Source: Candidatus Omnitrophota bacterium (GTDB lineage: Bacteria; Omnitrophota; Gorgyraeia; Gygaellales; Profunditerraquicolaceae). Taken from it: 55,654 nucleotides of DNA. Shown one piece after another: positions 1 through 55,654 of the stretch. Within the stretch, counting starts at the first letter, position 1, and the number at the start of each line of letters is the position of its first letter. The notes under the pieces were generated by a model. That model saw only the letters and a list, made by a program, of their open reading frames with translations. It had not been told where the DNA came from and did no database searches. The stretch lies in NCBI GenBank assembly GCA_026387405.1, contig JAPLLV010000054.1, forward strand, positions 1 to 55,654, written 5' to 3'. The position numbers were made by a program, and so were the translations under genes.

Positions 1-685
1 TGGGTTCTCCAACATAAACTCCGCCCAGGGCGTATCCGTCAAAAACGATTTCCGCCAGGCTCTCGGCGCAGACCCGGCGTAAATCTTCGTAGGTAGCTCC
101 CTGCACAATACCGAACAATAATCGCTTATCGTTTTCTTTGATTTGCCATTTGCCATTTGCCATTTGCCATTTTGAGCGCCTGGCCCAGTCTATCGTCCTA
201 TGCACGGCCACTTCCGCCATATCCCTGGCGCAGGGGTAATGCACGCACTCGTCCAAAGGCATCATGATGTCCGAACCTAGGGTATTTTGAATATCTACCA
301 CGGATTCCGGGGTCAATAAATGCCTGTCTCCGTCCAGGTGCGATTGGAACTCTACCCCCCGGTCGCTTACCTTTCTTAATAGCGCAAGACTGAATATCTG
401 GTATCCGCCGCTATCGGTCAAGATGGGTTTTTGCCAGCTTATAAAATTATGCAAGCCGCCAGCCTTTTTTATCACGTCCAGCCCGGGCCGCAAAAATAAG
501 TGGTAGGCATTGGCAAGGATGATCCCGGCTCCCGCAACCTCCAATTCGGCAGGAGAAAGGGTCTTGACCGTGCCTTGCGTTCCCACGGGCATGAAACAAG
601 GCGTATCGATCTCGCCATGCGCCGTAACAAGCTTGCCTAACCGCGCCTTAGAATGGGCGTCTTTATGCAGTAATTTGAATGACAT
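1..685 (-). CDS. tgt: tRNA-guanine transglycosylase, 5' part (runs off window edge)
   Basis: Not in ORF track; manual translation from ATG 685 gives MSFKLLHKDAHSKARLGKLVTAHGEIDTPCFMPVGTQGTVK, and later DSGGYQIFSL and LFGIVQG; follows queA. Confidence 0.95.
   Translation of the reverse strand, partial: MSFKLLHKDAHSKARLGKLVTAHGEIDTPCFMPVGTQGTVKTLSPAELEVAGAGIILANAYHLFLRPGLDVIKKAGGLHNFISWQKPILTDSGGYQIFSLALLRKVSDRGVEFQSHLDGDRHLLTPESVVDIQNTLGSDIMMPLDECVHYPCARDMAEVAVHRTIDWARRSKWQMANGKWQIKENDKRLLFGIVQGATYEDLRRVCAESLAEIVFDGYALGGVYVGEP
143..170. repeat. Heptamer tandem (TTGCCAT)x4 inside tgt
   Basis: Direct reading; the reading frame stays open (KWQMANGKWQ). Confidence 0.9.
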
Positions 686-688
686 GGG

Positions 689-1702
689 TTAGATTATCAA
701 CATCGCATCGCCGTAACTATAGAACCTGTATTTTTCCGCGATCGCCTCCTGATACGCCTTTTTCATCAGCTCATACCCTGTTCCTCCGGACGCGTCTGCG
801 GCGCAAAACGCGCATACCAGCATGAACAGGGTCGTGCGCGGAAGATGAAAATTAGTCAATAGGGCCTGCGCTATCTTAAATTTGTATCCCGGATAAATGA
901 ATAAATCCGTAAAACCCTCCCGGGTGCCTGCGGCATAGGCCTCAAGGGCGCGCAGGCTTGTCGTGCCTACGGCACAAATCCGCTTATTCTTAGAACGCGC
1001 GTCATCTATCGCATCCCCGGCCTCCTGGGAAACCTCAAAATATTCCACTTCCATCTTGTGGCGGGTTATATCTTCGCTATCCACGGGCTTAAATGTTCCG
1101 GGCCCTACATGCAAAGTTAAATAAGCGATATCTGACCCGCGGGAGATCATTTCCTTGATCATATTTTCTGTAAAATGCAGTCCCGCGGTAGGCGCGGCAA
1201 CCGCCCCCTCACGGGCGGCATATACCGTCTGATAATAAAGCGCGTCCTCTTCCTCCGGTTCTCTTTTTATATACGGAGGAAGCGGCATAACCCCTGTTTT
1301 ATAAATATCGTTTATATCTCCCGCGGAAAAAGTAACCTCATTTCTAGCGCTAAGACTGGCGGACAAGCCGTTTCCGTCAAAAAGAATCTTCTCGCCAAGC
1401 TTTATACGGCCAGGCTTGACATATGCATCGAAGGTTAGACCGGCCTTGCGCTTTACTAGTAACAACTCAACCTTTCCTCCGGTCGAGCGCCTCCCCTTTA
1501 AACGGCAGGGTAGAACCTTGGTATTATTTAATACTATCAGATAGTCTCTGGTTATATAAGATAATATATCACGAAAGGTACGGTGTTCTATTGTTTCGGC
1601 AGACCGGTTTACGACCATCAACCTGCAGGCATCGCGCTCTCTTAAAGGATGCTGGGCAATCAGTTCCCTGGGTAAAATATAATCGAAATCAGAGAGTCTC
1701 AT
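689..1702 (-). CDS. queA: S-adenosylmethionine:tRNA ribosyltransferase-isomerase
   Basis: LIAQHP, NNTKV, MPLPPYIKR, YQTVYA, GAVAAPTAGLHFT, VGTTS, NFHLP, YRFYSYGDAMLI motifs. Confidence 0.98.
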   Translation of the reverse strand: MRLSDFDYILPRELIAQHPLRERDACRLMVVNRSAETIEHRTFRDILSYITRDYLIVLNNTKVLPCRLKGRRSTGGKVELLLVKRKAGLTFDAYVKPGRIKLGEKILFDGNGLSASLSARNEVTFSAGDINDIYKTGVMPLPPYIKREPEEEDALYYQTVYAAREGAVAAPTAGLHFTENMIKEMISRGSDIAYLTLHVGPGTFKPVDSEDITRHKMEVEYFEVSQEAGDAIDDARSKNKRICAVGTTSLRALEAYAAGTREGFTDLFIYPGYKFKIAQALLTNFHLPRTTLFMLVCAFCAADASGGTGYELMKKAYQEAIAEKYRFYSYGDAMLII

Positions 1703-2847
1703 TGCATAAACGTTACTTCCGCGCCCGGATAATAATGCCGTAATATATCAATATATGTATGCCCGGATTTAGCCATAAAATACGCGCCCCATTGGCACAT
1801 ACCTACGCCGTGCCCCCACCCCAGCCCCTCGAAAACCACGTCATTATTCACCGTACTCACTTCAAAATTGGTACTCCTTATCAGGTTAGGACCGATGAGA
1901 TTACGGAGATCTTTTGCCGGAATGCTCACCTCTTTTAAAAGCGAGGATATCTTTAGGCCCGTTATCCGTCCGGAGGGATCTTTTCCTGCGGGGGAAATTG
2001 CCATTATGCGGTCTATTCCGTACCCCGCAGAAACGACTTTCTTCAAAAGTTCCTGTTTGGATAATACATAATGCCATTTATAATGCGGAGATTCCACGCA
2101 GAAGTCACAAACCACTCCCTTTAACGGAGGCAGGTCTATCTTCCAGAGCTCCGCGGCATCTTCGGTATGGCCGCCGCAGGTAGCGGAAAAAAAGGCAGGA
2201 AAAACCCTGCCTTGATAAGTAAGTATATCTCCATTGGTTTCTTCAACGGCCAGGTTGGTCCGCTGACGTTCAGAGGTAAGCCCGCCGTACACCTGGGAAT
2301 AAATATCACTTGTTACGTCGAAATCCTTCAGCTTATTCTCTCGCATCTGATACAAAGCGTAGGTGCGGCATACTATGGCCTGGGCCCTTAGCGCCTCTTG
2401 AGGCCAATAGTGGGATACCTCATGATAGAGGATCCCTTTTATATAATCCTCAAGAGATACTACATTCGTAACCAACAAATGCGCGTTATCTTTCCTGGAA
2501 ATCTGTATATTATCCCTGAACCTCCGGCCGTTGATGGTCAGGCCTTGAGGATTATTTACATTGATCAAAATAGAATTATAATCTGCCTTGAAATTCCCCA
2601 ACAGGATACTATCGCTATAAACAGCAACTGTGGCGTTCAAATTCCTGCCGCGGCTTATTATCTTATTGGTCCTGGGGTCTTGAATCTCGTACGGCCCTCT
2701 GATCCTCAAAGAGAAGAAAACGGCATCTTGCAATATTGCCACGCGAATATACTGTCCCTGCCGGCCAAAACAACTGGCAAGAGACAATTGACAAATGGCA
2801 ACCAGGACAAACGTATATAATAATATCTTTTTCACCGTCGAGCCCAT
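1699..2847 (-). CDS. SpoIID/LytB domain protein
   Basis: LEDYIKGILYHEV, ALRAQAIVCRTYA, SQVYGG, GWGHGVGMCQWGA, ILRHYYPG; stop overlaps the queA start (ATGA). Confidence 0.93.
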   Translation of the reverse strand: MGSTVKKILLYTFVLVAICQLSLASCFGRQGQYIRVAILQDAVFFSLRIRGPYEIQDPRTNKIISRGRNLNATVAVYSDSILLGNFKADYNSILINVNNPQGLTINGRRFRDNIQISRKDNAHLLVTNVVSLEDYIKGILYHEVSHYWPQEALRAQAIVCRTYALYQMRENKLKDFDVTSDIYSQVYGGLTSERQRTNLAVEETNGDILTYQGRVFPAFFSATCGGHTEDAAELWKIDLPPLKGVVCDFCVESPHYKWHYVLSKQELLKKVVSAGYGIDRIMAISPAGKDPSGRITGLKISSLLKEVSIPAKDLRNLIGPNLIRSTNFEVSTVNNDVVFEGLGWGHGVGMCQWGAYFMAKSGHTYIDILRHYYPGAEVTFMQ

Positions 2848-3047
2848 AGCCAAAGTATGACAGAAAGGATAATGCTGATTATTACCGAGGTGACAAGGGG
2901 AAAATAGAAAGTAAAATTCTTGCGCTGGACGTAAATATCTCCGGGCAGCCTCCCCAAAAAAGGAACCTTATCTATAAACATCAACAGAACGCCTATGCCT
3001 ATTAAAACAATCCCAAAAATAATTACGGCCTTGCCGATTTCCTGCAT
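2832..3047 (-). CDS. DUF2905 family small membrane protein
   Basis: LGRLPGDIYVQRKNFTFYFPLVTS motif; start chosen at MQEIGK. Confidence 0.88.
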   Translation of the reverse strand: MQEIGKAVIIFGIVLIGIGVLLMFIDKVPFLGRLPGDIYVQRKNFTFYFPLVTSVIISIILSVILWLWARR

Positions 3048-3565
3048 CTCTCCATCTCCGAATACAAACACCCGCAGTATTTCTGGCAATATATGCCTTT
3101 TGCGCGAGCCTGATCGTGCGCGCTCCTAAACCCGGGACGAAAATCCTCGTAATAAAACTCTATGCCCTCTTCTTGCCCAGCCTTAAGCCCGATCTCCTTA
3201 AGCAACTCAATGTCTTGGTAGGGACTTACCAATAACGTGGTGGTAAACGCATCCAGACCCCGGGCTTTAGCGGCCCTGGCTGTTGTCTTCAGGCGCATCC
3301 CCCAGCATATCGCGCACCTGCCGGGATTAACCTCTTTTAGATTAACCTCTCTAAAGAAAGCCGAAGGCGTATATTCCGGATAGGTTACCTCTAGCGCCAT
3401 ATCTTTTGCTATATTCTCTACCGCTGCCCTACGGGCTTTATATTCCGCAAAGGGGTGGATATTGGGATTATAGAACAGCCCTTCGACATAAAAATCTTTT
3501 TTGCGCAATTGCTCCAGGGGATAGATCAGGCACGGCGCGCAGCAGGTATGCAGTAGTAACTTCAT
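3023..3565 (-). CDS. queH: Epoxyqueuosine reductase QueH
   Basis: LLLHTCCAPC, FYNPNIHP, RCAIC, FTTTLLVSPYQ, YCQKYCGCLYS. Confidence 0.95.
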   Translation of the reverse strand: MKLLLHTCCAPCLIYPLEQLRKKDFYVEGLFYNPNIHPFAEYKARRAAVENIAKDMALEVTYPEYTPSAFFREVNLKEVNPGRCAICWGMRLKTTARAAKARGLDAFTTTLLVSPYQDIELLKEIGLKAGQEEGIEFYYEDFRPGFRSAHDQARAKGIYCQKYCGCLYSEMERCRKSARP

Positions 3566-3579
3566 GATAACTTTCATTA

Positions 3580-3839
3580 ATTTTTATAAAATAAATCTGG
3601 CGATTTTCGAGCGAATGGAGATTTTAGCCAAAGCACGCTTGAGCAGACGAGGGAATCCAAACACGGAAGTATTTGGACGGCGAGCATGTTTGAGCCCGTC
3701 CTGGCGCGAGAGCGCCGACGGGCGAGTTGCGCAGCCGCCGAGACTGCGAAAGACCTTTGGCGTGCCCCTAGATAAAGACTTCTTGTGGGGCAAAATCGAC
3801 CTGAGCGAGAAAATCCGACAGATTTATTTATATAAAAAT
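3580..3839. mobile_element. MITE-like palindromic element, about 260 bp
   Basis: About 30-bp imperfect terminal inverted repeats (3580-3608 and 3809-3839), AT-rich ends, and several internal GC-rich hairpins. Confidence 0.6.
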
Positions 3840-3851
3840 AAATGGCACAAG

Positions 3852-4958
3852 TTAGAACATCTTTTCCTGTTTCTCTTTATCGTATTTCATTCCGAAGTGC
3901 TCGTAGGCTTTCTTTGTGGCGAGCCTGCCGCGGGAAGTGCGCTTCAGGTATCCGGCGCTCAAAAGATACGGCTCAATGGTATCGGTTATGGTATCTACCT
4001 CTTCGTTAAGGCTGGCAGCCAGGGATTCTACCCCCACAGGCCCGCCGGAGTAAGTTTCTAATACCATTTTCAGGACCTTGCGGTCGATATCATCCATACC
4101 CGCGTTGTCGATACCCAGCTCCTGAAGGGTATTTACGGCGATCTGAGGGTCTATCTTATTCAGCTTTTTGACCTGGGCGTAATCCCGGATCCTGCGTAAT
4201 AACCTGTTGGCTATACGGGGCGTGCCCCGGGCACGCCGGGCGACTTCGGAAGCCGCCTCTTCATCGATCATTATACCCAGGACATCCGCGGAGTGCCTGA
4301 TGATCCGCGTCAGGTCTTCGACTTTATAAAAATCCAGATGATACAATATCCCGAATCTTCCGCGTAACGGAGCAGCCAATAACCCTGTGCGCGTGGTCGC
4401 GCCTACCAGCGTAAACGGCTTTAAATTAAATTTGATGGTCTTGGCGTACGGGCCCTTATCGATGACAAAATCGATCTGAAAATCCTCCATCGCAGGATAG
4501 AGAAACTCTTCCACCACTTTAGACAAACGGTGTATCTCATCTATAAAAAGGATGTCCCCCTTTTCCATATTGGTCAATATGCCGATCAGATCCCCCGCCT
4601 TCTCGATCGCCGGACCGGAGGTCGCGGTGATCTTGCTGTTCATCTCGTGCGCTATAATATGGGCAAGCGAGGTCTTCCCCAGGCCCGGCGGTCCGGAAAG
4701 AAGCACGTGTTCCAGGGGTTCATTGCGCTGGCGGGTGGCGGTCAGGCAGATCTTAAGATTCTCTACCACTTCCTTCTGGCCTATGAAATCTGCAAATCCC
4801 CGCGGGCGCAAAGAAATATTCAAAACCACATCTTCTTCGGTCTCAGTCTGCGCATCGCGCTTTGAGGCTTTATGGTCCTTAGGCGGAGCGCTTTCCGGAA
4901 GCAAAAGCGCCTTACGGAAATTAGCCTTCGGCGAGCCCTGTTTTATTTCTTCGCTCAT
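3852..4958 (-). CDS. ruvB: Holliday junction branch migration helicase RuvB with N-terminal extension
   Basis: SLRPRGFADFIGQ, GPPGLGKTSLA, FIDEIHRL, GATTR, RGTPRIANRLLRR, RTSRGR. Confidence 0.98.
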   Translation of the reverse strand: MSEEIKQGSPKANFRKALLLPESAPPKDHKASKRDAQTETEEDVVLNISLRPRGFADFIGQKEVVENLKICLTATRQRNEPLEHVLLSGPPGLGKTSLAHIIAHEMNSKITATSGPAIEKAGDLIGILTNMEKGDILFIDEIHRLSKVVEEFLYPAMEDFQIDFVIDKGPYAKTIKFNLKPFTLVGATTRTGLLAAPLRGRFGILYHLDFYKVEDLTRIIRHSADVLGIMIDEEAASEVARRARGTPRIANRLLRRIRDYAQVKKLNKIDPQIAVNTLQELGIDNAGMDDIDRKVLKMVLETYSGGPVGVESLAASLNEEVDTITDTIEPYLLSAGYLKRTSRGRLATKKAYEHFGMKYDKEKQEKMF

Positions 4959-5685
4959 AGGGTATAATGTTCTCCTTATTGCGGAGGATCTCTATCTCCT
5001 GGAATAACCCCTTCTGCATAGCCACGATCTCTTTCATACGGATCAACTCCAGGATGGCCAGAAAATTTACTACTATTTCGACCTTATTCTTTGTTAGGGA
5101 AAATAATTCAGAGAGATAAACACTTTGACGAACCAACAAAAGATGCAATATCTCATGCACCTTCTCTTCCACGGTAAATTCGTCCTTTATGACTTCGTAA
5201 AATACTTCCCGCGGGACCTCCTCCATGGCCTTGGAAAAGGCATTGATCAGGTCAAAAAGGCTGGCCTCGAAATATACCTCTTGCTTGCCAATATTTTCAG
5301 GCAGACTCTCTTGCTTAGGGCGCGTGAATACCTGGCTCTGCTCGGCTTCTCTTTTCTTTAATTCTTCGGCCACCTTTTTAAAGTTCTCATACTCCAGGAG
5401 CCGCTTGACCAGCTCTGAGCGCGGGTCTTCCTGGGGCTGATCTTCGGTTGATTCCTCGGCAGGCAAAAGCATCTTGGATTTGATCTCCATGAGCGCGGCT
5501 GCCATGACTAAAAATTCTCCCGCGATATTTAAATCCAGGAGCCGCATTAATTCCAAATAACGCAGGTACTGCTCGGTAACCTGGGCGATCGGGATATCAT
5601 AAATATTCAGGTGGTCCTTTTTGACCAGGTACAACAATAGGTCCAGAGGGCCTTCGAATAGATCCAGCTTTATTTTATAACTCAT
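4921..5685 (-). CDS. scpA: Segregation and condensation protein A
   Basis: FEGPLDLLLYLV, AGEFLVMAA, EIKSKMLLP, FLAILEL. Confidence 0.96.
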   Translation of the reverse strand: MSYKIKLDLFEGPLDLLLYLVKKDHLNIYDIPIAQVTEQYLRYLELMRLLDLNIAGEFLVMAAALMEIKSKMLLPAEESTEDQPQEDPRSELVKRLLEYENFKKVAEELKKREAEQSQVFTRPKQESLPENIGKQEVYFEASLFDLINAFSKAMEEVPREVFYEVIKDEFTVEEKVHEILHLLLVRQSVYLSELFSLTKNKVEIVVNFLAILELIRMKEIVAMQKGLFQEIEILRNKENIIPYERRNKTGLAEG

Positions 5686-5801
5686 TGAGCACCCACCTGC
5701 GCCGAAGGCGCATTTTGAGAACCAAAATAAATGCCATCCAGCGAAATGCCTGGAGCGAATAGCGAACAGGCAAGCGAAATCCCGCCGAGCGATTTTATTC
5801 T

Positions 5802-6794
5802 CTATGCGAGGCGGGGTAACCCCATAGCCTCTCTTACCTCAGAGAAGGTGCCGGCTGCAACCGCCCTGGCCTTTTCAGTGCCCTTCTCCAGTATCCTCTT
5901 CACCTTTGCCTTGTCTTTCAAGAACCCCTCCCGCCTCTCATGAAAGGGCTTTAGTTTCTCAATCAATCCGGCGGCGAGCATTTTTTTACAATCCGTGCAG
6001 CCAAGGGAGGCGCTTCTGCATCCCCGCTCAACCTCATCTTTTTGCTCCGGCAGGAATACACCGTAATAGGCGTGGACATTGCAAGTTTCAGGATGCCCTT
6101 TGTCCGTGCGCAGGACCCTTTTGGGGTCTGTAAACATATTGCCGATTTTTTTGCGCAGGACCTCCTCGGGATCAGAGAGATTGAGCGTGTTGTTATAGCT
6201 CTTGCTCATTTTCCTGCCATCTAAACCCAGCAATCTCGGAGTAGGGGTGAGTATCGCCTCCGGCTCAGGAAAAATTTTTGATTTATAAAGCCCGTTGAAT
6301 CTCCTGGCTATCTCGCGGGTAAGCTCAAGGTGTGGGAGCTGGTCTTCTCCCACCGGGACCTTGCCGGCCTTGTAAAGTAAAATATCTGCTGCCTGCAATA
6401 CCGGATATCCCAAAAACGCGTAGGTATGCAGGTTCCGTGTGGTCACTTCACGCAACTGCTCCTTATAGGTAGGACAACGCTCCAGCCACCCTAAAGGCGT
6501 AAAACAGGAAAGGACCATGTATAGATCAAGGTGCTCGCGCACCCCGGATTGAATAAAAACGGTAGATTTCTCCGGGTCCACTCCTGCGCTTAACCAATCG
6601 ATCGTATTATCTATACGATTTTCAGCCAACTGCGAGGTATCTTCATATTCGCTCATCAACGCGTGCCAGTCTGCTACCATAAAAAAACACTCGTATTCAT
6701 CCTGCAGCTTGACCCAGTTATCCAGCGCGCCTACCAGGTGCCCCAGGTGCAACTTACCGGTTGGCCGCATACCGCTTAATATTCTTTTCTTCAT
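5802..6794 (-). CDS. trpS: Tryptophanyl-tRNA synthetase
   Basis: SGMRPTGKLHLGH, YPVLQAADIL, VPVGEDQ, KMSKS. Confidence 0.98.
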   Translation of the reverse strand: MKKRILSGMRPTGKLHLGHLVGALDNWVKLQDEYECFFMVADWHALMSEYEDTSQLAENRIDNTIDWLSAGVDPEKSTVFIQSGVREHLDLYMVLSCFTPLGWLERCPTYKEQLREVTTRNLHTYAFLGYPVLQAADILLYKAGKVPVGEDQLPHLELTREIARRFNGLYKSKIFPEPEAILTPTPRLLGLDGRKMSKSYNNTLNLSDPEEVLRKKIGNMFTDPKRVLRTDKGHPETCNVHAYYGVFLPEQKDEVERGCRSASLGCTDCKKMLAAGLIEKLKPFHERREGFLKDKAKVKRILEKGTEKARAVAAGTFSEVREAMGLPRLA

Positions 6795-6796
6795 AA

Positions 6797-6828
6797 TAGT
6801 CGTTGGTCGTTAGTCGTTTGTCGTTGGT
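6797..6828. repeat. Heptamer tandem T(A/G)GTCGT between infB and trpS
   Basis: tagtcgt tggtcgt tagtcgt ttgtcgt; ends 2 nt from the trpS ATG. Confidence 0.9.
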
Positions 6829-6834
6829 TAAGCT

Positions 6835-9090
6835 CTATAATTTTCTCGCTATTTTCTCAATCTCGTAAGCCTCGATAATATCCCCTTCCTGATAACTATT
6901 AAAACCGTTCAGGATAATACCGCACTCAAAACCCTCGGCCACTTCGCGCACATCGTCTTTGAACCGTTTTAAAGAAGAGATGCTGCCTTCAAAAACGACC
7001 TCGCCGTTTCTTACGAGGCTTACCGGCGCCTGACGGGTGATCTTACCCTTGGTAACAAAACATCCGGCCACCGTGCCCCAGCGGGAAAGCTTAAGGACTT
7101 TCCTGATCTCCACCCTTCCCAGGAATGTCTTTTTTAGTTTTGGCTCAAGCATACCCTCCAGCGCGGCCTTGATATCATTGGCCAATTCATAAATAATATT
7201 GTATATCTTCAGCTCCACACCTTCTTTGGCGATCAGCGCCTTGGCCTGATCGTCCGCGGTGACATTAAAACCCAGGAGCAGGGCATTGGAGGCTACTGCC
7301 AGGATCACATCCGAAGAATTAATCCCTCCCACCCCTTCATGGATAAAATCGATCTTTATTTCGGAAATATTCATTTTTGCCAGTGTATCTTTGATCGCCC
7401 CCAGCGACCCCTGGACATCGACCTTGAGGATCAGTTTTAACTCTTTTAATTTGCCTTCTTTGATCTGGGTATGGAGATCTTCCAAGCTTATCCTCTTTAT
7501 GGGTTGAGTATCAAGCTGCCTTTGCTGTTCCCGGCGCTTCTCTATGATCTGCCTGGCTATTTTTTCGTCTTCGATGACGAAGAACTGTTCTCCTGCCAGA
7601 GGCACTCCTGATAAACCCAGGACCTCAACCGGGAATGCCGGCCCGGCCTCGGGCACACCCTGGCCCCGGGCATTTAACATGGCCCTGATCTTACCGGAAT
7701 ACCGGCCTACGATGATATATTCATTCAGATGCAGGGTGCCGTTTTGCACCAGAAGCGTTGCCACCGGCCCCTTGCCTTTGGAAAGCCTGGCCTCGATCAC
7801 TACGCCCTTGGCCAGCCTTTTGGGATTCGCCTTTAATTCCAGCATCTGGGCCTCAAGCAGGATCATATCCAATAAATTATCGATCCCCTCTCCTGTCTTT
7901 GCCGAAACCGGGGCAACAATAGTCTTACCTCCCCAGTCCTCTGCCAAAAGGTCCAGCTCCGCGAGCTGCTTCTTGACCCTGTCTACATCCGCCTGCGGCT
8001 TATCCACTTTATTCATAGCCACCATGATAGTCACGCCGGCGGCGCGGGCATGGTCAATGGCCTCGCGCGTCTGCGGCATCACCCCGTCATCCGCGGCTAC
8101 CACCAATATAACTATATCGGTGACGCCGGCTCCGCGCGCGCGCATGGCCGTAAATGCCTCATGGCCCGGCGTATCCAGGAAGGTGATCTCGCCGTTCTTA
8201 AACTTTACCCTATAGGCGCCGATATGCTGGGTTATGCCGCCGTGTTCCGAATCGGCCACTTTAGTCTTTCTTATCGCATCCAAAAGCGAAGTCTTACCGT
8301 GGTCAACGTGGCCCATAAAGGTCACGATGGGAGGCCTGGGCAGCAGGGAGGCCGCGCTATCCGGCTGCTCATGGGCGCCTAACAGCTGTTGCTCTACGTC
8401 AGGAGCAGGCCTGACCGAATAATTAAATTTAGCGCATATAGACTTTACCGCTTCCTCGTCAAGCGTCTGGTTGATAGTTACCATCACCCGCATATCCATC
8501 AGGATCTTGATCAGGCTTGAAGGTTTTTCCTGTAATCGTATAGCCAGGTCCTTAACAGTAATAGGCAGCTTGATCTCGATTTCCTTTGTGGGCGCGGTAA
8601 CCGGCTTTGCCGCCGGAGGCAAAGGAGGCGCGGGCACTTCCGTTTTCTTAGGAGGAACTTCCGCTTTTTTAGGAGGAACGGGTACCGGCTTGGGGATAAC
8701 AGCAGCCCTGCCTTGAGGCTGTACCGGCGTTGGTTTAACTTGCTCCACAACGGGGATCACGGGTGGAACCGGGAGAATACGGGCTGCTTCATGCGCGGGC
8801 TTTTTCTGAAGCTCGGGTTTTTTTATCGGCGTTTCTTTTTTCTTTGCCACGTTAGAGAAAACCACGTGACCTTTTAGAAGACGCGATTCTCTAACGGGGT
8901 TTGCCGCCGGTTTTAAGACAGGCTTAGCCGGCTTTACCAATTGCTTCTCGGGCTTAAGCCTATGCGCTGTTTTCTTGCCCGGTCTGACCTTGGCCTTAAT
9001 AACAGGTAACGCCTTTTTTCCGCCTCCGGCGGAAGCTGTCAGTTTATTTTTTTTCGGAGATTGTGACTTTTCTTTTTTTACGGTTTTCAT
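6835..9090 (-). CDS. infB: Translation initiation factor IF-2 with Lys/Pro-rich N-terminus
   Basis: PRPPIVTFMGHVDHGKTSLLD, GGITQHIGAY, DTPGHEAF, NKVD, SLKRFKDDV; start chosen by SD spacing (9096 and 9105 also possible). Confidence 0.98.
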   Translation of the reverse strand: MKTVKKEKSQSPKKNKLTASAGGGKKALPVIKAKVRPGKKTAHRLKPEKQLVKPAKPVLKPAANPVRESRLLKGHVVFSNVAKKKETPIKKPELQKKPAHEAARILPVPPVIPVVEQVKPTPVQPQGRAAVIPKPVPVPPKKAEVPPKKTEVPAPPLPPAAKPVTAPTKEIEIKLPITVKDLAIRLQEKPSSLIKILMDMRVMVTINQTLDEEAVKSICAKFNYSVRPAPDVEQQLLGAHEQPDSAASLLPRPPIVTFMGHVDHGKTSLLDAIRKTKVADSEHGGITQHIGAYRVKFKNGEITFLDTPGHEAFTAMRARGAGVTDIVILVVAADDGVMPQTREAIDHARAAGVTIMVAMNKVDKPQADVDRVKKQLAELDLLAEDWGGKTIVAPVSAKTGEGIDNLLDMILLEAQMLELKANPKRLAKGVVIEARLSKGKGPVATLLVQNGTLHLNEYIIVGRYSGKIRAMLNARGQGVPEAGPAFPVEVLGLSGVPLAGEQFFVIEDEKIARQIIEKRREQQRQLDTQPIKRISLEDLHTQIKEGKLKELKLILKVDVQGSLGAIKDTLAKMNISEIKIDFIHEGVGGINSSDVILAVASNALLLGFNVTADDQAKALIAKEGVELKIYNIIYELANDIKAALEGMLEPKLKKTFLGRVEIRKVLKLSRWGTVAGCFVTKGKITRQAPVSLVRNGEVVFEGSISSLKRFKDDVREVAEGFECGIILNGFNSYQEGDIIEAYEIEKIARKL

Positions 9091-9143
9091 CGCCATGCCT
9101 TTCACAGAAGGTGAAACGCTTTCCCTCCCTATCAGGAAAGGTG

Positions 9144-10415
9144 TTACGGACGCAACTTCTTCGCCTCTTCGAGCACTTTATTGGCTTTTTTCTCGCCGAT
9201 GCCCTTGATCTTGGTCAATCCTTCAATACCTGCGTTAATCAGGTCTTCTATACTTTTTATACCTGCGACCTTAAGGCTGGACAGGGTCTTTCCACCTATG
9301 CCCGGTAACTCGCTAAGGCTGTCTTTGGCCTTAACCTCCTTCTCCTTATTTTTCTTCTCTTTCTTTTCCTTTTTTTCTTTCTTTACCTTCTTTTCCTTCT
9401 TCTCTTTCTTTTCGGCTTTGACTTTAGGCGCTTCTTCCTGGGGCTGCTGTTCTTTAGGCACTTCCGGCTTGGCCGCGGTATCCTTGGTGCGGATATCCAG
9501 CTCCCAGCCGATCAAACGCGATGCCAGGCGCACATTCTGCCCATGCTTGCCGATCGACAGAGATAACTGATCATCATCTACAATCACTTCGGCCTTCTGC
9601 GCTTCTTTATTCAAACGTATCTCCGCGATCTTCGCCGGAGAAAGCGCGGCCTTGATATATTCTTTGATATCGTCACTGTAACGCACGATGTCTATCTTCT
9701 CGCCCTGGATCTCATTGACGATGTTCCTCACCCGGTTGCCGCGCATCCCCACGCAGGCGCCTACGGAATCTACTTTCTCGTTCTTGGAGCAGACGGCGAT
9801 CTTGGTGCGCTCGCCGGCCTGCCGGGCAATAGCTCTGATCTCCACGATCCCATCATAGATCTCCGGCACCTCCAGCTCAAAAAGCTTCTTTACCAGATTC
9901 GGATGCGCGCGAGAAAGTATGATCTGCGGCCCCTTGGTGTCTTTGCGCACCTCGGCAACGTAGGCGCGTATGCGCTGGCCTTGTTTAAATTCCTCCTTGG
10001 AAGACTGGTCGCGCTTTAAGAGGACCCCTTCGGCCTTGCCCAGAAGATCAATGATGATATTCCCTTTATCAAACCGGTATACCGTTCCGGAAACGATCTC
10101 GCCGACCTTACTCTGAAAATCCGCGAACACCACATCCTTCTCCGCCTCGCGGATCTTCTGGATAATGACCTGGCGCGCGGTTGAGGCGGCGATGCGTCCG
10201 AAATCTATGGAACGGATCTCTTCCTCATTTTTAAAAGCCTTGATCTTGCCGGTCTCCCGGTCAAGCTCAACGCGGAGTTCCTCTGTCGGCTTAACGTCAA
10301 TCACCTTGCGGGCAGCGCTCAAAAGGGCGCTCTCAACCGCGGTGATTAAAACCTCTTTTTTAATGCCTTTTTCTCTCTCGATCTGGTCCAGTATTGCCAA
10401 TAATTCGCTGCTCAT
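9144..10415 (-). CDS. nusA: Transcription termination factor NusA with KKE-rich linker and C-terminal HhH domain
   Basis: FGRIAASTARQVIIQKIREAE, ARQAGERTKIAV, GACVGMRG, IGKHGQNVRLA. Confidence 0.97.
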   Translation of the reverse strand: MSSELLAILDQIEREKGIKKEVLITAVESALLSAARKVIDVKPTEELRVELDRETGKIKAFKNEEEIRSIDFGRIAASTARQVIIQKIREAEKDVVFADFQSKVGEIVSGTVYRFDKGNIIIDLLGKAEGVLLKRDQSSKEEFKQGQRIRAYVAEVRKDTKGPQIILSRAHPNLVKKLFELEVPEIYDGIVEIRAIARQAGERTKIAVCSKNEKVDSVGACVGMRGNRVRNIVNEIQGEKIDIVRYSDDIKEYIKAALSPAKIAEIRLNKEAQKAEVIVDDDQLSLSIGKHGQNVRLASRLIGWELDIRTKDTAAKPEVPKEQQPQEEAPKVKAEKKEKKEKKVKKEKKEKKEKKNKEKEVKAKDSLSELPGIGGKTLSSLKVAGIKSIEDLINAGIEGLTKIKGIGEKKANKVLEEAKKLRP

Positions 10416-10437
10416 TTTAATCTCTCCAATTTATTAC

Positions 10438-10516
10438 TGTCATTGCGAGCCACGCAGTGGCGAAGCAATCACGTTTTTAAGATTGCCACGGTCGCTTACG
10501 CTCCCTCGCAATGACA
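10438..10516. repeat. GTCATTGCGAG-type palindromic element, copy 1
   Basis: Perfect 12-bp TIR TGTCATTGCGAG/CTCGCAATGACA; inner GCAATC/GATTGC stem. Confidence 0.9.
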
Positions 10517-10525
10517 ACCTTATAA

Positions 10526-10987
10526 TTACTCTATTATCTGTTTTGCCTGATTAATACTTGCCAGGGGGATCCCCAGCAAACTCCCCTCTATATCTATATA
10601 CAGCGTGTCTTCATCTATCCTGGTAATTATACCATCCCATTCGATCTTACCGTTAATCGGGGTATTCAAGAAAAACCTGGCCTTCTTATTGATACAGCGC
10701 GCGAAATCCCTCTTGGTCTTTAAAAGCCTGTCCAGCCCCGGAGAAGAAACCTCCAGGACATAGCGCATATCCAGAAAATTCTTTTCATCCAATATCCTGC
10801 TTATCCCGATATTTAAACGCGCGCACTCGCCAAGGCTTATGCCGCCTTCGGGCCTATCCACCAGGAGCCTTAGCACCAGGTCCCTTCCTTCATAACGATG
10901 GATGATCTCGACCAGATCTATGCCCTCACCCCTAAGATAATCACCCAGCAAACCTTCTAGCTCTGCGGCTACTGCCTGTCTATCCAT
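10526..10987 (-). CDS. rimP: Ribosome maturation factor RimP
   Basis: LRLLVDRPEGGISLGEC, YVLEVSSPGLDR; the ORF-track N-terminus (MSLRGSEATEAI) is read through a repeat, so start is set at MDRQ. Confidence 0.95.
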   Translation of the reverse strand: MDRQAVAAELEGLLGDYLRGEGIDLVEIIHRYEGRDLVLRLLVDRPEGGISLGECARLNIGISRILDEKNFLDMRYVLEVSSPGLDRLLKTKRDFARCINKKARFFLNTPINGKIEWDGIITRIDEDTLYIDIEGSLLGIPLASINQAKQIIE

Positions 10988-11002
10988 TCCTATTATCCAC
11001 AC

Positions 11003-11078
11003 GTCATTGCGAGCCCCGAAGGGGCGAAGCAATCTCGTTCTTGGGATTGCTTCGGTCGCTTCGCTCCCTCGCAATGAC
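11003..11078. repeat. GTCATTGCGAG-type palindromic element, copy 2
   Basis: 11-bp TIR GTCATTGCGAG/CTCGCAATGAC; inner GAAGCAATC/GATTGCTTC. Confidence 0.9.
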
Positions 11079-11080
11079 AA

Positions 11081-12322
11081 TTAGCGTATATGTTTTAGTA
11101 TGTCTTCCTTATCTCCGGTAATTTTCTTGTTTTCCCTGCGGAATTTCAACTCCAGGTTTCCTGTTTTTAGGAATTCCTTGCCGATGATAATCTCCAGAGG
11201 TATCCCCAAGAGGTCCGCGTCTTTAAACTTGACCCCGGCGCGTTCATCCCGGTCATCAAGCAGGGCCTGCACGCCTGCATTATTTAATTCCTGATATACG
11301 GCGTGCGCGCACCCGGAAATTTTTTCGTCGGTGATATCCAGCGGGACCACGATCACCCGGTATGGGCTTACTTCGTCCGGCCAGATGATCCCCGCATCAT
11401 CGTGATTCTGTTCAATGACAGCCGAGATCAATCTTGAAACCCCGATACCGTAACAACCCATTATAATGGGTTGGAGCTTCCCGCTTGCGTCAAGAAAGTT
11501 TGCCCCAAGGCTTGAGGAATATTTTGTCCCCAATTGGAATATATGCCCTATCTCAACGGTGTTGGTCACAACGAGCGCCTCGTTACATTTAGGGCAGAGT
11601 TTTTTATCCGCGACTTCTTCTTTGTAAGGCAGGGCACAATGGCACTTTGGGCACGCCAGGACTACATCTTCGCCGCTTTCAGTAGGAACCATGAATTCAT
11701 GGGAAACACTGCCTCCCATCACCCCTGCATCGGCCTCAACTACCAGGAAATCCAGGCCCATGCGGCCGAATATCCGGTTGTAGGCGGCAAGCATTATTTT
11801 ATAATTTTTCTCCAACCCCTCCTGGTCCCGGTCAAAACTATAGGCGTCCTTCATCACGAATTCACAGGCCCTCACCGGACCGAAACGCGGGCGGAGCTCA
11901 TCGCGGAATTTTGTCTGTATCTGATAAAGAACCAGGGGCAGCTGCTTGTAAGAAGAAACGTGGCCTTTTACCAGGTCCGTAATGACCTCTTCGTGCGTGG
12001 GCCCCAGGCAGATCTTCCTGCCCCTGCGGTCGGTAAACCTGATCATGGTTTCCCCGAGGTCTTTATCACGCCCGGTCTTGAGCCACAACTCCAAAGGCTG
12101 CAGCGCAGGCAATAACAATTCCGCCGCACCGCTGGAATCCATTTCCTGGCGGATGATATTCTCGATATTGTTCAACACCCTTAGACCCAGAGGAAGATAC
12201 GTATAAACCCCGGACATAAGCATACGCATAAGCCCTGCCCTGAGTAGGAGCTTATGGCTTATCGAATCCGCTTCCTGGGGGGCCTCTTTTAATGTAGGGA
12301 TAAAAGTCTTAGTCCAGAGCAT
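11081..12322 (-). CDS. proS: Prolyl-tRNA synthetase, short form without INS editing domain
   Basis: LGPTHEE, YQIQTKFRDELRPRFG, EFVMKDAYSF, EIGHIFQLG, MGCYGIGVSR, GVKFKDADLLG. Confidence 0.97.
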   Translation of the reverse strand: MLWTKTFIPTLKEAPQEADSISHKLLLRAGLMRMLMSGVYTYLPLGLRVLNNIENIIRQEMDSSGAAELLLPALQPLELWLKTGRDKDLGETMIRFTDRRGRKICLGPTHEEVITDLVKGHVSSYKQLPLVLYQIQTKFRDELRPRFGPVRACEFVMKDAYSFDRDQEGLEKNYKIMLAAYNRIFGRMGLDFLVVEADAGVMGGSVSHEFMVPTESGEDVVLACPKCHCALPYKEEVADKKLCPKCNEALVVTNTVEIGHIFQLGTKYSSSLGANFLDASGKLQPIIMGCYGIGVSRLISAVIEQNHDDAGIIWPDEVSPYRVIVVPLDITDEKISGCAHAVYQELNNAGVQALLDDRDERAGVKFKDADLLGIPLEIIIGKEFLKTGNLELKFRRENKKITGDKEDILKHIR

Positions 12323-12327
12323 AAGTT

Positions 12328-12371
12328 AGCAAATGGCAAATGGCAAATGGCTAATAGCGAATAGCAAATAG
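12328..12371. repeat. Heptamer tandem (A/G)GCAAAT / AGCGAAT between ispG and proS
   Basis: Direct reading; ends 5 nt from the proS ATG. Confidence 0.9.
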
Positions 12372-12383
12372 AAAAAACTATAG

Positions 12384-13481
12384 CTAGCGCCGTTGTTCCT
12401 TTCTTATTTCTCTAACAATCTCATCTATGCAATTATGAATGGCGATTTTCCGTACCGGTTTCCCCTTTTTAAATAATAACCCGCTTCCCCTCCCAAAAGC
12501 GATACCTATATCTGCCTGTTTGGCCTCGCCCGGGCCGTTAACCACGCAACCCATGAGAGCTATCTTTAGCGATTTCTTGGTCGTTGGTCGCTGGTCGCTA
12601 GTCGCTGGTCGCTGGTCGTTAGTCGTTAGTTTATCCTCTAAATCTTTAACCACGCGTATCAGGTCCACTTCGCAGCGGCCGCAGGTAGGGCAACTTATGA
12701 TCTCATGCCCGAAATGACGCAAGCCCAAACTCTCCAATATGGCCCTAGCCGCTAAGACCTCCTGCAGCGGATCATCGGTCAGGGAGACCCTGAGCGTATC
12801 GCCTATCCCTTCGGATAGTAAAATTCCCAAGGCGACACTGGATTTAATCGCGCCCTGCCTCGGCAGGCCGGTGGCCGTAACCCCCAGGTGCAGCGGGTAT
12901 TCACACTCTTTGGCAATCCGGCGATAGGCATCGATCGTATCCCATACTGTTGAGCCCTTTAGCGAAATCACAATATCGTAAAATTTAAGCTTTTCTATTC
13001 TCTTAATATAATCGAGGCAGCTGCGGACCAGCTTCTGCGGCATGCTCAACTTCCTTGAGCCCAGGCCGCGGACAGAGCCGGAATTCAATCCTACGCGCAG
13101 GGGGATCCCGGCGTCTTTCAAGGCGCTGATCACAAACTTCAGCTCATTATCTTTATAAATATTCCCCGGGTTCAGCCTTATCTTATCCGCGCCGCTCTCA
13201 ATAGCCTTGATTGCCAGGCGCCAGTTGAAATGGATATCCGCCACAAGCGGCAGGGATATATCCTGTTTGATCTTCTTAATGGCTAACGCGTCTGACGCGT
13301 CTTTTACCGCCACCCTGACGATCTCACAACCGGCAGCCTGCAAACTCTTTATCTGGCTTACCGTATCCGCCACATCGGCAGTCCTTGTCTTGGCCATGGA
13401 CTGCACGGCTAGGGGGTAGTTACCGCCGATATAAACCTTGCCTATTTTTACTACCCTGGCTTTACGCCTGATTATTTTCAT
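12384..13481 (-). CDS. ispG: 4-hydroxy-3-methylbut-2-enyl diphosphate synthase (flavodoxin) IspG
   Basis: VQSMAKT, PLVADIHF, RLNPGNI, GIGDTLRVSLT, ISCPTCGRC, MGCVVNGPGEA; start set at MKIIRR. Confidence 0.98.
   Translation of the reverse strand: MKIIRRKARVVKIGKVYIGGNYPLAVQSMAKTRTADVADTVSQIKSLQAAGCEIVRVAVKDASDALAIKKIKQDISLPLVADIHFNWRLAIKAIESGADKIRLNPGNIYKDNELKFVISALKDAGIPLRVGLNSGSVRGLGSRKLSMPQKLVRSCLDYIKRIEKLKFYDIVISLKGSTVWDTIDAYRRIAKECEYPLHLGVTATGLPRQGAIKSSVALGILLSEGIGDTLRVSLTDDPLQEVLAARAILESLGLRHFGHEIISCPTCGRCEVDLIRVVKDLEDKLTTNDQRPATSDQRPTTKKSLKIALMGCVVNGPGEAKQADIGIAFGRGSGLLFKKGKPVRKIAIHNCIDEIVREIRKEQRR
12578..12630. repeat. Heptamer tandem T(G/A)GTCG(C/T) x7.5 in-frame within ispG
   Basis: Encodes TTNDQRPATSDQRPTTK. 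Confidence 0.93.
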
Positions 13482-13487
13482 ATTTAC

Positions 13488-13588
13488 TGTCATTGCGAGG
13501 CGCCGCAGGCGCCGAAGCAATCCCGCTTTTAGAGATTACTTCCCGCCACGCTTCGCTCGCGGCTTCGGCTCTGGTCGCTCGCAATGAC
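13488..13588. repeat. GTCATTGCGAG-type palindromic element, copy 3 (expanded)
   Basis: Same 11-bp TIR, with extra internal sequence. Confidence 0.88.
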
Positions 13589-13598
13589 GGCTATTCAA

Positions 13599-14681
13599 CT
13601 ACTTGAATAGCTTGGCGATCTTGTCTCCGAATATCCTGACGATGTCGTTGTAAGTAACCAGGACCGCCAAAGTGATGATCAGGCTAAAACCCGCCTGGGT
13701 AATTATCTTTTCTACCTTTTCGCTCAAGGCCTTGCCCCTTATCTTCTCGATCAAAAGCAGCGCCAAGTGCCCCCCGTCCAATAAAGGAAGCGGCAGGAGA
13801 TTGAATATCCCGAGGCTCACGCTCAATGCCGCCAGCAAAAACAAAACCGGGATAACCCCCAGGTGCATAACCTTTGAGGTGATGAAGAAGACGCCTAACG
13901 GACCGGTTACGGATTCGCGTAAGGACATCCTTCCGGTAACCATCCGCGTCATTGCCTGATAGGTCATCGCGGTCAAAAACCAGACCCGAGACCCGGCCAG
14001 CAAAAATGACTGCGCCGGACCGTGCCTTACCGTAATAATCGTATCCTCGTCCGGGGTAATGCCCAACAGTCCGATGTTGTGCATGCGGCCGGAAGAATCG
14101 CTGATGTTCTTTCCTTTTATCAAAACATTGATCGTCAACTCCTGCGTGCCCCTGAGTAAAGAAAGCTCGACCTTCTCTCCGGGTTTCCTGGATTTAATAG
14201 CCTCTTGCATCTCTTCCCAGTACTGGACCCGCTGGGCGCCGATAGCCACCACCTTATCGCCAGCCTTTATCCCTGACTCTTCGGCCCCGAAACCGGGCAT
14301 CACCCCGCCGACCCTGGTAGTCAGAGTGGGGAAGCCCGCGGCGAAAATAAACCAGAAAAGCAAAAAACCCAGGATATAATTCGCTAAAGGGCCGAAAAAA
14401 ATTATCAGGGCGCGCTGAAAAACGCTCTTGGAATAATATTCATAAGTCTTACCGGTAAATTCTTCCAGATTATCTCCGGCAAGCTTCACATAACCTCCCA
14501 GCGGTATAGCGCTCAAGGAATATTCCGTTTCATACCGTTTCTTACGCAAGATACACTTGCCAAAGCCTAAAGAAAACTTCTCTACCCTGACCCCTAATTT
14601 TTTAGCCATGAAAAAATGCCCCAGTTCATGGACGATAATCAAAGCGCTCAAAACTACCAAAAACACCAGCATCGAAAGCAT
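13599..14681 (-). CDS. rseP: RIP metalloprotease RseP
   Basis: VHELGHF, PLGGYVKLAG, PDZ-like segment, GPLG, FNLLPLPLLDGGH; start set at MLSMLV. Confidence 0.96.
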   Translation of the reverse strand: MLSMLVFLVVLSALIIVHELGHFFMAKKLGVRVEKFSLGFGKCILRKKRYETEYSLSAIPLGGYVKLAGDNLEEFTGKTYEYYSKSVFQRALIIFFGPLANYILGFLLFWFIFAAGFPTLTTRVGGVMPGFGAEESGIKAGDKVVAIGAQRVQYWEEMQEAIKSRKPGEKVELSLLRGTQELTINVLIKGKNISDSSGRMHNIGLLGITPDEDTIITVRHGPAQSFLLAGSRVWFLTAMTYQAMTRMVTGRMSLRESVTGPLGVFFITSKVMHLGVIPVLFLLAALSVSLGIFNLLPLPLLDGGHLALLLIEKIRGKALSEKVEKIITQAGFSLIITLAVLVTYNDIVRIFGDKIAKLFK

Positions 14682-14707
14682 ATTTGCGCTCCGTATAATA
14701 TTTCTAT

Positions 14708-14751
14708 TTTCCAGACCCGCGGTGGAATGCATTCCACCGCGGGTCTGGAAA
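14708..14751. repeat. Perfect 44-bp palindrome
   Basis: TTTCCAGACCCGCGGTGGAATG|CATTCCACCGCGGGTCTGGAAA, no spacer. Confidence 0.95.
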
Positions 14752-14758
14752 CTCATAT

Positions 14759-15919
14759 TTAATTCCTTAACTTACTAATCGCTGCAGCCGCTTCTTCCCT
14801 GGCCCAGGCATCGAGCTTTAAAATATCCTTAAGCGATGAATTTATAATACTGCGATGTTTGGCCAATACCCGTTCGACAACGCGCGCAAGTCCGTTAAAC
14901 GCAAGCCTGCGCTCCAAAAACGCCTCCACCGCCACTTCGTTAGCGGCATTGAGCACGCAAGGCGCGCCCCCCTGCTTGCGGGCTGCCGTATATGCCAACC
15001 CCAGACAGGGAAATTTTTTAAAATCGGGCTCCTGAAATTCCAGCTTCCTAAGCTTTAAGAAATCGATTCCCGCGGGCGAACCACAGGCAAGCCTCTCGGG
15101 GTAAGTCAGGGCGTACTGAATAGGTATGCGCATGTCGGTGGCCGACAACTGCGCCATAACCACCCCGTCAATGAATTCCACCATCGAATGCACTACTGCC
15201 TCGGGATGGATGATGACCTTTATCTCCTGCGGCCCGACGCCAAACAGGTACATCGTCTCCAGGACTTCCAGACCCTTATTCATCAGGGTGGCCGAATCCA
15301 CGCTGATCTTTTTACCCATCTTCCAACGGGGATGATTAAGCGCGCGCGGAACGCTTATGTTACGCAGCTCCCCCTTAGGGACTTTGCGTAAAGGCCCCCC
15401 GGAAGCAGTGAGATAAATAGTCTTAAGGTTTCTCTTGTCCTGTTTGTCCAGGCACTGCCAGATCGCCGATTGTTCACTGTCAACAGGCTTCAGGGAAATC
15501 TTGTGCTTACGCGCCTTCTGCATAACCAGCGGCCCGGCCATCACCAGGGCCTCTTTATTGGCCAGGACGATATCCTTGCCTGTTTCTATGGCCGAAAGAA
15601 GCGGACCCAGCGCCTGCGAACCGGAGATAGCCACGACTACCTCGTCAGCGGAGCTTAAACCTGCCAGCTCAAGAAGTCCTTCTTCCCCGCAAAAAAGCTT
15701 AATACCCGGGCTTATTTTAGCCCCTAACTTCTCTGCCAGGCGGCTATTACCCACGCAGACAAACCCCGGACGAAATTCTCTTACCTGCCGGCAAAGTTCA
15801 TCTATGTTCGAATAAGCGGATAAACCCAGTACTTGAAATCTATCCGGGAAACGCCTGACTACATCCAGCGTATTCTGTCCGATCGAACCGGTTGAGCCTA
15901 AAATTACCAGACGCTTCAT
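14759..15919 (-). CDS. dxr: 1-deoxy-D-xylulose 5-phosphate reductoisomerase
   Basis: LGSTGSIG, LANKE, PVDSE, LTASGGP, HPRWKMGKKISVDSATLMNKGLE, NAANEVAV; start set at MKRL. Confidence 0.98.
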   Translation of the reverse strand: MKRLVILGSTGSIGQNTLDVVRRFPDRFQVLGLSAYSNIDELCRQVREFRPGFVCVGNSRLAEKLGAKISPGIKLFCGEEGLLELAGLSSADEVVVAISGSQALGPLLSAIETGKDIVLANKEALVMAGPLVMQKARKHKISLKPVDSEQSAIWQCLDKQDKRNLKTIYLTASGGPLRKVPKGELRNISVPRALNHPRWKMGKKISVDSATLMNKGLEVLETMYLFGVGPQEIKVIIHPEAVVHSMVEFIDGVVMAQLSATDMRIPIQYALTYPERLACGSPAGIDFLKLRKLEFQEPDFKKFPCLGLAYTAARKQGGAPCVLNAANEVAVEAFLERRLAFNGLARVVERVLAKHRSIINSSLKDILKLDAWAREEAAAAISKLRN

Positions 15920-15940
15920 GCAAACTAATAGATTCGGTGT

Positions 15941-16004
15941 TCTCGACTCGCCCAAAATTACTCTTCGAGCGCAGTCGAGAAGAGTAATTTTAGGCTTCGC
16001 TCGA
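15941..16004. repeat. Palindromic element with TCGAGCGCAGTCGAGA loop
   Basis: 12-bp perfect stem AAAATTACTCTT/AAGAGTAATTTT inside TCTCGACT...TCGCTCGA. Confidence 0.75.
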
Positions 16005-16022
16005 ACAGTATTTTCTGCTTTT

Positions 16023-16817
16023 TTATTTTAAGATGACGCTCATATAAAAATAAAACGCGGGAGCGGTAAAGATCAGGCTGTCAATGGAGTCCAGGACTCC
16101 CCCTAAGCCCGGAAATATATTACCCGAATCTTTGATCCCGCAGTCGCGCTTCATCATCGATTCCGATAGATCGCCTAACTGCCCCAGCACTGCCAGGGCA
16201 ATGCCGATAAAGAAAAGATGCGAAAAAGCCAGGTTCACAAACCACCTGCAGGCTAATGCCGCCAATACGCTGAATAATAAACCTCCCAAAGCCCCTTCCA
16301 CCGTTTTTTTCGGGCTGATGCGCGGGATAAGCGGGGTCTTGCCCAAACGCGTACCCACCAGATACGCCCCGATATCCCCGAATTTAGTGATCAAGAGCAC
16401 CGCGGACAAAAGGCCTATCCCTCCCTGCAGGTAGCGAATTTTTATTAAAAAACTCATGAACCAGGAAATATACAGTATGCCGAAAATAGTGGTCGAGATA
16501 CCCACTATGGCCCCGGAATTCTGCCTGCGCGTAAACTGCATCATTATCAAGAATACAAGCGCTAAGATTAAAAAAAGCAGCTCCCATCCTTTGGTAGGTT
16601 CAAAACGATAGATGATCGATAAAGGTATAAGCGCCCCTAATCCCAGACCGACGTACTTATATATGCTCAAGCCCTTATACTCAAGCATGGTAAAAAATTC
16701 ATAAAGGCCCAGGACTATAAATGCCGCGGTAATAAGGCTGATCAGCCAATCCACTTGAATGGACGCCACGATCACGGCAATGATAATAGTAGAGCTAATT
16801 ACTCTCTGGAGCAACAT
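16023..16817 (-). CDS. cdsA: Phosphatidate cytidylyltransferase
   Basis: GDIGAYLVG, ISPKKTVEG, GDLSESMMKRDCGIKDSG, GGVLDSIDS. Confidence 0.96.
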   Translation of the reverse strand: MLLQRVISSTIIIAVIVASIQVDWLISLITAAFIVLGLYEFFTMLEYKGLSIYKYVGLGLGALIPLSIIYRFEPTKGWELLFLILALVFLIMMQFTRRQNSGAIVGISTTIFGILYISWFMSFLIKIRYLQGGIGLLSAVLLITKFGDIGAYLVGTRLGKTPLIPRISPKKTVEGALGGLLFSVLAALACRWFVNLAFSHLFFIGIALAVLGQLGDLSESMMKRDCGIKDSGNIFPGLGGVLDSIDSLIFTAPAFYFYMSVILK

Positions 16818-17526
16818 CGACCCTCCCGAATCTGCGTTCCCTTTTCTGGTACACCCTGATAGCCGCTTCCAGGTCTTTATTCGTAAAATCCGGCCAGTAT
16901 TTCCCGAGAAAAAATAATTCCGCGTAGGAAAGCTGCCAGAGCAGGAAATTGCTCAGGCGCATCTCTCCGCTGGTGCGGATCAATAAATCCGGGTCCGGCA
17001 GACCAACGGTATAAAAATAATCGCTAAAATTTTCTTCATTAAGGCTGTTGATATCTATTTCTCCACCGGCTACGCTGCGGGCAAATTTCTTGGCCGCGTC
17101 GACTATCTCCTGGCGGCTGCCGTAATTTAAAGCCAGGACCAGGGTCAAGCCGGTATTGCGGCTGGTTAACGCCTGCGCTTTTTTCATCTTTTCCTGCAGG
17201 TATCGCGGCAGTGGGTCCTGCCTTCCTATAAACAATAACCTGATGTTATTGCTCACTAATTCCTTTATCTCGCGGTCAAGGAAGTTATCCAGGTAACGCA
17301 TGAGCATGCTTATCTCTGATTTAGGCCTATCCCAGTTCTCGGCAGAGAAGGCAAAAAGGGTCAATGCCTCAAGCCCAATTTCAGACGAGAACCTTATGAT
17401 CTCCTTCACTACCTTGGTACCCTGGCGATGCCCGTAAGTGCGGCCCCGGCCCCTCTCTTTTGCCCAGCGGCCGTTTCCGTCCATGATTATCGCGATATGG
17501 CGGGGAATGTTATTATTATCGATCAC
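16795..17526 (-). CDS. uppS: Undecaprenyl diphosphate synthase
   Basis: HIAIIMDGNGRWA, FSAENWDRP, PDLLIRTSGEMRLSNFLLWQ, RERRFG. Confidence 0.98.
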   Translation of the reverse strand: MIDNNNIPRHIAIIMDGNGRWAKERGRGRTYGHRQGTKVVKEIIRFSSEIGLEALTLFAFSAENWDRPKSEISMLMRYLDNFLDREIKELVSNNIRLLFIGRQDPLPRYLQEKMKKAQALTSRNTGLTLVLALNYGSRQEIVDAAKKFARSVAGGEIDINSLNEENFSDYFYTVGLPDPDLLIRTSGEMRLSNFLLWQLSYAELFFLGKYWPDFTNKDLEAAIRVYQKRERRFGRVDVAPESN

Positions 17527-17528
17527 GT

Positions 17529-17597
17529 TTTAGCGTTTAGCGTTTAGCGTTTAGCGGATATTTTTTCTAAACGCTATCCGCTCTACGCTATACGCTA
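17529..17597. repeat. Inverted heptamer arrays (TTAGCGT)n...(ACGCTA)n
   Basis: Fills the whole spacer between the GH57 stop and the uppS GTG. Confidence 0.92.
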
Positions 17598-19181
17598 TTA
17601 CTGGTGCACCCGGTAATCGATCTCCGGGAATATATTATCCTTGTATTCTATATCTTTGAGCCAGGGTTCATCTATATTGTTGGACTTGATCTGCTCATAG
17701 AGGTTGGTAAATCTTAGAAGGTGTTCCTTGGTGCGCCTGACTGCGTACTCCGTGTGCGTGCCGGTGCCCATAATGAATCCCCAGTCCGAGCTCTGCGCCA
17801 ACAACAGTTCCCGCAGGGCCTGGTTAAGCGCGCGTTTGACTATGCCGTTTGTCGTGCCGTTGCGGGAAAAATCCTTTGCCAGTTCTGTCATGCGCTCCGA
17901 GGCCTTATGCAGGTGCCTGTAGACCCAGTCATTGGGCCCTTGCAGCCACATCTCGCTGTAACCCTTCCAGCCCCAGCTGGACATCGAAGGCGTCACCACC
18001 TGATTACGCGGGTTCTCGTAAAGATATTCAGAAGGCGTGATCAGGCGGATCGTATCCTGGTCAAAGTGGATCTTGCGGATCAGGAATTCAAGCCACATCG
18101 GCCCCTCGTACCACCAGTGCCCGAGCAGCTCCGCGTCGTAAGGAGAGATGATTATAGGTTTTTTCTGCATGAAGTCATGCAGATATTCAACCTGCCTCTG
18201 GCGGTTGAACATAAAATTTCCCGCGTGCTCCGCGGCCTTCTCCTGGGCAAGGTGCGGGACGTAGGCCTGCTTGTTGTCGCTTCCGGTGATACGGTAATAT
18301 TTTATCCCGGTATTTATCCTGACGCCGTCGGGATGTATGTAAGGGCGGATGTATTCGTAGTCCAGGTCGAATCCGATATCGCGGTAAAACTCGCGGTACT
18401 GGTAATCCCCCGGATAACCCTCGATAGAAGACCATACCTGCTTTGACGATTCCAGGTCCCTTGCGAAACAGGCCACTCCCGATTTGCAATAGACGGGGGC
18501 GAATACCCCGTATTTCGGGCGGGGCACCCCGTGCAAGATGCCGTGGGCGTCGCTAAAAAAATATTTTAAACCCGCCTCTTTTAATATCTCGTCGTCCCCG
18601 GGGTTATAACCGCACTCGGGAAGCCATATACCCTGGGGTTTTCTCCCCAAGAGGCGCTCATAGTGGCTCACCGCGACTTTTACCTGGGCCCTTACCGACG
18701 GCTTGACCACGTCCATAAGGGGGAGGAACCCGTGGGTGGCCCCGCAGGTGATTATTTCTAATTTTCCGGAGTCCTGAAAACCCTTGAAGGCATTTACCAG
18801 GTTATGGCCGTATTTTTCGAAGGTATTACGGCATTCGTAAAAGCGGACCAGATACACACTGGCCAGATGATTGAACTCCGGCTGCCAGCGCGTCCTCTCC
18901 ACTTCCTTGTGGGCCAGCTCTATGAGCCTGTTTATATGCTTTAAATACCGCTCCTGGAGAAGCCCGTCGGAGAGCATCGACAATAGCGTCGGGGACAAGG
19001 TCAGGGTCAGGCGGAAATCCACCTTATCGTGAGCGAGCCTCTCCATAACATGGATGAGAGGTATATACGTCTCGGTGATCGCCTCGTATAACCAGTCCTC
19101 CTCGAGGAAATCCTCATACTCGGGGTGCCTGACATAAGGAAGATGCCCGTGCAACACTATGCTCAGATAACCTTTATTCAT
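17598..19181 (-). CDS. GH57 glycoside hydrolase / 1,4-alpha-glucan branching enzyme (DUF1957 type)
   Basis: VLHGHLPYV, ETYIPL, CGATHGFLP, GIWLPEC, PYDAELLGHWWYEG, ELLLAQSSDW. Confidence 0.93.
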   Translation of the reverse strand: MNKGYLSIVLHGHLPYVRHPEYEDFLEEDWLYEAITETYIPLIHVMERLAHDKVDFRLTLTLSPTLLSMLSDGLLQERYLKHINRLIELAHKEVERTRWQPEFNHLASVYLVRFYECRNTFEKYGHNLVNAFKGFQDSGKLEIITCGATHGFLPLMDVVKPSVRAQVKVAVSHYERLLGRKPQGIWLPECGYNPGDDEILKEAGLKYFFSDAHGILHGVPRPKYGVFAPVYCKSGVACFARDLESSKQVWSSIEGYPGDYQYREFYRDIGFDLDYEYIRPYIHPDGVRINTGIKYYRITGSDNKQAYVPHLAQEKAAEHAGNFMFNRQRQVEYLHDFMQKKPIIISPYDAELLGHWWYEGPMWLEFLIRKIHFDQDTIRLITPSEYLYENPRNQVVTPSMSSWGWKGYSEMWLQGPNDWVYRHLHKASERMTELAKDFSRNGTTNGIVKRALNQALRELLLAQSSDWGFIMGTGTHTEYAVRRTKEHLLRFTNLYEQIKSNNIDEPWLKDIEYKDNIFPEIDYRVHQ

Positions 19182-19182
19182 A

Positions 19183-19258
19183 TTGGTTAATTAGTTAATT
19201 GGTTAGTGGTTAATTGGTTAGTGGTTAATTGGGGCTACTCACCACTCACCAATTAACC
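19183..19258. repeat. TGGTTAG/TGGTTAAT arrays with inverted ACCA/TTAACC arm
   Basis: Direct reading; ends 1 nt from the GH57 ATG. Confidence 0.88.
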
Positions 19259-19275
19259 GTTCACCTATGGGTTTG

Positions 19276-20283
19276 CTATTTGGTTTCCTTGGTTACTACG
19301 GGTGTGATGGTACGCGTTTCTATTTTATCGGCAGAAGTCGCCTCAACCGGGATTACCTGCTTTCCGTCAGGGAGGGCAAAACGCAAGGTGAATGTCCCGT
19401 CCGATCTTAATTTTATCTCCCTGCCCTGCACCGTAACGGAGGCATCCGGTTCTGTGGCGCCATATACGATAAGTTCGGTATTTACCACCAGCCAGAACTG
19501 CCTGGGTTTAGGAATTTTTTTTGCCGGGCTGCTCATCGAAGCCATGCCCGGAGAAGCCAGGACTCCGGAAAAAAGCGCGCGGCGCATCCTCTCCTGCCAG
19601 ACCTTGCCAACGGGTGAGCTGCGGCCAAATCCAAAACCCATTCCATAAAGCCGGGCGAACATTTCATCGGGGATCATCCACTCTTCATCCGTGATCCAGG
19701 AGGGGCCTTCAAGCGGGGTATAGACGGTATTGGAACGGCTGATCACTATAAATTTACCCGAGGCAAGACGCAGGCCTATCTCCACGCACCAGGACCTGCC
19801 GGGGCCGACATTATCTATATACCAACTGGTAGAGTCAAAACCTACCTCGATATCAAAATACCGGTGCGCGTTCTTCCCATCAAAGGCGATATGACTGACA
19901 TCATAAACCCTTAAGACCACTTTTGCGCTATGAAAACTATCCCCCAGTTCGCGCTGTAACCTATCCCGGGTCCCGCCTGATATCTCCCAATACGAATGCA
20001 GCCACCAGGGGTCCCTCACCTGGAGGACTACCCTGTCCTGGCCGTAACCCGCAGGCAACTCCTGGATAACCCTGGGAATTCCCCTAGGCACAGGCGCAGG
20101 CGTAGAAAACTTGGTCTTACCCACGGCTAGCTCCTGTGTCCCCAAGACGGTATCTTTTTTTCCCAACCGGGAGACTGCCCCTCTTCTGATCTTAAGAGGC
20201 GCGGCTTGCGCGATCTTCTTTTGCTTCTTCTGCCTTGGTATTATCTTTTTTAAACGGTCCTTGATCTTACGCAATAATACCAT
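19276..20283 (-). CDS. DUF4912 domain protein
   Basis: LQVRDPWWLHSYWE, LRVYDV, SRSNTVYTP, ELIVYGATEPDA, FRFALPDG-like C-terminus; usual GH57 neighbour; start set at MVLLRK. Confidence 0.88.
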   Translation of the reverse strand: MVLLRKIKDRLKKIIPRQKKQKKIAQAAPLKIRRGAVSRLGKKDTVLGTQELAVGKTKFSTPAPVPRGIPRVIQELPAGYGQDRVVLQVRDPWWLHSYWEISGGTRDRLQRELGDSFHSAKVVLRVYDVSHIAFDGKNAHRYFDIEVGFDSTSWYIDNVGPGRSWCVEIGLRLASGKFIVISRSNTVYTPLEGPSWITDEEWMIPDEMFARLYGMGFGFGRSSPVGKVWQERMRRALFSGVLASPGMASMSSPAKKIPKPRQFWLVVNTELIVYGATEPDASVTVQGREIKLRSDGTFTLRFALPDGKQVIPVEATSADKIETRTITPVVTKETK

Positions 20284-20460
20284 CTTTCTACCTCCCTGCC
20301 CAGAAAGGGCGCACCCGCGCAAATCCTATTAGCGCGGGGTGTCTCTTGCCTGTGCGAATAAAAAAAAGGGATAAACATCCCTTTCGTGCGATTACTATCG
20401 CCCCCGTTCCTCTTTCTTTATTTCATCTGGTTTTCGCCTTTAAAGTTCTAAATTATATCT

Positions 20461-20491
20461 ACCCCGTTAGAGAACTCCGTTTTCTAACGGG
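20461..20491. repeat. CCCCGTTAGA...TCTAACGGG palindrome
   Basis: Direct inverted repeat. Confidence 0.8.
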
Positions 20492-20514
20492 ACTTACTGA
20501 CTTGTGGCGGTTCT

Positions 20515-20877
20515 TTATTTTTTTGCCGGTTGCGCGCCTTTAAGACTCTCCTCCAAGGCCTGTTTCTCTTTATTCGCTTTATCCAATTCCTCTTTCAAAC
20601 CCTGCCTTAACTGCTGCTCCTCTGTCAGGGCCTTCTCGGCCTGCTCGCGCGCGCCTTTCTGGGCTTCCAGCTCTTTTTTTAGTTTATCCCCTTCGTTGGC
20701 TTTATCGCGGTTGATCTTATCTAATTTCTCTTCCAGGTCCAACCTTTTGCCCATCTCTTTATCGTGCAATTTCTTTTGCATATATGAGTCACCGCAGGAT
20801 TTAACCATGCCCAAGAGAAACAGGACGCACAGTATTGACAAAACCAGAATAATTCTATTTTTATTAACTAATTCCAT
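20515..20877 (-). CDS. Hypothetical protein, N-terminal membrane anchor plus coiled coil
   Basis: Hydrophobic residues 8-24 followed by E/K-rich heptads; SD GGAG upstream. Confidence 0.8.
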   Translation of the reverse strand: MELVNKNRIILVLSILCVLFLLGMVKSCGDSYMQKKLHDKEMGKRLDLEEKLDKINRDKANEGDKLKKELEAQKGAREQAEKALTEEQQLRQGLKEELDKANKEKQALEESLKGAQPAKK

Positions 20878-20904
20878 GGGAGAGCGCTCCTCCGCCGTTT
20901 ACCT

Positions 20905-21576
20905 TTATTTAAGATTCTCTGCGGGTTCCTTGAGCTCTATTTTTTGTTTCTTGGCCTTTTTGGCTTGCTTGGCCTCGTTGACTTTTGTGTATTTGGGCAA
21001 GATCACAATCTCAACGCGGCGGTTCTGATGACGGCCTTCAACCGTCTCGTTTGAGGCTACCGGTTGATGCTCGCCGTATCCGGCCGCGGAAACGCGTTCG
21101 GGAGAAATATCTTTTTTATCCACCAAATAATGCAGGACGCTTAAGGCCCGCGCAGTGGAAAGTTCCCAGTTAGATTTCCATCCAGAAAACTTGATCGGCT
21201 GATTATCGGTATGCCCCTCTATGCCGATACTTAGGTCCGGGACATTCTGTTCTAAGACTGATGCGACTTTGTCCAGGGTAGCGTGGGATTCCGGTTTTAT
21301 CGTGGCCTTGCCGGAATCAAACAGGACATCCGCTACAAAGGTAATGACTAGGCCTTTCTCCATCATCTTCAGGCTAACCTCTTTGTCCTGAATCTCCTGG
21401 CTTAGCTTACCCTCCAGGAGCTTCTTGGCCTGGTTCAATTCATCCAGCTGCGCAGAAAGCTCTTCGATCTTCTCCGAATCCGAGCGCCTTCCGGACTGAA
21501 AAATAAAGGTGCAGCCGGTAAAACTTAGGGCCAAAATTACTATTAATCCGTAATACAGGCTTTTCAGTTTCATCAC
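20905..21576 (-). CDS. OmpA/MotB-family peptidoglycan-binding lipoprotein
   Basis: Lipobox FTGC; VLFDSGKA, IEGHTDNQPI, NWELSTARA, GYGEHQP, NRRVEI. Confidence 0.92.
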   Translation of the reverse strand: MMKLKSLYYGLIVILALSFTGCTFIFQSGRRSDSEKIEELSAQLDELNQAKKLLEGKLSQEIQDKEVSLKMMEKGLVITFVADVLFDSGKATIKPESHATLDKVASVLEQNVPDLSIGIEGHTDNQPIKFSGWKSNWELSTARALSVLHYLVDKKDISPERVSAAGYGEHQPVASNETVEGRHQNRRVEIVILPKYTKVNEAKQAKKAKKQKIELKEPAENLK

Positions 21577-21617
21577 TACCTCCTATTGTCTTTGGGATTT
21601 ATTTTAACTGAGATTTA

Positions 21618-21646
21618 ACTATAACATAATCAATAACTTTAGTCAA
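21618..21646 (-). promoter_or_regulatory. Sigma70-type promoter upstream of the OmpA/MotB gene
   Basis: TTGACT-17 nt-TATAGT on the minus strand, about 40 nt upstream of the ATG. Confidence 0.7.
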
Positions 21647-21678
21647 GAAAAATCTGCCCCTTGGCAGATTTTTCTTGA
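21643..21678. terminator. Intrinsic (possibly bidirectional) terminator after purA
   Basis: 16-bp perfect stem TCAAGAAAAATCTGCC/GGCAGATTTTTCTTGA with a 4-nt loop; overlaps the -35 box. Confidence 0.7.
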
Positions 21679-21743
21679 TCCTGAGGAGCCATTTTATGTA
21701 ACCTATTGTGGCGACGAAGGATCTTATTTGGGGGACCTAAAAA

Positions 21744-23076
<1,333 letters not shown>

Positions 23077-23077
<1 letters not shown>

Positions 23078-24312
23078 CATGGATTCATGGTGAATATCTT
23101 CTCGGCAATATCGGGATGCTTGGCGATAAACTTCAATTCATCGTCCACAAGCGGCTTTTGATTATGCACATTGGCATAACGCACCAGTTCCAATACGCGG
23201 GAGGCATCCTGATCATCTTTAAAGGCGATCTCCAGCTTATCATACACGTTCCTGAAACCCTTGATCCCGGAATATTCCCCGGCGGTGATCTTGCGGCCGG
23301 TCTCGATGATCTCCGGTTCCCCGCGGCCAAGCTCCTCAAAATCGTAGAGCTCGTAATTACGCCTGTCTTTCAAGGCCCCGTCGGCATGGATGCCGGATTC
23401 ATGCGCAAAGGCATTCGCGCCTATGCCGGGTTGATTGATAGGTATGGGAACCCCAAAGGCATAAGAGGCGTATTTGCAGACCTTCCAGGCCGTCTTAAGG
23501 TTGATCCGTTCATCAAGGGAATAATCCTGCATGCCGTTTCCGTACTTGATAGCCAGGATCACGCTCACCAGGTCCGCGTTTCCCGCGCGCTCCCCCATGC
23601 CGTTCACGCAGGTGTTTATAAAGGCGTCCACCCCGCTGTCTAATGCCGCCCTTGCCCCGGCAATGGAATTTGCCACCACCAGCCCCAGGTCATTATGGCA
23701 ATGTATTTCGATAGGCATATGGGCGGCCTCGCTCAAAAGTTTTATCCGTTCGTAGATACTAAAAGGGGTATCGCAGCCCAGGGTATCGCAATAACGGATG
23801 CGGTCTGCGCCGGCTTCTTTTGCCGCCAGGGAAAACTCGATCAAATAATCCATCTTGGTGCGCGAGGCATCCTCCGCATTCACGCCCAGGGCCTCTGCGC
23901 CGTGTTTTTTTGCCTCATGCACCGCGTCGGCCATCTCATGGATGACCGAGGCATGATCAAGTTTACCCTTAAACTTATGCACGATCATCTGATCGGAAGT
24001 AGAAATGGATAAATTAAGGTATTTTATCTTGGGGACCAATTTAAAGGCGGCGCGCACGTCTTCTTTAGTGGCCCTTATCCAACCACTTAGGCGTATAGGA
24101 GATAAAACCTTGTGCTCCGACAATTCCAGATTGGCGTTTAAGTAATTGGTCTCGTGGCGCGTCACGGGAAAACCAAACTCTGACTGGAATACGCCCATCT
24201 CGTTAGAATAGAGGTTGATCATCGTCTTTTCAAGCTTGGAAAGACAGATACGCGAGGTCTGCACGCCGTCGCGGTTGGTCACGTCGATAATATAAATTTT
24301 AGGTTTTGACAT
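23077..24312 (-). CDS. Homocitrate/isopropylmalate/Re-citrate synthase family (HMGL-like) enzyme
   Basis: DVTNRDGVQ, NAEDASR, YCDTLG, HCHNDLG, GMGERAGNA, AFAHESGIHADG; substrate cannot be decided from sequence; start set at MSKPK (SD GGAG). Confidence 0.85.
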
Positions 24313-24347
24313 CTTTATCTCCCGTATAATATTTGAAGAGTGTTTAA

Positions 24348-24443
24348 TCACCAATAACCAAGATACAATAACCAAACCTGTTTGGAATTTGGTGTTTGGG
24401 TATTGGTTATTGTTTGGTTTTTGGAAATTGGTAATTGGTTATT
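24348..24443. repeat. Inverted degenerate heptamer arrays (ACCAATA / TTGGTTA)
   Basis: Direct reading; follows the upstream stop codon. Confidence 0.85.
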
Positions 24444-24444
24444 T

Positions 24445-26220
24445 TTACTTTTTTAGTATCTTCTTCAGCTCCGCCTTCGACGGAGTACCCTTGGTTGAGA
24501 ATATCTCCTGGTTATCCAGGAGATAGGTCGGGCCGAACATAACCTCGAGTTCCCTTCCAAGCGCAATATTCTGCCGCAGGAGCCTCTTGCCCTCTTCGGA
24601 ACGGGCGCAACCCCTTATCTTCTCGGAGTTATAATTCCCCAGACAATCCTCCCACCAGGAACTGTCGGCGTTCTGGCTGCGGCAGGAGATATAATCCCAG
24701 AATATCTGGGGATAATATTCCTTGACGCAGCAGGCGCGCAGGTCTTCCTCAGCTTCCATCCGGCCGTTCTTGGCGTCAAACCCCTTATTGGTCTCCGTGG
24801 CCAGAAAATGTACCTGCGGCTTAGAATCTTTTATTGCATCAAGGAGCAAAGCGGCATCCTTATCATGCATGCTAAAAAAAAGATCGATCCTTCCGGGGAT
24901 CCTATTCCTGCTCAAGAAAAAGGTCACCCCGGTGAACTGCGGGCGCATCAGGTATACGTCATCTTCCAGCACGAGGTACTGCTTTATTCCTTCAAAAGCC
25001 TTCTCCTGATCTATTTTCTTATCCACTATATAAGCCGGTATCGCCTGAATGCGGAATCTTTTAATTAACCCCCTGGCTTCTTTATCCTTATAATCAAGAT
25101 AGCTGACTACCAGCCCCGGGACTTTATTTTTTAAATAATTGACTACGCTTTCGGTATCCACGAACCGGGAGGATTTCGTGGTTATCACCCGCAGGTTCAC
25201 GTTTGCCGGCTGCGTAAAAACACAGGCAGCCCGCATGGTTGCCGGATTCCGGCAGACCGCCACAAAGCCTTTCTTACTGCAGTCGCCATCCGAAAAACAG
25301 GCCGGCACTACCCCTGCTACGTCCGGGTCATTAGCCACCTGATCAGAAAGGCGGATATTCTCCAGTTTGTAATCCTGTATATGCTGCTTGGCGATCTTTA
25401 AAGTCAATTTACCAAGCTTTCTGCCTTGCCAGATGCCTGCCACTGTTATCGCAGGGCCCAACTTTAAAGCAGATTCATCTTTACGGCTATATCCGCAGAT
25501 CAAGACATCTATGCCCGGAACGGATTTTATGAGGTCGGCGTCAGCGGTCTCGCCTAAACGGCTTAAAAGAATTATCAGATTTACCCCGCGCTTGCGTAAT
25601 TGCGCAACCTGCCCGGAAAGCGCGGCCTTAAGTTCCGTAAATTTAAGCCCCTCGGCCTTGGCCTGCGCCTGCGGCTCGGTTATCGCTATTATTCCTACCT
25701 TAAGCCCGGAAACCTCTTTAACGATATAAGGCTTAAAGGCGCTTGCCGAAACATTACAGGTAAGAAAGGGAAAATTCCTTTTTTGAGCAACTGCTTCAAG
25801 AAAGGCCCTGCCGAAGTTAAACTCTTCCCCGGTTACCGAAACCGCATCATAGCCCATGAGGTCCATTGCTCTAAGGACCACCTCTGTGCGCTCTTTATCC
25901 AACTCGGAGTTCAGGCTGTATTCATCCATGACGCCGCCGGCAAAAAAACCGCCGGCATCCAACAGGAGCGTATCCGGATTATCCTTTTTCAAACGTTTTA
26001 TAAGAGCTGCCCTGCGGGCGAGCCCCCCATCCGGTTCGATCGGACAGTGACAGGGATAAAGCGCTGCGTGGGTATCGCCGGTATAAAGGATCGTAATGTC
26101 TTTGGCATAGGCATTACCAATAAAAACCAAGGCCGCCAAAAAAAAGAACACAACCATCTGCCGCAGACGGCAACGCATATCGCATATCGCATATCGCATA
26201 TCGCAAAACACCTTTATCAT
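24445..26220 (-). CDS. Exported 5'-nucleotidase/UshA-like metallophosphoesterase-fold protein with CxC motif and Cys-rich thioredoxin/GILT-like C-terminus
   Basis: TGDTH, PCHCPIEPDGGLARRA, LLDAGGFF; canonical GNHE replaced by TGEEF; ATGA overlap with the serA stop. Confidence 0.75.
   Translation of the reverse strand: MIKVFCDMRYAICDMRCRLRQMVVFFFLAALVFIGNAYAKDITILYTGDTHAALYPCHCPIEPDGGLARRAALIKRLKKDNPDTLLLDAGGFFAGGVMDEYSLNSELDKERTEVVLRAMDLMGYDAVSVTGEEFNFGRAFLEAVAQKRNFPFLTCNVSASAFKPYIVKEVSGLKVGIIAITEPQAQAKAEGLKFTELKAALSGQVAQLRKRGVNLIILLSRLGETADADLIKSVPGIDVLICGYSRKDESALKLGPAITVAGIWQGRKLGKLTLKIAKQHIQDYKLENIRLSDQVANDPDVAGVVPACFSDGDCSKKGFVAVCRNPATMRAACVFTQPANVNLRVITTKSSRFVDTESVVNYLKNKVPGLVVSYLDYKDKEARGLIKRFRIQAIPAYIVDKKIDQEKAFEGIKQYLVLEDDVYLMRPQFTGVTFFLSRNRIPGRIDLFFSMHDKDAALLLDAIKDSKPQVHFLATETNKGFDAKNGRMEAEEDLRACCVKEYYPQIFWDYISCRSQNADSSWWEDCLGNYNSEKIRGCARSEEGKRLLRQNIALGRELEVMFGPTYLLDNQEIFSTKGTPSKAELKKILKK
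26174..26205. repeat. Heptamer tandem (CGCATAT)x4.5 in the 5' coding region
   Basis: Encodes CDMRYAICDMR. Confidence 0.9.
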
Positions 26221-27803
26221 GCCCTGATCACCCTCGCCTCGAGCACGTTCTCTATTTTCTTTATCTTGGCCAGCATGTCGGCCGTGATCGGGCTATCCAC
26301 GGTCAATATGCTGATGGCCTGGCCTCCGGCCTGCGTCCGGCCAAAGGTCATGGCAGCTATGTTGATGTTATTCTTGCTGAAGAACATACCCAGGCTTCCT
26401 ATAAGCCCGGGCTTATCATTGTTCTTGATCACCAGCATCTCGCCGAAAAGCGAAACCTCCACATAATAGTTATCTATCTTGACCACCCTGGGCTGTTTAT
26501 TCGCGGAGAGCGTCCCCGAAACAATACGCGTTTCTTTGTCTGTCTTTATTTGCACCTGGACCAGATTCATGAATTCTTCTTCCTTGGAAGATTTAGACTC
26601 TTTGATATTGATGCCTCGCTGCCTGGCCAGGGAGACGGCATTGATAAAATTAACAGTTTCTTTTAAGGCAGGAGAAAGCAACCCCTTAACCAGGGCCATG
26701 GTCAGGGCGCTCAGGTCGTATTTAGTTATCTCTCCGCTATATGTAATACTTAATTCTTGAAAACCGCCGTCCGCCAATTGACTGACGAACTTACCCATTT
26801 TATCGCATAAATTTATGTAAGGCTCTAATAGCCGGCACACCTCTGCCTCAAGACAGGGGTAATTTGCCGCGTTACGGATACCGCGCCCCAAGAGGCAGTC
26901 GCGGATGATCTCCGCCACCTCAACGGCCACATTCACCTGGGCCTCTTCGGTAGAAGCGCCCAGATGCGGGGTAATGACCACATTGTCCAATTTCAAGAGC
27001 TCGCTCTCAGGGGCAAGCGGCTCCTTCTCAAATACATCCATGGCCGCGCCGGCGACCTTACCTTCTTTGATCGCGTTGATAAGTGCCGCCTCATCAATGA
27101 TACCGCCGCGGGCGCAATTTATCAGGCGCACGCCCTTCTTCATCAGCGCGAACTCATTGACAGAAATCATATGTTTTGTCTCATCGGTAAGCGGGGTATG
27201 CACCGTGATATAATCGGCCTGGTTGAACAGGTCCTTTAATTCTATTGCCTCGATACCCAGGTTCTCTGCCGCCTCCCGGGATAAAAACGGGTCAAACGCC
27301 AATACCTTCATGCCAAAAGACGCGGCGCGCTTGGCTACCTCTGTGCCGATGCGGCCCAATCCCACTATACCCAGGGTCTTTCCATACAGCTCAACCCCCA
27401 TGAATTTAGAACGTTTCCACTCGCCTTTTTTCGTGGAGGCATTGGCCTGGGCGATATTACGCGAAAGCGCCAGGATCATGCTCATAGTATGCTCGGCGGT
27501 AGAAATGGTATTTCCTGCGGGAGTATTCATGACTATGATGCCTTTTTGCGTGGCGGCTTCAAGGTCCACGTTATCCAACCCCACCCCCGCCCTGCCGATG
27601 GCCTTGAGCTTGGACGCGGATTCTATGATGTCTTTGGTGACCTTGGTCGCGCTCCTGACGATAAGCGCGTCGTAATCCTTGATGATCTCCTTGAGCGCGT
27701 CCGGCTTTAAATCGGTCTTTACGTCTACCTCGAATTCCTTTACCTCTTTAAGGATCTTTAACCCCTCTTCGGACAGGGGATCGCTGACGAGTATCCTGCT
27801 CAT
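26217..27803 (-). CDS. serA: D-3-phosphoglycerate dehydrogenase
   Basis: GRAGVGLDNVD, GIVGLGRIG, NCARGG, TPHLGASTEEAQ, ASB and ACT domains. Confidence 0.98.
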   Translation of the reverse strand: MSRILVSDPLSEEGLKILKEVKEFEVDVKTDLKPDALKEIIKDYDALIVRSATKVTKDIIESASKLKAIGRAGVGLDNVDLEAATQKGIIVMNTPAGNTISTAEHTMSMILALSRNIAQANASTKKGEWKRSKFMGVELYGKTLGIVGLGRIGTEVAKRAASFGMKVLAFDPFLSREAAENLGIEAIELKDLFNQADYITVHTPLTDETKHMISVNEFALMKKGVRLINCARGGIIDEAALINAIKEGKVAGAAMDVFEKEPLAPESELLKLDNVVITPHLGASTEEAQVNVAVEVAEIIRDCLLGRGIRNAANYPCLEAEVCRLLEPYINLCDKMGKFVSQLADGGFQELSITYSGEITKYDLSALTMALVKGLLSPALKETVNFINAVSLARQRGINIKESKSSKEEEFMNLVQVQIKTDKETRIVSGTLSANKQPRVVKIDNYYVEVSLFGEMLVIKNNDKPGLIGSLGMFFSKNNINIAAMTFGRTQAGGQAISILTVDSPITADMLAKIKKIENVLEARVIRA

Positions 27804-28936
27804 TTAAAAAACACCTCCTCTGCGGCCTTAACGCCTGCGCCCAGCTCGAATTTATACCCCATCTGTTTAAGGACCTTTTCCAGACACGATATCCCGACGA
27901 TAATATCAAATTCCTCTATGTATCCCATATGGGCAAAGCGAAAGACCTTGCCCTTTAACTCTGCCTGGCCTCCGGCAATGGTTACCCGATAGGTATCGCG
28001 CATAGTCTTGACCAGTTTTTCTCCGTCTATGCCGGCCGGGACTTTTACTGCCGTGACCACGTCCGAGGCCGCAGTTGGAGCGAAAAGCTCAAGGCCCAGG
28101 TCCTTCATCGCGCACCTGGTGGCATCGGCCATTTTGCGATGACGGGCAAATACATTCTCTAAACCATCCTGCTTCATCATCTTTAAGCTCTCTGCCAGGG
28201 CAATGATCAAAGATATGGCCGGGGTATAAGGCGTGTCTGTTTTCTCCAGCGCTTTTTTGGCTGCCCTCATATCAAAATAATACCTGGGAGACCTTGCTAA
28301 CTCCACCAACTCCCAGGCCTTGGGGCTTAGGGAAATAAAGCTCAACCCCGGAGGAAGCATCAAACCCTTTTGCGAACCGGAGACGCATACATCCACCGAC
28401 CAGGCATCGGTCTTTAAATCTATGGCGCCCAGGCCGCTTATGGCATCAACCACCAGCACAGCTCCGGTTCCCTTTACCACCGTCCCGATGGCCTGGATAT
28501 CATTGGTCACGCCGGTAGAGGTTTCGCAAAGAGTGGTGAATACCGCCTTGATCTTAGGATTATTTTTTATTCTTTTTTCTATCTCTTTAGGATCAACCGC
28601 CTTACCCCACTCTACCTTAATAACTTCCGCGGTTACACAGTAGGCCTGGCAGATCTCGGTCCAACGCTCCCCGAATTTTCCTGCCTCAACGGTGATAACG
28701 GTATCTCCGGGAGAAAGAAGGTTCACCACTGCCGCTTCCATGGCCCCGGTCCCTGATGAAGCCAGGATATATACGTCAGAGGCGGTCTGGAATACGTATT
28801 TTAAACCTTCGCTTACCTCTTTGATCACCGCCTGGAATTGCGGGGTGAGGTGATGGATGATCGGTTTTGCCTCTTCCTGCGAAACCTGCGGCGGGATAGG
28901 CGTAGGGCCTGGGGTTAATAAATAACTCTTACGCAT
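27800..28936 (-). CDS. Class V PLP aminotransferase (serine-pyruvate/phosphoserine type)
   Basis: LLTPGPTP, SSGTGAMEA, ETSTGV, VDAISG, SGSQKGLMLPPG; coupled to serA. Confidence 0.93.
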   Translation of the reverse strand: MRKSYLLTPGPTPIPPQVSQEEAKPIIHHLTPQFQAVIKEVSEGLKYVFQTASDVYILASSGTGAMEAAVVNLLSPGDTVITVEAGKFGERWTEICQAYCVTAEVIKVEWGKAVDPKEIEKRIKNNPKIKAVFTTLCETSTGVTNDIQAIGTVVKGTGAVLVVDAISGLGAIDLKTDAWSVDVCVSGSQKGLMLPPGLSFISLSPKAWELVELARSPRYYFDMRAAKKALEKTDTPYTPAISLIIALAESLKMMKQDGLENVFARHRKMADATRCAMKDLGLELFAPTAASDVVTAVKVPAGIDGEKLVKTMRDTYRVTIAGGQAELKGKVFRFAHMGYIEEFDIIVGISCLEKVLKQMGYKFELGAGVKAAEEVFFK

Positions 28937-28952
28937 AGCTTGTCTCCTTGGT

Positions 28953-29561
28953 TTATTTTTTCTGAGTAGCCTGGATTACCTCGTCGATCAAACCATACTG
29001 CCTGGCTTCTTCCGCGGACATGAAATAATCCCTGTCGGTATCCTTCTGGACCTTATCCAGGGGCTGTCCCGTATGAAGGGCCAATAACTCGTTGATCTTA
29101 TCGCGCATCTTTAAGATCTCTTTGGCCTGGCGGGAGATATCCTCCGCCTGACCCTGCACGCCTCCCCAGGGCTGATGGATCATCACCCGGGAATTAGGAA
29201 GGGCGTGGCGCTTTCCTTTGGAGCCGGCGCAGAGAAGCAGCGCCCCCATGCTGGCTGCCTGCCCCACGCAATAGGTAGCCACGTCGGGCTTGACAAAACG
29301 CATCGTGTCATAAATAGCTAACCCCGCAGTCACCGAACCGCCGGGTGAATTTATGTAGACGTTGATGTCCTTGGTAACATCTTCCATCTGCAGGAATAAA
29401 AGCTGGGCGATGATAAGATTTGCTATCATATCATCAATGGGTGTCCCGATAAAAACGATCCGGTCCTTAAGCAGGCGGGAATAGATATCGTAGGCCCGCT
29501 CATAACCCCGCGAAGTCTGCTCTATTACCATCGGTACTAAAGTCTGACCTTTAACGCTCAT
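28953..29561 (-). CDS. clpP: ATP-dependent Clp protease proteolytic subunit
   Basis: [43 protein letters not shown]. Confidence 0.98.
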
Positions 29562-29575
29562 ATTTTACCTCCCTT

Positions 29576-30451
29576 TTAAGCCTGCTGCCAGGACGCCTCT
29601 TTCAATAATAACTCCATCACCTTGCGCGGCATATGCTCGTCCCGGGCGATGTTTTCTTTTTTGGCGATCTCGGCCAACACCAGAAACACCCTTACCTGCC
29701 TCTCGGCATTAGGGAGCAGTTTCTCGGATATGCTTTTAGTCTCTTTATCGATAGATTCGCGAGGCACACCCTTTAAGGCGAGGTCCACTTTCGCCTGCCT
29801 GACCATATCTTCGAGCTGCCGGTCCACGATCGCCTTAGGCACCTTAAAATGCAAGTCTTTAAGCACCGCCTCGATGATCTCATTATCGATCTTTTGCCTT
29901 TCGGCATTTGATTTCTCTAAGAAAAGCTGCCTCTGGACCACGTTCTCCAATTCCGCGAGGCTGGGATACCCCAGGCACTTAGCAAGATCATCGTCCGCCG
30001 CGTCAAGCTTGCGGGATTCTTTTAAGGAGTCGATACTGCGTTTCACATCATCGGGGCTTACTTCGATATTCTTGAAATGCACCTTGATGCCTTTATAATC
30101 CTTGATCGGTATCTCCGGCCGCACATCCACGGTCGCCTTGAATGAAATGTTGACGCGGTCTAATTTTACCTCGGTGATCTCGGGCAGGTCAACTACGTCA
30201 AGCCCTTCCTTCTCGATCGCCTTATCATAGATATCCGGGATCAATTCTTTCAGGACCTGGTCATGGGCCTGACCGGAAAAATTCTTCTCCAGCATATCGC
30301 GGGGGACATGGCCCGGCCGGAAACCCGGGACCTTGGCGCTCTCGCCGATCTTCTTGAATACCTCTTCAAATTTATTCTTTATTGTCTCCCCGCTTAAGGA
30401 GATAGCTATCTCTTTCTTGCCGTTCTCCAGATTCTTTACTTCCGTTTTCAT
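29576..30451 (-). CDS. tig: Trigger factor, short form lacking most of the FKBP domain
   Basis: AKVPGFRPGHVP ribosome-binding motif; SurA-like C-terminus; adjacent to clpP; 291 aa. Confidence 0.9.
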   Translation of the reverse strand: MKTEVKNLENGKKEIAISLSGETIKNKFEEVFKKIGESAKVPGFRPGHVPRDMLEKNFSGQAHDQVLKELIPDIYDKAIEKEGLDVVDLPEITEVKLDRVNISFKATVDVRPEIPIKDYKGIKVHFKNIEVSPDDVKRSIDSLKESRKLDAADDDLAKCLGYPSLAELENVVQRQLFLEKSNAERQKIDNEIIEAVLKDLHFKVPKAIVDRQLEDMVRQAKVDLALKGVPRESIDKETKSISEKLLPNAERQVRVFLVLAEIAKKENIARDEHMPRKVMELLLKEASWQQA

Positions 30452-30469
30452 CTGTTCCTCTCTTAATGA

Positions 30470-30656
30470 GCAGACAACTTGCGGAGCTATGACTTAAGTT
30501 CTTTGCTACGTAAGTTGTAGCCCGCAGGGCGTCTGCGAATTAACCCCGTTACAAATTGAAGTTCCTGATTTAACGAGTTGCAATTTGTAAGGGGGTGAGT
30601 TCGGACTTATAAGTTATGTCGCCTGCATCTAAAAAAAATCGCTCCATAACTTATGT
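30470..30656. repeat. Cluster of nested hairpins including an ACCCCGTTAC...GTAAGGGGGT element
   Basis: GCAGAC/GTCTGC, ACAACTT/AAGTTGT, ACAAATTG/CAATTTGT and ATAAGTTATG/CATAACTTAT stems. Confidence 0.65.
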
Positions 30657-30662
30657 CCTCAC

Positions 30663-31385
30663 TCACATTCTGAATTTCTCCCCCAGATAGATCTGCCGGG
30701 CCTGAGGGTTTTCGATCAACTCCGCTGCGGTCCCGGAGATAAGTATCTTGCCATCGGCTATCAGGTAAGCCCTGTCGGTAATGGAAAGCGTTTCTCTGAC
30801 GTTATGGTCGGTAAGTAAAATTCCCAGCCCTTTTTCCTTTAGCTCTTTGATGATTTCCTGGGCTTCGTTCACCACGATCGGGTCGATCCCGGAGAACGGC
30901 TCATCCAACAATATAAAAGAAGGATTGGTAACCAGGGCCCGGGTTATCTCCAGACGCCTTCTTTCCCCTCCGGATAAGGTATAAGCCCTGTTCTTAGCCA
31001 GGTGCGCGATATTCAACTCCTCAAGAAGCCCCTGCAGCCTCCTTTTTCTTTCTCGCCTGGACAGAGGCAGGGTCTCAAGTATTGCCTTGATATTTTCCTC
31101 AACGGTCAATTTACGGAATATGGACGGCTCTTGAGAAAGATAACCGATGCCAAAACGGGCGCGCTGGTGGATGGAACGGTTTGTGATATCCTGGTTGTCA
31201 AAAATTATCTTTCCGCGGTTAGGGGGTATGATCCCTACCACCATGTAGAAGGTCGTGGTCTTTCCGGCGCCATTGGGCCCCAGAAGACCGACGATCTCGC
31301 CGCGCTTGACCAGCATATCTACGCCTTTTACTACCTCTTTCCCGTCGTAGGACTTGGCCAGGTTTTGGATCTCTAATAAATGCAT
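30663..31385 (-). CDS. lptB: LPS export ABC transporter ATP-binding protein
   Basis: GPNGAGKTTTF, YLSQEPSIFRKLTV, LSGGERRRLEI, LDEPFSG, TDHNVRETL. Confidence 0.97.
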   Translation of the reverse strand: MHLLEIQNLAKSYDGKEVVKGVDMLVKRGEIVGLLGPNGAGKTTTFYMVVGIIPPNRGKIIFDNQDITNRSIHQRARFGIGYLSQEPSIFRKLTVEENIKAILETLPLSRRERKRRLQGLLEELNIAHLAKNRAYTLSGGERRRLEITRALVTNPSFILLDEPFSGIDPIVVNEAQEIIKELKEKGLGILLTDHNVRETLSITDRAYLIADGKILISGTAAELIENPQARQIYLGEKFRM

Positions 31386-31403
31386 TCTGTCTTACCCCTT
31401 AAC

Positions 31404-32348
31404 TTAGTTCCCAAACGCTTGCTTGAAGTCTGCCGTTGAATAGATCACCAGTTTAGGCTTACCCTTAAGGACTATCTTCTGGTCGTCGGCAGTGTAAAGC
31501 GCCTCGTCGCTATAAGAAACGTTCTCCCCCTTGACTATTTTCACATTGCCCTTGGCAATGATCTTATCGATCTTATTTCCCGAAAGAGCGGTAGTCTGCG
31601 GCTTTGCGCTCTTGGGGGCGCTTTTATCTTTGGTATTATTAAAATATATATCCATGGTGTCGCAATAGATCACCGCGTCGCCTTTATCCGCGGTGACGTT
31701 ATTATTAAAGGTAGCCACATTATGCTGATAATCCACCTCCAGGGGGCCGTCGCAGGTAATAATAACCTGGTTCTTGGACATAAGGTCCATAGCCTGCTTG
31801 GATTCCTCCAGGGCGGATTTTATCTTTACGGTAACGTCTTTCTCCAGGGTGAACTTGTTCAGGTTCGGCTGGCCCTTGGCGCCGGTGGCAACGGTGGTCA
31901 TATTTTCTTTTTCGATATTGACCACGTCAGGCGTAGTCACCAGTTGATTCTTCCTGTCCCAGTCCAGGGTGTCCGTGGTGAGCTTGGCCCCCGAAGAAGT
32001 AGTGATCACCACGTTCTCCTGGAGGTGCACCTTGCCGTCTGCCTTATTAAAATCACCTTGATCCGCTAAAAGTATGACGTGTTCCTGCTCGCTGAAAAGA
32101 TTTCCCTTTATGTTTTTAAGCTTGATCACATCGTCAAATATATCCGCGGTCTTGCCGTTTAGATCCCAGGACTTCTTGCCTTTTTCGCCGTATCCGGAAA
32201 GAGAAAAATCGTTGATCTGCTGGTCCGCATCCTGGGAGCCCTTGGCCTCCCCGGCCTTTACCCCGGCCTTTACCTCAGGTTTTGCCTGGGCAAAATTCCA
32301 GAACATCAAGATCACTAAGACCAGCCAGAAGAAACGCCTAAACATCAT
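31404..32348 (-). CDS. lptC: LPS export periplasmic protein, LptC plus LptA/OstA-like beta-jellyroll fusion
   Basis: N-terminal anchor, tandem beta-jellyroll repeats (LTTDTLDWD, IIAKGNVKI); lies between kdsC and lptB. Confidence 0.75.
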   Translation of the reverse strand: MMFRRFFWLVLVILMFWNFAQAKPEVKAGVKAGEAKGSQDADQQINDFSLSGYGEKGKKSWDLNGKTADIFDDVIKLKNIKGNLFSEQEHVILLADQGDFNKADGKVHLQENVVITTSSGAKLTTDTLDWDRKNQLVTTPDVVNIEKENMTTVATGAKGQPNLNKFTLEKDVTVKIKSALEESKQAMDLMSKNQVIITCDGPLEVDYQHNVATFNNNVTADKGDAVIYCDTMDIYFNNTKDKSAPKSAKPQTTALSGNKIDKIIAKGNVKIVKGENVSYSDEALYTADDQKIVLKGKPKLVIYSTADFKQAFGN

Positions 32349-32865
32349 ATATTTTCAAAATCTTATCCCACTTACCCTGGGCCTTAAGGATCAACTCGGC
32401 TATCTCGCGCACCGCGCCCCTGCCCCCCTGGCGCAGGCTGATATAGGAGGCAGCCTGTTTTATTTCCGGGACGGCATTAAAAACCGCGATGGGGAACCCC
32501 ACCCTTTTCATCAAAGACAGATCCACCAGATCATCCCCTACAAAACAGAGCTCTTCCTCTTTGACATTAAAACGCTTTAAGATCTTAGGCAGCGTGTCCG
32601 ATTTGGGGAATATATCGGCGAACACCGCGCTTACCCGCATATCCCTGGCCCGCGGTTTTATGCAGCGCGAACCCTTGGCGGTGATAAGGACAACGTCGAT
32701 GCCGGCCTTTTTAAGCATATACGCGCCCAGCCCGTCATGCACGTCAAAGAATTTCATATCATGGCCGCGGGAATCATAGACGATCCTCCCGTCGGTCAAA
32801 ACGCCATCAACGTCCAAAAGCAACAATTTTACTTTTTTGGCTAATGCGACTATACGCTCATCCAT
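32338..32865 (-). CDS. kdsC: KDO 8-phosphate phosphatase (HAD)
   Basis: LLLDVDGVLTDG, FVGDDLVD, GGRGAVRE. Confidence 0.95.
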   Translation of the reverse strand: MDERIVALAKKVKLLLLDVDGVLTDGRIVYDSRGHDMKFFDVHDGLGAYMLKKAGIDVVLITAKGSRCIKPRARDMRVSAVFADIFPKSDTLPKILKRFNVKEEELCFVGDDLVDLSLMKRVGFPIAVFNAVPEIKQAASYISLRQGGRGAVREIAELILKAQGKWDKILKIYDV

Positions 32866-32866
32866 T

Positions 32867-32897
32867 TGGTCGTTGGTCGTTGGTTTTTAGTCGTTAG
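32867..32897. repeat. Heptamer tandem TGGTCGT/TAGTCGT
   Basis: Ends 1 nt from the kdsC ATG. Confidence 0.85.
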
Positions 32898-32915
32898 TAA
32901 AAGCTAAAGCTTGAT

Positions 32916-33878
32916 CTATACTACTCCAGCTTTTAGAAGATCCTGGACATCCAACAATCCTACCGGCCTGCCCAGACTATCCACCACAGGGACCTCGTCG
33001 ATCTTCTTTTCTTTTAAGATACGCATGGCCTCGGCGGCAAGCATCTGGGGCCCCACTGTTACCGGGCCTTTGGTCATTACCTCACCTACCGTGCGTTTGG
33101 TCAGATCCGGATCATGCTCAAGGTGCCGGCGCAGGTCCCCGTCAGTAAATATACCGGCCAGCTTTCCTTTTTTGTTTACTACCGACGCGCTGCCTGCGCG
33201 AGTATGGGTGATCTTGACCAGAACCTGGGATATTCTTTTATCTTCGGATACGATGGGATTATTATTCCCTTTACGCATAATATCTCCCACGGTCAATAAG
33301 AGTTTCCTCCCCAACGCGCCGCCGGGATGATAAAAGGCAAAATCCTTTTCTTTAAAACCGCGCAGCTCAAGGAGGCAGACTGCCAGGGCATCGGCCATGG
33401 CCAGGCAGGCGGTAGTGGATGCGGTAGGGGCCAGACCCAAAGGACAGGCCTCTTTCTTCACCGATATATCCAGGGCCACATCGCTGTATTGGGCCAGGAG
33501 CGAATGCTTATTTCCCGTGAGACAGACAATAGGAGCGCCGATCTTCTTCAATAAAGGCAGCAGCTGCTTCATCTCTTCTGTGCTGCCGCTATAAGAAAGG
33601 ATGATCACTATATCATCCGCGGTAACCTTACCCAGGTCGCCGTGAATAGCCTCAGCCGTATGCAGGAATAAGCTCGGGGTGCCGGTAGAGGCCAGGGTCG
33701 CGGATAATTTCTGGCCGATGATCCCGGTCTTACCCATGCCGCTTACCACCACCCTGCCTTTGGCCTTAAAGATCAGCTCTACTGCCCTGGAGAAATTTTT
33801 CCCCAGGCGCGGACGTAATGCCCGGATCGCCTCTGCCTCGATATCCAACACCTGCCTTGCGCGCTTAATTATATTCAT
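32916..33878 (-). CDS. kdsD: Arabinose 5-phosphate isomerase (KpsF/GutQ, SIS plus CBS)
   Basis: VSGMGKTG, EAIHGDLG, EACPLGLAPTAST, HPGGALG; start set at MNIIKR. Confidence 0.96.
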   Translation of the reverse strand: MNIIKRARQVLDIEAEAIRALRPRLGKNFSRAVELIFKAKGRVVVSGMGKTGIIGQKLSATLASTGTPSLFLHTAEAIHGDLGKVTADDIVIILSYSGSTEEMKQLLPLLKKIGAPIVCLTGNKHSLLAQYSDVALDISVKKEACPLGLAPTASTTACLAMADALAVCLLELRGFKEKDFAFYHPGGALGRKLLLTVGDIMRKGNNNPIVSEDKRISQVLVKITHTRAGSASVVNKKGKLAGIFTDGDLRRHLEHDPDLTKRTVGEVMTKGPVTVGPQMLAAEAMRILKEKKIDEVPVVDSLGRPVGLLDVQDLLKAGVV

Positions 33879-33890
33879 AGGATAAAAGTC

Positions 33891-33951
33891 GTCATTGCGA
33901 GCCACCCTGCCTGCGGCAGGCAGGGAAGTGGCGAAGCAATCACGTTTTTAA
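33891..33951. repeat. Half GTCATTGCGAG element with nested 19-bp palindrome; overlaps the kdsA stop
   Basis: Matches copy 1 (GTCATTGCGAGCCAC...GGCGAAGCAATCACGTTTTTAA) with CCTGCCTGCGGCAGGCAGG inserted. Confidence 0.88.
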
Positions 33952-34761
33952 TACCTGTCTGATATTCTTGACCTGGATGAGCAGCCGCTTAAGCTGCGCG
34001 AGATCGATCATATTCGGGCCGTCGCAAAGTGCCTTGTCGGGACTAGCGTGTACCTCTAAGAATAAGCCATCACAGCCAAAGGCCACTGCCGCGCGGGATA
34101 ACCCTTCGACAAACTGCCTCTCTCCTCCGGAAGAATTGCCTTTACCTCCGGGAAGCTGGATGCTGTGGGTAGCGTCATAAATAACCGGATACCCGAAATC
34201 GCGCATGATCGCCAGGGCGCGGAAATCCGAGACCAGATTATTGTAGCCAAAAGAAACCCCACGCTCGGTTAACAGAATTTTTTTGTTCCCGGTTGACTCG
34301 ATCTTTCTGATTATGGGTAAGATATCCCAGGGGGCGAGGAACTGCCCCTTTTTAATATTTACCACCTTGCCGCTTCTGGCTGCCGCAAGCACGATATCGG
34401 TCTGGCGGCACAAAAACGCGGGGATCTGAATGACATCCAGCACGTCGCCGGCAAACTCAATGTCTTTTTTGCAATGCACGTCGCTTAAGATGGGGACGCG
34501 CAATTTATCTTTGACTTTTTGTAGTATCTCCAGGCCTTCTTCTATTCCCGGCCCGCGAAAAGAATCCAGGGACATGCGGTTGGCCTTATCAAAACTGGAT
34601 TTAAAGATAAAAGGAACTTTTAGGCTGTCGGTTATGCCTTTAAGCCGCTTGGCCATCTCCAGGCAAGACTTTTCTGATTCTATGACGCAAGGCCCGGCGA
34701 TCAAAACCAGGGGCAGCCCATCTCCAATCTTCACATTACCGATCTTAATCTCTCTGACCAT
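33940..34761 (-). CDS. kdsA: KDO 8-phosphate synthase
   Basis: IAGPCVIES, KSSFDKANR, QIPAFLCRQT, NIKKGQF, ERGVSFGYNNLV, DATHS. Confidence 0.98.
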   Translation of the reverse strand: MVREIKIGNVKIGDGLPLVLIAGPCVIESEKSCLEMAKRLKGITDSLKVPFIFKSSFDKANRMSLDSFRGPGIEEGLEILQKVKDKLRVPILSDVHCKKDIEFAGDVLDVIQIPAFLCRQTDIVLAAARSGKVVNIKKGQFLAPWDILPIIRKIESTGNKKILLTERGVSFGYNNLVSDFRALAIMRDFGYPVIYDATHSIQLPGGKGNSSGGERQFVEGLSRAAVAFGCDGLFLEVHASPDKALCDGPNMIDLAQLKRLLIQVKNIRQVLKT

Positions 34762-34842
34762 ATCTCGTCTTCTATTTGGGGATTATACTTTAGACAGCTA
34801 AAGTATTTCGCTCCTGAAATTTGGGTTTTAACTCAGGGAGCT

Positions 34843-35574
34843 TCATTTCTTTAAATAGGCCTTGACTTTCTCCAGGTCTTCCGGCACATCCACTCCGATG
34901 CTGTCGAATTTTGTCTCCAGCATTTTGATGCGGTAGCCTTCTTCCAGGATACGCAGTTGTTCCAGCTTCTCGGTCTTTTCCAGGGGCGAAGGCAGGAGAT
35001 TCTTAAAGGTGAACAAGAAATCCTTGGTGTAGCCGTAAAGCCCGATATGCTTATAATACATCGGGTGTTTTATCTCGGAATTCCGCGCCAGGAACGGGAT
35101 AGGCGAACGCGAGAAATAAAGCGCGAAATTATTTTTATCCACCACTACCTTGACCACATGGGGATCGGTAAGCTCCCCGACATTTTCTATTTTTTTCATT
35201 ACCGTGGCCACCGAAACCTTGGAATTACCGATAAGCTCCTGCCCTACGGCATCTATCACCCTGGGGTTGATAAGCGGTTCATCGCCCTGGATATTGATCA
35301 CTACTTTTACGTCTAAAGGATTGATCACCTCAACCAGCCGGTCTGTCCCGCAGGCATGGCCCTTGGCAGTCATCACTACCTTGGCCCCAAACCCCCTGGC
35401 CACAGAAGCCACCCTCTCGTCATCGCAGGCAATGATCAGGTCATCCAGCACGATCGCCTGTTTGGCGCGTTCCCAGACATGCTGGATCATGGGTTTTCCG
35501 AGTATATCCGCGATAACCTTACCCTCAAACCTGGTGGAGGAATATCGCGCGGGTATTACACCGATTACATCCAT
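34843..35574 (-). CDS. kdsB: CMP-KDO synthetase
   Basis: IPARYSSTRFEGK, GTDRL, NIQGDEP, YFSRSPIP, KHIGLYGY, LEQLR. Confidence 0.98.
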   Translation of the reverse strand: MDVIGVIPARYSSTRFEGKVIADILGKPMIQHVWERAKQAIVLDDLIIACDDERVASVARGFGAKVVMTAKGHACGTDRLVEVINPLDVKVVINIQGDEPLINPRVIDAVGQELIGNSKVSVATVMKKIENVGELTDPHVVKVVVDKNNFALYFSRSPIPFLARNSEIKHPMYYKHIGLYGYTKDFLFTFKNLLPSPLEKTEKLEQLRILEEGYRIKMLETKFDSIGVDVPEDLEKVKAYLKK

Positions 35575-35631
35575 TTTTTCACCTTAGCTTTTCGCTATTC
35601 TATCTAACAATTCTTTTTCACAGCAAGTGAA

Positions 35632-35707
35632 CACTGGCCCAATTTCCCCACAAGGGGACACCGGCGCAATTCAAATAAGCGCCGGGTGCCTTTATCTGGG
35701 CCAGGTG
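35632..35707. repeat. Hairpin element flanked by a 24-bp direct repeat of the heptose-kinase 3' end
   Basis: CACTGGCCCA/TGGGCCAGGTG and CACCGGCGC/GCGCCGGGTG stems; direct repeat at 35595-35618 and 35728-35750. Confidence 0.7.
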
Positions 35708-35713
35708 CCTTGA

Positions 35714-36742
35714 TTAGCGCGGGGTGCCTATTTTATCTAACAATTCTTTTCTCGTAGTTACCGCTGTTCCTACCTTGCCCACGACAATGCCGGCGGCATA
35801 ATTAGCAATATGGGCAGCCTCTTTCTTGGAGGCGCCGCTGGCCAGGCCCAAAGTAAAAACAGAGATAACCGTATCGCCTGCGCCGGAAACATCAAATACC
35901 TCTTGCGCTACTGTGGGAATATGCGTGATATAACCGCCCTGCTCAAATAATTTCATACCGTGCTCACCCAGGGTCACTAATAACGACTCCATCCCCAGAT
36001 AATCCATGATCTCTACTGCCGCGGTATCGATATCTTTATCGGTAAAGAGGCGCTCCTTATTTAAATTAAGCCTGTGGGTGGTATCGCTTATTTTTAAATT
36101 ACGCACCGCGTTCTCCAATTCCTTGCGGTTAGGGGTCATCGAGGTGACCCCGCGGTAATACTGGAAATGCTCTTCCTTGGGGTCAACCGTCACTACCTTT
36201 TTGTGCGACTGGGCCAGGAATATCAACCCCTCAAGCATCTGTTTATTGATCACGCCCTTGCCGTAATCCTCGATGACGATAGCGTCGAAATCTTTTATCT
36301 TCTTGCTCACAAAATTATAGATCTTCTGGTTTAGCTTCCGATCTAACGGCTCGGTATGCTCCCAATCTACTCGAACCACCTGCTGATGCCCGGCAATAAC
36401 CCGAGTCTTCACCGTGGTGTGGCGCTGGTGAGAAACAAATAAACCTTTGGTTGAGATACCTCTTGCCTTTAGCTCGCGCAGCAAGATCCCCTGATTATGG
36501 TCGCGGCCGATAACTCCCACCAGAAGCACTTCCGCGTCCAGGGCACGGATATTATTCGCCACATTGGCAGCGCCGCCCGGCACATAGGTCTTTTTATTTG
36601 CCCAGACCACCGGCACCGGCGCTTCCGGAGAGATCCTTTCCACTTTTCCCCAGAGGTATTCGTCCAGGATCAGGTCGCCGATAACCATAACTCTGGCTTT
36701 GGGGAAGCGGGAAATTATTTTCTTTAAATTAGCGGTTTGCAT
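35714..36742 (-). CDS. rfaE1: D-glycero-beta-D-manno-heptose 7-phosphate kinase (HldE kinase domain)
   Basis: GDLILDEY, RISPEAPVPVV, GGAANVA, EDYGKG, TPNRKE, DVSGAGDTV. Confidence 0.95.
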   Translation of the reverse strand: MQTANLKKIISRFPKARVMVIGDLILDEYLWGKVERISPEAPVPVVWANKKTYVPGGAANVANNIRALDAEVLLVGVIGRDHNQGILLRELKARGISTKGLFVSHQRHTTVKTRVIAGHQQVVRVDWEHTEPLDRKLNQKIYNFVSKKIKDFDAIVIEDYGKGVINKQMLEGLIFLAQSHKKVVTVDPKEEHFQYYRGVTSMTPNRKELENAVRNLKISDTTHRLNLNKERLFTDKDIDTAAVEIMDYLGMESLLVTLGEHGMKLFEQGGYITHIPTVAQEVFDVSGAGDTVISVFTLGLASGASKKEAAHIANYAAGIVVGKVGTAVTTRKELLDKIGTPR

Positions 36743-36748
36743 ATTAAG

Positions 36749-37678
36749 CTATATTTTCTCAATCACTGCCTGGGCTAAAAGCGGCAGCATGATCTCATGA
36801 TGCCCGATAATATAATAACCTTTACCGCCGGACATAACCGGGCGCGATACCACATTCTGCTGCGGGCGGTAATGAAAGATCATATCAAAATTGGCGGTGA
36901 CAAAATCCTTGACCTTGCTGCCCAGGTTGCGGGATAGATTCAGCGCCTTTAGAAATACCTCCGGCAATACTACTGCCGAGCCGAAATTAAGCACCACGCC
37001 GCCGCGATTCAGTTTGGAGATATTCTCCACCAGGGTATGAAAATCCCTCAAAGAACCTTCGGCAGTGAGCGCGGCATTAAAGCTGGGGTGCTGATGGATG
37101 ATATCCGTGCCTATTGCCACAAATACGCAGACCGGAATATTATTCTTATAGGCGTTATAGAGCAGGCTAAGGTTCTTATAGGGGAGCTTTGAGGCGTCTA
37201 TCTTACTGGCAATAGCATAACCTAAACCATATCCCTGGCGCACGCCCTGTCTCACCGCTTCATTTAAAAACTCCGCGGTCTCCTGGCCCATGCCGAACCT
37301 GCCGGTCTTTAGTTCCTTAGCCACGTCCTCGGAGGTCTTGCCCTGCAAGGCGATCTCAAAATCATGGATAATACCCGCGCCGTTCAGGCATATACAGGTA
37401 ATTACCTTCTTCTTAATCAGCTCTATGACTATGGGGTTAAGGCCGCACTTGATCACATGCGCCCCGGCCATAAAGATGACGCCTTTTTTGGCCTTGCGCG
37501 CCTTAACTACTGCTTCAGCCACAGCCTTCAAATCGCTTGCCTTTAATATGTGCGGCAGGGAGTTGTAGAAAGCGGCGAAACTCCGGCCCTTGGCAGGCGG
37601 CTGGGCGAAATCCTGGCTGCGCACCTTACTAAAGCGCTTTTTCAGCGAATATGTCTTTACCTTATTAATATTGAGCAT
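36749..37678 (-). CDS. Conserved protein with deoxyhypusine-synthase-like fold, neighbour of heptose genes
   Basis: GAHVIKCG, NGAGIIHD, IGTDIIHQHP, GSAVVLPEVFLKA, GHHEIMLPLL; family assignment from memory. Confidence 0.6.
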   Translation of the reverse strand: MLNINKVKTYSLKKRFSKVRSQDFAQPPAKGRSFAAFYNSLPHILKASDLKAVAEAVVKARKAKKGVIFMAGAHVIKCGLNPIVIELIKKKVITCICLNGAGIIHDFEIALQGKTSEDVAKELKTGRFGMGQETAEFLNEAVRQGVRQGYGLGYAIASKIDASKLPYKNLSLLYNAYKNNIPVCVFVAIGTDIIHQHPSFNAALTAEGSLRDFHTLVENISKLNRGGVVLNFGSAVVLPEVFLKALNLSRNLGSKVKDFVTANFDMIFHYRPQQNVVSRPVMSGGKGYYIIGHHEIMLPLLAQAVIEKI

Positions 37679-37781
37679 GCACTTTCCTTTACCAGAACAT
37701 ATAATTTTAGCATAAATTCCGTTTTAAGCAACTATTTTTGCCTGGTTTTCCCTTCCCCTCTGCTCTTATTTGCTTCGCTAA

Positions 37782-37835
37782 AGAGACTGTCCCCGCAGCG
37801 CTATACCGTTAGTGGTGTTGGAGGGGACTGTCTCT
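37782..37835. repeat. About 55-bp GGGGACAGTCCCC-bounded element, copy 1
   Basis: Reverse complement aligns closely with 53919-53973. Confidence 0.88.
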
Positions 37836-37842
37836 GCCTTTC

Positions 37843-38017
37843 GTTTGCTTCGGGATATTGTTCGCGCACGAATTTTTTCGCCGCGCGCTACAGTTTACGG
37901 TTCGCTCCGTTCGCCAACGTCTGGGACCAACTTACGGTAGCTCACTTTGCTCACCGTAAAACTTTGCGCTTTTGCCGAAAAAATTCTAATTGTGCGCTCA
38001 CAACATCCCTCGCAAAC
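37843..38017. repeat. About 175-nt imperfect long hairpin
   Basis: Nested stems GGGATATTGT/ACAACATCCC, GAATTTTTTCG/CGAAAAAATTC, TTTACGGT/ACCGTAAA. Confidence 0.8.
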
Positions 38018-38095
38018 TCAAACACCGTTCGAAACATGCCTCGCCACCGCTAAAGCAAACCACGAAACTAAAAAATAGAAACGGTGTCTACTTTT

Positions 38096-38707
38096 CTACA
38101 TATTTTTTAAGCGTAAAAAATACAAAAGATCTGATTCATTAGATTTTCTTTTGAAACTAAAAAGATCCTCCCAATGCCCTAGACGCTCATTCATTTGTTT
38201 TAATCTTTGGTTCCTCGTTTCTCGAGGAATGTTTTGAGCAAATTGTTTGTCGTCTTCATTATACAAACCGTCATTCTTTAAGGTGTATTCGGTTTGTGTA
38301 AAGACTTCTTGTAACATCTCGCGTAAAACTTTCATGTAATCTTGCTTTGCAACGCTATCAAATATAATGTTACATCCCCAAGTTAAACAAATAGTAAATA
38401 AAACAAGAAAGAAAAAATTATAGGGTGGACTTAAGAAAATACTCTCAGACTTAGGCTGAGTATTATTCAAAAAAGAACTTAATAACTGCAAAAGAATTGA
38501 AATGACAAGCAACAACAATCCCCCCACTCCCTCATTTTTTTGGATTATCTTATTTTTAATTGCAAATGGATTGGATCCAAAATATGCTTGTGATTCATTT
38601 TTGATATCCTTGACCCCACTAAAAATGTATCCTTTTCCTAAAATCAAGGTACCGGCAATCCCAAAACATAAACTGAGCAAGATCAAATCACTTCCATTTA
38701 TCTTCAT
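38096..38707 (-). CDS. Hypothetical membrane protein (3 TM) enclosed by 15-bp inverted repeats
   Basis: SD GAGGAG before MKING; inverted repeats at 38071-38085 and 38751-38765. Confidence 0.75.
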   Translation of the reverse strand: MKINGSDLILLSLCFGIAGTLILGKGYIFSGVKDIKNESQAYFGSNPFAIKNKIIQKNEGVGGLLLLVISILLQLLSSFLNNTQPKSESIFLSPPYNFFFLVLFTICLTWGCNIIFDSVAKQDYMKVLREMLQEVFTQTEYTLKNDGLYNEDDKQFAQNIPRETRNQRLKQMNERLGHWEDLFSFKRKSNESDLLYFLRLKNM

Positions 38708-38773
38708 AATTGTCTCCTCGTGTAAATCATGATTTCTGAGGTAAAATGGGACCGTTTCTATTTTTCTGATATT

Positions 38774-38832
38774 ACAGACACTTTCCATTCTAATCGGGAA
38801 ACCGTACCCAAGCTACGCTGGAAAGTATCTGT
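38774..38832. repeat. 59-bp element M, copy 1 (ACAGACACTTTCC...GGAAAGTRTCTGT)
   Basis: Other copies at 41139-41197, 41345-41403, 43633-43674 (partial) and 44616-44674 (flipped). Confidence 0.92.
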
Positions 38833-38882
38833 TTCCCTTAACTTGTCACCTTGGGGAACGTCACCAATTCCTTTCTATTGTT

Positions 38883-39185
38883 TCAAATATTTGCCTTACA
38901 AGCATCGCACAATTGGATATTATTTATTGCAGCAGTTACTGGCACATCGTACGGCTGTTTACACTTTGAACAGAGATGCCGTAAGCCGCTATTATACGGA
39001 TACGTGCCTCCTTGTATAACCTTTCCTAAAACCAAATCATTCAAAGTAAGAAAAGGCCCAGATTGGCTTTTTTTCAGTTCCTTATTTAATATTTCTATTT
39101 TTCTTTGGGAAGCTTCAAATGCCAACCTAAAAGCATCACGTTGTTCTATCGCCTCAATATTTGAATCATTCGCCTTTTTTGCCAA
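38883..39185 (-). CDS. Hypothetical protein, coiled coil plus C-terminal CxxC...CxxC
   Basis: CSKC...CDAC. Confidence 0.65.
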   Translation of the reverse strand: MAKKANDSNIEAIEQRDAFRLAFEASQRKIEILNKELKKSQSGPFLTLNDLVLGKVIQGGTYPYNSGLRHLCSKCKQPYDVPVTAAINNIQLCDACKANI

Positions 39186-39307
39186 TATTAATGAAAAAAG
39201 GGGAAAAAAGGGGACGTTTCTGTTTTCTAGAAATCAGAAACGGTCACTATTTATTGCTTCTGGGGAGGTTCCCTAAAGGCCTGCCTACCGGTAGGCAGGG
39301 ACACTCC

Positions 39308-39386
39308 TTTTAAAACACGTGTTCCAATCTATTTATTTATCGCTAGTTATAAGCGCTTAACCTGTCACCTTGGGGAAACGCCCCCA
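39308..39386. repeat. About 78-bp direct repeat, copy A (copy B at 40540-40618)
   Basis: CGTGTTCCAATCTATTTATTTATCRCTASTTATAAGCGCTTAACCTGTCAC shared. Confidence 0.92.
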
Positions 39387-39391
39387 ATTCC

Positions 39392-40531
39392 TTATCTTAT
39401 ACCAAGAGCTGCTTTAACTTCCTCTATAGAAAAAAACTCTTGCTCGATTCCTCTCGGATAACTATCAAGAAGAACTTTACCGCTAAAATCAATAAAGAAA
39501 ACTTTAGCAAAAGAAAATTCACGACCATCAATCTCCCTATTATATCTTACAATAAGACGAAGAAGTCCCGCTTTGTATCCTTTTGCATCTGAAAGAAAGA
39601 AGTCTAACATCTGCTTATGGATTTCTTTAAATTCTATCTGAAAATCTTTAGCCTCTCCTTTCTTAATAACAGGAATAATGTGATTTGGCTGTATAGAAAA
39701 TATACCAAAACGGTTTAGGGAGATAGGTTTGTCTGGTAGTTTTTGTGCTACAAAATAATCTTCATAAATCTCTATATCAATAATATTGGATAGGCCAGCA
39801 TTTTTCAAAGATAGCGTAAAACTAGCAACATTATTCCCTATAACTGTTTTTTCTGGAACGACTCTAATAACTGGCTCCTGCGATAATGCGAGTTGATTTG
39901 ATGCAATTTTATTAGCCTGTACTGATATTATAATTGCCATTATTGATAAAGAGGTGGCTGTGATTGTTTCAAAAAATATTTTATTTCTTTCTAAGCAATT
40001 ACGAATACAATTGGGGAATATAAAGGGCGTTTCCTTCTTGTATTCGCGATAGGCATCGCCGAAGCGGCCGACAAGCTCTGGCTCTTCAATAAACTTAATC
40101 TCAAAGCATAACAATACCTTTACGCCTATGGCTGATATAAGAAAACCCCATTGATTCCGCCATAAGGCCCAGCCAAGAAGATAAAGAAAAAATCCCAGCA
40201 TCATTGGATTACGTACAAAACGATATGGTCCATTATTCAAAAAATGTTTGGTCGGCACAACTGGCACAGGCGTACCTTTACCTTTCACCAGCTGCCAAGC
40301 TATAGCCCAGACCATCCAAGGAACTCCTACAGCAAATGACACTCCTGAAATTATCCGCGATAACAATTCCGGCATAATCGGCTGCCTCATAAAAACATTG
40401 CCCATCCAGAAAACAAATGCCGGCATCCCGACTAGAAAGAGTATTGCACCCAGGAGGGTAGCCAGGGTACGCACGGCAACGCCATGTTCCTTCTTTCCTC
40501 TTTTGACCAAGAATTCAACTATGTCGATCAT
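39392..40531 (-). CDS. Chimeric ORF: isoprenylcysteine carboxyl methyltransferase/PEMT-like membrane domain fused to an unrelated AT-rich domain
   Basis: GPYRFVRNPMMLG and EEPELVGRFGDAYREYKKETP in the N-half; second TM and unknown domain after about residue 175. Confidence 0.7.
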   Translation of the reverse strand: MIDIVEFLVKRGKKEHGVAVRTLATLLGAILFLVGMPAFVFWMGNVFMRQPIMPELLSRIISGVSFAVGVPWMVWAIAWQLVKGKGTPVPVVPTKHFLNNGPYRFVRNPMMLGFFLYLLGWALWRNQWGFLISAIGVKVLLCFEIKFIEEPELVGRFGDAYREYKKETPFIFPNCIRNCLERNKIFFETITATSLSIMAIIISVQANKIASNQLALSQEPVIRVVPEKTVIGNNVASFTLSLKNAGLSNIIDIEIYEDYFVAQKLPDKPISLNRFGIFSIQPNHIIPVIKKGEAKDFQIEFKEIHKQMLDFFLSDAKGYKAGLLRLIVRYNREIDGREFSFAKVFFIDFSGKVLLDSYPRGIEQEFFSIEEVKAALGIR

Positions 40532-40665
40532 AAGGCTAATTTTGAAAACCCGTGTTCCAATCTATTTATTTATCACTACTTATAAGCGCTTAACCTGTCA
40601 CTTTGGGGGAACGTCCCCGGTGTGCTTAAAAAGGAAATTATCCCCTATTTTGCACAAACTATAAA

Positions 40666-41112
40666 CTACTTTACGCTAACCTCGTTTTCGAGTAAATTTA
40701 TTGTACAGTGTTGACTGCCTCCTGCTCCGACCTGAATACTACCAACATTTTTACTTCCTGTGCGTGTTCCCTGAACCAAAGCTACTAGCTGGTATGTCGT
40801 ATTATTGTTCAATAAAACTTCAAAATTGTTCTTACCCCAGCTCAATCGTTGGCGAAAAGCCATTTTTTCTCCTGAGGGAATATTTTCTTTACCTACGAGC
40901 AAAACGCCATTGTTAGTAAATGGCCCCACAAGAAGAAGCATTGCAGCCTCCCCACCTCCGATAGAAGACATACTTCTGACAAATCCCTTATCTAGAGTAA
41001 CATCGAAACTAACATTCGTAGCATTCGTTCGGTCTATAATGAAGTGTTTGGTACATTCAGCACAACCAGAAAGGATTAGCGCCAAAATAATGATGCTTAG
41101 CTTTTTTATCAT
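40666..41112 (-). CDS. Hypothetical lipoprotein
   Basis: Signal peptide with LSGC lipobox; SD AGGAGG. Confidence 0.8.
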   Translation of the reverse strand: MIKKLSIIILALILSGCAECTKHFIIDRTNATNVSFDVTLDKGFVRSMSSIGGGEAAMLLLVGPFTNNGVLLVGKENIPSGEKMAFRQRLSWGKNNFEVLLNNNTTYQLVALVQGTRTGSKNVGSIQVGAGGSQHCTINLLENEVSVK

Positions 41113-41138
41113 AATTTCCTCCTTTTAGTTAGCATTTT

Positions 41139-41197
41139 ATAGACACTTTCCATTCTAATCGGGAAACTGTACCCAGGCTACGCTGGAAAGTGTCTGT
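41139..41197. repeat. 59-bp element M, copy 2
   Basis: Near-identical to copy 1. Confidence 0.92.
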
Positions 41198-41344
41198 TTC
41201 CCTTAACCTGTCACCTTGGGGAACATTCCCAATCCCGATTCGCTCGCTTCTCGCAAATTGAATTTACAGTCTTTGCCGAATTTGAGTTAACGTCTTAACG
41301 ATGCAAAACCCTTGAAACTGTTTCGTATACTTCTTTGCACTTTA

Positions 41345-41403
41345 ACAGACGCTTTCCATTCTAAACGGGAAACTGTACCCAAGCTACGCTGGAAAATGTC
41401 TCT
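41345..41403. repeat. 59-bp element M, copy 3
   Basis: Near-identical to copy 1. Confidence 0.9.
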
Positions 41404-41443
41404 TTTCTCGCTTCACCTGTCACCTTGGAGAACGCCCCGATCC

Positions 41444-41800
41444 CTATTCGTAGAGAAAATCAACGCTATCGACAATGCCATCTTTAAAATGAACGAACTT
41501 ATTCGCCATTGACACAATATCCCACCTATACTCCCACTGTTCCTCGTTATCCTTATAAAATTGAGGAGCTATTTTTCTGTTGCCTATAGAATGGGGCTTC
41601 CCCCAAGATGCCAAAACATCTTCTTTTGTCATCCCCTTAACAACCAAACCCTGTTCGATTGCTTTCTTAATATTTGGGTCGACATCTTTTATTGATTGGA
41701 CGTAAGACACTCGATCAGCTGTCGATGGTTTGAACAACGGGCTTGAAGCACAGCCAGCGCATGCCATAGACGCGATCAAAACAACAATAATTTCTTTCAT
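41444..41800 (-). CDS. Lipoprotein with SmpA/BamE-like domain
   Basis: CAGC lipobox; GMTKEDVLASWGKP...EQWEY. Confidence 0.72.
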   Translation of the reverse strand: MKEIIVVLIASMACAGCASSPLFKPSTADRVSYVQSIKDVDPNIKKAIEQGLVVKGMTKEDVLASWGKPHSIGNRKIAPQFYKDNEEQWEYRWDIVSMANKFVHFKDGIVDSVDFLYE

Positions 41801-41802
41801 TG

Positions 41803-41828
41803 TGACCTTCCCCTCTTTAGTGGACAGG
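41803..41828. mobile_element. IS3-family-like terminal inverted repeat, orphan (second copy 43753-43778)
   Basis: TGACCTTCCCCTSTTTAGTGGACAGG resembles IS3-family ends. Confidence 0.55.
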
Positions 41829-41865
41829 TTGTTAAAATATTAATGCCTGTTTGCGAATTGACGAT

Positions 41866-42975
41866 TTACTTATCCCTTCCCGATGCTTTCTTAAGTTTAT
41901 TGAGAAATTCAGGATTAACAGTTTGTCCTAACTCTTCTGCTTTATGTACATCTGCCCAGGCTTTATCATATTCTTTGGCCAAATAATAGATCAAGCCGCG
42001 TTTTTGATAGGTCTCTGCATCGTTAGGGTTAATTGCGATAGCCTTTGTAAGGTCAGAGATAGCTTGAGACAAATTACCTTGGTCAACATAAACAATTCCA
42101 CGGTTGATATAAGCATCTGAACTGTTAGGGTTTATTTCTATGGCCTTGGTATAGTCAGAGACAGCTTCAGATAATTTGCCTTGTTCAGCATAAACAACGC
42201 CGCGGTTGAAAAAGGCATCTCCGCGCTCGGCAACGTCAAGGTTGGAATAGACATCTGCAGGATTAGCGCTTATTTCTATAGCCTTGGTATAGTCAGAGAT
42301 AGCTTGTGCAACATTGCCTTGCTTGTAATAAGCAGTTCCACGAGTATAGTAGGCAGCTGCGTACATAGGATTAATCTCAATAGCTTTAGTATAATCAGGG
42401 GTGGCTTGATACAAGTTACCTTGTTTATCATAAACAACCCCGCGGCTATAATATGGCCCTGCATCGTTAGGGTTTATTTCTATGGCCTTGGTATAGTCAG
42501 AGACAGCTTGGGACAAATTACCTTGGTCAGCATAAGCAATACCACGGTTGTGATATGCCTCCATATAATTAGGATTGATTTTAATGGCCTTGGTATAATC
42601 AGAGATAGCTTGAGCAAGGTTACCTTGCTTATGATAAGCATTACCACTTTGTAAATATCCTTCCACGGTCTCAACATTTGTATTATTCTCTTTTTGAGAT
42701 TCTATTTTGGGCCCTATATCAGAAGCCGTGTTAGGCTTATTAAGAGATGCCGCAGATTTAAAAATTACCTGCTGCCCATCAATAGATTCTACTTCATCCA
42801 TGAAAAGCGTTAAAGGAACTCCATAAAAATCTATCTTTATATACTTATCTGTTTTTTCAATTAACTTGCCTTCCATAGTTTTTCCGGATTTCAAAACAAT
42901 GGTTTCAGCAAAAGATAGAGATGGGAAATACAAGCTAAATACCAGCAACAAAATCACTAACCTTTCCTTCTCCAT
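41866..42975 (-). CDS. Exported tetratricopeptide-repeat protein
   Basis: Signal peptide; six to seven 34-aa repeats (AISDYTKAIEINP), visible as 102-bp DNA repeats. Confidence 0.92.
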   Translation of the reverse strand: MEKERLVILLLVFSLYFPSLSFAETIVLKSGKTMEGKLIEKTDKYIKIDFYGVPLTLFMDEVESIDGQQVIFKSAASLNKPNTASDIGPKIESQKENNTNVETVEGYLQSGNAYHKQGNLAQAISDYTKAIKINPNYMEAYHNRGIAYADQGNLSQAVSDYTKAIEINPNDAGPYYSRGVVYDKQGNLYQATPDYTKAIEINPMYAAAYYTRGTAYYKQGNVAQAISDYTKAIEISANPADVYSNLDVAERGDAFFNRGVVYAEQGKLSEAVSDYTKAIEINPNSSDAYINRGIVYVDQGNLSQAISDLTKAIAINPNDAETYQKRGLIYYLAKEYDKAWADVHKAEELGQTVNPEFLNKLKKASGRDK

Positions 42976-42993
42976 TATTCCTCCATCTCTCCA

Positions 42994-43059
42994 TTAAGAT
43001 AGTGCTGCATGTTTTTTGTATTCGGAAGAACTCAGGTAACCGAGCGTCGAATGCGCCCT
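42994..43059 (-). pseudogene. IS3-family transposase C-terminal relic
   Basis: Manual translation RAHSTLGYLSSSEYKKHAALS* matches the HS.LGY.SP..YE integrase-core tail. Confidence 0.7.
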
Positions 43060-43126
43060 TTTAAACAAAAAGGACTCTGAACGGTTAAGTCCAGCCCATT
43101 GTGGAATTGACTAAAAACAAGTTAAC

Positions 43127-43567
43127 CTATTTATCTCTACCAGAGTCCCCCTTTAACAGTTTGAGGAATTCAGGTTCAATGGTAAGCCCTAATTCTTCTG
43201 CTTTATTTACATCTGCCCAAGCCTTGTCATATTCTTTTGTTTTATAATAGGCACGCCCGCGGCCACGGTAGGCCCCTCCATCATTAGGGTTAATTTCAAT
43301 GGCCTTGGTATAGTCAGAGATGGCTTGAGTAAAGTTGCCTTGTTGAACATAGGCAGACCCACGGAGGTCGTAGGCCATTGCATAATTAGGGTCAATTTTA
43401 ATGGCCTTGGTATAGTCAGAGATGGCTTGAGAATAGTTACCTTTACCGGCATAGAAAAGCCCACGATTAAAATACTCTTCCGCAGTCTCAGCATAGACAG
43501 AAGAAACACTTAAAAATAATATCCCTACTAAAAAAAACATCATTATTCTGGAACTATTGTGCTTCAT
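43127..43567 (-). CDS. Short exported TPR protein, paralog of 41866-42975
   Basis: Signal peptide, three TPRs, shared tail KAWADV.KAEELG...PEFL..LK..SGRDK. Confidence 0.9.
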   Translation of the reverse strand: MKHNSSRIMMFFLVGILFLSVSSVYAETAEEYFNRGLFYAGKGNYSQAISDYTKAIKIDPNYAMAYDLRGSAYVQQGNFTQAISDYTKAIEINPNDGGAYRGRGRAYYKTKEYDKAWADVNKAEELGLTIEPEFLKLLKGDSGRDK

Positions 43568-43842
43568 CTTTTACCTCCTCGTTAAGAAACTAACGCCTGT
43601 TTTTCATACTCAAAAGGGCTTAAATAACCAAGTAATCGGGAAACTGTACCCAAGCTACGTTGGAAAGTGTCTGTTTCCCTGTTTCCCTGCATTCTTTGTG
43701 CCAATCGAGATTAATTGTAATATGTAAAATTAACAAAACCAAAATTGTGAAATGACCTTCCCCTGTTTAGTGGACAGGTTATTAAGTTATAACACCTGCT
43801 GCTTAAACTGCTCCTTTACTTTGGGGCGCGTAAGGTAATAAA

Positions 43843-44448
43843 TTAAAAATAATCAGAATGCTTGAGTAACATTGCGTGGTAATTAAAGAGCCAATATCCG
43901 TAATACAAAAGGAGAATCACCGAAGCACAAATTGTTAATATTCGGCCCTGTGTTTTTAGGAGTAACAAGGTCACTGCACTTATCAATGACAATAAGCTGA
44001 GAATGATGTAAGAAATACCCCATAGACGAAGGTGCGGTTTAAGAAGCGAACTGTCAAAAAAGTTACCAATTCCTGAATAAAGAAAAGTAAGGGATACCGA
44101 GATAATAAAAATTCCATAGATTGTCACACCAACGAGCCTCTTTTTAGGCGTTGGATATAATAAGGTTACAAATAAACATACCCAAAACATTAAATCAAAG
44201 CTTTTTATAAATAATATTGACAGTAGCGAGCGGTCTTTTAAGAAAATAAATAAAGCTTTCGAAAAAGGATAGGAGATTCCATGGAGAGTACGTAGTAAAT
44301 TATACAATAAAATCTTTACTGGCTCCCCCAGGTTCTCTTTAGTAACAAACGCCAACAAAGGTTTATACCAAAATAAAAAAAATTGCGTGACGATAAAAAC
44401 CGTTACCCCAAATATAATGCTCTTAATAAGTAACTTGCCGTTTTTCAT
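43843..44448 (-). CDS. Polytopic membrane protein with a probably frameshifted 3' end
   Basis: SD GGAG before MKNGK; out-of-frame YYLTRPKVKEQF just past the stop. Confidence 0.6.
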   Translation of the reverse strand: MKNGKLLIKSIIFGVTVFIVTQFFLFWYKPLLAFVTKENLGEPVKILLYNLLRTLHGISYPFSKALFIFLKDRSLLSILFIKSFDLMFWVCLFVTLLYPTPKKRLVGVTIYGIFIISVSLTFLYSGIGNFFDSSLLKPHLRLWGISYIILSLLSLISAVTLLLLKTQGRILTICASVILLLYYGYWLFNYHAMLLKHSDYF

Positions 44449-44615
44449 TCGTTCTCCCAGTAGAGTCGATTTTCCGGCTATGGCCATACCAGATTGTAAA
44501 ATGGGGACGTTTCTATTTTTTCTTCAGCCTCCTGAAGCGATTAACATGAATAATCGCTTCAATATCTGATACAATTAACCGTATAATCGCGTCTAAATCA
44601 AGGCTTATTTATTTT

Positions 44616-44674
44616 ACAGACACTTTCCAGCACAGCATGAAGACAGTTTCCCGTTTAGGACGGAAAGCGTCTAT
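44616..44674. repeat. 59-bp element M, flipped and diverged copy
   Basis: Interior CAGTTTCCCGTTTAG is the reverse complement of the other copies. Confidence 0.85.
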
Positions 44675-44689
44675 ATACCTGTTTCCCCT

Positions 44690-44989
44690 TCATTTCTCCT
44701 TCAGTGTCTTAAGCGCCCAAAGGATAAAGCGAATAACGGCAATAATGGGATAACCAAACAAAGCAATGTTTTTGCCAAGAGACATGATCCTTATGTATGG
44801 CGTATAACCGACCAGAGAATATTTCATTTGCTTTATGATTTTGAACTTAGCCTCTTGGTGCTGGATTAAATAAATACTATTAAAATGCCTGCCAATAAAA
44901 TATACAGCCAATCCCAGGATCGCGATACCCAACAAAATCAAACCTTCTCTTGCAATAATTTTCTTAATGTTTATCTTTTGATTATCCAT
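44690..44989 (-). CDS. Small membrane protein (2 TM)
   Basis: IIAREGLILLG...GYPIIAVIRFILWA. Confidence 0.72.
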   Translation of the reverse strand: MDNQKINIKKIIAREGLILLGIAILGLAVYFIGRHFNSIYLIQHQEAKFKIIKQMKYSLVGYTPYIRIMSLGKNIALFGYPIIAVIRFILWALKTLKEK

Positions 44990-45048
44990 CTATAAACAAT
45001 CGTAAAGTGGTTTGGGGGAACGTCCCCGATTCGTTTCTAAATAATATA

Positions 45049-45717
45049 TTATAATCGAGATATGATAGAATGTCCGATATTTAGGATAGATTCCCTTGCC
45101 CTGCTCTTAAAAACAACAAATTTAAAATACAGGCTATTGAGATCTTGACCGGTTATATCTTTGACTTTCCTATTAACAACAATTGAGTATAGCGGGTATC
45201 CGGAAAGATCTATTTCTCGAAAGTTAGTTTGCTTTTTTATTTTAGCATATACATTTGAAGGACGGTTGGGGTCTTCTCCGATATTTAAAATCTCACAGTC
45301 TGCAAAAATATACCTGATATCGTTTTGAGAGTATCGCCAAAAATCATTTGGAAAACTATGATAAAAGTAATTTGACGGTACAAAAATAAGCATGATGCCG
45401 TTTGGACTACAGATGCGCTTTATATTAGAAACAGCAGATCTCCAATCCCTGATATGTTCCAAAACACACGTGACAATAACCACGTCGAAGCTTTCCTGGC
45501 CAAATTTCTCAACAAGTTTTTCTGCAGGACAGATTAAATCCACTCCGGGGCCGGGGATAATATCTACCCCCAAGTATTTTGCAGGTTTAAGCATTTCAAC
45601 AACGTAACGCAGGCTACCGTTAACGTCATAAGCACCGATTTCAATGACCCGTTTACCTATCACTTCATCAACCGATAAATTTGCACCTACCCATTTAAAA
45701 CAATTTAAAGTGCACAT
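45049..45717 (-). CDS. Class I SAM-dependent methyltransferase
   Basis: VIEIGAYDVNG, LGVDI, SFDVVIVTCVLEHI. Confidence 0.85.
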   Translation of the reverse strand: MCTLNCFKWVGANLSVDEVIGKRVIEIGAYDVNGSLRYVVEMLKPAKYLGVDIIPGPGVDLICPAEKLVEKFGQESFDVVIVTCVLEHIRDWRSAVSNIKRICSPNGIMLIFVPSNYFYHSFPNDFWRYSQNDIRYIFADCEILNIGEDPNRPSNVYAKIKKQTNFREIDLSGYPLYSIVVNRKVKDITGQDLNSLYFKFVVFKSRARESILNIGHSIISRL

Positions 45718-45825
45718 AATTTAATTTTCTCTTTATCTTTTGATTATCTATATATAAACAATCGTAAAGTGGGGACGTTTCTGTTTTTCAAAAATTGGAA
45801 ACGGTCCTATTTTTTGTAGCTCCGG

Positions 45826-46290
45826 TTACCTAAACTGTTCCCTTACTTTGGGACGGGTGAAGAAATAGATAGTTAGTATGTACAGTAATAAACCAAAGAT
45901 AACGGAAATATTATAACCCACGGAGAGCGGATAATGTACAGTATTTTTACCCAAAATCTTAAAAGCCTGATCCAATATGCCCCAAATTGCAACTAAGATA
46001 ATCCCAGTTAAAGACCATCTTTTTAGCCTGAACAGCCCAATTGTGGCTATTAGCGTAATAATTCCTAAGGGCAATGTTTGTTTTATCTTTGACTGATAAT
46101 ATTTGTCTATTTCCGCGATAGAATTAATCCCCAATTGCTGTGTGGTAGGATTTTTCAATACTTCAATTTTATGTTCCTGTGGCAGGCTGATAATTGCGAA
46201 TGATATTAGCGCTGCTAATATGCAACTAACGGCTGAAATCAAGTAAATCCAAGAAAACACTATAACTCCAATCGATTTTTTATTCTCCAC
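45826..46290 (-). CDS. Membrane protein (4 TM) with C-terminal TRPKVREQF motif
   Basis: GTG start with SD AGGAGG; hydrophobic helices. Confidence 0.78.
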   Translation of the reverse strand: MENKKSIGVIVFSWIYLISAVSCILAALISFAIISLPQEHKIEVLKNPTTQQLGINSIAEIDKYYQSKIKQTLPLGIITLIATIGLFRLKRWSLTGIILVAIWGILDQAFKILGKNTVHYPLSVGYNISVIFGLLLYILTIYFFTRPKVREQFR

Positions 46291-46354
46291 GCTTCCTCCT
46301 TCGTTAAGACATTAACGCCTGTTTTGGAAACGCCCCAGGTTCGTCTAGTTCTTA

Positions 46355-46489
46355 TTAATCCTCTTCTATCTCAAAACGACAGCCGCATATATTGCATTCA
46401 TAAATCGACATTTCCTCATTAGGCTCGACAAACCGCGTATCCTTACTATTACACTGAGGACATTCAACAGGCGGATTCCATTCAGGCAT
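46355..46489 (-). CDS. 44-aa zinc-ribbon microprotein (not in ORF track)
   Basis: MPEWNPPVECPQCNSKDTRFVEPNEEMSIYECNICGCRFEIEED; SD AGGAG. Confidence 0.75.
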   Translation of the reverse strand: MPEWNPPVECPQCNSKDTRFVEPNEEMSIYECNICGCRFEIEED

Positions 46490-46584
46490 AATCTTCTGCT
46501 CCTAAACAACTACTAATTGTTTATTGTTCATCTCTGGTTTCTGTCCCTATTGTAAAAATGGGGACGTTTCTATTTTTCAACGCC

Positions 46585-47001
46585 TTAATCGCCTATTATT
46601 TTTAGCAAGACCCGCTTTTTACGCCGGCCGTCAAATTCTGCGTAAAATATCTGTTCCCACGGGCCGAAATCAAGTTTGCCGTTAGTAATCGCGACTACTA
46701 CTACCCTGCCCATTATGGTCCTTTTCAGGTGGGCATCTCCATTGTCTTCGCCGCCAAGGTTATGCCTGTATTTATCTTTACCGTATGGCGCAAGTTTTTC
46801 CAGCCAGGCGCTGAAATCGCTATGCAGCCCCGGCTCATCATCATTGATAAAAATCGAACTGGTGATATGCATCGCATTCACCAGGCACAGGCCTTCCTTA
46901 ATCCCGCTCTTCTTAAGCTCTTCTTCCACCTGCGGGGTTATATTTATAAACTCCTGCCTGTTCTTTGTGTTAAACCATAAATATTGGGTATGGGATCTCA
47001 T
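46585..47001 (-). CDS. yjbQ: YjbQ family protein (secondary thiamine-phosphate synthase, UPF0047)
   Basis: [37 protein letters not shown]. Confidence 0.93.
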
Positions 47002-47038
47002 TTTTCTCTTCCGAATCCGGGGTTCAGGAAGTTCCTAT

Positions 47039-47506
47039 TTAATATTTAAGTCCGAGCCCTGTATCCATTTTCCAATTACCATCTTCTTTAATAAATACCG
47101 GAGAGCCCTGGGTATCATCTTCCCCGGAATATTTCAAAGTAACATTCATAAGTACGGCTTCTTTTCCTTCCCAGCCGGCATCGAAAGAAACCTCTACGGG
47201 TGATTTGTCCGTTAGTTTCATGCCATATTGTGCGATCATTTTAATAACATTGCTCGAGGCATATCTTTTATATGACTCGATATCTCTTTTTTGTATCGCC
47301 ATCCTGATCTCTTCGAAAATAGGCATAACTTCACTAAGCGCAGCGGATTCCTTATAATTACTGCTGTTAAATGATTTAGAATTATAGACATGCCCGAAGG
47401 ATTCGAATGTCCCTTCCTCCAGGGCACGCACTTGTTGTAATGATAGTAGATTATAGCTAAAGATTACAAGCAGACATACCCCTAATAAAATAAACGATCT
47501 TCTCAT
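47039..47506 (-). CDS. Hypothetical exported protein
   Basis: Signal peptide; FIKEDGNWKM end typical of NTF2-like small exported domains; SD GGAGG. Confidence 0.7.
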   Translation of the reverse strand: MRRSFILLGVCLLVIFSYNLLSLQQVRALEEGTFESFGHVYNSKSFNSSNYKESAALSEVMPIFEEIRMAIQKRDIESYKRYASSNVIKMIAQYGMKLTDKSPVEVSFDAGWEGKEAVLMNVTLKYSGEDDTQGSPVFIKEDGNWKMDTGLGLKY

Positions 47507-47523
47507 TTCCTTGCCTCCTCTTT

Positions 47524-48024
47524 TTAAAACTTCTCCCAGTGCAGTATTTCTTGTACGCTTCTCTTCTCAGCCGCTTTAAAACTATTCTCCCCTTTAGGAT
47601 AACCCAGAGGAACCAGGCTGATAAGTTTAAAGGCATCGGAAAGGCCGAGTATCTTATTTATCTCACTGCAATACGGCTTTTTATCCCCGGCTACCCAGCA
47701 AGAACCAACACCTAGATCAGCTGCGGCCAGAAGGATATTTTGCGTGGCCGCGCAGCCGTCTTCCAAATAATATTTGGTATCTTGGCAGTAAACCGCGATA
47801 CAGGCCTTGGCCTGGGCAAGGAATCTTCCATTCTCTGCCAATCCCGCTATTCTCTTGAGCGTCTCCGCTTTGGTGATCACAATAAACTCCCAGGGCTGGA
47901 CTGCCCTGGCCGTAGGGGCAAACCTGGCCGCGTCTATTATCTTTTCTAATATCTCTTTGGGTATAGGTTTATCCTTATATTCCCTGATACTCCTCCTGAT
48001 CTTTATCAGCTCTAATGCATCCAT
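47524..48024 (-). CDS. Nitroreductase family protein
   Basis: RRSIREY, ARFAPTARAVQPWEF, NILLAAADLGVGSCWV, LVPLGYP. Confidence 0.93.
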   Translation of the reverse strand: MDALELIKIRRSIREYKDKPIPKEILEKIIDAARFAPTARAVQPWEFIVITKAETLKRIAGLAENGRFLAQAKACIAVYCQDTKYYLEDGCAATQNILLAAADLGVGSCWVAGDKKPYCSEINKILGLSDAFKLISLVPLGYPKGENSFKAAEKRSVQEILHWEKF

Positions 48025-48084
48025 TTCTATTTCCCTCCCTGCGGAAAAATCCGCGATCTTGGGGAACGTCCCCGATCCTTTGTT

Positions 48085-48801
48085 TTATCTATATTTAATT
48101 AAATAATAACATGTTTTTAAAAAAGCTTTCGGGATCTCGATCATAAGGTTTAGTTTTGACTGGCCATAAACCCGGTCAACAAAAGTAACCGGGACTTGTG
48201 CTATTTTCAATCCCTTGTGTTTTGCTTTTATGATCATTTCAAACAGCATAACATTGGTATTCTCGTCAATTTCAAGAACATTCCAGGAATCCTTTTTGAT
48301 TGCCCTGAAATTAGCCGAAAAATCATCTATGTTTAATCCGGATAAAATTTTTAAAGCGTTGTTTCCCAGCTTGCTGATCAAACCCTTGATAGTGGTACGC
48401 AAATCTTTCATCTCATAATAACTGCCGCGTATACTATGCCTGCAGCCAACCACGAGATCATAACCTTCGATAATCTTATCAAACAATTTTTTCATGTCTT
48501 TAACTGAAAAAGATAAATCGGCGTCACTTGAAAGAATAATTCCAGATCGCGCAAAATCATAGCCTTCATGAAGAGCCGATCCAATACCACGTTTGTTCTT
48601 CCTTGTTATGAATCTAATATTCCCGTACGTTTTATTCAATTCTAATGCCAGGCCTGAAGTATTATCAGTGGAATTATCATCGACAATGATAATTTCGTGC
48701 TTAACCTGATGAAAGAATTTTTCTATTCCGGGTATAAGTACCGCCAAATTTTCCCGCTCATTTAAAGTGGGCAGGATAATGGATAGTTCCGGATTTTCCA
48801 T
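48085..48801 (-). CDS. GT2 glycosyltransferase (polyprenol-phosphate sugar synthase-like)
   Basis: SIILPTLNE, IVDDNSTD, SDADLS, FVDRVYGQSK; start set at MENPEL. Confidence 0.9.
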   Translation of the reverse strand: MENPELSIILPTLNERENLAVLIPGIEKFFHQVKHEIIIVDDNSTDNTSGLALELNKTYGNIRFITRKNKRGIGSALHEGYDFARSGIILSSDADLSFSVKDMKKLFDKIIEGYDLVVGCRHSIRGSYYEMKDLRTTIKGLISKLGNNALKILSGLNIDDFSANFRAIKKDSWNVLEIDENTNVMLFEMIIKAKHKGLKIAQVPVTFVDRVYGQSKLNLMIEIPKAFLKTCYYLIKYR

Positions 48802-48806
48802 ATAAA

Positions 48807-49967
48807 TTATTTTGGTCCGCTGAAAAAATAAGAATAACCATATACGTCTGCTACCTGGAAAAAGTAGGCATTGATGATCCCCAGAAAAAGAGAATACGCG
48901 CAGAATGAACAAGCTAAAATCCAGAAGTATTTATTTCTATTCTCCAAAAAACCGGCGGATAGGAGCGCTAAGCCGGGTAAGGCGGGCAAGATATACCTCG
49001 TTATATACCCCAGGCCGCCCGTTGCCCCAATAATTGTAAGCCCCGAGATAAATGATAGCACCCATATTGTTTCGATCAATCTGCCCCGGGTCTTCAATCT
49101 TCGTATCATTTCAATAAACCCGAATAGATATATAGGTGCTATTATGACGGTATTAGTAAAGTAAAAATAAACGGGCCGCCCTATCGCCATTTTTAAGAAC
49201 GGGAACATCCGCATAGATTCCTCATTCTGGCGCGCCCACCAGGGCAGAAACGTATGGAAGGTTTTATAAAATAGAATAAACCATGGCGCGGTTATAAAAA
49301 GCGCGGCAATCCCGAGGATAGAAAAATCCTTAATCTTTTTTTTGGAAAACCCGTCTTTAAACAGGATGTATAAAAGCGCGGGGATGATACATAACGCCGT
49401 GCACTTGGTAAGCATAGCCAAACCAAGACTTACCCCTGATAAAATATACCAGATAATAACTTCTTTCTTTAGCGCTTTTATCGCGAAATAAACGCTTAAA
49501 ACGCAGAATAAACCCAACAAAGTATCCATCCATATCTTTGTAGAGGCATGGAGGGCTACGGGACAGATGGAGAAGAAGAAACTGGACAAAAGTCCAACGC
49601 CTTCTCCGTACAGTTCTTTGCCGATCAAGAAGACTACAAGGCTGGTAAAAACCGCTGCCAGGATAGGGATCAATATCTCCCACCTGGCTCCAAATATATT
49701 TTTAATTAAACCTAAAAGATAGGCGAACAACGGCGGATGATGAAAAAGCGGCTGATCGTAGATTGATCTTGGGAGCTGGTCAACCAGGGGTGTGCCTCGG
49801 ATAGAATAATCGGAAGGATTATTAGCTACCTTGTCTGCCAGGACCTGATAAATTACTTCGTCATTTTCTATGTGCCGGGTAAATAACGCGGGCAGGCGGA
49901 TCAATAAAGAGAACAAAAGTATGGCCGCAAGAATTAAGTTAACCTGTCCTTTTGTCGGTTTTCCCAT
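48807..49967 (-). CDS. ArnT/PMT-family (GT-C) membrane glycosyltransferase
   Basis: ENDE, FHHPPLF, multiple TMs, GLAMLTK, RYILPALP. Confidence 0.85.
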   Translation of the reverse strand: MGKPTKGQVNLILAAILLFSLLIRLPALFTRHIENDEVIYQVLADKVANNPSDYSIRGTPLVDQLPRSIYDQPLFHHPPLFAYLLGLIKNIFGARWEILIPILAAVFTSLVVFLIGKELYGEGVGLLSSFFFSICPVALHASTKIWMDTLLGLFCVLSVYFAIKALKKEVIIWYILSGVSLGLAMLTKCTALCIIPALLYILFKDGFSKKKIKDFSILGIAALFITAPWFILFYKTFHTFLPWWARQNEESMRMFPFLKMAIGRPVYFYFTNTVIIAPIYLFGFIEMIRRLKTRGRLIETIWVLSFISGLTIIGATGGLGYITRYILPALPGLALLSAGFLENRNKYFWILACSFCAYSLFLGIINAYFFQVADVYGYSYFFSGPK

Positions 49968-49979
49968 TTGTTCCCTGTA

Positions 49980-51008
49980 TTACAATAATAAAAAGCAGGC
50001 GAACATAATAATCAACCCTAAGGGGATGCCGTATTTTGCCCACTCGGAACTTTTTATTTTAAGTTTCCCCGCCGCGATTATATTGGGTATATTACCCGGT
50101 ATAAGCATCCCGCCGGATATTAAAAGCCCAAGAAGCGCGGCTTTGATCTGATGAGGCTGCAGGGTTGGTCCTATTTCGGCAGCGGTAAGGGTAGCATTAT
50201 CAACAATAGCTGAGATCATATTCATCCAGTAAAGCCCCTGATAGGAAATCCGGGAAATATATTCTTCGATGATGGGCTTAAACCCCCTGCCCAGGAATAT
50301 AAGCGCCATGACGAATAAATAAATCTTAGCCGTGCGCATTAATATATCCTTTATGCTTTCCCTCTCTTCCTTAAGACACGCGATATCTGCATGCCTGCCC
50401 GGAGATACTAAAAATATTCCCAGCAGGCCAAAAACAATAATACCCGATGCTATGTAATACCCGTATTCTTTCAAGATAAAGAAGAACCCGGCTTGATAAG
50501 GCTCGCCCCTGAGCTTGGCAATAAAAATAGTCGAAAGAGGCTCTCCTATGGGGGTGAGCGCCGCTCCCAGCCCGATGGAAAAACAGGCCAGCACCACAAT
50601 TCTTATCTTTGCGCTTCTTTTTAGTTTTAGGCAATGGACTATTTCCACCAAGACCAATGAAGCTATGATAGCGGTTATGACGCTGGAAAGAAAACCCAGC
50701 ACTACGATAACGAGGGCAATAAAAAATCTCAATCCCAGCTTTCCTACCATATTATCAATATGTTCCGCGAGAGGTTTTTGAAGGATGCGGAACAATAAGC
50801 CCGCGCAAAAAACCGCCAGGGTTATTTTTATAGGCTCGCTAAAAGCCTCTTTGATAAGGTGCGCATTCCACTGCGTTGTTATGGTCACTGCTAGGCAGCC
50901 CATAAAGAAGAGGAAAAGCTCAAGCTCTTCCTCTATCTTTTTTACCAAAAAAGGCAATAATAATACCATTGCCAGAATTATAAATAAACCTGTGTTATGT
51001 AAAGGCAT
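49980..51008 (-). CDS. DUF1646 family membrane protein
   Basis: GLGAALTPIGEPLSTI, SAIVDNATLTAAEI, GGMLIPGNIPNII. Confidence 0.85.
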   Translation of the reverse strand: MPLHNTGLFIILAMVLLLPFLVKKIEEELELFLFFMGCLAVTITTQWNAHLIKEAFSEPIKITLAVFCAGLLFRILQKPLAEHIDNMVGKLGLRFFIALVIVVLGFLSSVITAIIASLVLVEIVHCLKLKRSAKIRIVVLACFSIGLGAALTPIGEPLSTIFIAKLRGEPYQAGFFFILKEYGYYIASGIIVFGLLGIFLVSPGRHADIACLKEERESIKDILMRTAKIYLFVMALIFLGRGFKPIIEEYISRISYQGLYWMNMISAIVDNATLTAAEIGPTLQPHQIKAALLGLLISGGMLIPGNIPNIIAAGKLKIKSSEWAKYGIPLGLIIMFACFLLL

Positions 51009-51009
51009 A

Positions 51010-51567
51010 TTATTTCCTATCTTCTTTCACGGCGTCTTCTATGCGTTTTCCGCCAACATACAATGCTTCAATCACCACTAAACCATTTTTCACCCGTATA
51101 ACTACATAAGCATCTTCATTACCCCGCCTGCTATGTTCTCTATAAAGCCTCTCCGCTTTAGGCGCAGACTTTTCTTCCATATAATATCGGTCGATAGGTA
51201 AATCCAGCACCACCCTTTCGCCGGCACTATAGCGCACTTTTGCTAGAATATATGCCGAACCTGCCGGCCTGCTGGTAGTTAATGAGGTAATCTTGGCGAA
51301 TCCCTGCTCATCATTATTTATAAGCGCGTACACACTCTGTCCGCTGTTTAATTTCACCCCTTGAGGGGCTGGGGCATTATTACCCTGGATCCGCAAAGCC
51401 ACGTATCTTCCCCTGAAAGCATCGTAGGGGTCAACCGGTTCCGTTTTAAATTTAAATTGCGCGCCTGACTTGAGAATAGATTCGCGGTTTGTTAACATTG
51501 ATAAGGGAGTGATAATTTGCGCGCAGGCAAGGCAAAAGAATAATCCTATGATCAGGTTATTTCTCAT
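51010..51567 (-). CDS. GDYXXLXY-domain membrane-anchored protein
   Basis: PVDPYDAFRGRYVAL, RYYMEE..A..AE; usual partner of DUF2157. Confidence 0.85.
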   Translation of the reverse strand: MRNNLIIGLFFCLACAQIITPLSMLTNRESILKSGAQFKFKTEPVDPYDAFRGRYVALRIQGNNAPAPQGVKLNSGQSVYALINNDEQGFAKITSLTTSRPAGSAYILAKVRYSAGERVVLDLPIDRYYMEEKSAPKAERLYREHSRRGNEDAYVVIRVKNGLVVIEALYVGGKRIEDAVKEDRK

Positions 51568-52882
51568 TTAGCACCTCCTTCCGGCGCATGAGGAATAGGT
51601 TTGTAGCCAGGAAACCGATACCAACGGCTATAAAAACTAACCCCTTTATGATAAAACTGATATCGCTGTCAAAAAACCTCGCGACAATAAGTATTGCTAA
51701 AAGCAACATGCCGGTATTAACGACTGCTAAATTATTACTGCGGATACCTTGCATGATACGGCTGATGCTCAGGACAAACACGTAAATATTGAAAATCAGT
51801 AATGGGATGATAACCGACTCTTTTCGCAAAAGATAGGCCAAGATGGACAATAGTGGCACTACCAGGAATAGGGAAAGGATTAAGTTCTTACGCTTGACAG
51901 TATCGTAGAAGAATAATATTGCTATAGCAATTAGGATTAAGGTAATGATATGGTCTGGTAAAGCACGCATATCATTAATTTGAATTGTTGTAAAACCGTA
52001 ACTCTCATGTTCAGCTATGAGATATTGCCAGATATAACGGAAGGTATACTGCAATGCGAGCACAAAAAGGCCTATACCGCTTATGACGCGCAAAGGACGC
52101 TGCCAGTTTGAAGTAAGGCCGATAAATTTCCGCGAACCCAGATAATAAAATATAGCGAAAATAGTTGGGAAAAGTATAACCCAAGCGCCGGGCCAGGTCT
52201 TGCCCAGACTAAAACCTGTAGCGCAAGAAACGCATATGGCCATGATCAAAGAAAGTATGGTGGCGCGTATCGCGTAAATCTCCCGGCGTAAAGCCCAGAT
52301 AAAATGAGGCGCGATCATAAATGCCAATGGCCAGAACAAAATCGTCTTGAGCGGATTATCCCAACTACTCCCTGCCCATGACGTAATCCCGATCAAATAG
52401 ATCGCTGCGGGTAAAGATGCCTGCATAAGATATACCAGCGGCAAGATAAGAAGCATCCAGGTTAAAATGAAGGTCCCCATTTCTCCGGGGATATTGTATG
52501 TCTGGCTGATTAAAGCTATCGAAGCCCCAACCATAAGGCTTAGAAAAGTCGCAGTGCCTTCTTTAAATGCCGTGGACTGCGGCCGCTTCAATAAAACCCA
52601 CAAAGCCAAAGCCTGCCCTATGATTAAGGGAGCAAATGAAAGGATAGCCCTGGTAAGGCGGGAAAATTGTTCCCAGTTATAAGCGAGAAGCAGGATAATC
52701 CCTAATCCTATTAAAAGCGCTCCCGCGGTCCCGCAAATTATTAACGTGATCGATCTCTTGCCGGTAGTCTTTATCTCTCCGTAGTATTCTCGTATCTTTC
52801 CGGCTGCTTCTTGAGTTAAGATGCCTTTGGCTACCAGTTCCGGAATCTCCTGATAGAGCCACTTTATAGCCTTCTGATTCAT
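51557..52882 (-). CDS. DUF2157 family membrane protein
   Basis: GALLIGLGIILLLAYNW, GASIALISQTYNI. Confidence 0.88.
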   Translation of the reverse strand: MNQKAIKWLYQEIPELVAKGILTQEAAGKIREYYGEIKTTGKRSITLIICGTAGALLIGLGIILLLAYNWEQFSRLTRAILSFAPLIIGQALALWVLLKRPQSTAFKEGTATFLSLMVGASIALISQTYNIPGEMGTFILTWMLLILPLVYLMQASLPAAIYLIGITSWAGSSWDNPLKTILFWPLAFMIAPHFIWALRREIYAIRATILSLIMAICVSCATGFSLGKTWPGAWVILFPTIFAIFYYLGSRKFIGLTSNWQRPLRVISGIGLFVLALQYTFRYIWQYLIAEHESYGFTTIQINDMRALPDHIITLILIAIAILFFYDTVKRKNLILSLFLVVPLLSILAYLLRKESVIIPLLIFNIYVFVLSISRIMQGIRSNNLAVVNTGMLLLAILIVARFFDSDISFIIKGLVFIAVGIGFLATNLFLMRRKEVLNEK

Positions 52883-52883
52883 C

Positions 52884-54938
52884 TTAAACTCCTCCTTTCA
52901 AAATTTCTTCTGCCACGTTCAAGACATCTTGCGTGCTTATCGCCTGCATGCACTTGAACTCCCGGACGCAGTTGTGCGCCAGGCATTCAATGCAGCCGAC
53001 GGGCTTATGCAAAAAACGGTCCCTCTTGCCTACCGGACCCCAGCGTTTCGGGCTCAAACCTTTCTGGTCCCTGCCGAATATGGAGATCACCGGCACCCCT
53101 ACTGCCGAGCCGATATGCACCGGCCCGGAATCATTGGAGATGAATAGGCTGCAGCGCGATAACAAGGCCGCCAATTGCGAGAGCGAAAGCCTGCCTGCCA
53201 GATCAATGGCCTTTTCCCGCATATTGGTAATAAGGTCCTGCGCCAAGGGCCTCTCTTTAGGCCCGGCAACTACCAAAACCTTAAAACCGTATCCTTGCGC
53301 CAATCTGTCCGCTACCTCGGCAAATCTTTGCGCCGGCCATATCTTGGAAGGGCAGCTCGCCCCGGGATTGATCGCCAACAGCGCGTCTTTTTCTTTTATA
53401 CCTTCCCGCCTTAACAGTTCGTCTACGGCCTGTATTGCCTCCGATTTTATCGGCACAAAGATATTTTTGTCCGCCGGCGTAATGCCCAAAACTTTGAGCA
53501 GGTCAAAATTATATTCTAATTCGTGCTTTTGGCCGCTTTGTTTAGTATGAGGGATTCTGTCGGTAAGCAAAAAACCGAGCTTGCGGTCATATCCGATCCT
53601 TCTTTTTATCCCTGCCAAAAAAGTCACCAGGTGCACGCGGTTGGTCGGGTGCAGTATAAGCGCCAGGTCAAACCTTTTTTTCTTAAGGTTCCTGGCGAAC
53701 TCTAGAGTCCTGCGCCAGCTCTTATGTTTTGTGTCTTTATCATAGATGATCACTTCATCTAAGTAAGGATTACCTTCAACGATCTCTTTAGTATAAGGGC
53801 TGACCATCATGGCAATGTAGGCGCTGGGATATCTCTCCCGCACTGCCTTTATAACCGGGGTGGATAAAACCACATCCCCTATCCTGTCGGTGCGCACGAT
53901 AAGGATACGCTTTAAATCGGGGACAGTCCCCTTCAAGACCACTGACGGATATAGCTCTGCGGGGACAGTCCCCTTGAGAATATTCCTCACCTGTTTAAGC
54001 ACGTCCTCCACCTGCACCATCTGTATGCATTCCATGCTGTTTAAACGGCACTGCGCTTTTCCGCAGGGCCGGCAGGCAATATCTTTTTTTACAAAGACTG
54101 ACCTGCTTGACCAGGGGCCGTATTTTGCTTCATCGGTGGGCCCGAAGATAGCCACGATCGCGCGGTCCAGGTAACTCGCCAGGTGTAAGATCGCGCTGTC
54201 ATTGGTAACCACAAGGTCCGCCTTCTTTAATAAATACGCGAGTTCGATCAGGCTGGTAGTGCCGGTGAGATCCAGAAGCGGATACCGGCAATGTTCAATA
54301 ATATATTTGGCAATCGCGGAATCATCCTTGTCTCCGATCAAGACTATCTTGGCCTTGAATTCTTCAACCAAAGCCTCGATCAGGCGCGCGAACTTATCCT
54401 GGTTCCATCTTTTGATGTGGCTGCGCGCTCCGGGGGCGATCAAGATGACTTTATCCTTATCGCTTACACCATGATCTTTAAGCTTCTTGTTTATATATTC
54501 CTCTTCCTCGGTCTTCATAGTAATGATCGAAGTGAGGATATTTAAGTTCTGGCTTTTGACTTTTAAATTTTGAATTTTATAAAGATGCCTGTCCTTCATG
54601 TGTTTTATGGACGAGGGGACAAAAGGAAGGAAAGAAACCCGCGCCCTTGCCGGCAGCAGCGCCCCGAAAAAACTATTACGCAAGTCTACCACCAGGTCAA
54701 ACTTCTCTTGGCTTAAGCGCCGGAACAATCTTATCTTCTCTCTTAAGGGTGAGCGCTTATCAAAGATGATCAGACTGTGGATATTCAGGTTATTCTCAAA
54801 TAATTCTTTGGGCCTGGAGCCGCAGATAACGGTGATCTGCGCCGAAGGAAAACTCTGCCTTAAAGTATCTAAGGCCGGCAGGGTCAGGATCACGTCTCCG
54901 ATATTGCTTAAGGTAATAAAAAGAATTTTTTTTATCAT
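52884..54938 (-). CDS. Tandem double-domain GT9 glycosyltransferase (heptosyltransferase II-like)
   Basis: Two GT9 units, each with IGDVxL, NDSxxxH and IFGP/IFGR motifs. Confidence 0.92.
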   Translation of the reverse strand: MIKKILFITLSNIGDVILTLPALDTLRQSFPSAQITVICGSRPKELFENNLNIHSLIIFDKRSPLREKIRLFRRLSQEKFDLVVDLRNSFFGALLPARARVSFLPFVPSSIKHMKDRHLYKIQNLKVKSQNLNILTSIITMKTEEEEYINKKLKDHGVSDKDKVILIAPGARSHIKRWNQDKFARLIEALVEEFKAKIVLIGDKDDSAIAKYIIEHCRYPLLDLTGTTSLIELAYLLKKADLVVTNDSAILHLASYLDRAIVAIFGPTDEAKYGPWSSRSVFVKKDIACRPCGKAQCRLNSMECIQMVQVEDVLKQVRNILKGTVPAELYPSVVLKGTVPDLKRILIVRTDRIGDVVLSTPVIKAVRERYPSAYIAMMVSPYTKEIVEGNPYLDEVIIYDKDTKHKSWRRTLEFARNLKKKRFDLALILHPTNRVHLVTFLAGIKRRIGYDRKLGFLLTDRIPHTKQSGQKHELEYNFDLLKVLGITPADKNIFVPIKSEAIQAVDELLRREGIKEKDALLAINPGASCPSKIWPAQRFAEVADRLAQGYGFKVLVVAGPKERPLAQDLITNMREKAIDLAGRLSLSQLAALLSRCSLFISNDSGPVHIGSAVGVPVISIFGRDQKGLSPKRWGPVGKRDRFLHKPVGCIECLAHNCVREFKCMQAISTQDVLNVAEEILKGGV
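53919..53973. repeat. About 55-bp GGGGACAGTCCCC-bounded element, copy 2, in-frame in the GT9 linker
   Basis: Encodes GTVPAELYPSVVLKGTVP; matches 37782-37835. Confidence 0.9.
54554..54581. repeat. Degenerate heptamer tandem TTTT(G/A)AN x4 in GT9
   Basis: Encodes YKIQNLKVKS. Confidence 0.7.
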
Positions 54939-54942
54939 AATC

Positions 54943-55049
54943 TTAAAGTTAATCCAGGTTAATCTATGTTAAACAATGTTAACCAAAGTTGCTTTTAAAA
55001 CGCAACCTCGGTTAACCTGGGCTAACGTTGATTAACTTTGATTAACCTT
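54943..55049. repeat. Inverted decamer arrays (..GTTAA.. period 10)
   Basis: Five units, a short loop and five inverted units; includes the upstream gene's stop. Confidence 0.85.
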
Positions 55050-55654
55050 ACTTTCTCCATTACATCTTCCGGCGTGATCATCTTCATACAGCGGTTATCC
55101 TTGCAATCCACAACATAGCAGGGAATTTTGCAACCCGGGTCTTTCTGCAAGATAATCGTATTTTTTACCGGCACAGGACCGGTGATATCGGGCGAGGTAG
55201 GGCCAAAAAGGGCAATGATCTGCTTTGCCCCGGTAGCATTGGCAATATGCAGCGGCCCGGTGTCCGCGCTAATGAATAAATCCAGCCTTTTGCATAGCGC
55301 GCCAAACTGCTTTAAATTAAGCGCCCCGCAGGCAATGATCGGTTTTTCTTTCATCAGGCCAAGGATATCTTTAGCTAACGGCTTATCCTGCTGGCCGCCA
55401 GTAATAATCACCCTGGCCCCCAGGTCCCGGATCAGGTAATCTGCCAAGGCCGCCCAGTTTTCCTTTGGCCAGCGTTTCGGCCGCCAATTCCCGCCGGCAT
55501 TTATACCCACTAAGAAATCCTTTTCTCTGATCCCCTGTTCCTTAAGAAATTTATCCGTAAATTCCGAGTCTTCCTCGCTGATATGGATATCGCAGAACCT
55601 GTCCTCTACCCTGAGTCCTGCCTTCTCAATGATGTTCAAATAATAATCAATACG
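55022..55654 (-). CDS. GT9 heptosyltransferase-family protein, 3' part (runs off window edge)
   Basis: GINAGGNWRPKRWP, ISADTGPLHIA, LFGPT; frame open to the edge. Confidence 0.92.
   Translation of the reverse strand, partial: RIDYYLNIIEKAGLRVEDRFCDIHISEEDSEFTDKFLKEQGIREKDFLVGINAGGNWRPKRWPKENWAALADYLIRDLGARVIITGGQQDKPLAKDILGLMKEKPIIACGALNLKQFGALCKRLDLFISADTGPLHIANATGAKQIIALFGPTSPDITGPVPVKNTIILQKDPGCKIPCYVVDCKDNRCMKMITPEDVMEKVRLIKVNQR

Follow-up and report, generated by a model that had tools for sequence, protein, structure and literature searches.

Within a window of 55,654 nucleotides (contig JAPLLV010000054.1, positions 1 to 55,654) from a Candidatus Omnitrophota bacterium, short tandem arrays of heptamers stand immediately in front of the start codons of several genes for which no Shine-Dalgarno (SD) sequence is visible. 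The question raised by this locus is what these arrays are, and whether they have been placed there to start translation or have arrived for another reason and merely displaced the usual signal. In this work we followed the arrays from the window to the whole 1.9-Mb host assembly, to related genomes and to the repeat systems of other bacterial phyla.

Heptamer arrays in the window and in the host genome

The gene identities proposed in the earlier note (trpS, proS, uppS, the GH57 branching enzyme, purA, kdsC and the double GT9 gene) proved correct, and TRF recovered the window arrays where that note had located them. The elements are as follows.

6795..6834, minus strand: 40-nt stop-to-start spacer before trpS; a single C/A-rich arm, (ACGACNA) x4.5 at 6797-6828, comes within 2 nt of the ATG (6794), and the upstream stop is TAG (6835-6837)
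12323..12383, minus strand: 61-nt spacer before proS; (GCCATTT/GCTATTN) x7 at 12327-12375, 4 nt from the ATG at 12322
17527..17597, minus strand: AGCG-type hairpin filling the GH57-to-uppS spacer (MFE -32.1 kcal/mol), in the order TAA, (TAGCGTA/GAGCGGA/TAGCGTT) x4, A-rich loop, (CTAAACG) x4, AC, GTG
19182..19275, minus strand: 94-nt spacer before the GH57 gene (MFE -27.8 kcal/mol); (TTAACCA/CTAACCA) units, paired with a short GGTGAGT/GGTTAAT arm, reach the ATG at 19181
23013..23076, minus strand: AGCG-type hairpin filling the spacer from an isopropylmalate/homocitrate-synthase-like gene to purA (MFE -22.8 kcal/mol); the C-arm (CTATCCG/CTAAACG) stops 1 nt short of the ATG (23012)
24376..24444, minus strand: 69-nt C/A-rich array (AATAACC/AATTACC type) filling the spacer before a TTG start at 24375
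26158..26216, minus strand: spacer before a UshA-like gene; (GCGATAT) x4.6 at 26174-26205, with a small GC hairpin (GCCGTCTGCGGC) 3' of the array, adjoining the ATG at 26157
32866..32915, minus strand: 50-nt spacer before kdsC; a single C/A-rich arm (ACGACCA/ACGACTA) at 32866-32895 reaches directly into the ATG at 32865
54939..55049, minus strand: decamer hairpin before the double GT9 gene (MFE -29.1 kcal/mol, z -5.8), in the order (GGTTAANNNN) x4, loop, (GTTAACNNNN / ATTAACNNNN) x4; the TAG stop of the upstream gene (55022-55024) lies within the 5' arm, and 9 nt separate the 3' arm from the GT9 ATG

The four spacers that had been described as filled with inverted arms do fold as hairpins, with the energies listed. 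The distance of about 0-5 nt between array and start, as claimed earlier, holds for the seven heptamer cases (0-4 nt) and fails for GT9. RNA contigs traverse both the proS array (X15, 12279-12453) and the array at 24376..24444 (X12, 24303-24556), which shows co-transcription at two junctions. The organism is present in lake metatranscriptomes (runs X12, X13 and X15), and its population occurs at freshwater sites (runs X1-X11). Array elements also break assemblies, the assembler contigs ending at arrays, and in one variant contig the 93-nt spacer 19184-19276 is swapped for 97 other letters.

Across the whole host genome, period-7 tandem repeats gave 252 rows in comparison with 36 in a 3rd-order Markov simulation, an approximately 7-fold excess, and the multiples of this period were likewise enriched (64 rows vs 12 for period 14 and 17 vs 2 for period 21). 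After merging, 122 of 211 arrays were intergenic, in a genome of which 8.8% is intergenic. The words fall into at least five families, e.g. TAGCGTA, TAGTCGT, GGCATAT and AATAACC, and the GTCG family alone comprises 46 arrays. Period 10 stayed at chance level (71 rows vs 61 simulated, genome-wide), so the 10-mer arrays, which had been joined with the 7-mers in the earlier description, were dropped as a class; the sole real decamer structure is the hairpin at 54939-55049.

Spacer architecture and the missing Shine-Dalgarno sequence

In about 35 spacers of the genome, with an MFE between -22 and -47 kcal/mol, a stop codon, a G-arm, a loop, a C-arm and a start codon follow one another. Typically, heptamers containing TAG make up a G/T-rich arm after the stop codon; an A-rich loop comes next, and the complementary C/A-rich arm leads to the ATG. 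Many other arrays are lone arms with no hairpin. In arms adjoining starts C exceeds G in 27 cases vs 5, in arms adjoining stops G exceeds C in 36 vs 6, and TAG is the upstream stop at 49% of array-bearing junctions vs 24% of the others (p = 3e-6). The rule that a C-arm faces the start follows automatically if lone arms are halves of hairpins in which the G-arm comes first. The AGCG element, present at about 26 sites, occurs in four word variants (TAT, TAG, GAT, TTT) with constant arm order and A-rich loop. The starts of trpS, proS, uppS and purA, all essential genes, are situated at the foot of a 25-30-bp stem and have no SD. When both strands were folded, array hairpins displayed no G.U excess and the sense strand was the more stable one in 29 cases vs 23, so a signal residing in the RNA strand was abandoned, and the structure may matter in DNA as much as in RNA; in array-less spacers the sense strand was more stable in 205 cases vs 109.

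All eight named starts lack an SD, as had been noticed from the sequence (anti-SD duplex dG at least -3.1 kcal/mol). Genome-wide, the motif precedes 10% of the 48 array-abutted starts, vs 34-47% in every other class of starts and 14% in the background (Fisher p = 5e-5). The supposed special placement relative to starts did not hold: with uniform placement within the same short spacers, 34 contacts with starts are expected and 39 were observed, while stops are touched more often (50 vs 34). A shift of the SD to a position just ahead of the 5' arm, from which the hairpin would bridge it to the start, was also considered and found unconvincing: among filled spacers, 6/18 have the motif within the final 20 nt of the gene upstream, vs 61/297 controls. 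On the best reading of these results, the loss of the SD is probably a by-product of insertion: the SD window is taken up by the element, the ancestral junction would have been translationally coupled, and clearly fewer than half of the genes in this genome use an SD.

Recurrent gain at one junction and the four-helix-bundle genes

The GH57-uppS junction was compared in 78 relatives, all from outside the genus of the host, and at most of them the two genes are joined by a CA(A/G)TGA overlap or a short spacer, while at least 14 of the 78 carry inverted heptamer arrays whose words differ between genomes. These inserts are always found exactly at the boundary, right after the last sense codon (...HQ), and in relative L032 a single unit, TAGCGTAT, separates stop from start. 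The AGCG arrays gave 119 pattern matches in the host and 112 in G029, a genome of another family with housekeeping genes only about 70% identical to those of the host, and 0 in most relatives. The earlier suggestion that the arrays are footprints of a repeat-generating or mobile process is borne out by this refilling of one junction with different words and by the multi-copy AGCG element spread across families. The elements appear to move between sites; no transposase, target-site duplication or actual movement was seen.

Association of the arrays with genes of the four-helix-bundle family (TIGR02436/PF05635) had been named beforehand as a check, and the answer is positive. The host genome has three distinct loci of this kind, all bracketed by inverted heptamer arrays, with the ORF within the loop between the arms:

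C28:41847-42197: four-helix-bundle cassette
C79:25518-25865: four-helix-bundle cassette
C30/C83: four-helix-bundle cassette

One of the cassettes sits between two tRNA genes, and the arms around the C79 gene (G000:C79) belong to the same word family as the window array at 24376..24444. Relatives have about 26 intact copies, of which at least 18 stand between inverted heptamer arrays in the same manner, and in the protein tree the copies group by arm word and not by host family. Heptamer arrays flank eight of nine distant homologues as well (Nostocales, Leptolyngbya, Pseudanabaena, Riemerella and a CPR bacterium), so that such arms bracket these genes also in cyanobacteria, Bacteroidota and CPR. 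As the same arms bracket the four-helix-bundle genes, the bacterial excess of 7-base repeats becomes tied to one protein family. The correspondence is not complete, since no four-helix-bundle gene was detected in G007 (17 GTAG matches, 64% complete) and G021 (90% complete), each with many arrays of one word, and the GTCG family has no cognate gene in the host assembly. Our search of the literature for TIGR02436 together with heptamers returned nothing beyond the paper on the Coxiella IVS (PMC4990558).

Two other kinds of enzymes were considered as mobilisers and rejected. The four Y1_Tnp genes of the host are flanked by their own GC-rich palindromic REPs, which are not heptameric and are unrelated to the arrays; within 1.5 kb of these genes only one period-7 array was noted, which lies at a distance of about 1.2 kb from the C80 copy and does not flank that gene. 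A link to a reverse transcriptase or DGR via Avd-like proteins was given up, since there is no RVT_1 match in the genome.

Origin of the arrays and comparison with known systems

Taken together, the arrays are probably arms of IVS-like hairpin elements inserted between genes, a gene-less form of the four-helix-bundle cassettes, with the loss of the SD as a by-product. Such an element would be a hairpin with arms made of inverted runs of 3-6 heptamers (once, of decamers), inserted at the boundary of consecutive co-directional genes, at formerly overlapping or abutting junctions of the CA(A/G)TGA type. Its G/T-rich, TAG-bearing 5' arm would begin at the upstream stop codon and often supply that stop, and its complementary C/A-rich 3' arm would reach to within 0-5 nt of the start codon that follows. 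In the gene-bearing form, the TIGR02436/PF05635 gene would occupy the loop between arms of the same kinds, with one word per protein clade. Translation of the downstream gene might proceed by coupling, in which a ribosome terminating at the stem base would melt the stem; the leader freed in this way, poor in G and unstructured, would allow (re)initiation independent of an SD.

Alternatively, the arrays might act in cis as signals for translation, with the C/A-rich run recruiting ribosomes without an SD via S1 or a dedicated heptamer-binding protein, and such a role was earlier proposed for the TAACTGA repeats of Beggiatoaceae (PMC4679880). The arrays are transcribed, their C/A-rich orientation prevails at starts, essential trpS, proS, uppS and purA rely on array starts, and the share of 10% with an SD is the same as in the repeat-bearing intergenic regions of BOGUAY (PMC4679880). 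We nevertheless regard this as unlikely, as proximity to starts hardly differs from uniform placement and stops are touched more often, the orientation would arise by itself from hairpin halves, the same arms bracket a gene in the cassettes, and at the same junction most relatives are array-free and the others use unrelated words. That last observation would suit locally born SSRs, in which slippage expands a seed heptamer by the stop, intrastrand template switching makes the inverted arm and nothing moves. The lone unit in L032, the unit counts differing among Coxiella strains (PMC4990558) and the over-representation of heptamers among long simple repeats in bacteria, as cited in PMC4692102, all agree with it. 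A purely local birth is still quite improbable in view of the uniformity of the AGCG element at its sites here and its more than 100 pattern counts in a genome of another family, and of the congruence between protein clade and word across host families; slippage alone also leaves the exact placement at gene boundaries unexplained.

Least of all do we expect the hairpins to be elements of RNA processing or stability, i.e. stems that a double-strand RNase would cleave, like those of 23S IVS and T7 early mRNA, or else terminators or 3' protectors similar to REP that set the ends of cistrons. Long stems do lie exactly between cistrons, and in the Coxiella IVS RNase III cleaves the heptamer stem at the first repeat (PMC4990558). 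The mRNA processing suggested in the earlier note is, as far as RNase III is concerned, unlikely because no RNase III gene, the processor of the known related stems, was found, by TIGR02191 in the host genome, by PF14622 in the 31 genomes of the order (host and 30 relatives) or by a six-frame search for the ERLEFLGD-type motif, and it was dropped. In addition, the stems are followed by no T-run, display neither a sense-strand nor a G.U signal, and are crossed by RNA contigs at two arrays.

If the arrays are indeed arms of inserted hairpins, it is possible, though doubtful, that four-helix-bundle pentamers are their sequence-specific partners, each lineage recognising its own 7-nt word and helping hairpins built from this word to spread or persist. 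In that case the gene-less arrays would represent non-autonomous copies of the gene-bearing cassettes, and the hairpins would also enforce strict coupling in a lineage without RNase III. To our knowledge, no catalytic activity of the four-helix-bundle protein has been described. Such an arrangement, if true, would be a REP/RAYT-like system with a protein of non-enzymatic or novel activity, and would account for the long-noted excess of heptanucleotides (STRR, TAACTGA and others) across bacterial phyla. Gene-less hairpins at dozens of operon junctions, gene-bearing versions with the same words and a protein phylogeny that tracks the word are found side by side in one genome, and with these three a curiosity that had only been described becomes a system of protein and repeat open to testing. 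The SD-less starts of essential genes at the stem foot lend themselves to studying coupling and initiation without an SD. Since the elements supply stop codons, they may also mislead start-codon calling in metagenome-assembled genomes.

The question of where the heptamer excess comes from dates back to the STRR repeats of 1990. Mazel et al. are said to have described these in that year from heterocystous cyanobacteria as dispersed, mostly intergenic heptanucleotide repeats with several word families per genome. The Omnitrophota arrays are alike in all these respects, and the comparison made in the earlier note is apt as to the type of repeat; the taxon does not fit, as all of the 80 closest GH57 loci are from Candidatus Omnitrophota, and a cyanobacterial origin was discarded. 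Phylum and words differ from the canonical STRR1-3, the host being no heterocystous cyanobacterium. We know of no description of STRR that includes the stop-to-start hairpin architecture or the four-helix-bundle link, and arrays around four-helix-bundle genes were found by us on Nostocales plasmids. STRR have been used as fingerprinting targets (PMC5088731).

The intergenic TAACTGA direct repeats of marine Beggiatoaceae (MacGregor 2015, PMC4679880) are similar in that 2-6 tandem heptamers are oriented toward the start, mostly end about 1 nt upstream of it, overlap the ribosome-binding site, are accompanied by an SD in about 10% of cases and precede essential genes in an SD-poor genome; the seven window genes likewise have forward heptamers at gaps of 0-4 nt from an RBS-less start. 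In these Beggiatoaceae, which belong to another phylum, there is one word, related heptamers being rarely repeated, and only one inverted repeat and no four-helix-bundle link were reported, whereas in the host there are many word families, and the inverted pair filling the spacer is typical. REP/REPIN and RAYT (Bertels and Rainey 2011, PMC3116915) share with our elements the short dispersed extragenic palindromes, the "master" gene flanked by its own inverted repeats and one repeat family per gene lineage. They differ by a unique palindrome in place of tandem heptamer arms and by a Y1 transposase, which the heptamer arrays do not flank, in place of a four-helix bundle of 120 aa.

Similar in build is the 23S IVS of Coxiella burnetii and Leptospira (Warrier et al. 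2016, PMC4990558), regarded as a selfish element, with a terminal inverted-repeat stem and tandem heptamers beside the start of an ORF that belongs to the PF05635/S23p four-helix bundles and whose SD is poor; in C. burnetii the stem has 28 bp and the GACAGAT heptamers beside the four-helix-bundle-family ORF vary in number among strains. It is excised by RNase III, whereas the Omnitrophota host appears to lack this enzyme, and it resides in helix 45 (or, for IVS in general, helix 25 or 45) of 23S rRNA, whereas the Omnitrophota copies lie between protein-coding or tRNA genes, those of the window all between protein-coding genes. The IVS carries an ORF, whereas most Omnitrophota copies, including all window elements, have none in the loop; in the three other host loci and in relatives the ORF is present.

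Distribution and placement of heptamer arrays

The genome under study (G000) comprises 1.92 Mb in 84 contigs with a G+C content of 46.7%, the window being its contig C77. A cyanobacterial host was rejected, because the 80 closest loci of the 527-aa protein encoded at 17598-19181 come almost all from Candidatus Omnitrophota MAGs (73-85% amino-acid identity). The window's genes are nearly all encoded by the minus strand, and NCBIfam confirmed the gene names of the earlier note:

5802-6794, trpS
11081-12322, proS
16795-17526, uppS
17598-19181, GH57-type branching enzyme
21744-23012, purA
32338-32865, kdsC
52884-54938, double heptosyltransferase (GT9)

Co-orientation in G000 is extreme, with 1495 co-directional, 41 convergent and 38 divergent neighbour pairs by our own gene calls; co-directional spacers have a median of 15-18 nt, with overlap in 31% of pairs. 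ORFs 41866-42975 and 43127-43567 contain tandem repeats with units of 102 and 204 nt, equal to 34 and 68 codons (window 42022-43454); the period of 34 residues suggests TPR-like repeat proteins.

All arrays named earlier were recovered by TRF. Period 7 is in excess across the genome (252 rows vs 36 in a third-order Markov simulation), together with periods 14 and 21. Decamer arrays, also proposed in the earlier note, did not hold as a class, since period 10 is not in excess (71 rows vs 61 simulated); the lone real decamer structure is 54939-55049 (z = -5.8). After merging, 122 of 211 period-7 arrays were intergenic, although intergenic DNA makes up 8.8% of the genome. Array-bearing spacers are short (median 72.5 nt) and mostly taken up by the array. 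The close abutment to start codons was confirmed for the heptamer cases among the eight window starts checked, with 0-4 nt between array and start codon; in the decamer case the gap is 9 nt. Start-specific placement was not borne out: relative to uniform placement within the same spacers, 39 arrays vs 34 expected lay no more than 5 nt from the start, and 50 vs 34 lay near the stop codon.

Two arrays lie inside long ORFs and are apparently translated in frame, (ATTTGCC) x4.6 at 141-172 (ORF 2-685) and (TGGTCGC/TAGTCGC) x6-7 at 12578-12630 (ORF 12384-13520). Small GC-rich palindromes (GCCGTCTGCGGC; CTGCCGGCAGGCAGG) occur beside or inside heptamer arrays, namely at window 26158-26173, next to an array, and in the hairpin centres of L003 and L012, two loci from other genomes. 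In freshwater metagenome run X1, a co-occurring strain with flanks about 95% identical carries 97 other letters in place of the 93-nt array-bearing spacer 19184-19276.

Hairpin architecture and initiation context

When every co-directional spacer with an array was read in gene sense, a single order recurred: stop codon, G/T-rich arm, short A-rich loop, complementary C/A-rich arm, 0-6 nt and start codon. The G/T-rich arm consists of 3-5 heptamers containing TAG (TAGCGTA, GAGCGTA, GAGCGGA, TAGCGTT), and the C/A-rich arm of words such as CTAAACG, CTATCCG and CTCTACG. About 35 spacers fold into such hairpins (MFE -22 to -47 kcal/mol), the stems being 4-6-bp helices with small symmetric internal loops every 7 nt. 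The pattern AGCGNNNAGCGNNNAGCGNNNAG gave 119 overlapping matches in G000.

Further word families in G000
TAGTCGT/TGGTCGT with ACGACTA/ACGACCA: 46 arrays
GGCATAT/AGCATAT types: 31 arrays
AATAACC/TTATTGG: 10 arrays
AACTGTG: 5 arrays

The stop codon of the upstream gene is often the first TAG of the element, and TAG stops account for 49% of array-bearing junctions vs 24% elsewhere (p = 3e-6). Arm orientation is strict (at starts C>G 27 vs 5, at stops G>C 36 vs 6) and extends to single arms: stops are followed by TAGTCGT runs and then an SD-bearing linker, and ACGACTA runs pass straight into ATG. Since an inverted repeat is the same on both strands, any hairpin in which the G-arm comes first obeys this rule, as would single arms if they are halves of such elements; the rule is therefore not by itself proof of selection at the RNA level. 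Array hairpins showed no G·U excess, and array spacers no folding-energy advantage of the sense strand (29 vs 23, compared with 205 vs 109 in array-less spacers).

At the eight window starts, the best duplex with the anti-SD, assumed canonical because the MAG has no 16S gene, was no better than -3.1 kcal/mol, and AAGGAGGTG-type SD sites are visible before other genes. Genome-wide, the SD core motif precedes 10% of 48 array-abutted starts vs 34-47% in every other class (Fisher p = 5e-5), against a background of 14% at random coding positions. The reported lack of SD at array starts is thus upheld as a deficit, but SD-less starts are the genome majority even without arrays.

Metatranscriptome contigs with 100% identity span the arrays at 12327-12375 and 24379-24446, hence both are co-transcribed with both neighbours, although assembled contigs are blind to RNA ends. 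We propose that folding of the stem would bring the stop of the upstream gene next to the start of the downstream one, and that a ribosome which terminates at the base of the stem could melt its lower part, releasing a G-poor, A/C-rich leader. The downstream cistron would then be translated by SD-independent (re)initiation, so that the coupling of an ancestral overlap may be kept.

Insertion history and four-helix-bundle genes

In most of 78 relatives, the GH57-to-uppS junction is a CA(A/G)TGA overlap or a gap of a few bases, whereas in at least 14 it contains inverted heptamer arrays of unrelated words (TAGGTGT/ACCTAAA, AGCGTAA, CGTAAAT/GATTACG, AAAGATC, CAGAAAC/TTCTGGT and others) and in further ones other palindromes. 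In every filled junction the GH57 C-terminus is complete (...DYRVHQ), the uppS N-terminus is retained, and the insert opens with a fresh stop codon directly past the last sense codon. The AGCG element is multi-copy in some other genomes of the order (112 pattern matches in G029, which belongs to another family, 35 in G014 and 11 in G009) and missing from most relatives, coding DNA being only about 70% identical among its bearers. This patchy distribution and the precise insertion support the earlier reading of a mobile or repeat-generating footprint, and argue that whole elements were gained, as opposed to slippage in situ alone. In relative L032 (4579-4590), a single AGCG unit, TAGCGTAT, stands alone between stop and ATG at this junction; it could be either a seed or the footprint of an excision.

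The suggested association with TIGR02436 (PF05635) genes was corroborated: the search of G000 gave four matches, three of them distinct, all bracketed by heptamer arrays.

C28:41847-42197, four-helix-bundle gene between two tRNA genes, arms of the GGCA/AGCA family
C79:25518-25865, four-helix-bundle gene, arms of the AATAACC/TTATTGG family
C30/C83 copy, four-helix-bundle gene, arms AGCG

Upstream and downstream arrays of the C28 and C79 copies are inverted complements, which places the gene in the 'loop'. With these arms, three of the five word families defined in G000 have a cognate gene in the assembly. Among 30 relatives, 44 further matches were found in 18 genomes, and the gene-between-arms layout, co-oriented with the host operon, applies to at least 18 of about 26 intact copies in a first set and most of 16 in a second. 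In a maximum-likelihood tree of 28 proteins, copies are grouped by arm word and not by host family.

Clades of four-helix-bundle proteins and their arm words
G029, G023, G000 (G024 nearby): AGCG
G011, G013: GTAGATA/GTAGGTA
G010, G024: TAGTCTA/TAGTCGA
G012, G014: TAGTAAC
G003, G024, G026: AAGTTAT/AATTATA
G010, G000: GCGATAT/GGCATAT

This cognate relation between heptamer words and gene lineages is the most interesting outcome of our analysis, and we found no paper in which TIGR02436/PF05635 genes are connected with heptamer arrays dispersed among operon junctions. Co-occurrence at the genome level is imperfect: the GTCG family has no cognate gene in the G000 assembly, and no four-helix-bundle match was obtained in G007 (64% complete; 17 GTAG-type matches) or G021 (90% complete; arrays of two words).

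Outside Omnitrophota, tblastn against plasmids gave matches mainly in Nostocales. Nine loci outside the phylum were inspected (eight on plasmids, one on a CPR chromosomal contig), and in eight the gene is flanked on either side by heptamer arrays, which are mostly inverted (Anabaena, two Nostoc, Aulosira, Leptolyngbya, Pseudanabaena, Riemerella and Liptonbacteria); the Calothrix plasmid copy has none. In Candidatus Liptonbacteria (L121, 1495-1870) the gene is wedged between those of the ATP-synthase beta and epsilon subunits, has GGCTAAT/AAGCCAT-type arms and is 66% identical to the C28 copy; its presence in a CPR bacterium implies transfer between phyla. Among known structures, the protein matches 2GSC, a pentamer from Xanthomonas, and 2RLD.

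Candidate enzymes and known systems

No enzyme able to move DNA was evident in G000. Reverse transcriptase was not found there, and Y1_Tnp (RAYT/IS200-like) was rejected as the mover, as its four genes carry their own inverted GC-rich REP-like flanks (e.g. GAACTGTCCCCC...GGGGGGGACAGTTC), unrelated to the heptamer arrays:

C80:29651-30142, Y1_Tnp gene
C40:14235-14732, Y1_Tnp gene
C6:49489-50160, Y1_Tnp gene
C6:54660-55295, Y1_Tnp gene

RNase III processing of the Coxiella IVS kind appears unlikely, because TIGR02191 had no match in G000, an ERLEFLGD-like motif was absent from all six frames, and PF14622 matched none of the order's 31 genomes, of which 16 are ≥90% complete. For bacteria, the loss of rnc throughout an order would be unusual; lack of the enzyme may let long stems build up inside operons without cutting of the mRNA.

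The earlier observation is real, but it is half of the picture. STRR repeats are of the same type as the arrays of G000 and differ in taxon and described architecture. The TAACTGA repeats of Beggiatoaceae (PMC4679880) are a close parallel in their start-proximal, SD-less placement, but unlike the G000 arrays they consist of a single word with essentially no inverted partners. Among systems studied by experiment, the 23S IVS of Coxiella (Warrier et al. 2016, PMC4990558) is the nearest relative. Its ORF belongs to the four-helix-bundle family and has a poor SD, its terminal stem measures 28 bp, its GACAGAT heptamers differ in number among strains, and its excision by RNase III takes place at the first repeat. 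The cassette at C28:41700-42330, with its four-helix-bundle gene and inverted heptamer arms between two tRNA genes, resembles such an IVS in a stable-RNA operon.

Follow-up and report, generated by a model that had tools for sequence, protein, structure and literature searches.

Selfish repeats and insertion sequence remnants in the spacers of an accessory gene island at a variable surface-glycan locus of an Omnitrophota bacterium

The most probable reading of the region described here, to which we assign a probability of about 0.6, is that positions 38,071–52,882 of the window (the whole 55,654-nucleotide stretch of DNA that was analysed) form a lineage-specific accessory island in an Omnitrophota genome, and that the spacers in the 10-kb small-gene part of this island are pieced together from small repeats of four or more kinds. 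Although the spacer motifs do recur, they represent selfish repeats and broken insertion sequence (IS) ends within the island, not the sites of a new cassette system. A first-pass annotation had read the same motifs as palindromes at which an enzyme acting in trans inserts captured genes one after another.

Results

The island and its genes

The insertion (38071–52882, minus strand) lies between a double-GT9 gene (52884–54938) and a conserved gap followed by an operon starting at 37678. GC content is 0.35–0.43 across 38–52 kb, versus about 0.47–0.53 in the flanks. The block had been taken to end at 48,075, but the GC profile and the related genomes extend it to 52,882. The description of short, AT-rich, minus-strand genes held up: an ORF scan finds sixteen small genes at 38096–48024, all on the minus strand. 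This co-orientation is not special to the island because every gene of the 55.6-kb window lies on that strand.

By ORF scan and Pfam, the small genes encode a 203-aa membrane protein; a 100-aa protein; a 379-aa PEMT fusion; lipoproteins of 148 and 118 aa; TPR proteins of 369 and 146 aa (TPR369 and TPR146); a membrane protein of 214 aa (238 aa in its intact form); a 99-aa protein; a 222-aa methyltransferase; a 154-aa membrane protein; a 44-aa Zn-ribbon protein; a UPF0047 protein; a 155-aa protein; and a nitroreductase. The two TPR genes are the only paralogues among them. In the window, a 55-bp deletion, evident by comparison with the four Logan contigs that cross the site, removes the C terminus of the gene at 43843–44487; what had been called a duplicated gene end at about 43800–43843 is the true C terminus of this gene. 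No homologue of the 154-aa or 118-aa protein was found among 5.8 billion proteins, and the single homologue found for any island gene sits in a context without any of the modules. A PADLOC scan of ten island proteins returned no family at a convincing score, its sole match being a marginal one of the methyltransferase to mad2 (E 2.4e-4).

Repeated modules cover 1188 of the 1891 spacer bases (63%), and the earlier impression that the spacers are assembled from a few modules was correct; motifs A and M exceed their counts in shuffled sequence. Spacer copies of motifs A, B and M and of TTAACCTGTCACC are confined within the window to 38.0–48.1 kb. All module copies point the same way as the genes, and B typically lies 5–50 nt past a stop codon. 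This pattern weighs against the main reading: it is not what random colonisation would predict, and it calls for selection, composite duplication or an oriented mechanism. Elsewhere in the window, spacers also hold palindromic repeats, from other families, and nearly every spacer has a hairpin.

The site in related genomes

Insertion relative to related genomes is observed directly. In ten related MAGs, the GT9 orthologue (54–66% amino acid identity; complete in eight, broken off where the contig stops in L011 and L014) lies 0.1–0.9 kb upstream of the orthologue of the gene at 36749–37678. An eleventh relative, L015, carries at its GT9 site a different insert, of 7 kb rather than 14.8 kb, with GT2-methyltransferase, B12-radical SAM, YdjC and PMT_2 genes. 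With almost nothing at this site in ten relatives and other genes in the eleventh, this part of the first-pass annotation is supported: accessory envelope genes have a hotspot at the junction of GT9 and operon. This junction is a variable position of an LPS-core locus, with the double-GT9 heptosyltransferase gene on one side and, on the other, an operon of a deoxyhypusine-synthase-like (DS-like) gene, a pfkB kinase gene, kdsB and kdsA. The conserved non-coding gap upstream of the operon (37679–38070, minus strand) is outside the insertion and is homologous to the gaps of L008, L011, L012, L014 and L020, in both orientations; within it are a long palindromic element at about 37840–38000 and a GGGGACAGTC hairpin at 37785–37832. 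The gain, loss or reordering of cassettes at the motifs that serial capture implied is absent from Logan contigs drawn from at least 12 samples (one contig, L185, is present in 12), in which gene order is stable.

Motif A is a REP-type repeat

Motif A has five matches in the window versus 0.27 expected from shuffles (5 versus 0.04 for a longer pattern). Two REP-type palindromic doublets, neither assigned a strand, lie at 45766–45815 (GGACCGTTTCC, loop, CAGAAACGTCCCC; DNA fold z = -2.6) and 39205–39252 (z = -4.3). The remaining copies are half-sites on the minus strand: AAAAATAGAAACGTCCCCATTTT at 46550–46577 and a second at 44493–44520, both with 0 mismatches; a variant found by motif scans, AGAAACGGTCCC, at 38743–38765; and a left arm at 38070–38095, at the insertion edge. 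The variant forms a perfect 15-bp inverted repeat with 38071–38085, spanning the gene at 38096–38707.

Across Aminicenantes and Omnitrophota MAGs, motif A occurs at no fewer than 119 loci, dispersed between genes along contigs of 0.2–2.1 Mb and mostly right after stop codons. Among the matches listed from other genomes, an inverted partner sits on the expected side, no more than 100 nt away, for 151 of 208 half-sites, and the window doublet at 45766–45815 belongs with these. Two Y1_Tnp (PF01797) genes, in the related MAGs L145 (70–777; E 4e-9) and L166 (6523–7194; E 2e-16), have motif A at both ends; their products are 47% identical. Motif A is a REP/REPIN-type palindrome family with a cognate Y1 (RAYT-type) transposase in related genomes, and the first-pass suggestion that such systems explain part of the pattern was borne out for this motif. 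In those genomes, the transposase would be what propagated it.

The likeness to REP/REPIN-RAYT systems extends to the combination of palindromic doublets with decayed singlets, and spacers composed of several repeat modules recall BIMEs. There are also differences. The 23-nt arm is nearly identical over two phyla, yet the RAYTs are not; a GTAG-type 5' tetranucleotide was not identified in motif A; and the island copies are mostly half-sites in a single orientation, with the RAYT known from related genomes. Motif A also carries an A-tract and a T-tract, resembling a bidirectional terminator, and no enrichment of a -10 box was found after it.

A MITE-like element and an old hairpin

The island holds seven copies of motif B, five spacer copies of the TTAACCTGTCACC module and four matches to motif M versus 0 expected from shuffles, to which a covariance model adds a fifth. 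The copies listed next are all on the minus strand. One complete B-C-G-B' element, at 39255–39393, was recognised by aligning it with its two halves in the metagenomic contig L034; it has terminal inverted repeats (TIRs) of about 24 nt, GGGGACGTTCCCCAAGGTGACAGG, and an extra hairpin inserted at about 39283–39303. A B-C-G element at 40541–40620 (repeat match 91%) is truncated at the start of the gene at 39392–40531. B-C-M composites occupy 38769–38873 (M 91.8 bits), 41134–41238 (repeat match 90%; M 95.2 bits) and, in diverged form, 41340–41444 (63%; 88.6 bits). Solo B copies without mismatches lie at 45012–45035 and, after the GT2 gene, at 48053–48081, the latter also in Logan contigs L002–L004. 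An M hairpin at 43633–43687, detected by motif and covariance model, is truncated at its 3' end and fused to an orfB relic; another, at 44611–44690, has normally oriented flanks around a 31-nt loop that runs inverted with respect to the other copies, and the model scores higher on the plus strand. The duplicated gene start of the first-pass annotation is a module, E, with one copy at 44970–45010 (95% repeat match) and a second, its ATG destroyed, at 45732–45772, upstream of the methyltransferase gene.

As exact patterns, B, C and M have no match in 185,579 species-representative genomes, a point against the main reading. The one true metagenomic match to B-C is L034, where B-C-G adjoins other genes and an IS right-end relic lies directly against a B element. 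Apart from the window, M was found only at the homologous site in L009 and L023, in whose gaps M-like hairpins show compensatory stem changes. We saw no Y1 gene beside B or M, could identify no target-site duplication or other transposition footprint and found no autonomous parent of B-C-G-B'. B-C-G-B' is probably a MITE/REPIN-like element of about 125 nt, with motifs B and C as its TIR and B-C-M and solo B as probable derivatives, and M is a hairpin apparently old at this locus.

With IS-derived MITEs, B-C-G-B' shares its size, the lack of coding sequence, its TIRs and its occurrence in another genome. Its terminal repeats resemble IS3-type inverted repeats (p ~2e-4 and 2e-3), at the same level as the left and right IS repeats resemble each other. 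Against this, no target-site duplication was identified and most copies are truncated or chimeric (B-C-M, solo B); a long-spacer REPIN would be an equally good description of the element. Because B and motif A have a 9-nt core, GGGGACGTT, in common, B could belong to a RAYT system rather than derive from IS3.

IS3-family right ends and probable passenger genes

GTTAA-N4-TTAAC had been listed as a palindromic module; it represents the 3' terminus of orfB from an IS3-family element. Together with the AACCTGTCCAC...GGTCA motif and the sequences correctly noted as IS relics, it makes up the last orfB codons and right inverted repeat of such an element, as alignment to L042 confirms. The right inverted repeat occurs in 14 loci, nearly all from Omnitrophota and often at contig ends, and is preceded by an orfB ending ...LGYLSPFEYEKQALVF*. 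Pfam assigns HTH_Tnp_1 to orfA and HTH_21 plus rve to orfB. Intact relatives in L042 (1593–3522) and L048 have orfA and orfB between imperfect TG...CA terminal inverted repeats and, as observed directly in both, a passenger gene that follows the orfB stop and precedes the right repeat.

The window holds 3' fragments of 23–69 nt only, which align to the intact relatives. They are relics, with no functional member among them, and their junctions match those of L042 base for base. Two are right ends (both minus strand). The first, directly after TPR369 at 41803–41853, consists of the last ~22 nt of orfB and the right inverted repeat AACCTGTCCACTAAAGAGGGGAAGGTCA; the second, at 43753–43800, overlaps the stop of the intact 238-aa gene, a junction seen also in L043. 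Three are orfB ends, again on the minus strand, each followed directly by a ribosome-binding site (RBS) and a gene start: ...KRAHSTLGYLSSSEYKKHAALS* at 42994–43062, before TPR369; LGYLSPFEYEKQALVS* at 43582–43631 (91% identity to L042 2768–2812), before TPR146; and the last orfB codons, KQALMS*, at 46304–46326 (repeat copy at 92%), before the 154-aa membrane gene. The passenger junction types are thus kept by four island genes, those for the 154-aa and 238-aa membrane proteins and the two TPR genes. Judging from these junctions, the four most likely arrived by transposition as IS3 passengers, with the transposase part lost afterwards. In this form, gene capture is probable for some of the genes; capture by a palindrome-recognising cassette system is not.

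This arrangement resembles transporter IS, in that the relatives have the orfA and orfB domains and terminal repeats of the family and the window retains both junction types of the L042/L048 passenger slot. It differs in that the window has neither a transposase gene nor a left end, and in that passenger-carrying copies repeat the last ~22 nt of orfB beside the right repeat. To our knowledge, IS3-family elements seldom carry passenger genes. Membership among mobile insertion cassettes (MICs) was rejected: no passenger is bracketed by both IS inverted repeats, the module map contains no unit with a left-repeat-like end upstream and a right repeat downstream, and every B-C copy is found farther downstream than the last right repeat.

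Integron and Xer sites

An attC site requires an R'' (RYYYAAC) and R' (GTTRRRY) pair 50–150 nt apart that closes an imperfect hairpin. A strict scan of both strands of the window for such pairs 50–160 nt apart gave 0, and a relaxed scan gave four overlapping matches, all of them within the coding sequence of TPR369, compared with an average of 2.7 in shuffles. Pfam found no recombinase in window ORFs of at least 150 aa, and no integrase or transposase ORF in the window. Both absences had been noted in the first-pass annotation. By eye, motifs A and B lack the 11-6-11 inverted-arm layout of the 28-bp dif-like sites of pdif/Xer modules.

Discussion

The island can be compared with other surface-polysaccharide loci. 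As in O-antigen-type loci and the minimal mobile elements and NIME mosaics of Neisseria, there are conserved flanks (GT9 versus DS-like/pfkB/kdsB/kdsA), a site empty in most relatives and filled in two lineages with different glycan or envelope genes, and a low-GC island with repeat-mosaic spacers. By that analogy, the whole island may have been exchanged through homologous recombination in the conserved flanks, although here flank-homology exchange is our inference and the relatives compared are species and genera rather than strains. The hairpins may now act mainly as terminators or other transcript-end structures.

One rival possibility is that the IS3 element built nearly the whole array as a serial gene carrier, by repeated insertion targeted to its inverted repeats and subsequent loss of transposase, with B-C as a further IS end. 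IS911 and IS30 are known to target inverted repeats for insertion, and the concentration of three orfB-end/RBS/gene and two gene/right-repeat junctions within 5 kb, all in the same orientation, fits such a process, as do the intact passenger-bearing copies in L042 and L048, the resemblance of B to IS inverted repeats and the B element abutting a right-end relic in L034. We nevertheless consider this unlikely, because the genes at 38.1–41.4 kb and 44.7–48.0 kb lack IS3 junctions, no single unit combines an upstream left inverted repeat with a downstream right one, and B-C-G-B' has both of its ends within 140 nt, as fits a MITE and not a gene carrier.

It is also improbable, to a somewhat greater degree, that the modules are vertically inherited functional hairpins (terminators, RNA-processing sites or operators) that were duplicated locally in an old operon-like cluster, with no mobility involved. 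The A doublets and M do fold well as DNA, the tracts of motif A are terminator-like, two relatives conserve M at the locus, with compensatory changes, and hairpins occur in nearly every spacer of the window. But motif A, which borders RAYT genes, hardly differs between two phyla and is not followed by an enriched -10 box; the modules made of orfB and right-repeat sequence are pieces of an IS; the island genes are not duplicates of one another; and the island itself is absent from relatives.

We give little credence to a non-integron cassette array, in which an HUH/RAYT enzyme or tyrosine recombinase acting in trans inserts genes serially at B, A or M palindromes. The co-orientation of modules and genes, the position of B just after stop codons, the unchanged recurrence of the B-C-M and B-C-G junctions (B-C-G also near other genes in L034), the hotspot nature of the site and the existence in related genomes of a RAYT matching motif A would all suit it. 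The inverted repeat around the gene at 38096–38707 might appear to as well, but its half-sites run right arm, gene, left arm, the reverse of a REPIN; because of this arm order, the gene is not carried in a REPIN. The modules, moreover, comprise four or more repeat classes with no relation to one another, of which two are clearly IS3 and REP; in other genomes, motif A is scattered over the whole genome; contigs from at least 12 samples show no cassette-level variation; and the sole homologue of an island gene has no modules. Nor are RAYTs known to move genes. Similarly little credence is given to the proposal that a single-strand (HUH/RAYT-type) or other recombinase uses the co-oriented B, A half-sites and M for serial insertion at this LPS-locus hotspot, the IS3 and REP identities of some modules being incidental, which would make a cassette system unrelated to integrons. 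An ordinary integron array or CALIN is rejected with near certainty, since despite small, co-oriented genes mostly of unknown function, many followed by structured repeats, the island has heterogeneous spacers without attC boxes or a conserved attC fold (the relaxed candidates being within a coding sequence and not above shuffles), and the window has no intI.

The object is of an ordinary kind: an accessory island that occupies a variable locus for surface glycans and is strewn with REP-type repeats, a probable MITE and IS debris. The main value of the analysis is the correction, in that an apparent new cassette system resolves into known element classes when related genomes are compared. Two by-products may be worth pursuing. 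First, a conserved REP family has a 23-nt arm nearly identical in Aminicenantes and Omnitrophota, with RAYTs 47% identical. Second, Omnitrophota IS3 elements carry TPR or membrane protein genes as passengers in a fixed slot after orfB, and a passenger-carrying IS3 would be a simple route by which envelope genes spread in this uncultured phylum.

Composition of the island and of its spacers

The low-GC stretch at 38,071-52,882 of this Candidatus Omnitrophota contig is best read as an accessory island, the spacers of which contain debris of an IS3-family element along with REP-type repeats, a hairpin local to the site and a MITE-like element. In this part of the window GC drops from about 0.50 to 0.35-0.43 (38-52 kb), bearing out the AT richness reported in the first-pass annotation, and the 16 ORFs at 38096-48024 all lie on the minus strand, as does every other gene of the window. 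A Pfam search found no integrase or transposase among the window ORFs, again as claimed, and the remaining genes are housekeeping and KDO/LPS genes. The repeated spacer modules also proved real. Motif A has five matches against 0.27 expected in the window, B has seven copies in the island, TTAACCTGTCACC has five spacer copies, and M has four matches against 0 expected, with a fifth added by a covariance model. All spacer copies of these four modules fall within 38.0-48.1 kb, and modules make up 63% of the spacer sequence at 38,070-46,584.

The first-pass annotation had proposed that a single enzyme built the region as a cassette array by acting at the palindromes. The array as described stands as an observation, and strict and relaxed scans for attC sites both came out negative; the proposed mechanism, however, found no support. 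Because all modules are strictly co-oriented with the genes and B habitually sits just past stop codons, an oriented insertion mechanism behind the layout keeps a small probability. Tandem gene duplication as the origin of the array was dropped, since paralogy within the island is confined to two TPR genes.

The arrangement is stable, the gene order over 37,995-48,600 being the same in contigs of other samples (one such contig, L185, is present in 12 samples). The supposed duplicated gene end is actually the true C-terminus of gene 43843-44487. A 55-bp deletion at 43843-43850, set between short direct repeats and seen relative to positions 2990-3060 of contig L028, shortens a 238-aa membrane protein to 214 aa in the window. 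All four Logan contigs covering the site (L028-L031) have the longer form, ending in ...TRPKVKEQFKQQVL. The deletion is either a variant carried by a minority or an error of assembly.

Wider searches gave little. The exact M and B-C patterns had no match in species-representative genomes, and scans of viral contigs for M, B-C and A returned zero or chance matches. The source genome is absent from the species-representative set, and identity between the deoxyhypusine-synthase-like (DS-like) gene at 36749-37678 and its Omnitrophota MAG counterparts reaches no more than 77%. Of three island proteins searched, two had no homologue and the third had one (56%), whose neighborhood holds no module; protein homology was accordingly dropped as a way to further arrays. 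PADLOC gave no defense family with a convincing score among the ten island proteins scanned, Rfam a single sub-threshold and spurious match at 37-49 kb, and there is no tRNA gene at the island edge. Literature searches yielded no relevant work on the motif sequences or on Omnitrophota integrons, and one on transporter IS elements brought no information.

Motif A is a REP-type repeat

The exact 19-nt pattern of motif A occurs at no fewer than 119 loci, mostly in Aminicenantes and Omnitrophota MAGs, where its copies lie scattered over contigs as long as 2.1 Mb. A complete copy is palindromic, with AAAATGGGGACGTTTCTATTTTT followed by a loop of 15-45 nt and then AAAAATAGAAACGTCCCCATTTT; of the 208 half-sites in 900 kb of motif A loci, 151 are paired with an inverted half-site on the side expected. 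Three Y1 transposase genes occur in these loci, all found only through a motif filter and all confirmed as PF01797. As the first-pass annotation had suggested looking for, two of them have motif A on both sides, in other genomes: L145 70-777 (Aminicenantes) and L166 6523-7194 (an Omnitrophota-type MAG). This is the textbook REP-RAYT arrangement. Clustering of all neighboring ORFs gave no recurrent protein family adjoining motif A.

The window itself has two motif A doublets with a bulged left arm (45766-45815 and 39205-39252), both of which fold significantly better than shuffled sequences, and half-sites at 46550, 44493, 38743 and 38070. Two other views of these sites were rejected: gene 38096-38707 is not a gene-carrying REPIN, as its arms are in the reverse order relative to REPIN doublets, and motif A is not a promoter element, as -10 boxes show no enrichment downstream of it, whatever the offset. 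Rfam searches of motif A doublets from other genomes gave only sub-threshold miRNA-hairpin noise.

The 23-nt arm is near-identical across Aminicenantes and Omnitrophota MAGs (L066-L184; for example, L085 5861-5926 and L092 5976-6041) despite their widely differing GC, and the two motif A-flanked RAYTs are only 47% identical to each other. Either strong constraint acts on the repeat or the system was transferred across phyla, with taxa here taken from record titles and subject to possible binning errors. The third Y1 gene, RAYT-type and in an Aminicenantes MAG (L146 7-672), is flanked by another palindrome, GGGGAATAGGTATTGTGTCCCC, and several loci have a related motif, GGGGACACAATA, close to their motif A copies.

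Motifs B and C and the M hairpin

Aligning 39255-39393 with both halves of a match in L034, a Hainich groundwater contig, defined an element of about 125 nt that starts with GGGGACGTTCCCCAAGGTGACAGG and ends with the inverse of GGGGACGTTCCCCAAGGTGACAGG. By this comparison, motifs B and C are the putative end of a MITE-like element, from which the three B-C-M and two solo B copies are derived, as chimeras or truncations. Its ends resemble the inverted repeats of the IS3-family element (p about 2e-4 and 2e-3), to the same degree as the two ends of that element resemble each other. In L034, the one informative locus of the metagenome scan for B-C (L035 is a GC-rich chance match), the element flanks other genes, encoding an ORF6N protein and a 159-aa protein of unknown kind, and thus it is a mobile or copied unit, independent of the island genes. 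B and motif A also have a 9-nt core, GGGGACGTT, in common, which makes a link of B to the RAYT system possible.

A sequence matching B-C, CCCCAAAGTGACAGGTTAAGC, is also present in the third locus of that scan (L036 14290-14441), about 60 nt upstream of an ORF at which the stored sequence ends. The ORF starts MVKYKRLNLAEREEISR, resembling the HTH N-terminus of a transposase, and could represent the autonomous parent element of B.

M folds well, with a stem of 12-14 bp and a loop of 31 nt. In the copy at 44611-44690 the loop is inverted and the flanks keep their usual orientation, a flip of the sort seen at DNA hairpins. M-like hairpins, in which stem changes are compensatory and the GTTTCCCGATT loop is conserved, lie directly past an ArfB-like ORF in two relatives (L009 and L023), in the gap between the DS-like gene and the double-GT9 gene. 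M is an old hairpin of the GT9/DS-like locus. We dropped the idea that it is a dispersed family, because the covariance model detected no additional M in other Omnitrophota loci, about 450 kb in all.

IS3-family right ends and passenger genes

The first-pass annotation had listed GTTAA-N4-TTAAC as a module of its own, together with IS relics. Both are real and are right ends of an IS3-family element; the module consists of the last codons of orfB (KQALxS) plus the stop, and is not a separate motif. The sequence AACCTGTCCACTAAAGAGGGGAAGGTCA occurs at 14 loci, nearly all in Omnitrophota and often at contig ends, and the ORF upstream of it ends in ...KRAHSTLGYLSPFEYEKQALVF. In contig L042 the element has orfA (HTH_Tnp_1), orfB (HTH_21 and rve) and TG...CA inverted repeats, and a second copy of the final ~22 nt of orfB lies beside the right inverted repeat. 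This suggests that the right end required in cis overlaps the 3' end of orfB.

A passenger gene separates the orfB stop from the right repeat in two intact copies, L042 1593-3522, with a 204-aa TPR/membrane protein, and L048 489-3300 (reverse strand), with a 498-aa protein. In these Omnitrophota elements the passenger gene occupies a fixed slot past orfB.

Both types of passenger junction are present in the window, aligning base for base with those of L042. In the first, the orfB end is followed directly by a ribosome-binding site and a gene: 46304-46326 precedes the 154-aa membrane gene, 43582-43631 the 146-aa TPR gene (TPR146) and 42994-43062 the 369-aa TPR gene (TPR369). In the second, the orfB tail and right repeat lie behind a gene: 43753-43800 follows the 238-aa membrane gene and 41803-41853 follows TPR369. 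TPR369, having both, is therefore taken as a 5'-truncated passenger-carrying IS. The L042 element is adjoined by a TPR gene and a small membrane protein ending TRPAVKAQFK, resembling window genes. From these junctions we infer that the 154-aa and 238-aa membrane genes, TPR146 and TPR369 probably arrived as IS passengers; an IS3-family element would bring some of the island genes and then decay to debris in the spacers.

Palindromic repeats beyond the island

Nearly every spacer of the window outside the island has a palindromic repeat, of families other than the island modules, and long palindromes likewise crowd the GT9/DS-like gaps of relatives. Carrying hairpin repeats in its spacers is thus a general habit of the lineage.

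One palindromic family (TGTCATTGCGAGC...GCAATC...CTCGCAATGACA) has copies at 10438-10516, 11003-11078 and 13489-13588, one of them inside the ORF called at 10526-11080. Terminator-like hairpins at 17531-17576, 23016-23069, 19194-19258, 24352-24413 and 54945-55039 have left arms made of short tandem repeats (TAGCGTT three times, GGTTAATTGGTTAGT twice, and others), and two of these hairpins are members of one family. Upstream of the DS-like operon (37840-38000) lies a long, imperfectly palindromic element of about 170-200 nt, which is also found, in either orientation, in the gaps of L008, L011, L012, L014 and L020. An element of about 50 nt with two GGGGACTGTCCCC palindromes lies in frame in the linker of the double-GT9 gene (53919-53973), encoding KGTVP...KGTVP, and a 90% inverted copy lies in a non-coding gap on the opposite side of the island (37785-37832); the two bracket the whole insertion and half of the GT9 gene. 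In L191, ~50-bp inverted repeats (GGCCTGCCCCCATTAGTTGT...) at 1-130 and ~4790-4840 bracket a 4.7-kb segment, possibly a transposon, that holds the sole homologue (206 aa) of island gene 38096-38707 together with radical SAM/SPASM, lipase-like and Exo_endo_phos genes and one for a 140-aa protein.

The island as an insertion at a variable site

The double-GT9 gene at 52884-54938 has an orthologue in ten related MAGs, with 54-66% amino acid identity, matched over its full length in eight and cut by the contig end in L011 and L014. In all ten it lies 0.1-0.9 kb upstream of the DS-like orthologue, which is followed by pfkB, kdsB and kdsA as in the window. The two genes being nearly adjacent in the relatives, the window has 14.8 kb of extra low-GC DNA (38,071-52,882) at this point. 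The comparison rules out one refuting case named in the first-pass annotation, in which relatives carry identical genes in identical order with the motifs missing. A different insert, of 7 kb, occupies the site in L015, with genes for a GT2-methyltransferase fusion, a B12-radical SAM enzyme, a YdjC protein and a PMT_2 protein. The hotspot proposed in the first-pass annotation is therefore upheld: the site, nearly empty in ten relatives and differently filled in L015, is a hotspot for accessory envelope and glycan genes.

Follow-up and report, generated by a model that had tools for sequence, protein, structure and literature searches.

A 59-bp intergenic repeat as a probable solo copy of the three-arm palindromes that end RAYT units in Candidatus Omnitrophota

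We propose that the 59-bp element recurring in the window (the whole 55,654-nucleotide stretch of Candidatus Omnitrophota DNA analysed here, 55.6 kb) is very probably a non-autonomous repeat, a solo version of the three-arm palindrome found at both ends of RAYT units in this phylum. Judging from its protein sequence, the RAYT in question is a REP-associated tyrosine transposase of the Y1 HUH type, related to the IS200/IS605 transposases. An origin at RAYT ends makes the element a miniature mobile repeat of a familiar, ordinary type rather than a gene switch. The preliminary description of this DNA had offered a MITE or an invertible switch; the first half of that suggestion essentially stands, given that the nearest relatives are RAYT terminal repeats, while the second is not supported.

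Results

Copies of the element in the window

Four full 59-bp copies and one truncated copy were found, all in intergenic space. Bit scores are those of the covariance model described below.

38774-38832, + strand: full copy 1, LE-type orientation, 67.4 bits; arm1 38778-38786, loop 38787-38796, arm2 38797-38805, spacer 38806-38819, arm3 38820-38828
38829-38837, + strand: CTGTTTCCC, arm-like flank right of copy 1, matching the type-2 arm of the family, ACTGTTTCC
38838-38871, + strand: 'B' motif TTAACYTGTCACCTTGGGGAACG.., also at 41203-41236 and 41409-41442, attached to copies 1-3
41139-41197, + strand: full copy 2, 75.6 bits; arm1 41143-41151, loop 41152-41161, arm2 41162-41170, spacer 41171-41184, arm3 41185-41193
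41194-41202, + strand: CTGTTTCCC, right of copy 2
41345-41403, + strand: full copy 3, 70.4 bits; outer stem the most degenerate of the copies (11/14)
43633-43674, + strand: truncated copy, 26.9 bits (E=4e-6), with arm2, spacer and arm3 kept
43671-43687, + strand: CTGTTTCC CTGTTTCC(C), tandem pair right of the truncated copy
44616-44674, - strand: flipped full copy, RE-type when read on the + strand; 69.7 bits on - against 31.4 on +
44679-44688, + strand: CTGTTTCCCC, right of the flipped copy, 8 nt (CTATATAC) past the arm

That five copies lie at these positions, one of them reverse-complemented, had been noted before and is confirmed here in three ways. The 22-nt core, with at most one mismatch, has four sites in the window and none in 100 shuffles; the segment 44616-44674 matches the reverse complement of 41138-41197 at 83% over 60 nt; and a search with a covariance model of 32 family members, which included the four full copies of the window, recovered the same five sites in the 55.6 kb and no others at E<0.05. 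The terminal inverted repeats are imperfect, as originally reported, with 11-13 of 14 positions matching. In the truncated copy arm1 is missing, as is the first half of the loop, and the tandem duplication already described follows it, with CTGTTTCC beginning at 43671 and 43679.

The forward copies are identical to one another at 53-55 of 59 positions, whereas the flipped copy, read on its own strand, agrees with them at 46-49. The difference extends to the core, where the flipped copy shares 22-24 of 31 positions with the forward copies and these share 29 of 31 among themselves; both the loop (GTCCTAAACG) and the spacer (CTTCATGCTGTGCT) of the flipped copy have diverged. Such divergence of the core is a poor fit to a recently switched copy. 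Folding as single-stranded DNA, which had been suggested as a check, favoured two of the three forward copies: copies 1 and 2 folded better than all 200 shuffles, with z about -4 (copy 2, -12.6 kcal/mol, z -4.25), whereas copy 3 reached a z of only -0.65.

The copies lie in a low-GC island of about 15 kb that is missing from relatives. The elements are probably co-transcribed with the neighbouring genes, since every one of these is encoded on the minus strand and the gene at 40666-41112 has its ATG 26 nt downstream of the end of copy 2; the elements may have a secondary role as mRNA hairpins.

Sequence to the right of the copies

The sequence CTGTTTCC occurs five times in the whole window, always on the + strand and to the right of an element (38829, 41194, 43671, 43679 and 44679). 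The earlier observation that the same flank persists to the right of the flipped core is correct, with 8 nt (CTATATAC) intervening between the arm and CTGTTTCC. Both + strand flanks of the flipped locus resemble those of the forward loci, TTAC-AG lying to the left and CTGTTTCC to the right. With the 'B' motif included, copies 1 and 2 are 90% identical over 103 nt. The CTGTTTCC flank is best interpreted as one more arm (type-2, ACTGTTTCC) belonging to the element's own repeat superfamily; the alternating-arm grammar of the family would place such an arm after a reverse arm. In the forward copies, however, CTGTTTCC adjoins arm3, whereas the short tandem units of other genomes are found on the arm1 side, and thus the shared flank is only partly accounted for.

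A three-arm family with fixed geometry

The element consists of arm1 (ACRCTTTCC), a 10-nt loop ending in AATCG, arm2 (GGAMASTGT), a 14-nt spacer and arm3 (GGAAAGYGT). This exact 9-10-9-14-9 geometry is common to 33 distinct elements from many Candidatus Omnitrophota MAGs. Across the family, 91.5% of arm1:arm3 and 85.5% of arm1:arm2 positions pair, figures that have to be read with the knowledge that the members of the alignment (A1) were selected for arm complementarity. The same selection bears on the covariation test, in which both hairpins gave a weak signal because the arm sequences are too conserved to be informative. The arm1:arm3 position 7/53 is mostly G:T. At the 5' foot, columns 1-4 of alignment A1 read ACAG, AGAG, AGAA or ATAG, so that only the A in column 3 is invariant, and there is no GT(A/G)G head of the kind found in classical REPs.

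The three full forward copies carry on their minus strand the hexamer TAGAAT, which had been put forward as a possible -10 box. The hexamer is not conserved and lies within the 5 nt of the loop that are free to vary over the family; none of the copies overlaps a sigma-70-like site, and the number of promoter-like sites is at chance level (26 against 25.2). The -10 box is not supported.

The module is nearly confined to Omnitrophota MAGs (22 of 24 loci). Its Omnitrophota loci number more than 119 among the matches listed, with at least 6-10 copies per MAG, and some other MAGs, e.g., JAHFGN01, contain it as inverted doublets. An exact-core scan of the GTDB species representatives gave no match, which indicates that the species is not represented there.

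Association with RAYT genes

A metagenome scan with a degenerate core located a near-identical element directly upstream of the ORF L001:11742-12227. The product of this ORF matches Pfam Y1_Tnp (5.6e-17) and passes the NCBIfam model NF047646 (REP_Tyr_transpos) with 82.9 bits (cut-off 80), whereas it scores 20.1 bits against the NCBIfam IS200 model (cut-off 55); its sole PDB match is 4ER8, E. coli TnpA_REP. The RAYT signature comprises HUH, the catalytic Tyr, an N-terminal Thr and NP(L/V)(R/K)xG (Nunvar 2010, PMC2817692). The Omnitrophota protein contains YHIT with the N-terminal Thr, NHIH as the HUH motif, and HYVEFNPVRAK with the catalytic Tyr followed by NPVRA; the last residue of the signature is K, not G.

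The arrangement is a recurrent one. In more than 12 related contigs the element lies about 70 nt 5' of the RAYT gene and an inverted copy lies 3' of the gene. RAYT genes adjoin the module in L001, L002, L003, L009, L011 and L027, and the ends are inverted on both sides in L001, L002, L009/L030, L011/L029, L027, L031-L035, L081 and L243-L254, the left end being the three-arm element and the right end its inverted form, each of about 55 nt. The same organisation holds for Omnitrophota RAYTs that are 55-92% identical (L029-L035, L081, L243-L254), and the module is missing from the three non-Omnitrophota RAYT loci inspected. Some Omnitrophota RAYTs occupy a conserved position directly after a ComM/YifB-type gene, and one contig contains two RAYT copies that are 99.4% identical together with a nested partial copy.

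At 48-50 of 55 positions (about 90%) the window copies agree with the left ends of L244 and L249, with which they also share the otherwise variable loop ATTCT. The loop of the flipped copy resembles instead that of the L243 left end (GTCCT), and this copy has GCTGTGCT as in L001. We conclude from these comparisons that the flipped copy at 44616-44674 is the same element reversed, in the right-end orientation of a RAYT unit, and belongs to an older or separate lineage.

The 55.6-kb window itself has no RAYT gene. The metagenomes that hold the window contain element-bounded RAYT-like contigs at a depth about 0.3 times that of the window, and on a 6.3-kb contig whose depth is like that of the window RAYT sequence is limited to a 65-nt fragment, together with a right end; the RAYT contigs looked up via homologues all come from samples other than those of the window. 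Contigs were compared from 8 DNA runs and from look-ups with exact proteins; they showed no empty site, inverted form, strain variant or other direct trace of movement, all being identical to the window save for an unrelated 49-nt indel.

Discussion

How a solo element might move

E. coli TnpA_REP and IS608 TnpA suggest, by analogy, the following course of events. In single-stranded DNA, such as that at a replication fork, arm1 would pair with arm3 or, leaving one conserved mismatch, with arm2. The hairpin, together with the conserved AATCG loop, would be recognised by a RAYT dimer, which would cleave and rejoin the strand beside the foot of the hairpin, so that the short element would be copied or moved in trans.

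Alternative explanations

Apart from an origin as a reversed right end, the flipped copy might have arisen by a rare, unregulated inversion of the hairpin loop in place, through template switching or recombination in the 14-bp stem, a variant of the RAYT-end explanation that we consider unlikely. Small hairpin-loop inversions are known from organelle DNA, and a 14-bp inverted repeat around 31 nt would be the type of structure prone to such events; the forward-like flanks on both sides of the flipped locus also speak for it. The core and spacer, however, belong to another sublineage (with GCTGTGCT shared with L001 and the loop GTCCT with L243), 8 extra nucleotides separate the arm from CTGTTTCC, and an arm-like CTGTTTCC is the simpler account of the common flank.

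It is also rather doubtful that the element is primarily a cis-acting RNA hairpin that processes, stabilises or terminates polycistronic minus-strand transcripts, with the tie to RAYT being secondary. Every copy is intergenic and lies between co-directional genes, and the minus-strand version folds at -13.6 kcal/mol (z -4.4). Such roles are reported for classical REPs (PMC3733652). The G:T at arm1:arm3 position 7/53 would become a G:U pair in RNA from the forward strand of the element, but for four of the five copies the strand favoured by this pairing is the one antisense to the genes. Furthermore, the copies are not followed by T-runs and coincide with no predicted terminator-like site; Rfam scans of 36-49 kb (in E-value mode) and of four related loci gave no relevant match to any family; and coverage was zero in three metatranscriptomes from the same sampling campaign. 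A hairpin function would also leave the fixed linkage to both ends of the RAYT gene unexplained.

A highly improbable alternative is that the three-arm element exists at a fixed site as two isomers, arm-10-arm-14-arm and arm-14-arm-10-arm, interconverted in place by the RAYT or by hairpin-mediated template switching. If this is true, then the switch would be one driven by a single-strand DNA transposase. On this reading the element and other palindromes nearby might also contribute to building up the variable 15-kb gene island at a conserved hotspot.

The phase-variable switch suggested earlier, in which the 14-bp terminal repeats would serve as recombination sites and inversion of the 31-bp core would direct a promoter at the downstream gene or away from it, is scarcely tenable. 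The inverted repeats are real and the flipped locus keeps its forward-like + strand flanks (TTAC-AG and CTGTTTCC), but the flipped copy occupies a different locus and its core has diverged to 22-24 of 31 positions, against 29 of 31 among the forward copies. There is no recombinase domain or integrase among the 20 ORFs of 35.7-51.6 kb, and no promoter-like site on the copies, TAGAAT being unconserved. A 31-bp segment is far below known invertible-segment lengths, all of which, to our knowledge, are much greater. The assembled contigs of 8 runs show a single arrangement, although rare forms would drop out of contigs. The left and right ends of RAYT units, the latter including the orientation of the flipped copy, fully account for both orientations.

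Integron attC sites separating gene cassettes can be practically discounted: the short co-directional gene array, repeat-bearing spacers and lineage-specific low-GC island recall cassettes, but canonical attC sites were rejected with no RYYYAAC...GTTRRRY pair on either strand of 37679-48100 (2.2 in shuffles), the element is without core sites, the same 20 ORFs contain no integrase, and the element's relatives flank a Y1 transposase, not cassettes.

Comparison with known systems

The closest parallel is the REP/BIME system with its RAYT (E. coli TnpA_REP, 'REPtrons'; Nunvar 2010, PMC2817692; Messing 2012, PMC3479197). Both have a short extragenic palindrome in several copies with alternating arms, and a cognate Y1 HUH transposase gene between inverted copies, which in Omnitrophota is seen in related contigs; the Omnitrophota protein passes the NCBIfam RAYT model and matches only TnpA_REP in the PDB. 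Unlike REPs, which are single hairpins of 20-40 nt, the Omnitrophota unit has three arms, fixed 10-nt and 14-nt spacers and an AATCG loop; its foot is NNAG rather than a GT(A/G)G head, it is AT-richer, and copies are seen at about ten or more per MAG, not hundreds. We found no literature linking Omnitrophota to REP or RAYT. Since arm3 reads GGAAAGCGTCT, the CGTC-tagged REP superfamily of Di Nocera 2013 was considered and rejected: the C/TGTC lies within the stem and is not an unpaired tag, and stem and loop sizes differ.

As described in the same paper (PMC3733652), TIRtrons (TIRYT) have a RAYT-like gene bounded by long TIRs unlike GTAG REPs, with moderately abundant repeat families dispersed as singles, dimers or clusters. 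The Omnitrophota RAYT likewise has inverted three-arm ends of about 55 nt and dispersed copies elsewhere. The GGGGWSAS motif attributed there to many such repeats is absent from the 59-bp element. A second local repeat, GGGGACGTTTC, resembles this motif.

REPINs (Bertels & Rainey 2011, PMC3116915) are also non-autonomous units, whose mobilisation in trans is ascribed to a RAYT passed on by vertical descent; the window copies differ in being a single arm1-loop-arm2-spacer-arm3 unit, not a doublet of two self-palindromic REPs, and the contig with two 99.4% identical RAYTs and a nested partial copy is more IS-like than typical single-copy RAYTs. With IS200/IS605 elements (IS608; PATEs) the family shares a related transposase fold and, by analogy, presumably a hairpin-guided, single-strand mechanism, and their miniature derivatives likewise consist of end sequences only. 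The Omnitrophota protein, however, is far under the IS200 model cut-off (20 vs 55), the RAYT ends are true inverted repeats, which those of IS608 are not, and the units are without tnpB. Invertons of the fimS and hin types resemble the element in having inverted repeats around a short segment seen in both orientations relative to neighbouring genes, but the element has neither invertase nor promoter, and its 31-bp cores are diverged and at different loci.

Implications

A solo RAYT end strikes one candidate phase-variation switch off the list and provides Candidatus Omnitrophota, an uncultured and little-studied phylum, with a defined family of REP-like repeats and the transposase likely to act on them. 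For annotation, it explains why certain intergenic repeats and assembly breakpoints occur in Omnitrophota MAGs, and the unusually rigid three-arm geometry with its conserved loop offers a clean substrate for tests of RAYT recognition and processing.

Copies of the 59-bp element

The 59-bp element is a real feature of the window, where all four full copies lie within 38.7-44.7 kb.

Copies of the element in the window
38774-38832, forward, full copy (copy 1)
41139-41197, forward, full copy (copy 2)
41345-41403, forward, full copy (copy 3)
43633-43674, truncated copy
44616-44674, opposite strand, full copy (flipped copy)

The 22-nt core was found at 4 sites in the window with ≤1 mismatch, as against 0 in 100 shuffles, and the fifth site (44616-44674) is a reverse-complement match of 83% over 60 nt. 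The layout of the five copies and their flank in the preliminary description was accurate. The forward copies are identical to one another at 53-55/59 positions and to the opposite-strand copy at 46-49/59; within the core the values are 29/31 and 22-24/31, so that divergence is clearly greater in the flipped core. The family's covariance model returned the five known sites, with 44616-44674 on the minus strand, and no others in the 55.6-kb window, although the model was also trained on the 4 full window copies and its independent information is the truncated copy and the absence of further matches.

Each copy consists, in order, of AG (2 nt), arm1 (ACRCTTTCC), a 10-nt loop ending in AA(T/A)CG, arm2 (GGAAACYGT), a 14-nt spacer, arm3 (GGAAARTRT) and CT. 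Two pairings are open to arm1: with arm3, giving the 13-14-bp 'terminal inverted repeat' of the window copies, and with arm2, with one C:C mismatch. Folding and covariation had been proposed as checks. As ssDNA, copies 1 and 2 folded better than every one of 200 shuffles (z about -4), whereas copy 3 did not (z -0.65). Covariation was weak (one G-C pair replaced by A-T, in four sequences) because the arms are conserved in sequence and the element set was selected for complementarity. The pair counts across this set, 91.5% for arm1:arm3 and 85.5% for arm1:arm2, come from elements picked for complementarity and are not taken as structural proof of hairpins.

The top covariance-model match outside the family (13.7 bits, E 0.05) is an imperfect hairpin, AGAGACTGTCCCC-N26-GGGGACTGTCTCT, at 37782-37835, on the left edge of the island described below, which may be a decayed relative of the family.

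RAYT genes bounded by the element

Among GTDB species representatives, the exact core gave 0 matches. When metagenome contigs were scanned with a degenerate core, a near-identical element was found in L001, one of the related loci (L numbers) from metagenome contigs or Omnitrophota MAGs, with an ORF about 70 nt downstream. This ORF matches Pfam Y1_Tnp at 5.6e-17, scores 82.9 bits with the NCBIfam equivalog 'REP-associated tyrosine transposase' (RAYT; cut-off 80) and falls far under the cut-off of the IS200 model. Its sole PDB match is 4ER8 (E. coli TnpA_REP), and it contains YHIT, NHIH and HYVEFNPVRAK, motifs of a type described as RAYT hallmarks (Nunvar 2010).

The module pattern occurred at 24 GTDB loci, 22 of them in Omnitrophota, and a looser pattern at no fewer than 119, almost all in Omnitrophota among the matches listed, with at least 6-10 per MAG. 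In every case examined, RAYT genes adjoin the module. Upstream of the gene, at the left end of the unit, lies the three-arm element; at the right end it recurs in inverted form (arm-14-arm-10-arm), an arrangement that holds across Omnitrophota RAYTs of 55-92% identity; the module was not found at the three non-Omnitrophota RAYT loci inspected. The protein family comprises 1232 clusters at E≤1e-30, named only 'transposase [Candidatus Omnitrophota]'.

Some Omnitrophota RAYTs lie directly after a ComM/YifB-type gene, and this constant position suggests vertical inheritance. On contig Ga0247841_10002271, a RAYT 5' end (L001, 11380-11760) is cut after codon 20 (CATATTAC) by an insert made up of a second left end and a complete RAYT, and another RAYT copy, 99.4% identical, lies elsewhere on the contig (L002). 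Two such RAYTs and a nested partial one on a single contig constitute IS-like behavior, which suggests that the whole unit is still mobile in this organism.

Relation of the window copies to RAYT ends

The exact 9-10-9-14-9 geometry is common to 33 distinct elements from at least 25 loci. The first five loop bases vary freely across the family; the window loop ATTCTAATCG is shared with the RAYT left ends in L244/L245/L247 and L249-L253, which are identical to copies 1-3 at 48-50/55 positions.

The window contains no RAYT. The metagenomes that hold it contain RAYT-like contigs about 85% identical to L001, with the element at the start and end, at about 0.3 times the depth of the window. A 6.3-kb contig of window-like depth has just 65 nt of a RAYT, joined to a right end, which is compatible with a decayed RAYT copy in the genome of the window. 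No empty site of the element was found in the contigs compared.

The CTGTTTCC flank and the hairpin foot

CTGTTTCC occurs five times in the window, always on the + strand and just to the right of an element, including a tandem pair after the truncated copy. Its sequence agrees with the family's type-2 arm, ACTGTTTCC, present in 104 modules, and elsewhere in the family such a forward arm comes immediately after a reverse arm; we therefore read CTGTTTCC as a putative fourth arm and not as host flank. That it lies to the arm3 side of the forward copies is not accounted for by the arrangements in other loci. Copies 1 and 2 are 90% identical over 103 nt, including the next motif, so that three of the four CTGTTTCC-element associations may go back to a single inherited composite.

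Immediately beyond the hairpin foot, on the 5' side of arm1, a tandem duplication of 7-11 nt was observed in 17 of 71 type-1 modules, compared with 138 of 5000 random positions. The duplicated unit differs at every locus (CTAACAG x3, AGGTCAGAG x2 and, after the L244 right end, CTGTTATC x3, for example). Loci with such duplications include L001, L006, L008, L014, L017, L120 and L196; the window's CTGTTTCC CTGTTTCC, at 43671-43686, looks like the same phenomenon. These duplications may be a footprint of RAYT activity.

The island and its other repeats

All genes of the window are on the minus strand, and G+C falls at 38 kb from about 0.50 to 0.35-0.43. The nearest genomes are Candidatus Omnitrophota MAGs, in which the protein of 36749-37678 is 72-77% identical and the gene order of 31.4-37.7 kb is kept. 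In six related MAGs the next upstream gene is the orthologue of 52884-54938; because the two flanking genes are adjacent there, 37.7-52.9 kb is an island specific to this lineage, and the site is a variable one. In one relative, L227, a different insert of 7 kb occupies this position, and two relatives carry a family module some 60 nt upstream of the conserved gene.

Other features of the region
37679-38060: short stretches shared with a GC-rich noncoding block upstream of the 309-aa gene in L218, L220, L224, L230 and L232
37680-52883: low-GC island, roughly 15 kb, with small genes of unknown function, TPR proteins, methyltransferases, GT2/PMT glycosyltransferases and DUF1646
38070-38090, 38745-38765, 39205-39252, 44497-44520, 45765-45813, 46554-46577: GGGGACGTTTCTATTTTT / AAAAATAGAAACGGTC repeats
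38838-38871, 39357-39391, 40590-40622, 41203-41236, 41409-41442 (core also at 45015, 46325, 48061): TTAACCTGTCACCTTGGGGAACGTCCCC motif

By eye, the GC-rich block (roughly 170-400 nt) precedes a conserved deoxyhypusine-synthase-like gene. Its orientation differs between MAGs, it is seemingly doubled in L218, short stretches of it such as AAACATGCCTCGCCACC recur in the window, and it had no Rfam match.

The arms GGGGACGTTTCTATTTTT / AAAAATAGAAACGGTC define a second palindromic family, present either as hairpins or as lone arms. Most of them lie 30-70 nt upstream of the start of a minus-strand gene, and the family is similar to the GGGGWSAS repeats (Di Nocera 2013). Gene 38096-38709 sits between the two members of an inverted pair; inverted pairs are also present in Omnitrophota loci L031, L171, L181, L193 and L208. 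In L031 the motif adjoins a RAYT left end, and in L244 an arm-like GAAACGGTCC adjoins the right end. The TTAACCTGTCACCTTGGGGAACGTCCCC motif directly follows stop codons of minus-strand genes and is nearly absent from the other loci compared; two sites are preceded by a common 45-nt block (39308-39356 and 40541-40589, 91% identical).

A 38-nt leader (41803-41840) containing the ribosome-binding site of gene 41444-41800 is duplicated at 43753-43790 (89% identical); this second copy, with no gene behind it, is likely to be a remnant. Read in reverse complement, the leader resembles the TTAACCTGTCACC motif, so that the gene is bracketed by an imperfect inverted repeat. At 43846-43851, all public contigs have 49 extra bases, absent from the window and flanked by a TTTTAA microrepeat; in the window a 238-aa membrane protein is cut to 201 aa. 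The difference reflects either strain variation or an error of assembly.

Interpretation of the element

The preliminary description had proposed either an invertible switch or a site-specific MITE. A switch, in which the core flips in place, fails on several counts: no recombinase lies near the copies (integrase, invertase and transposase genes are absent among 20 ORFs at 35.7-51.6 kb), contigs from eight runs have one arrangement only (assembled contigs drop rare variants, so that a flip at low frequency may have been missed), and the flipped core is diverged. The flipped copy has the RAYT right-end orientation and belongs to a different sublineage (its loop, GTCCTAAACG, is similar to the L243 left end), and is therefore accounted for without a switch. 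The suggestion that TAGAAT is a -10 box also failed, as the hexamer sits in the variable part of the loop and no copy has a promoter-like site, such sites being at chance level overall (26 vs 25.2). Canonical attC sites were absent at 37679-48100.

The MITE idea held up in a specific form, the ends of Omnitrophota RAYTs being a near-identical element: the 59-bp element is very likely a RAYT-unit terminal repeat present as a solo copy, REP/TIR-like and non-autonomous. By analogy with E. coli TnpA_REP and IS608, the element would form a hairpin in single-stranded DNA, which RAYT would recognize, cleaving and rejoining at the hairpin foot. The nearest known kinds are REPtrons and the 'TIRtrons' described by Di Nocera 2013; we found no paper in the literature searched joining Omnitrophota with the terms REP, RAYT or REPIN. 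Details that may be worth the attention of specialists are the rigid geometry of the three arms, the conservation of the AATCG loop and the tandem duplications beside the hairpin foot.

Follow-up and report, generated by a model that had tools for sequence, protein, structure and literature searches.

A dispersed hairpin repeat as linker between two GT9 domains

A 55-bp copy of a dispersed hairpin repeat (53919..53973, minus strand) is read as the interdomain linker of a GT9-GT9 gene in the window studied here, a stretch of 55,654 nucleotides from the ~1.92-Mb genome of an Omnitrophota bacterium. The repeat is a new case of a type of selfish DNA that is already known, intragenic REP/TIR repeats with RPE-like behaviour, and its GT9 copy is probably a non-autonomous element of the REP type that was moved by a RAYT/TIRYT transposase, survived where it did no harm and is now a passenger linker in a fusion that already existed. 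In an uncultured bacterium with a small genome, selfish hairpin DNA can in this way become the very linker that connects the domains of an enzyme.

The host gene (52884..54938, minus strand; PF01075) encodes a protein of 684 aa in which two GT9 (heptosyltransferase-family) units are fused; unit 1 covers approximately residues 1-321 and unit 2 approximately residues 342-684, and the protein matches PF01075 in two stretches (E 2.6e-79, 266.5 bits against a cut-off of 22). The element, quoted in the sequence-only reading as GGGGACAGTCCCC, 29 nt and GGGGACAGTCCCC, reads GGGGACTGTCCCC-29 nt-GGGGACTGTCCCC on the coding (minus) strand, and its in-frame translation within ORF 52884..54938(-) is K322-P340, KGTVPAELYPSVVLKGTVP. 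GT9 unit 1 ends (...VEDVLKQVRNIL) exactly where this peptide begins, and unit 2 starts (DLKRILIVRTDRIGDV) exactly after it, so that the peptide makes up almost the whole of the 20-aa linker; that reading had already taken the element for the linker between the two domains. In the AF2 model of the protein (mean pLDDT 85.8), residues 325-338 score below 50 and residues 323-343 are coil; the linker peptide encoded by the element is predicted to be disordered, and most likely it would be translated as a passenger with no function of its own. Its tryptic peptide is GTVPAELYPSVVLK.

Both ends of the element are 13-nt palindromic units, GGGGAC-A-GTCCCC at 53919..53931 pairing with a second terminal unit of the same polarity (central A) at 53961..53973. 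By direct inspection of the sequence, the unit is free of stop codons in all six frames and always encodes G-x-x-P. When up to two mismatches are allowed, the 13-mer is found seven times in the window against 0.91 expected, a number that none of 100 shuffles reached. The similarity first seen between 53919-53973 and the reverse complement of 37782-37835 was reproduced, with 46 of 55 columns matching, 8 substitutions and 1 gap. An Rfam scan of 53700-54200, with E up to 10, gave two chance matches elsewhere and none on the element.

The repeat family across the genome

Using nhmmer, we collected 16 copies of the 53919-53973 repeat in the genome, 14 of them with exact ends, in addition to approximately nine solo units or short doublets. 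That the repeat multiplied to 16 copies within one Omnitrophota species is shown in part: the exact pattern of spacer plus end has no match in the genomes of 185,579 species, and 11 of 60 relatives have the doublet architecture, each genome with spacers of its own. An exact count of the 13-mer across relatives is too strict a measure, as its outermost base varies. In the papers searched, neither the element sequence nor anything relevant to the motif or to in-frame palindromes of Omnitrophota was found.

The standard repeat is 54 nt, or 18 codons, long and consists of two 13-nt palindromic units, GGGGAC-W-GTCCCC, that have the same polarity and enclose a 28-nt spacer. The units pair mutually in a 6+6-bp stem (12 pairs) with a central W.W mismatch, and their direct polarity, as judged from the central base and the AA...G flanks, is the same in all 14 intact copies. 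The outermost stem pair is GC in nine copies, AU in two, CG in two and UA in one, the third pair is GC in 14 and AU in one, and every one of these changes is compensated. The spacer has a pairwise diversity of 0.21, the ends one of 0.017 when the outermost pair is left out and of 0.063 when it is included. A conserved structure of the inner spacer was also considered and was rejected, RNAalifold giving five weak pairs and no compensatory change. Set against a MITE, which has terminal inverted repeats and a target-site duplication and descends from an IS with a DDE transposase, the repeat has complementary ends, and the sequences flanking its 16 copies show no direct duplication; the TT that commonly follows the element is part of the unit, because TT also follows the internal unit.

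Ten of the 16 copies occupy short intergenic gaps, typically spanning the entire distance from stop to start, with a stop or start codon inside the element in two cases, and none of the ten interrupts a recognisable gene. The other six are in frame inside real genes, namely GT9-GT9, rfbB, gatA, hisH and those of a NAD-epimerase and a Fe-S protein, with the homology of the hosts established by PDB for RmlB, GatA and HisH and by Pfam for the last two. None of the six genic copies brings a stop codon into the frame of its host or shifts the frame downstream, although only 52% of element frames are open. This pattern suggests that copies would persist only where they are harmless, in short operon gaps or, in frame and stop-free, in hypervariable loops and linkers. 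The idea that a mobile palindrome has become protein sequence is supported by the 16 copies, by the five other genes with in-frame copies and by an empty site in orthologs of rfbB. For annotation, GTVP, GLSP, GDSP and GDCP doublets in Omnitrophota proteins are repeat insertions and not conserved motifs, and the elements flag loops that tolerate insertion.

Orthologs and the age of the fusion

We found fused GT9-GT9 orthologs without the element in many genera, 26 derived from genomes and approximately 19 from metagenomes (~45 in all; 51-67% identity). Their linkers are hypervariable, often with 7-nt tandem repeats, and none contains this linker peptide, so that the sequence-only reading escapes its own refutation, by which distant lineages would share the peptide without the DNA palindrome. 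Across Omnitrophota, the GT9-GT9 linker is a dumping ground for repeats, a hairpin here and 7-nt repeats in many relatives. No element-free linker was found in a close relative, the best orthologs from genomes and metagenomes being 63-67% identical; with no ortholog above 67% identity, neither the sequence before insertion nor an exact insertion point or target-site duplication of the GT9 copy was recovered.

It had also been suggested that the element may have joined two genes, as it could have done by landing between adjacent GT9 genes, removing the stop and start codons and bridging the reading frames. The element covers the junction almost exactly, its intergenic copies typically fill stop-to-start gaps, two of them with a stop or start codon inside, and distant families of the order do have adjacent, separate GT9 genes. 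This proposal is nevertheless contradicted by the orthologs, which are fused through unrelated linkers that have no palindrome. Within the same family every near-full-length match is fused, with the single exception of the likely frameshifted G004, and two adjacent separate genes are found only in the more distant families of the order. As ~45 orthologs are fused without the element, the fusion is older than the insertion, and far older than this species-specific element, so that we regard fusion by the element as highly improbable. The GT9 element is silent on the origin of the fusion, and intragenic REPs and RPEs have already been described.

The GT9 copy could alternatively have been recruited as a functional mRNA hairpin, either a ribosome pause that assists domain folding or a processing or stability site, with the peptide being incidental. 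The mRNA strand of 53919-53973 folds strongly (-31.8 kcal/mol, z -4.24), stem changes are compensated across copies, 11 of 16 copies have the more stable, T-type version on the sense strand, and the location is exactly at the domain boundary. However, this preference for one strand lacks significance, stem covariation would equally be expected of a transposase substrate, and the same element is present at unrelated sites, both in ten gaps between genes and within five further genes. At this linker, moreover, orthologs retain no hairpin, many having 7-nt repeats instead, and we consider such a recruitment quite unlikely.

Transcript and population data

A metatranscriptome contig (X12) spans 53892-54042 and contains the element uninterrupted together with both flanks. 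At the GT9 copy, the DNA contigs of five runs, which belong to three studies, do not differ and have neither a skipping joint nor an empty site, and those of X1 and X4 cover 37782-37835 without differences. The GT9 copy is transcribed and is fixed in the sampled populations, and the repeat copies are unlikely to be assembly artefacts, because these independent contigs come from three studies. The run contigs gave no sign of filled/empty polymorphism at the two window copies, which is weak evidence since contigs hide rare variants; what the search for polymorphism did return was limited to further copies of the repeat and to a neighbouring repeat that was rearranged.

These data also bear on the possibility that the element is not translated at all and is removed from the mRNA or bypassed, as is known from the T4 gene 60 gap and the mitochondrial 'byp' elements. 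The direct repeats at its ends could in principle be matched take-off and landing sites, and the hairpin is similar to the take-off structures of bypassing. Against this, the metatranscriptome contig shows no joint, every genic copy is open and leaves the frame intact although only 52% of element frames are open, and no recognisable gene is split by any of the ten intergenic copies; bypass or removal would be very surprising.

Candidate transposase

Profile matches identified four Y1_Tnp genes in the genome. One of them, on contig 80 (C80:29654-30154, minus strand), is a Y1/HUH tyrosine transposase gene with HVH and YIHNNP motifs (PF01797, 62 bits); NF047646, the NCBIfam model for REP-associated tyrosine transposases, was passed by the C80 gene with 89.7 bits and by the C40 gene with 100.5 bits (cut-off 80). 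The inverted repeats around the C80 transposase are AGAACTGTCCCCC and GGGGGACAGTTCT, plus the outer AGACCGTTTCTA and TAGAAACGGTCT, and to judge from their sequence these flanks are inverted, diverged copies of the 13-nt repeat unit. They fit GGGGWSAS, here GGGGACAG, the motif of the TIRs that flank TIRYT genes (PMC3733652). Among the closest homologs of the C80 gene, that of G045 (60% identity) has both inner repeats and that of G012 (57%) a clear upstream one.

The unit GGGGACAGTCCCC and the TIR GGGGGACAGTTCT have GGGGACAGT in common and agree at 9-10 of 13 bases. None of the dispersed copies contains the exact TIR and none lies on the transposase contigs, so that no copy was found beside a transposase gene. 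A Y1 transposase is present in 12 of 12 genomes with doublets and in 31 of 49 without (hypergeometric p ~0.009, an estimate that is confounded by phylogeny and genome completeness). Close homologs of the C80 transposase are also present in genomes without doublets (G012, G036), and in some of the genomes that do have doublets, GGGGACACT is the TIR sequence of all transposases. The mobiliser is likely to be a REP-associated tyrosine transposase (RAYT/TIRYT), and a HUH enzyme of this kind would most likely have mobilised the element in trans, as single-stranded DNA.

Length and occupancy of the rfbB and gatA loops

The rfbB loop has 31 aa in 13 relatives, where the site is empty, against 46 aa here, a net gain of 15 aa for an element of 18 codons, 9 nt of native sequence having been lost. 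Compared with orthologs, the element brings no net gain in length to the GT9 linker or to the gatA loop; with no gain in these two and 15 aa in rfbB, a simple insertion explains only part of the pattern. In rfbB, the native site AAAAAGGG is similar to the extended element end AAAA-GGGGAC, and the same loop is occupied by different members of the superfamily in six genera. In the RfbB tree the labels are scattered, with five changes, equal to the shuffled mean; only two branches are well supported, and a single origin is also compatible with this tree.

Such observations would suit a spread without a dedicated transposase, in which template switching or gene conversion at hairpin-prone or microhomologous sites overwrites loops. 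The absence of net gain in GT9 and gatA, the native nucleotides missing from rfbB, the likeness of its native site to the element end and the different occupants of one loop in six genera all favour it; compensatory changes in the ends would be expected from hairpin-templated copying, and the link to the transposase is loose. No such mechanism is established for dispersed repeats, however, the genome does encode RAYTs whose TIR motifs match, and ends far more conserved than the spacer are the classic mark of a substrate recognised by a protein. We hold this mode of spread to be unlikely and favour mobilisation by a transposase.

A further possibility, doubtful but worth stating, is that GGGGAC-W-GTCCCC repeats are adapted to coding sequence and home repeatedly to the same hypervariable loops of Omnitrophota (rfbB in six genera, gatA, the GT9 linker), overwriting them and not lengthening them, and that together with the 7-nt repeats they are a main source of loop and linker turnover in the phylum. 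If this were true, the repeats would be a generator of protein-surface variation, beyond tolerated junk.

Comparison with known systems

The closest parallels are found in the TIRtron/TIRYT system (Di Nocera, De Gregorio & Rocco 2013, PMC3733652), which likewise has a Y1/HUH transposase gene with GGGGWSAS inverted repeats, and whose short, partly self-complementary repeats are scattered singly, in dimers and in clusters. Some of these TIR/REP copies are intragenic and in frame, where they probably form flexible loops or linkers. The repeat described here differs in its Omnitrophota lineage, in its unit, a near-perfect 13-nt palindrome, in its main form, a doublet with a conserved 28-nt spacer, and in its few copies (16) with a high intragenic share (6/16); its dispersed unit also matches the TIRs of the C80 transposase at only ~10 of 13 positions.

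As in the REPIN/RAYT system (Bertels & Rainey 2011, PMC3116915; Nunvar 2010, PMC2817692; PMC3337134), two REP-like units and a spacer form one long hairpin, the element is non-autonomous and multiplies within one genome, and a RAYT-family gene is present (NF047646 passed). By contrast with REP and REPIN, the GTAG or CGTC tag is found in none of the 16 copies, whose flanks on the T strand are AA...G; the units are direct instead of inverted, and their pairing depends on the palindrome of each unit, with a fixed W.W mismatch; and there are tens of copies instead of hundreds, many of them intragenic and not mainly extragenic.

According to the summaries in PMC3733652 and PMC10969869, the Rickettsia palindromic elements (RPE; Ogata et al. 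2000) are also in-frame palindromes in the genes of small genomes, inserted in housekeeping genes and tolerated as an extra surface peptide. Their lineage is unrelated to that of the present repeat and their sequence probably so, a distinction that is drawn from the Omnitrophota host, the Rfam scan and the literature, in summary form for the RPE, and RPEs have no known transposase partner. At 100-150 bp, RPE-1 is also longer. Heptanucleotide tandem repeats (STRR-like) resemble our element in that they fill this GT9-GT9 linker in many of the orthologs and are likely to be translated as a disordered linker there, but they are of the tandem slippage type, whereas the element is a dispersed hairpin.

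The left copy and the low-GC island

The second copy in the window (37782..37835, minus strand) is a 54-bp intergenic one in reverse orientation, with ends AGAGAC.../...GTCTCT, in whose stem two pairs are changed on both sides. It is adjoined, at the left edge of a low-GC island, by a different dispersed repeat (37838..38025) of which blastn recovered at least 12 partial copies in the same genome, for example C43:10833-10998 at 98.8%. Depth spikes and fragmented contigs were observed at this repeat in the runs.

The island (38000..52883, minus strand) has a GC content of 0.32-0.45 against ~0.50 outside, the fall being located between ~38.0 and 52 kb, and carries genes for a GT2, a PMT_2-type GT-C, methyltransferases, a TPR protein, DUF1646 and DUF2157. 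The description of the element as bordering this island applies to the left copy, which is ~165 bp from the GC break, and fails for the right one, ~1 kb inside the normal-GC GT9 gene; the real right edge is the stop of this conserved gene at 52884. We also considered the two window copies as the ends of a 14-kb island and rejected this, the right copy being inside a conserved gene, 1 kb past the break in composition. The chance of finding two of 16 copies (1.92 Mb) in one 55-kb window is estimated at ~8%.

The resemblance noted between the element ends and motif B holds, with 11 of 13 bases of GGGGAACGTCCCC matching. Motif B, a small hairpin between island genes (40606..40618, plus strand; also 45015-45027 and 48061-48073), is a separate small family with four copies in the genome, three of them in intergenic gaps of the island.

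A hairpin repeat in the GT9-GT9 linker

The 55-bp repeat that the sequence-only reading had placed at 53919-53973 is present. It agrees with the reverse-complemented copy at 37782-37835 in 46 of 55 columns, the others being 8 substitutions and 1 gap, and its terminal 13-mer GGGGACWGTCCCC was found seven times in the window at up to two mismatches, against 0.91 expected and with none of 100 shuffles reaching seven. The host ORF (52884..54938, minus strand) encodes 684 aa with two Glyco_transf_9 stretches (PF01075, E 2.6e-79), and the element is translated as K322-P340, KGTVPAELYPSVVLKGTVP. As had been proposed, this peptide, which contains GTVP twice, lies exactly between both GT9 units; it follows the last helix of unit 1 (...VEDVLKQVRNIL) and is followed by the first strand of unit 2 (DLKRILIVRTDRIGDV). 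The spacer of this copy has one base more than that of the standard 54-nt element, which shifts the frame midway, and both palindromic units therefore read GTVP. In an AlphaFold2 model built with 25 orthologs (mean pLDDT 85.8), residues 323-343 are coil and pLDDT is below 50 at residues 325-338.

Contigs from five DNA runs of three studies span the site without differences and none of them carries an empty allele. A 151-nt contig from a lake metatranscriptome, a library in which DNA carry-over is possible, spans 53892-54042 with a single difference and without a joint.

Age of the fusion

Among 40 relatives, a single frame of 665-704 aa was found in most genomes of the same family and in several of other families, and two adjacent, separate GT9 genes were found in three genomes of more distant families (G025, G031 and G034) and in one member of the same family (G017). 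The linkers of the fused orthologs, 26 genome-derived and about 19 metagenome-derived, are unrelated, measure about 13-35 aa and in no case contain the palindrome. The suggestion that the element had joined two genes, the most striking part of the sequence-only reading, is not supported by these approximately 45 orthologs, which show the fusion to be older than the element.

The interdomain linker is hypervariable in both length and sequence among Omnitrophota orthologs. Many linkers consist of 7-nt tandem repeats, translated with a 7-aa period (TTACCAA x5, GACCACA x5, GAGGGAC x5, CCCCAGC x3 and others; ortholog loci L025, L032, L031, L024, L005, L030, L033, L104, L107, L112 and L114), and the linker is therefore a site that accumulates repeat DNA, of which the element is the present occupant in this species. 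At 20 aa, the linker in the window does not exceed those of relatives; the element either replaced older linker sequence or was inserted with a later deletion.

A family of elements in the genome

Across the genome (1.92 Mb in 84 contigs, 92.9% complete; the window is contig 77), a pattern search recovered 14 copies with intact ends and an nhmmer profile 16 full-length copies, 15 of which share the spacer TYCAASACYRCTNACGKTATAGCNSTGC, the contig-10 copy having a different one; solo units and 33-nt short doublets, about 9 together, occur besides. Pairwise diversity among copies is 0.017 in the ends (outermost pair left out) versus 0.21 in the spacer.

The two units pair with each other over 6+6 bp with a W.W mismatch at the centre, the fold being this long-range pairing and not two local mini-hairpins. 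The outermost stem pair is GC in nine copies, AU in two, CG in two and UA in one, and at the third pair the 37782 copy (AGAGAC.../...GTCTCT) has AU; such changes preserve the long-range pairing and destroy the internal symmetry of each unit. No covariation was found in spacer pairs. The central base and the AA...G flanks are always identical between the two units of an element, which are therefore direct repeats of a palindromic unit. Predicted RNA folding is stronger for the strand with GGGGACTGTCCCC (mean -28.5 versus -24.0 kcal/mol); 11 of 16 copies have this strand as the sense strand, a bias that is not significant.

The standard length of 54 nt corresponds to 18 codons. As is seen directly in the sequence, all six frames of the unit are free of stop codons, and each translates to G-x-x-P (GDSP, GTVP, GQSP, GDCP, GTVP and GLSP); stops are present in about half of the spacer reading frames.

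Locations of the copies

Ten of the 16 copies occupy short gaps between co-directional genes, typically starting 2-10 nt past a stop codon and ending 15-35 nt upstream of the next start. Two gap copies have a stop or start codon inside the element: in both C66:14078-14132 and C76:54524-54577 the upstream stop codon lies within the repeat, and in the latter the downstream start does too, so that the repeat supplies terminal residues and translation signals.

The other six are read in frame within genes of clear homology: the GT9-GT9 fusion (53919-53973), dTDP-glucose 4,6-dehydratase (rfbB; C66:11993-12046, E 2e-85 to 1r66), GatA (E 4e-161 to 3h0l), HisH (E 8e-34 to 4gud), a 4Fe-4S dicluster protein and an NAD-dependent epimerase (C25:1943-2038). 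This last is a compound insertion of a solo unit, a 54-nt doublet and a solo unit, translated RGLSP-QIE-RDCPRSAIPSAVLKGTVPK-K-GDCPH directly past the Epimerase domain match. The genic copies use four different reading frames and both orientations, and every one coincides with a stretch in which homologs have gaps or vary; in gatA the element makes up the entire hypervariable loop of 9-20 aa, with no net gain in length.

The empty form of rfbB, with 31 aa in the GGAGFIG...LTYAG segment (...VKKGYxxIVVD...), is present in 13 relatives; the corresponding segment here has 46 aa, the 54 nt being present and about 9 nt of native sequence missing, and the native site AAAAAGGG is similar to the extended end of the element. 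At this one loop, after GGAGFIGSxFVRQ, different palindromes of the GGGGACWGTCCCC type or related to it are present in six genera (this one, at C66:11993-12046, and five others, at loci L137, L138, L139, L140 and L152); those of the other five are short doublets, a doublet with AGAGACTGTCTC at its end and a palindrome of the form GGGGACGGTTCT...AGAACCGTCCCC. The carriers are scattered on the RfbB tree, with 5 changes, equal to the shuffled mean; since this tree is weakly supported, the insertions may still have a single origin. Within the genome, the family is most densely clustered in an rfb-type sugar-nucleotide operon (C66:8875-14132, 5.3 kb) with three full elements, one short doublet and two solo units.

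Candidate mobiliser and comparison with known repeats

Of the four Y1_Tnp (PF01797) genes in the genome, two score above the cut-off of NCBIfam NF047646 (REP-associated tyrosine transposase). Inner repeats, AGAACTGTCCCCC upstream and GGGGGACAGTTCT downstream, flank the contig-80 gene and are enclosed by outer repeats AGACCGTTTCTA and TAGAAACGGTCT. Its closest homolog, in the relative G045 (60% identity), has the same arrangement; a second homolog, in G012 (57%), has a clear outer pair and a clear upstream inner repeat but a degenerate inner repeat downstream (GGGGGTCAGTTCC). Flanking repeats of this type contain GGGGACAG, in agreement with the GGGGWSAS motif described by Di Nocera et al. in the TIRs flanking TIRYT genes; according to these authors, such TIRs are dispersed as singles, dimers and clusters, and intragenic REPs occur in several species (PMC3733652).

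The dispersed unit matches the contig-80 TIR at about 10 of 13 positions. Doublets built in the same way, with spacers of their own, were found in 11 of 60 relatives, and a Y1 transposase is encoded by all 11 of these versus 31 of the 49 doublet-free genomes. It is plausible that the contig-80 transposase mobilises the element. The other three RAYT-like Y1 genes have inverted repeats of their own (C40:14229-14729 and C6:49441-50157; for example TAGGGACAGCGACTATTTT / AAAATAGTCGCTGTCCCTA) or direct repeat flanks (C6:54657-55292), and no match to the 54-bp element was found among these flanking repeats.

The behaviour of the element is similar to that of Rickettsia palindromic elements, and in likely mechanism and sequence motif it groups with the TIR/REP repeats of RAYT/TIRYT transposases. 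Unlike classical REPINs, it has no GTAG tag, has its units in direct polarity, is present in low copy number and has a large intragenic share. Our literature search returned no mention of the motif as a bacterial repeat, nor of in-frame palindromes in Omnitrophota. That the element is real, and of a kind of repeat already known, is well supported.

The low-GC island, motif B and a second repeat

GC content falls from about 0.50 to 0.32-0.45 between approximately 38.0 and 52 kb, in a minus-strand block (38000-52883) encoding PEMT-like, TPR, methyltransferase, GT2, PMT_2-type GT-C, DUF1646 and DUF2157 proteins. Relatives carry other genes downstream of GT9-GT9, and gene order therefore breaks at its stop codon. 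The element had been described as bordering this island, which holds on the left, the 37782 copy being about 165 bp from the composition break, but not for the GT9 copy, which lies about 1 kb into a conserved gene whose GC is normal.

Directly adjoining the 37782 copy is a second dispersed repeat, unrelated to it (37838-38025), of which the genome has at least 12 partial copies, C43:10833-10998 (98.8%) and C76:44452-44597 (96%) being the best; assemblies of public runs are fragmented here, with a variant arrangement. Motif B (GGGGAACGTCCCC), a distinct small hairpin with a 5-bp stem and a 3-nt loop, has only four copies in the genome (40606-40618, 45015-45027, 48061-48073 and C62:8380), three of which are co-oriented in gaps between genes of the low-GC island.
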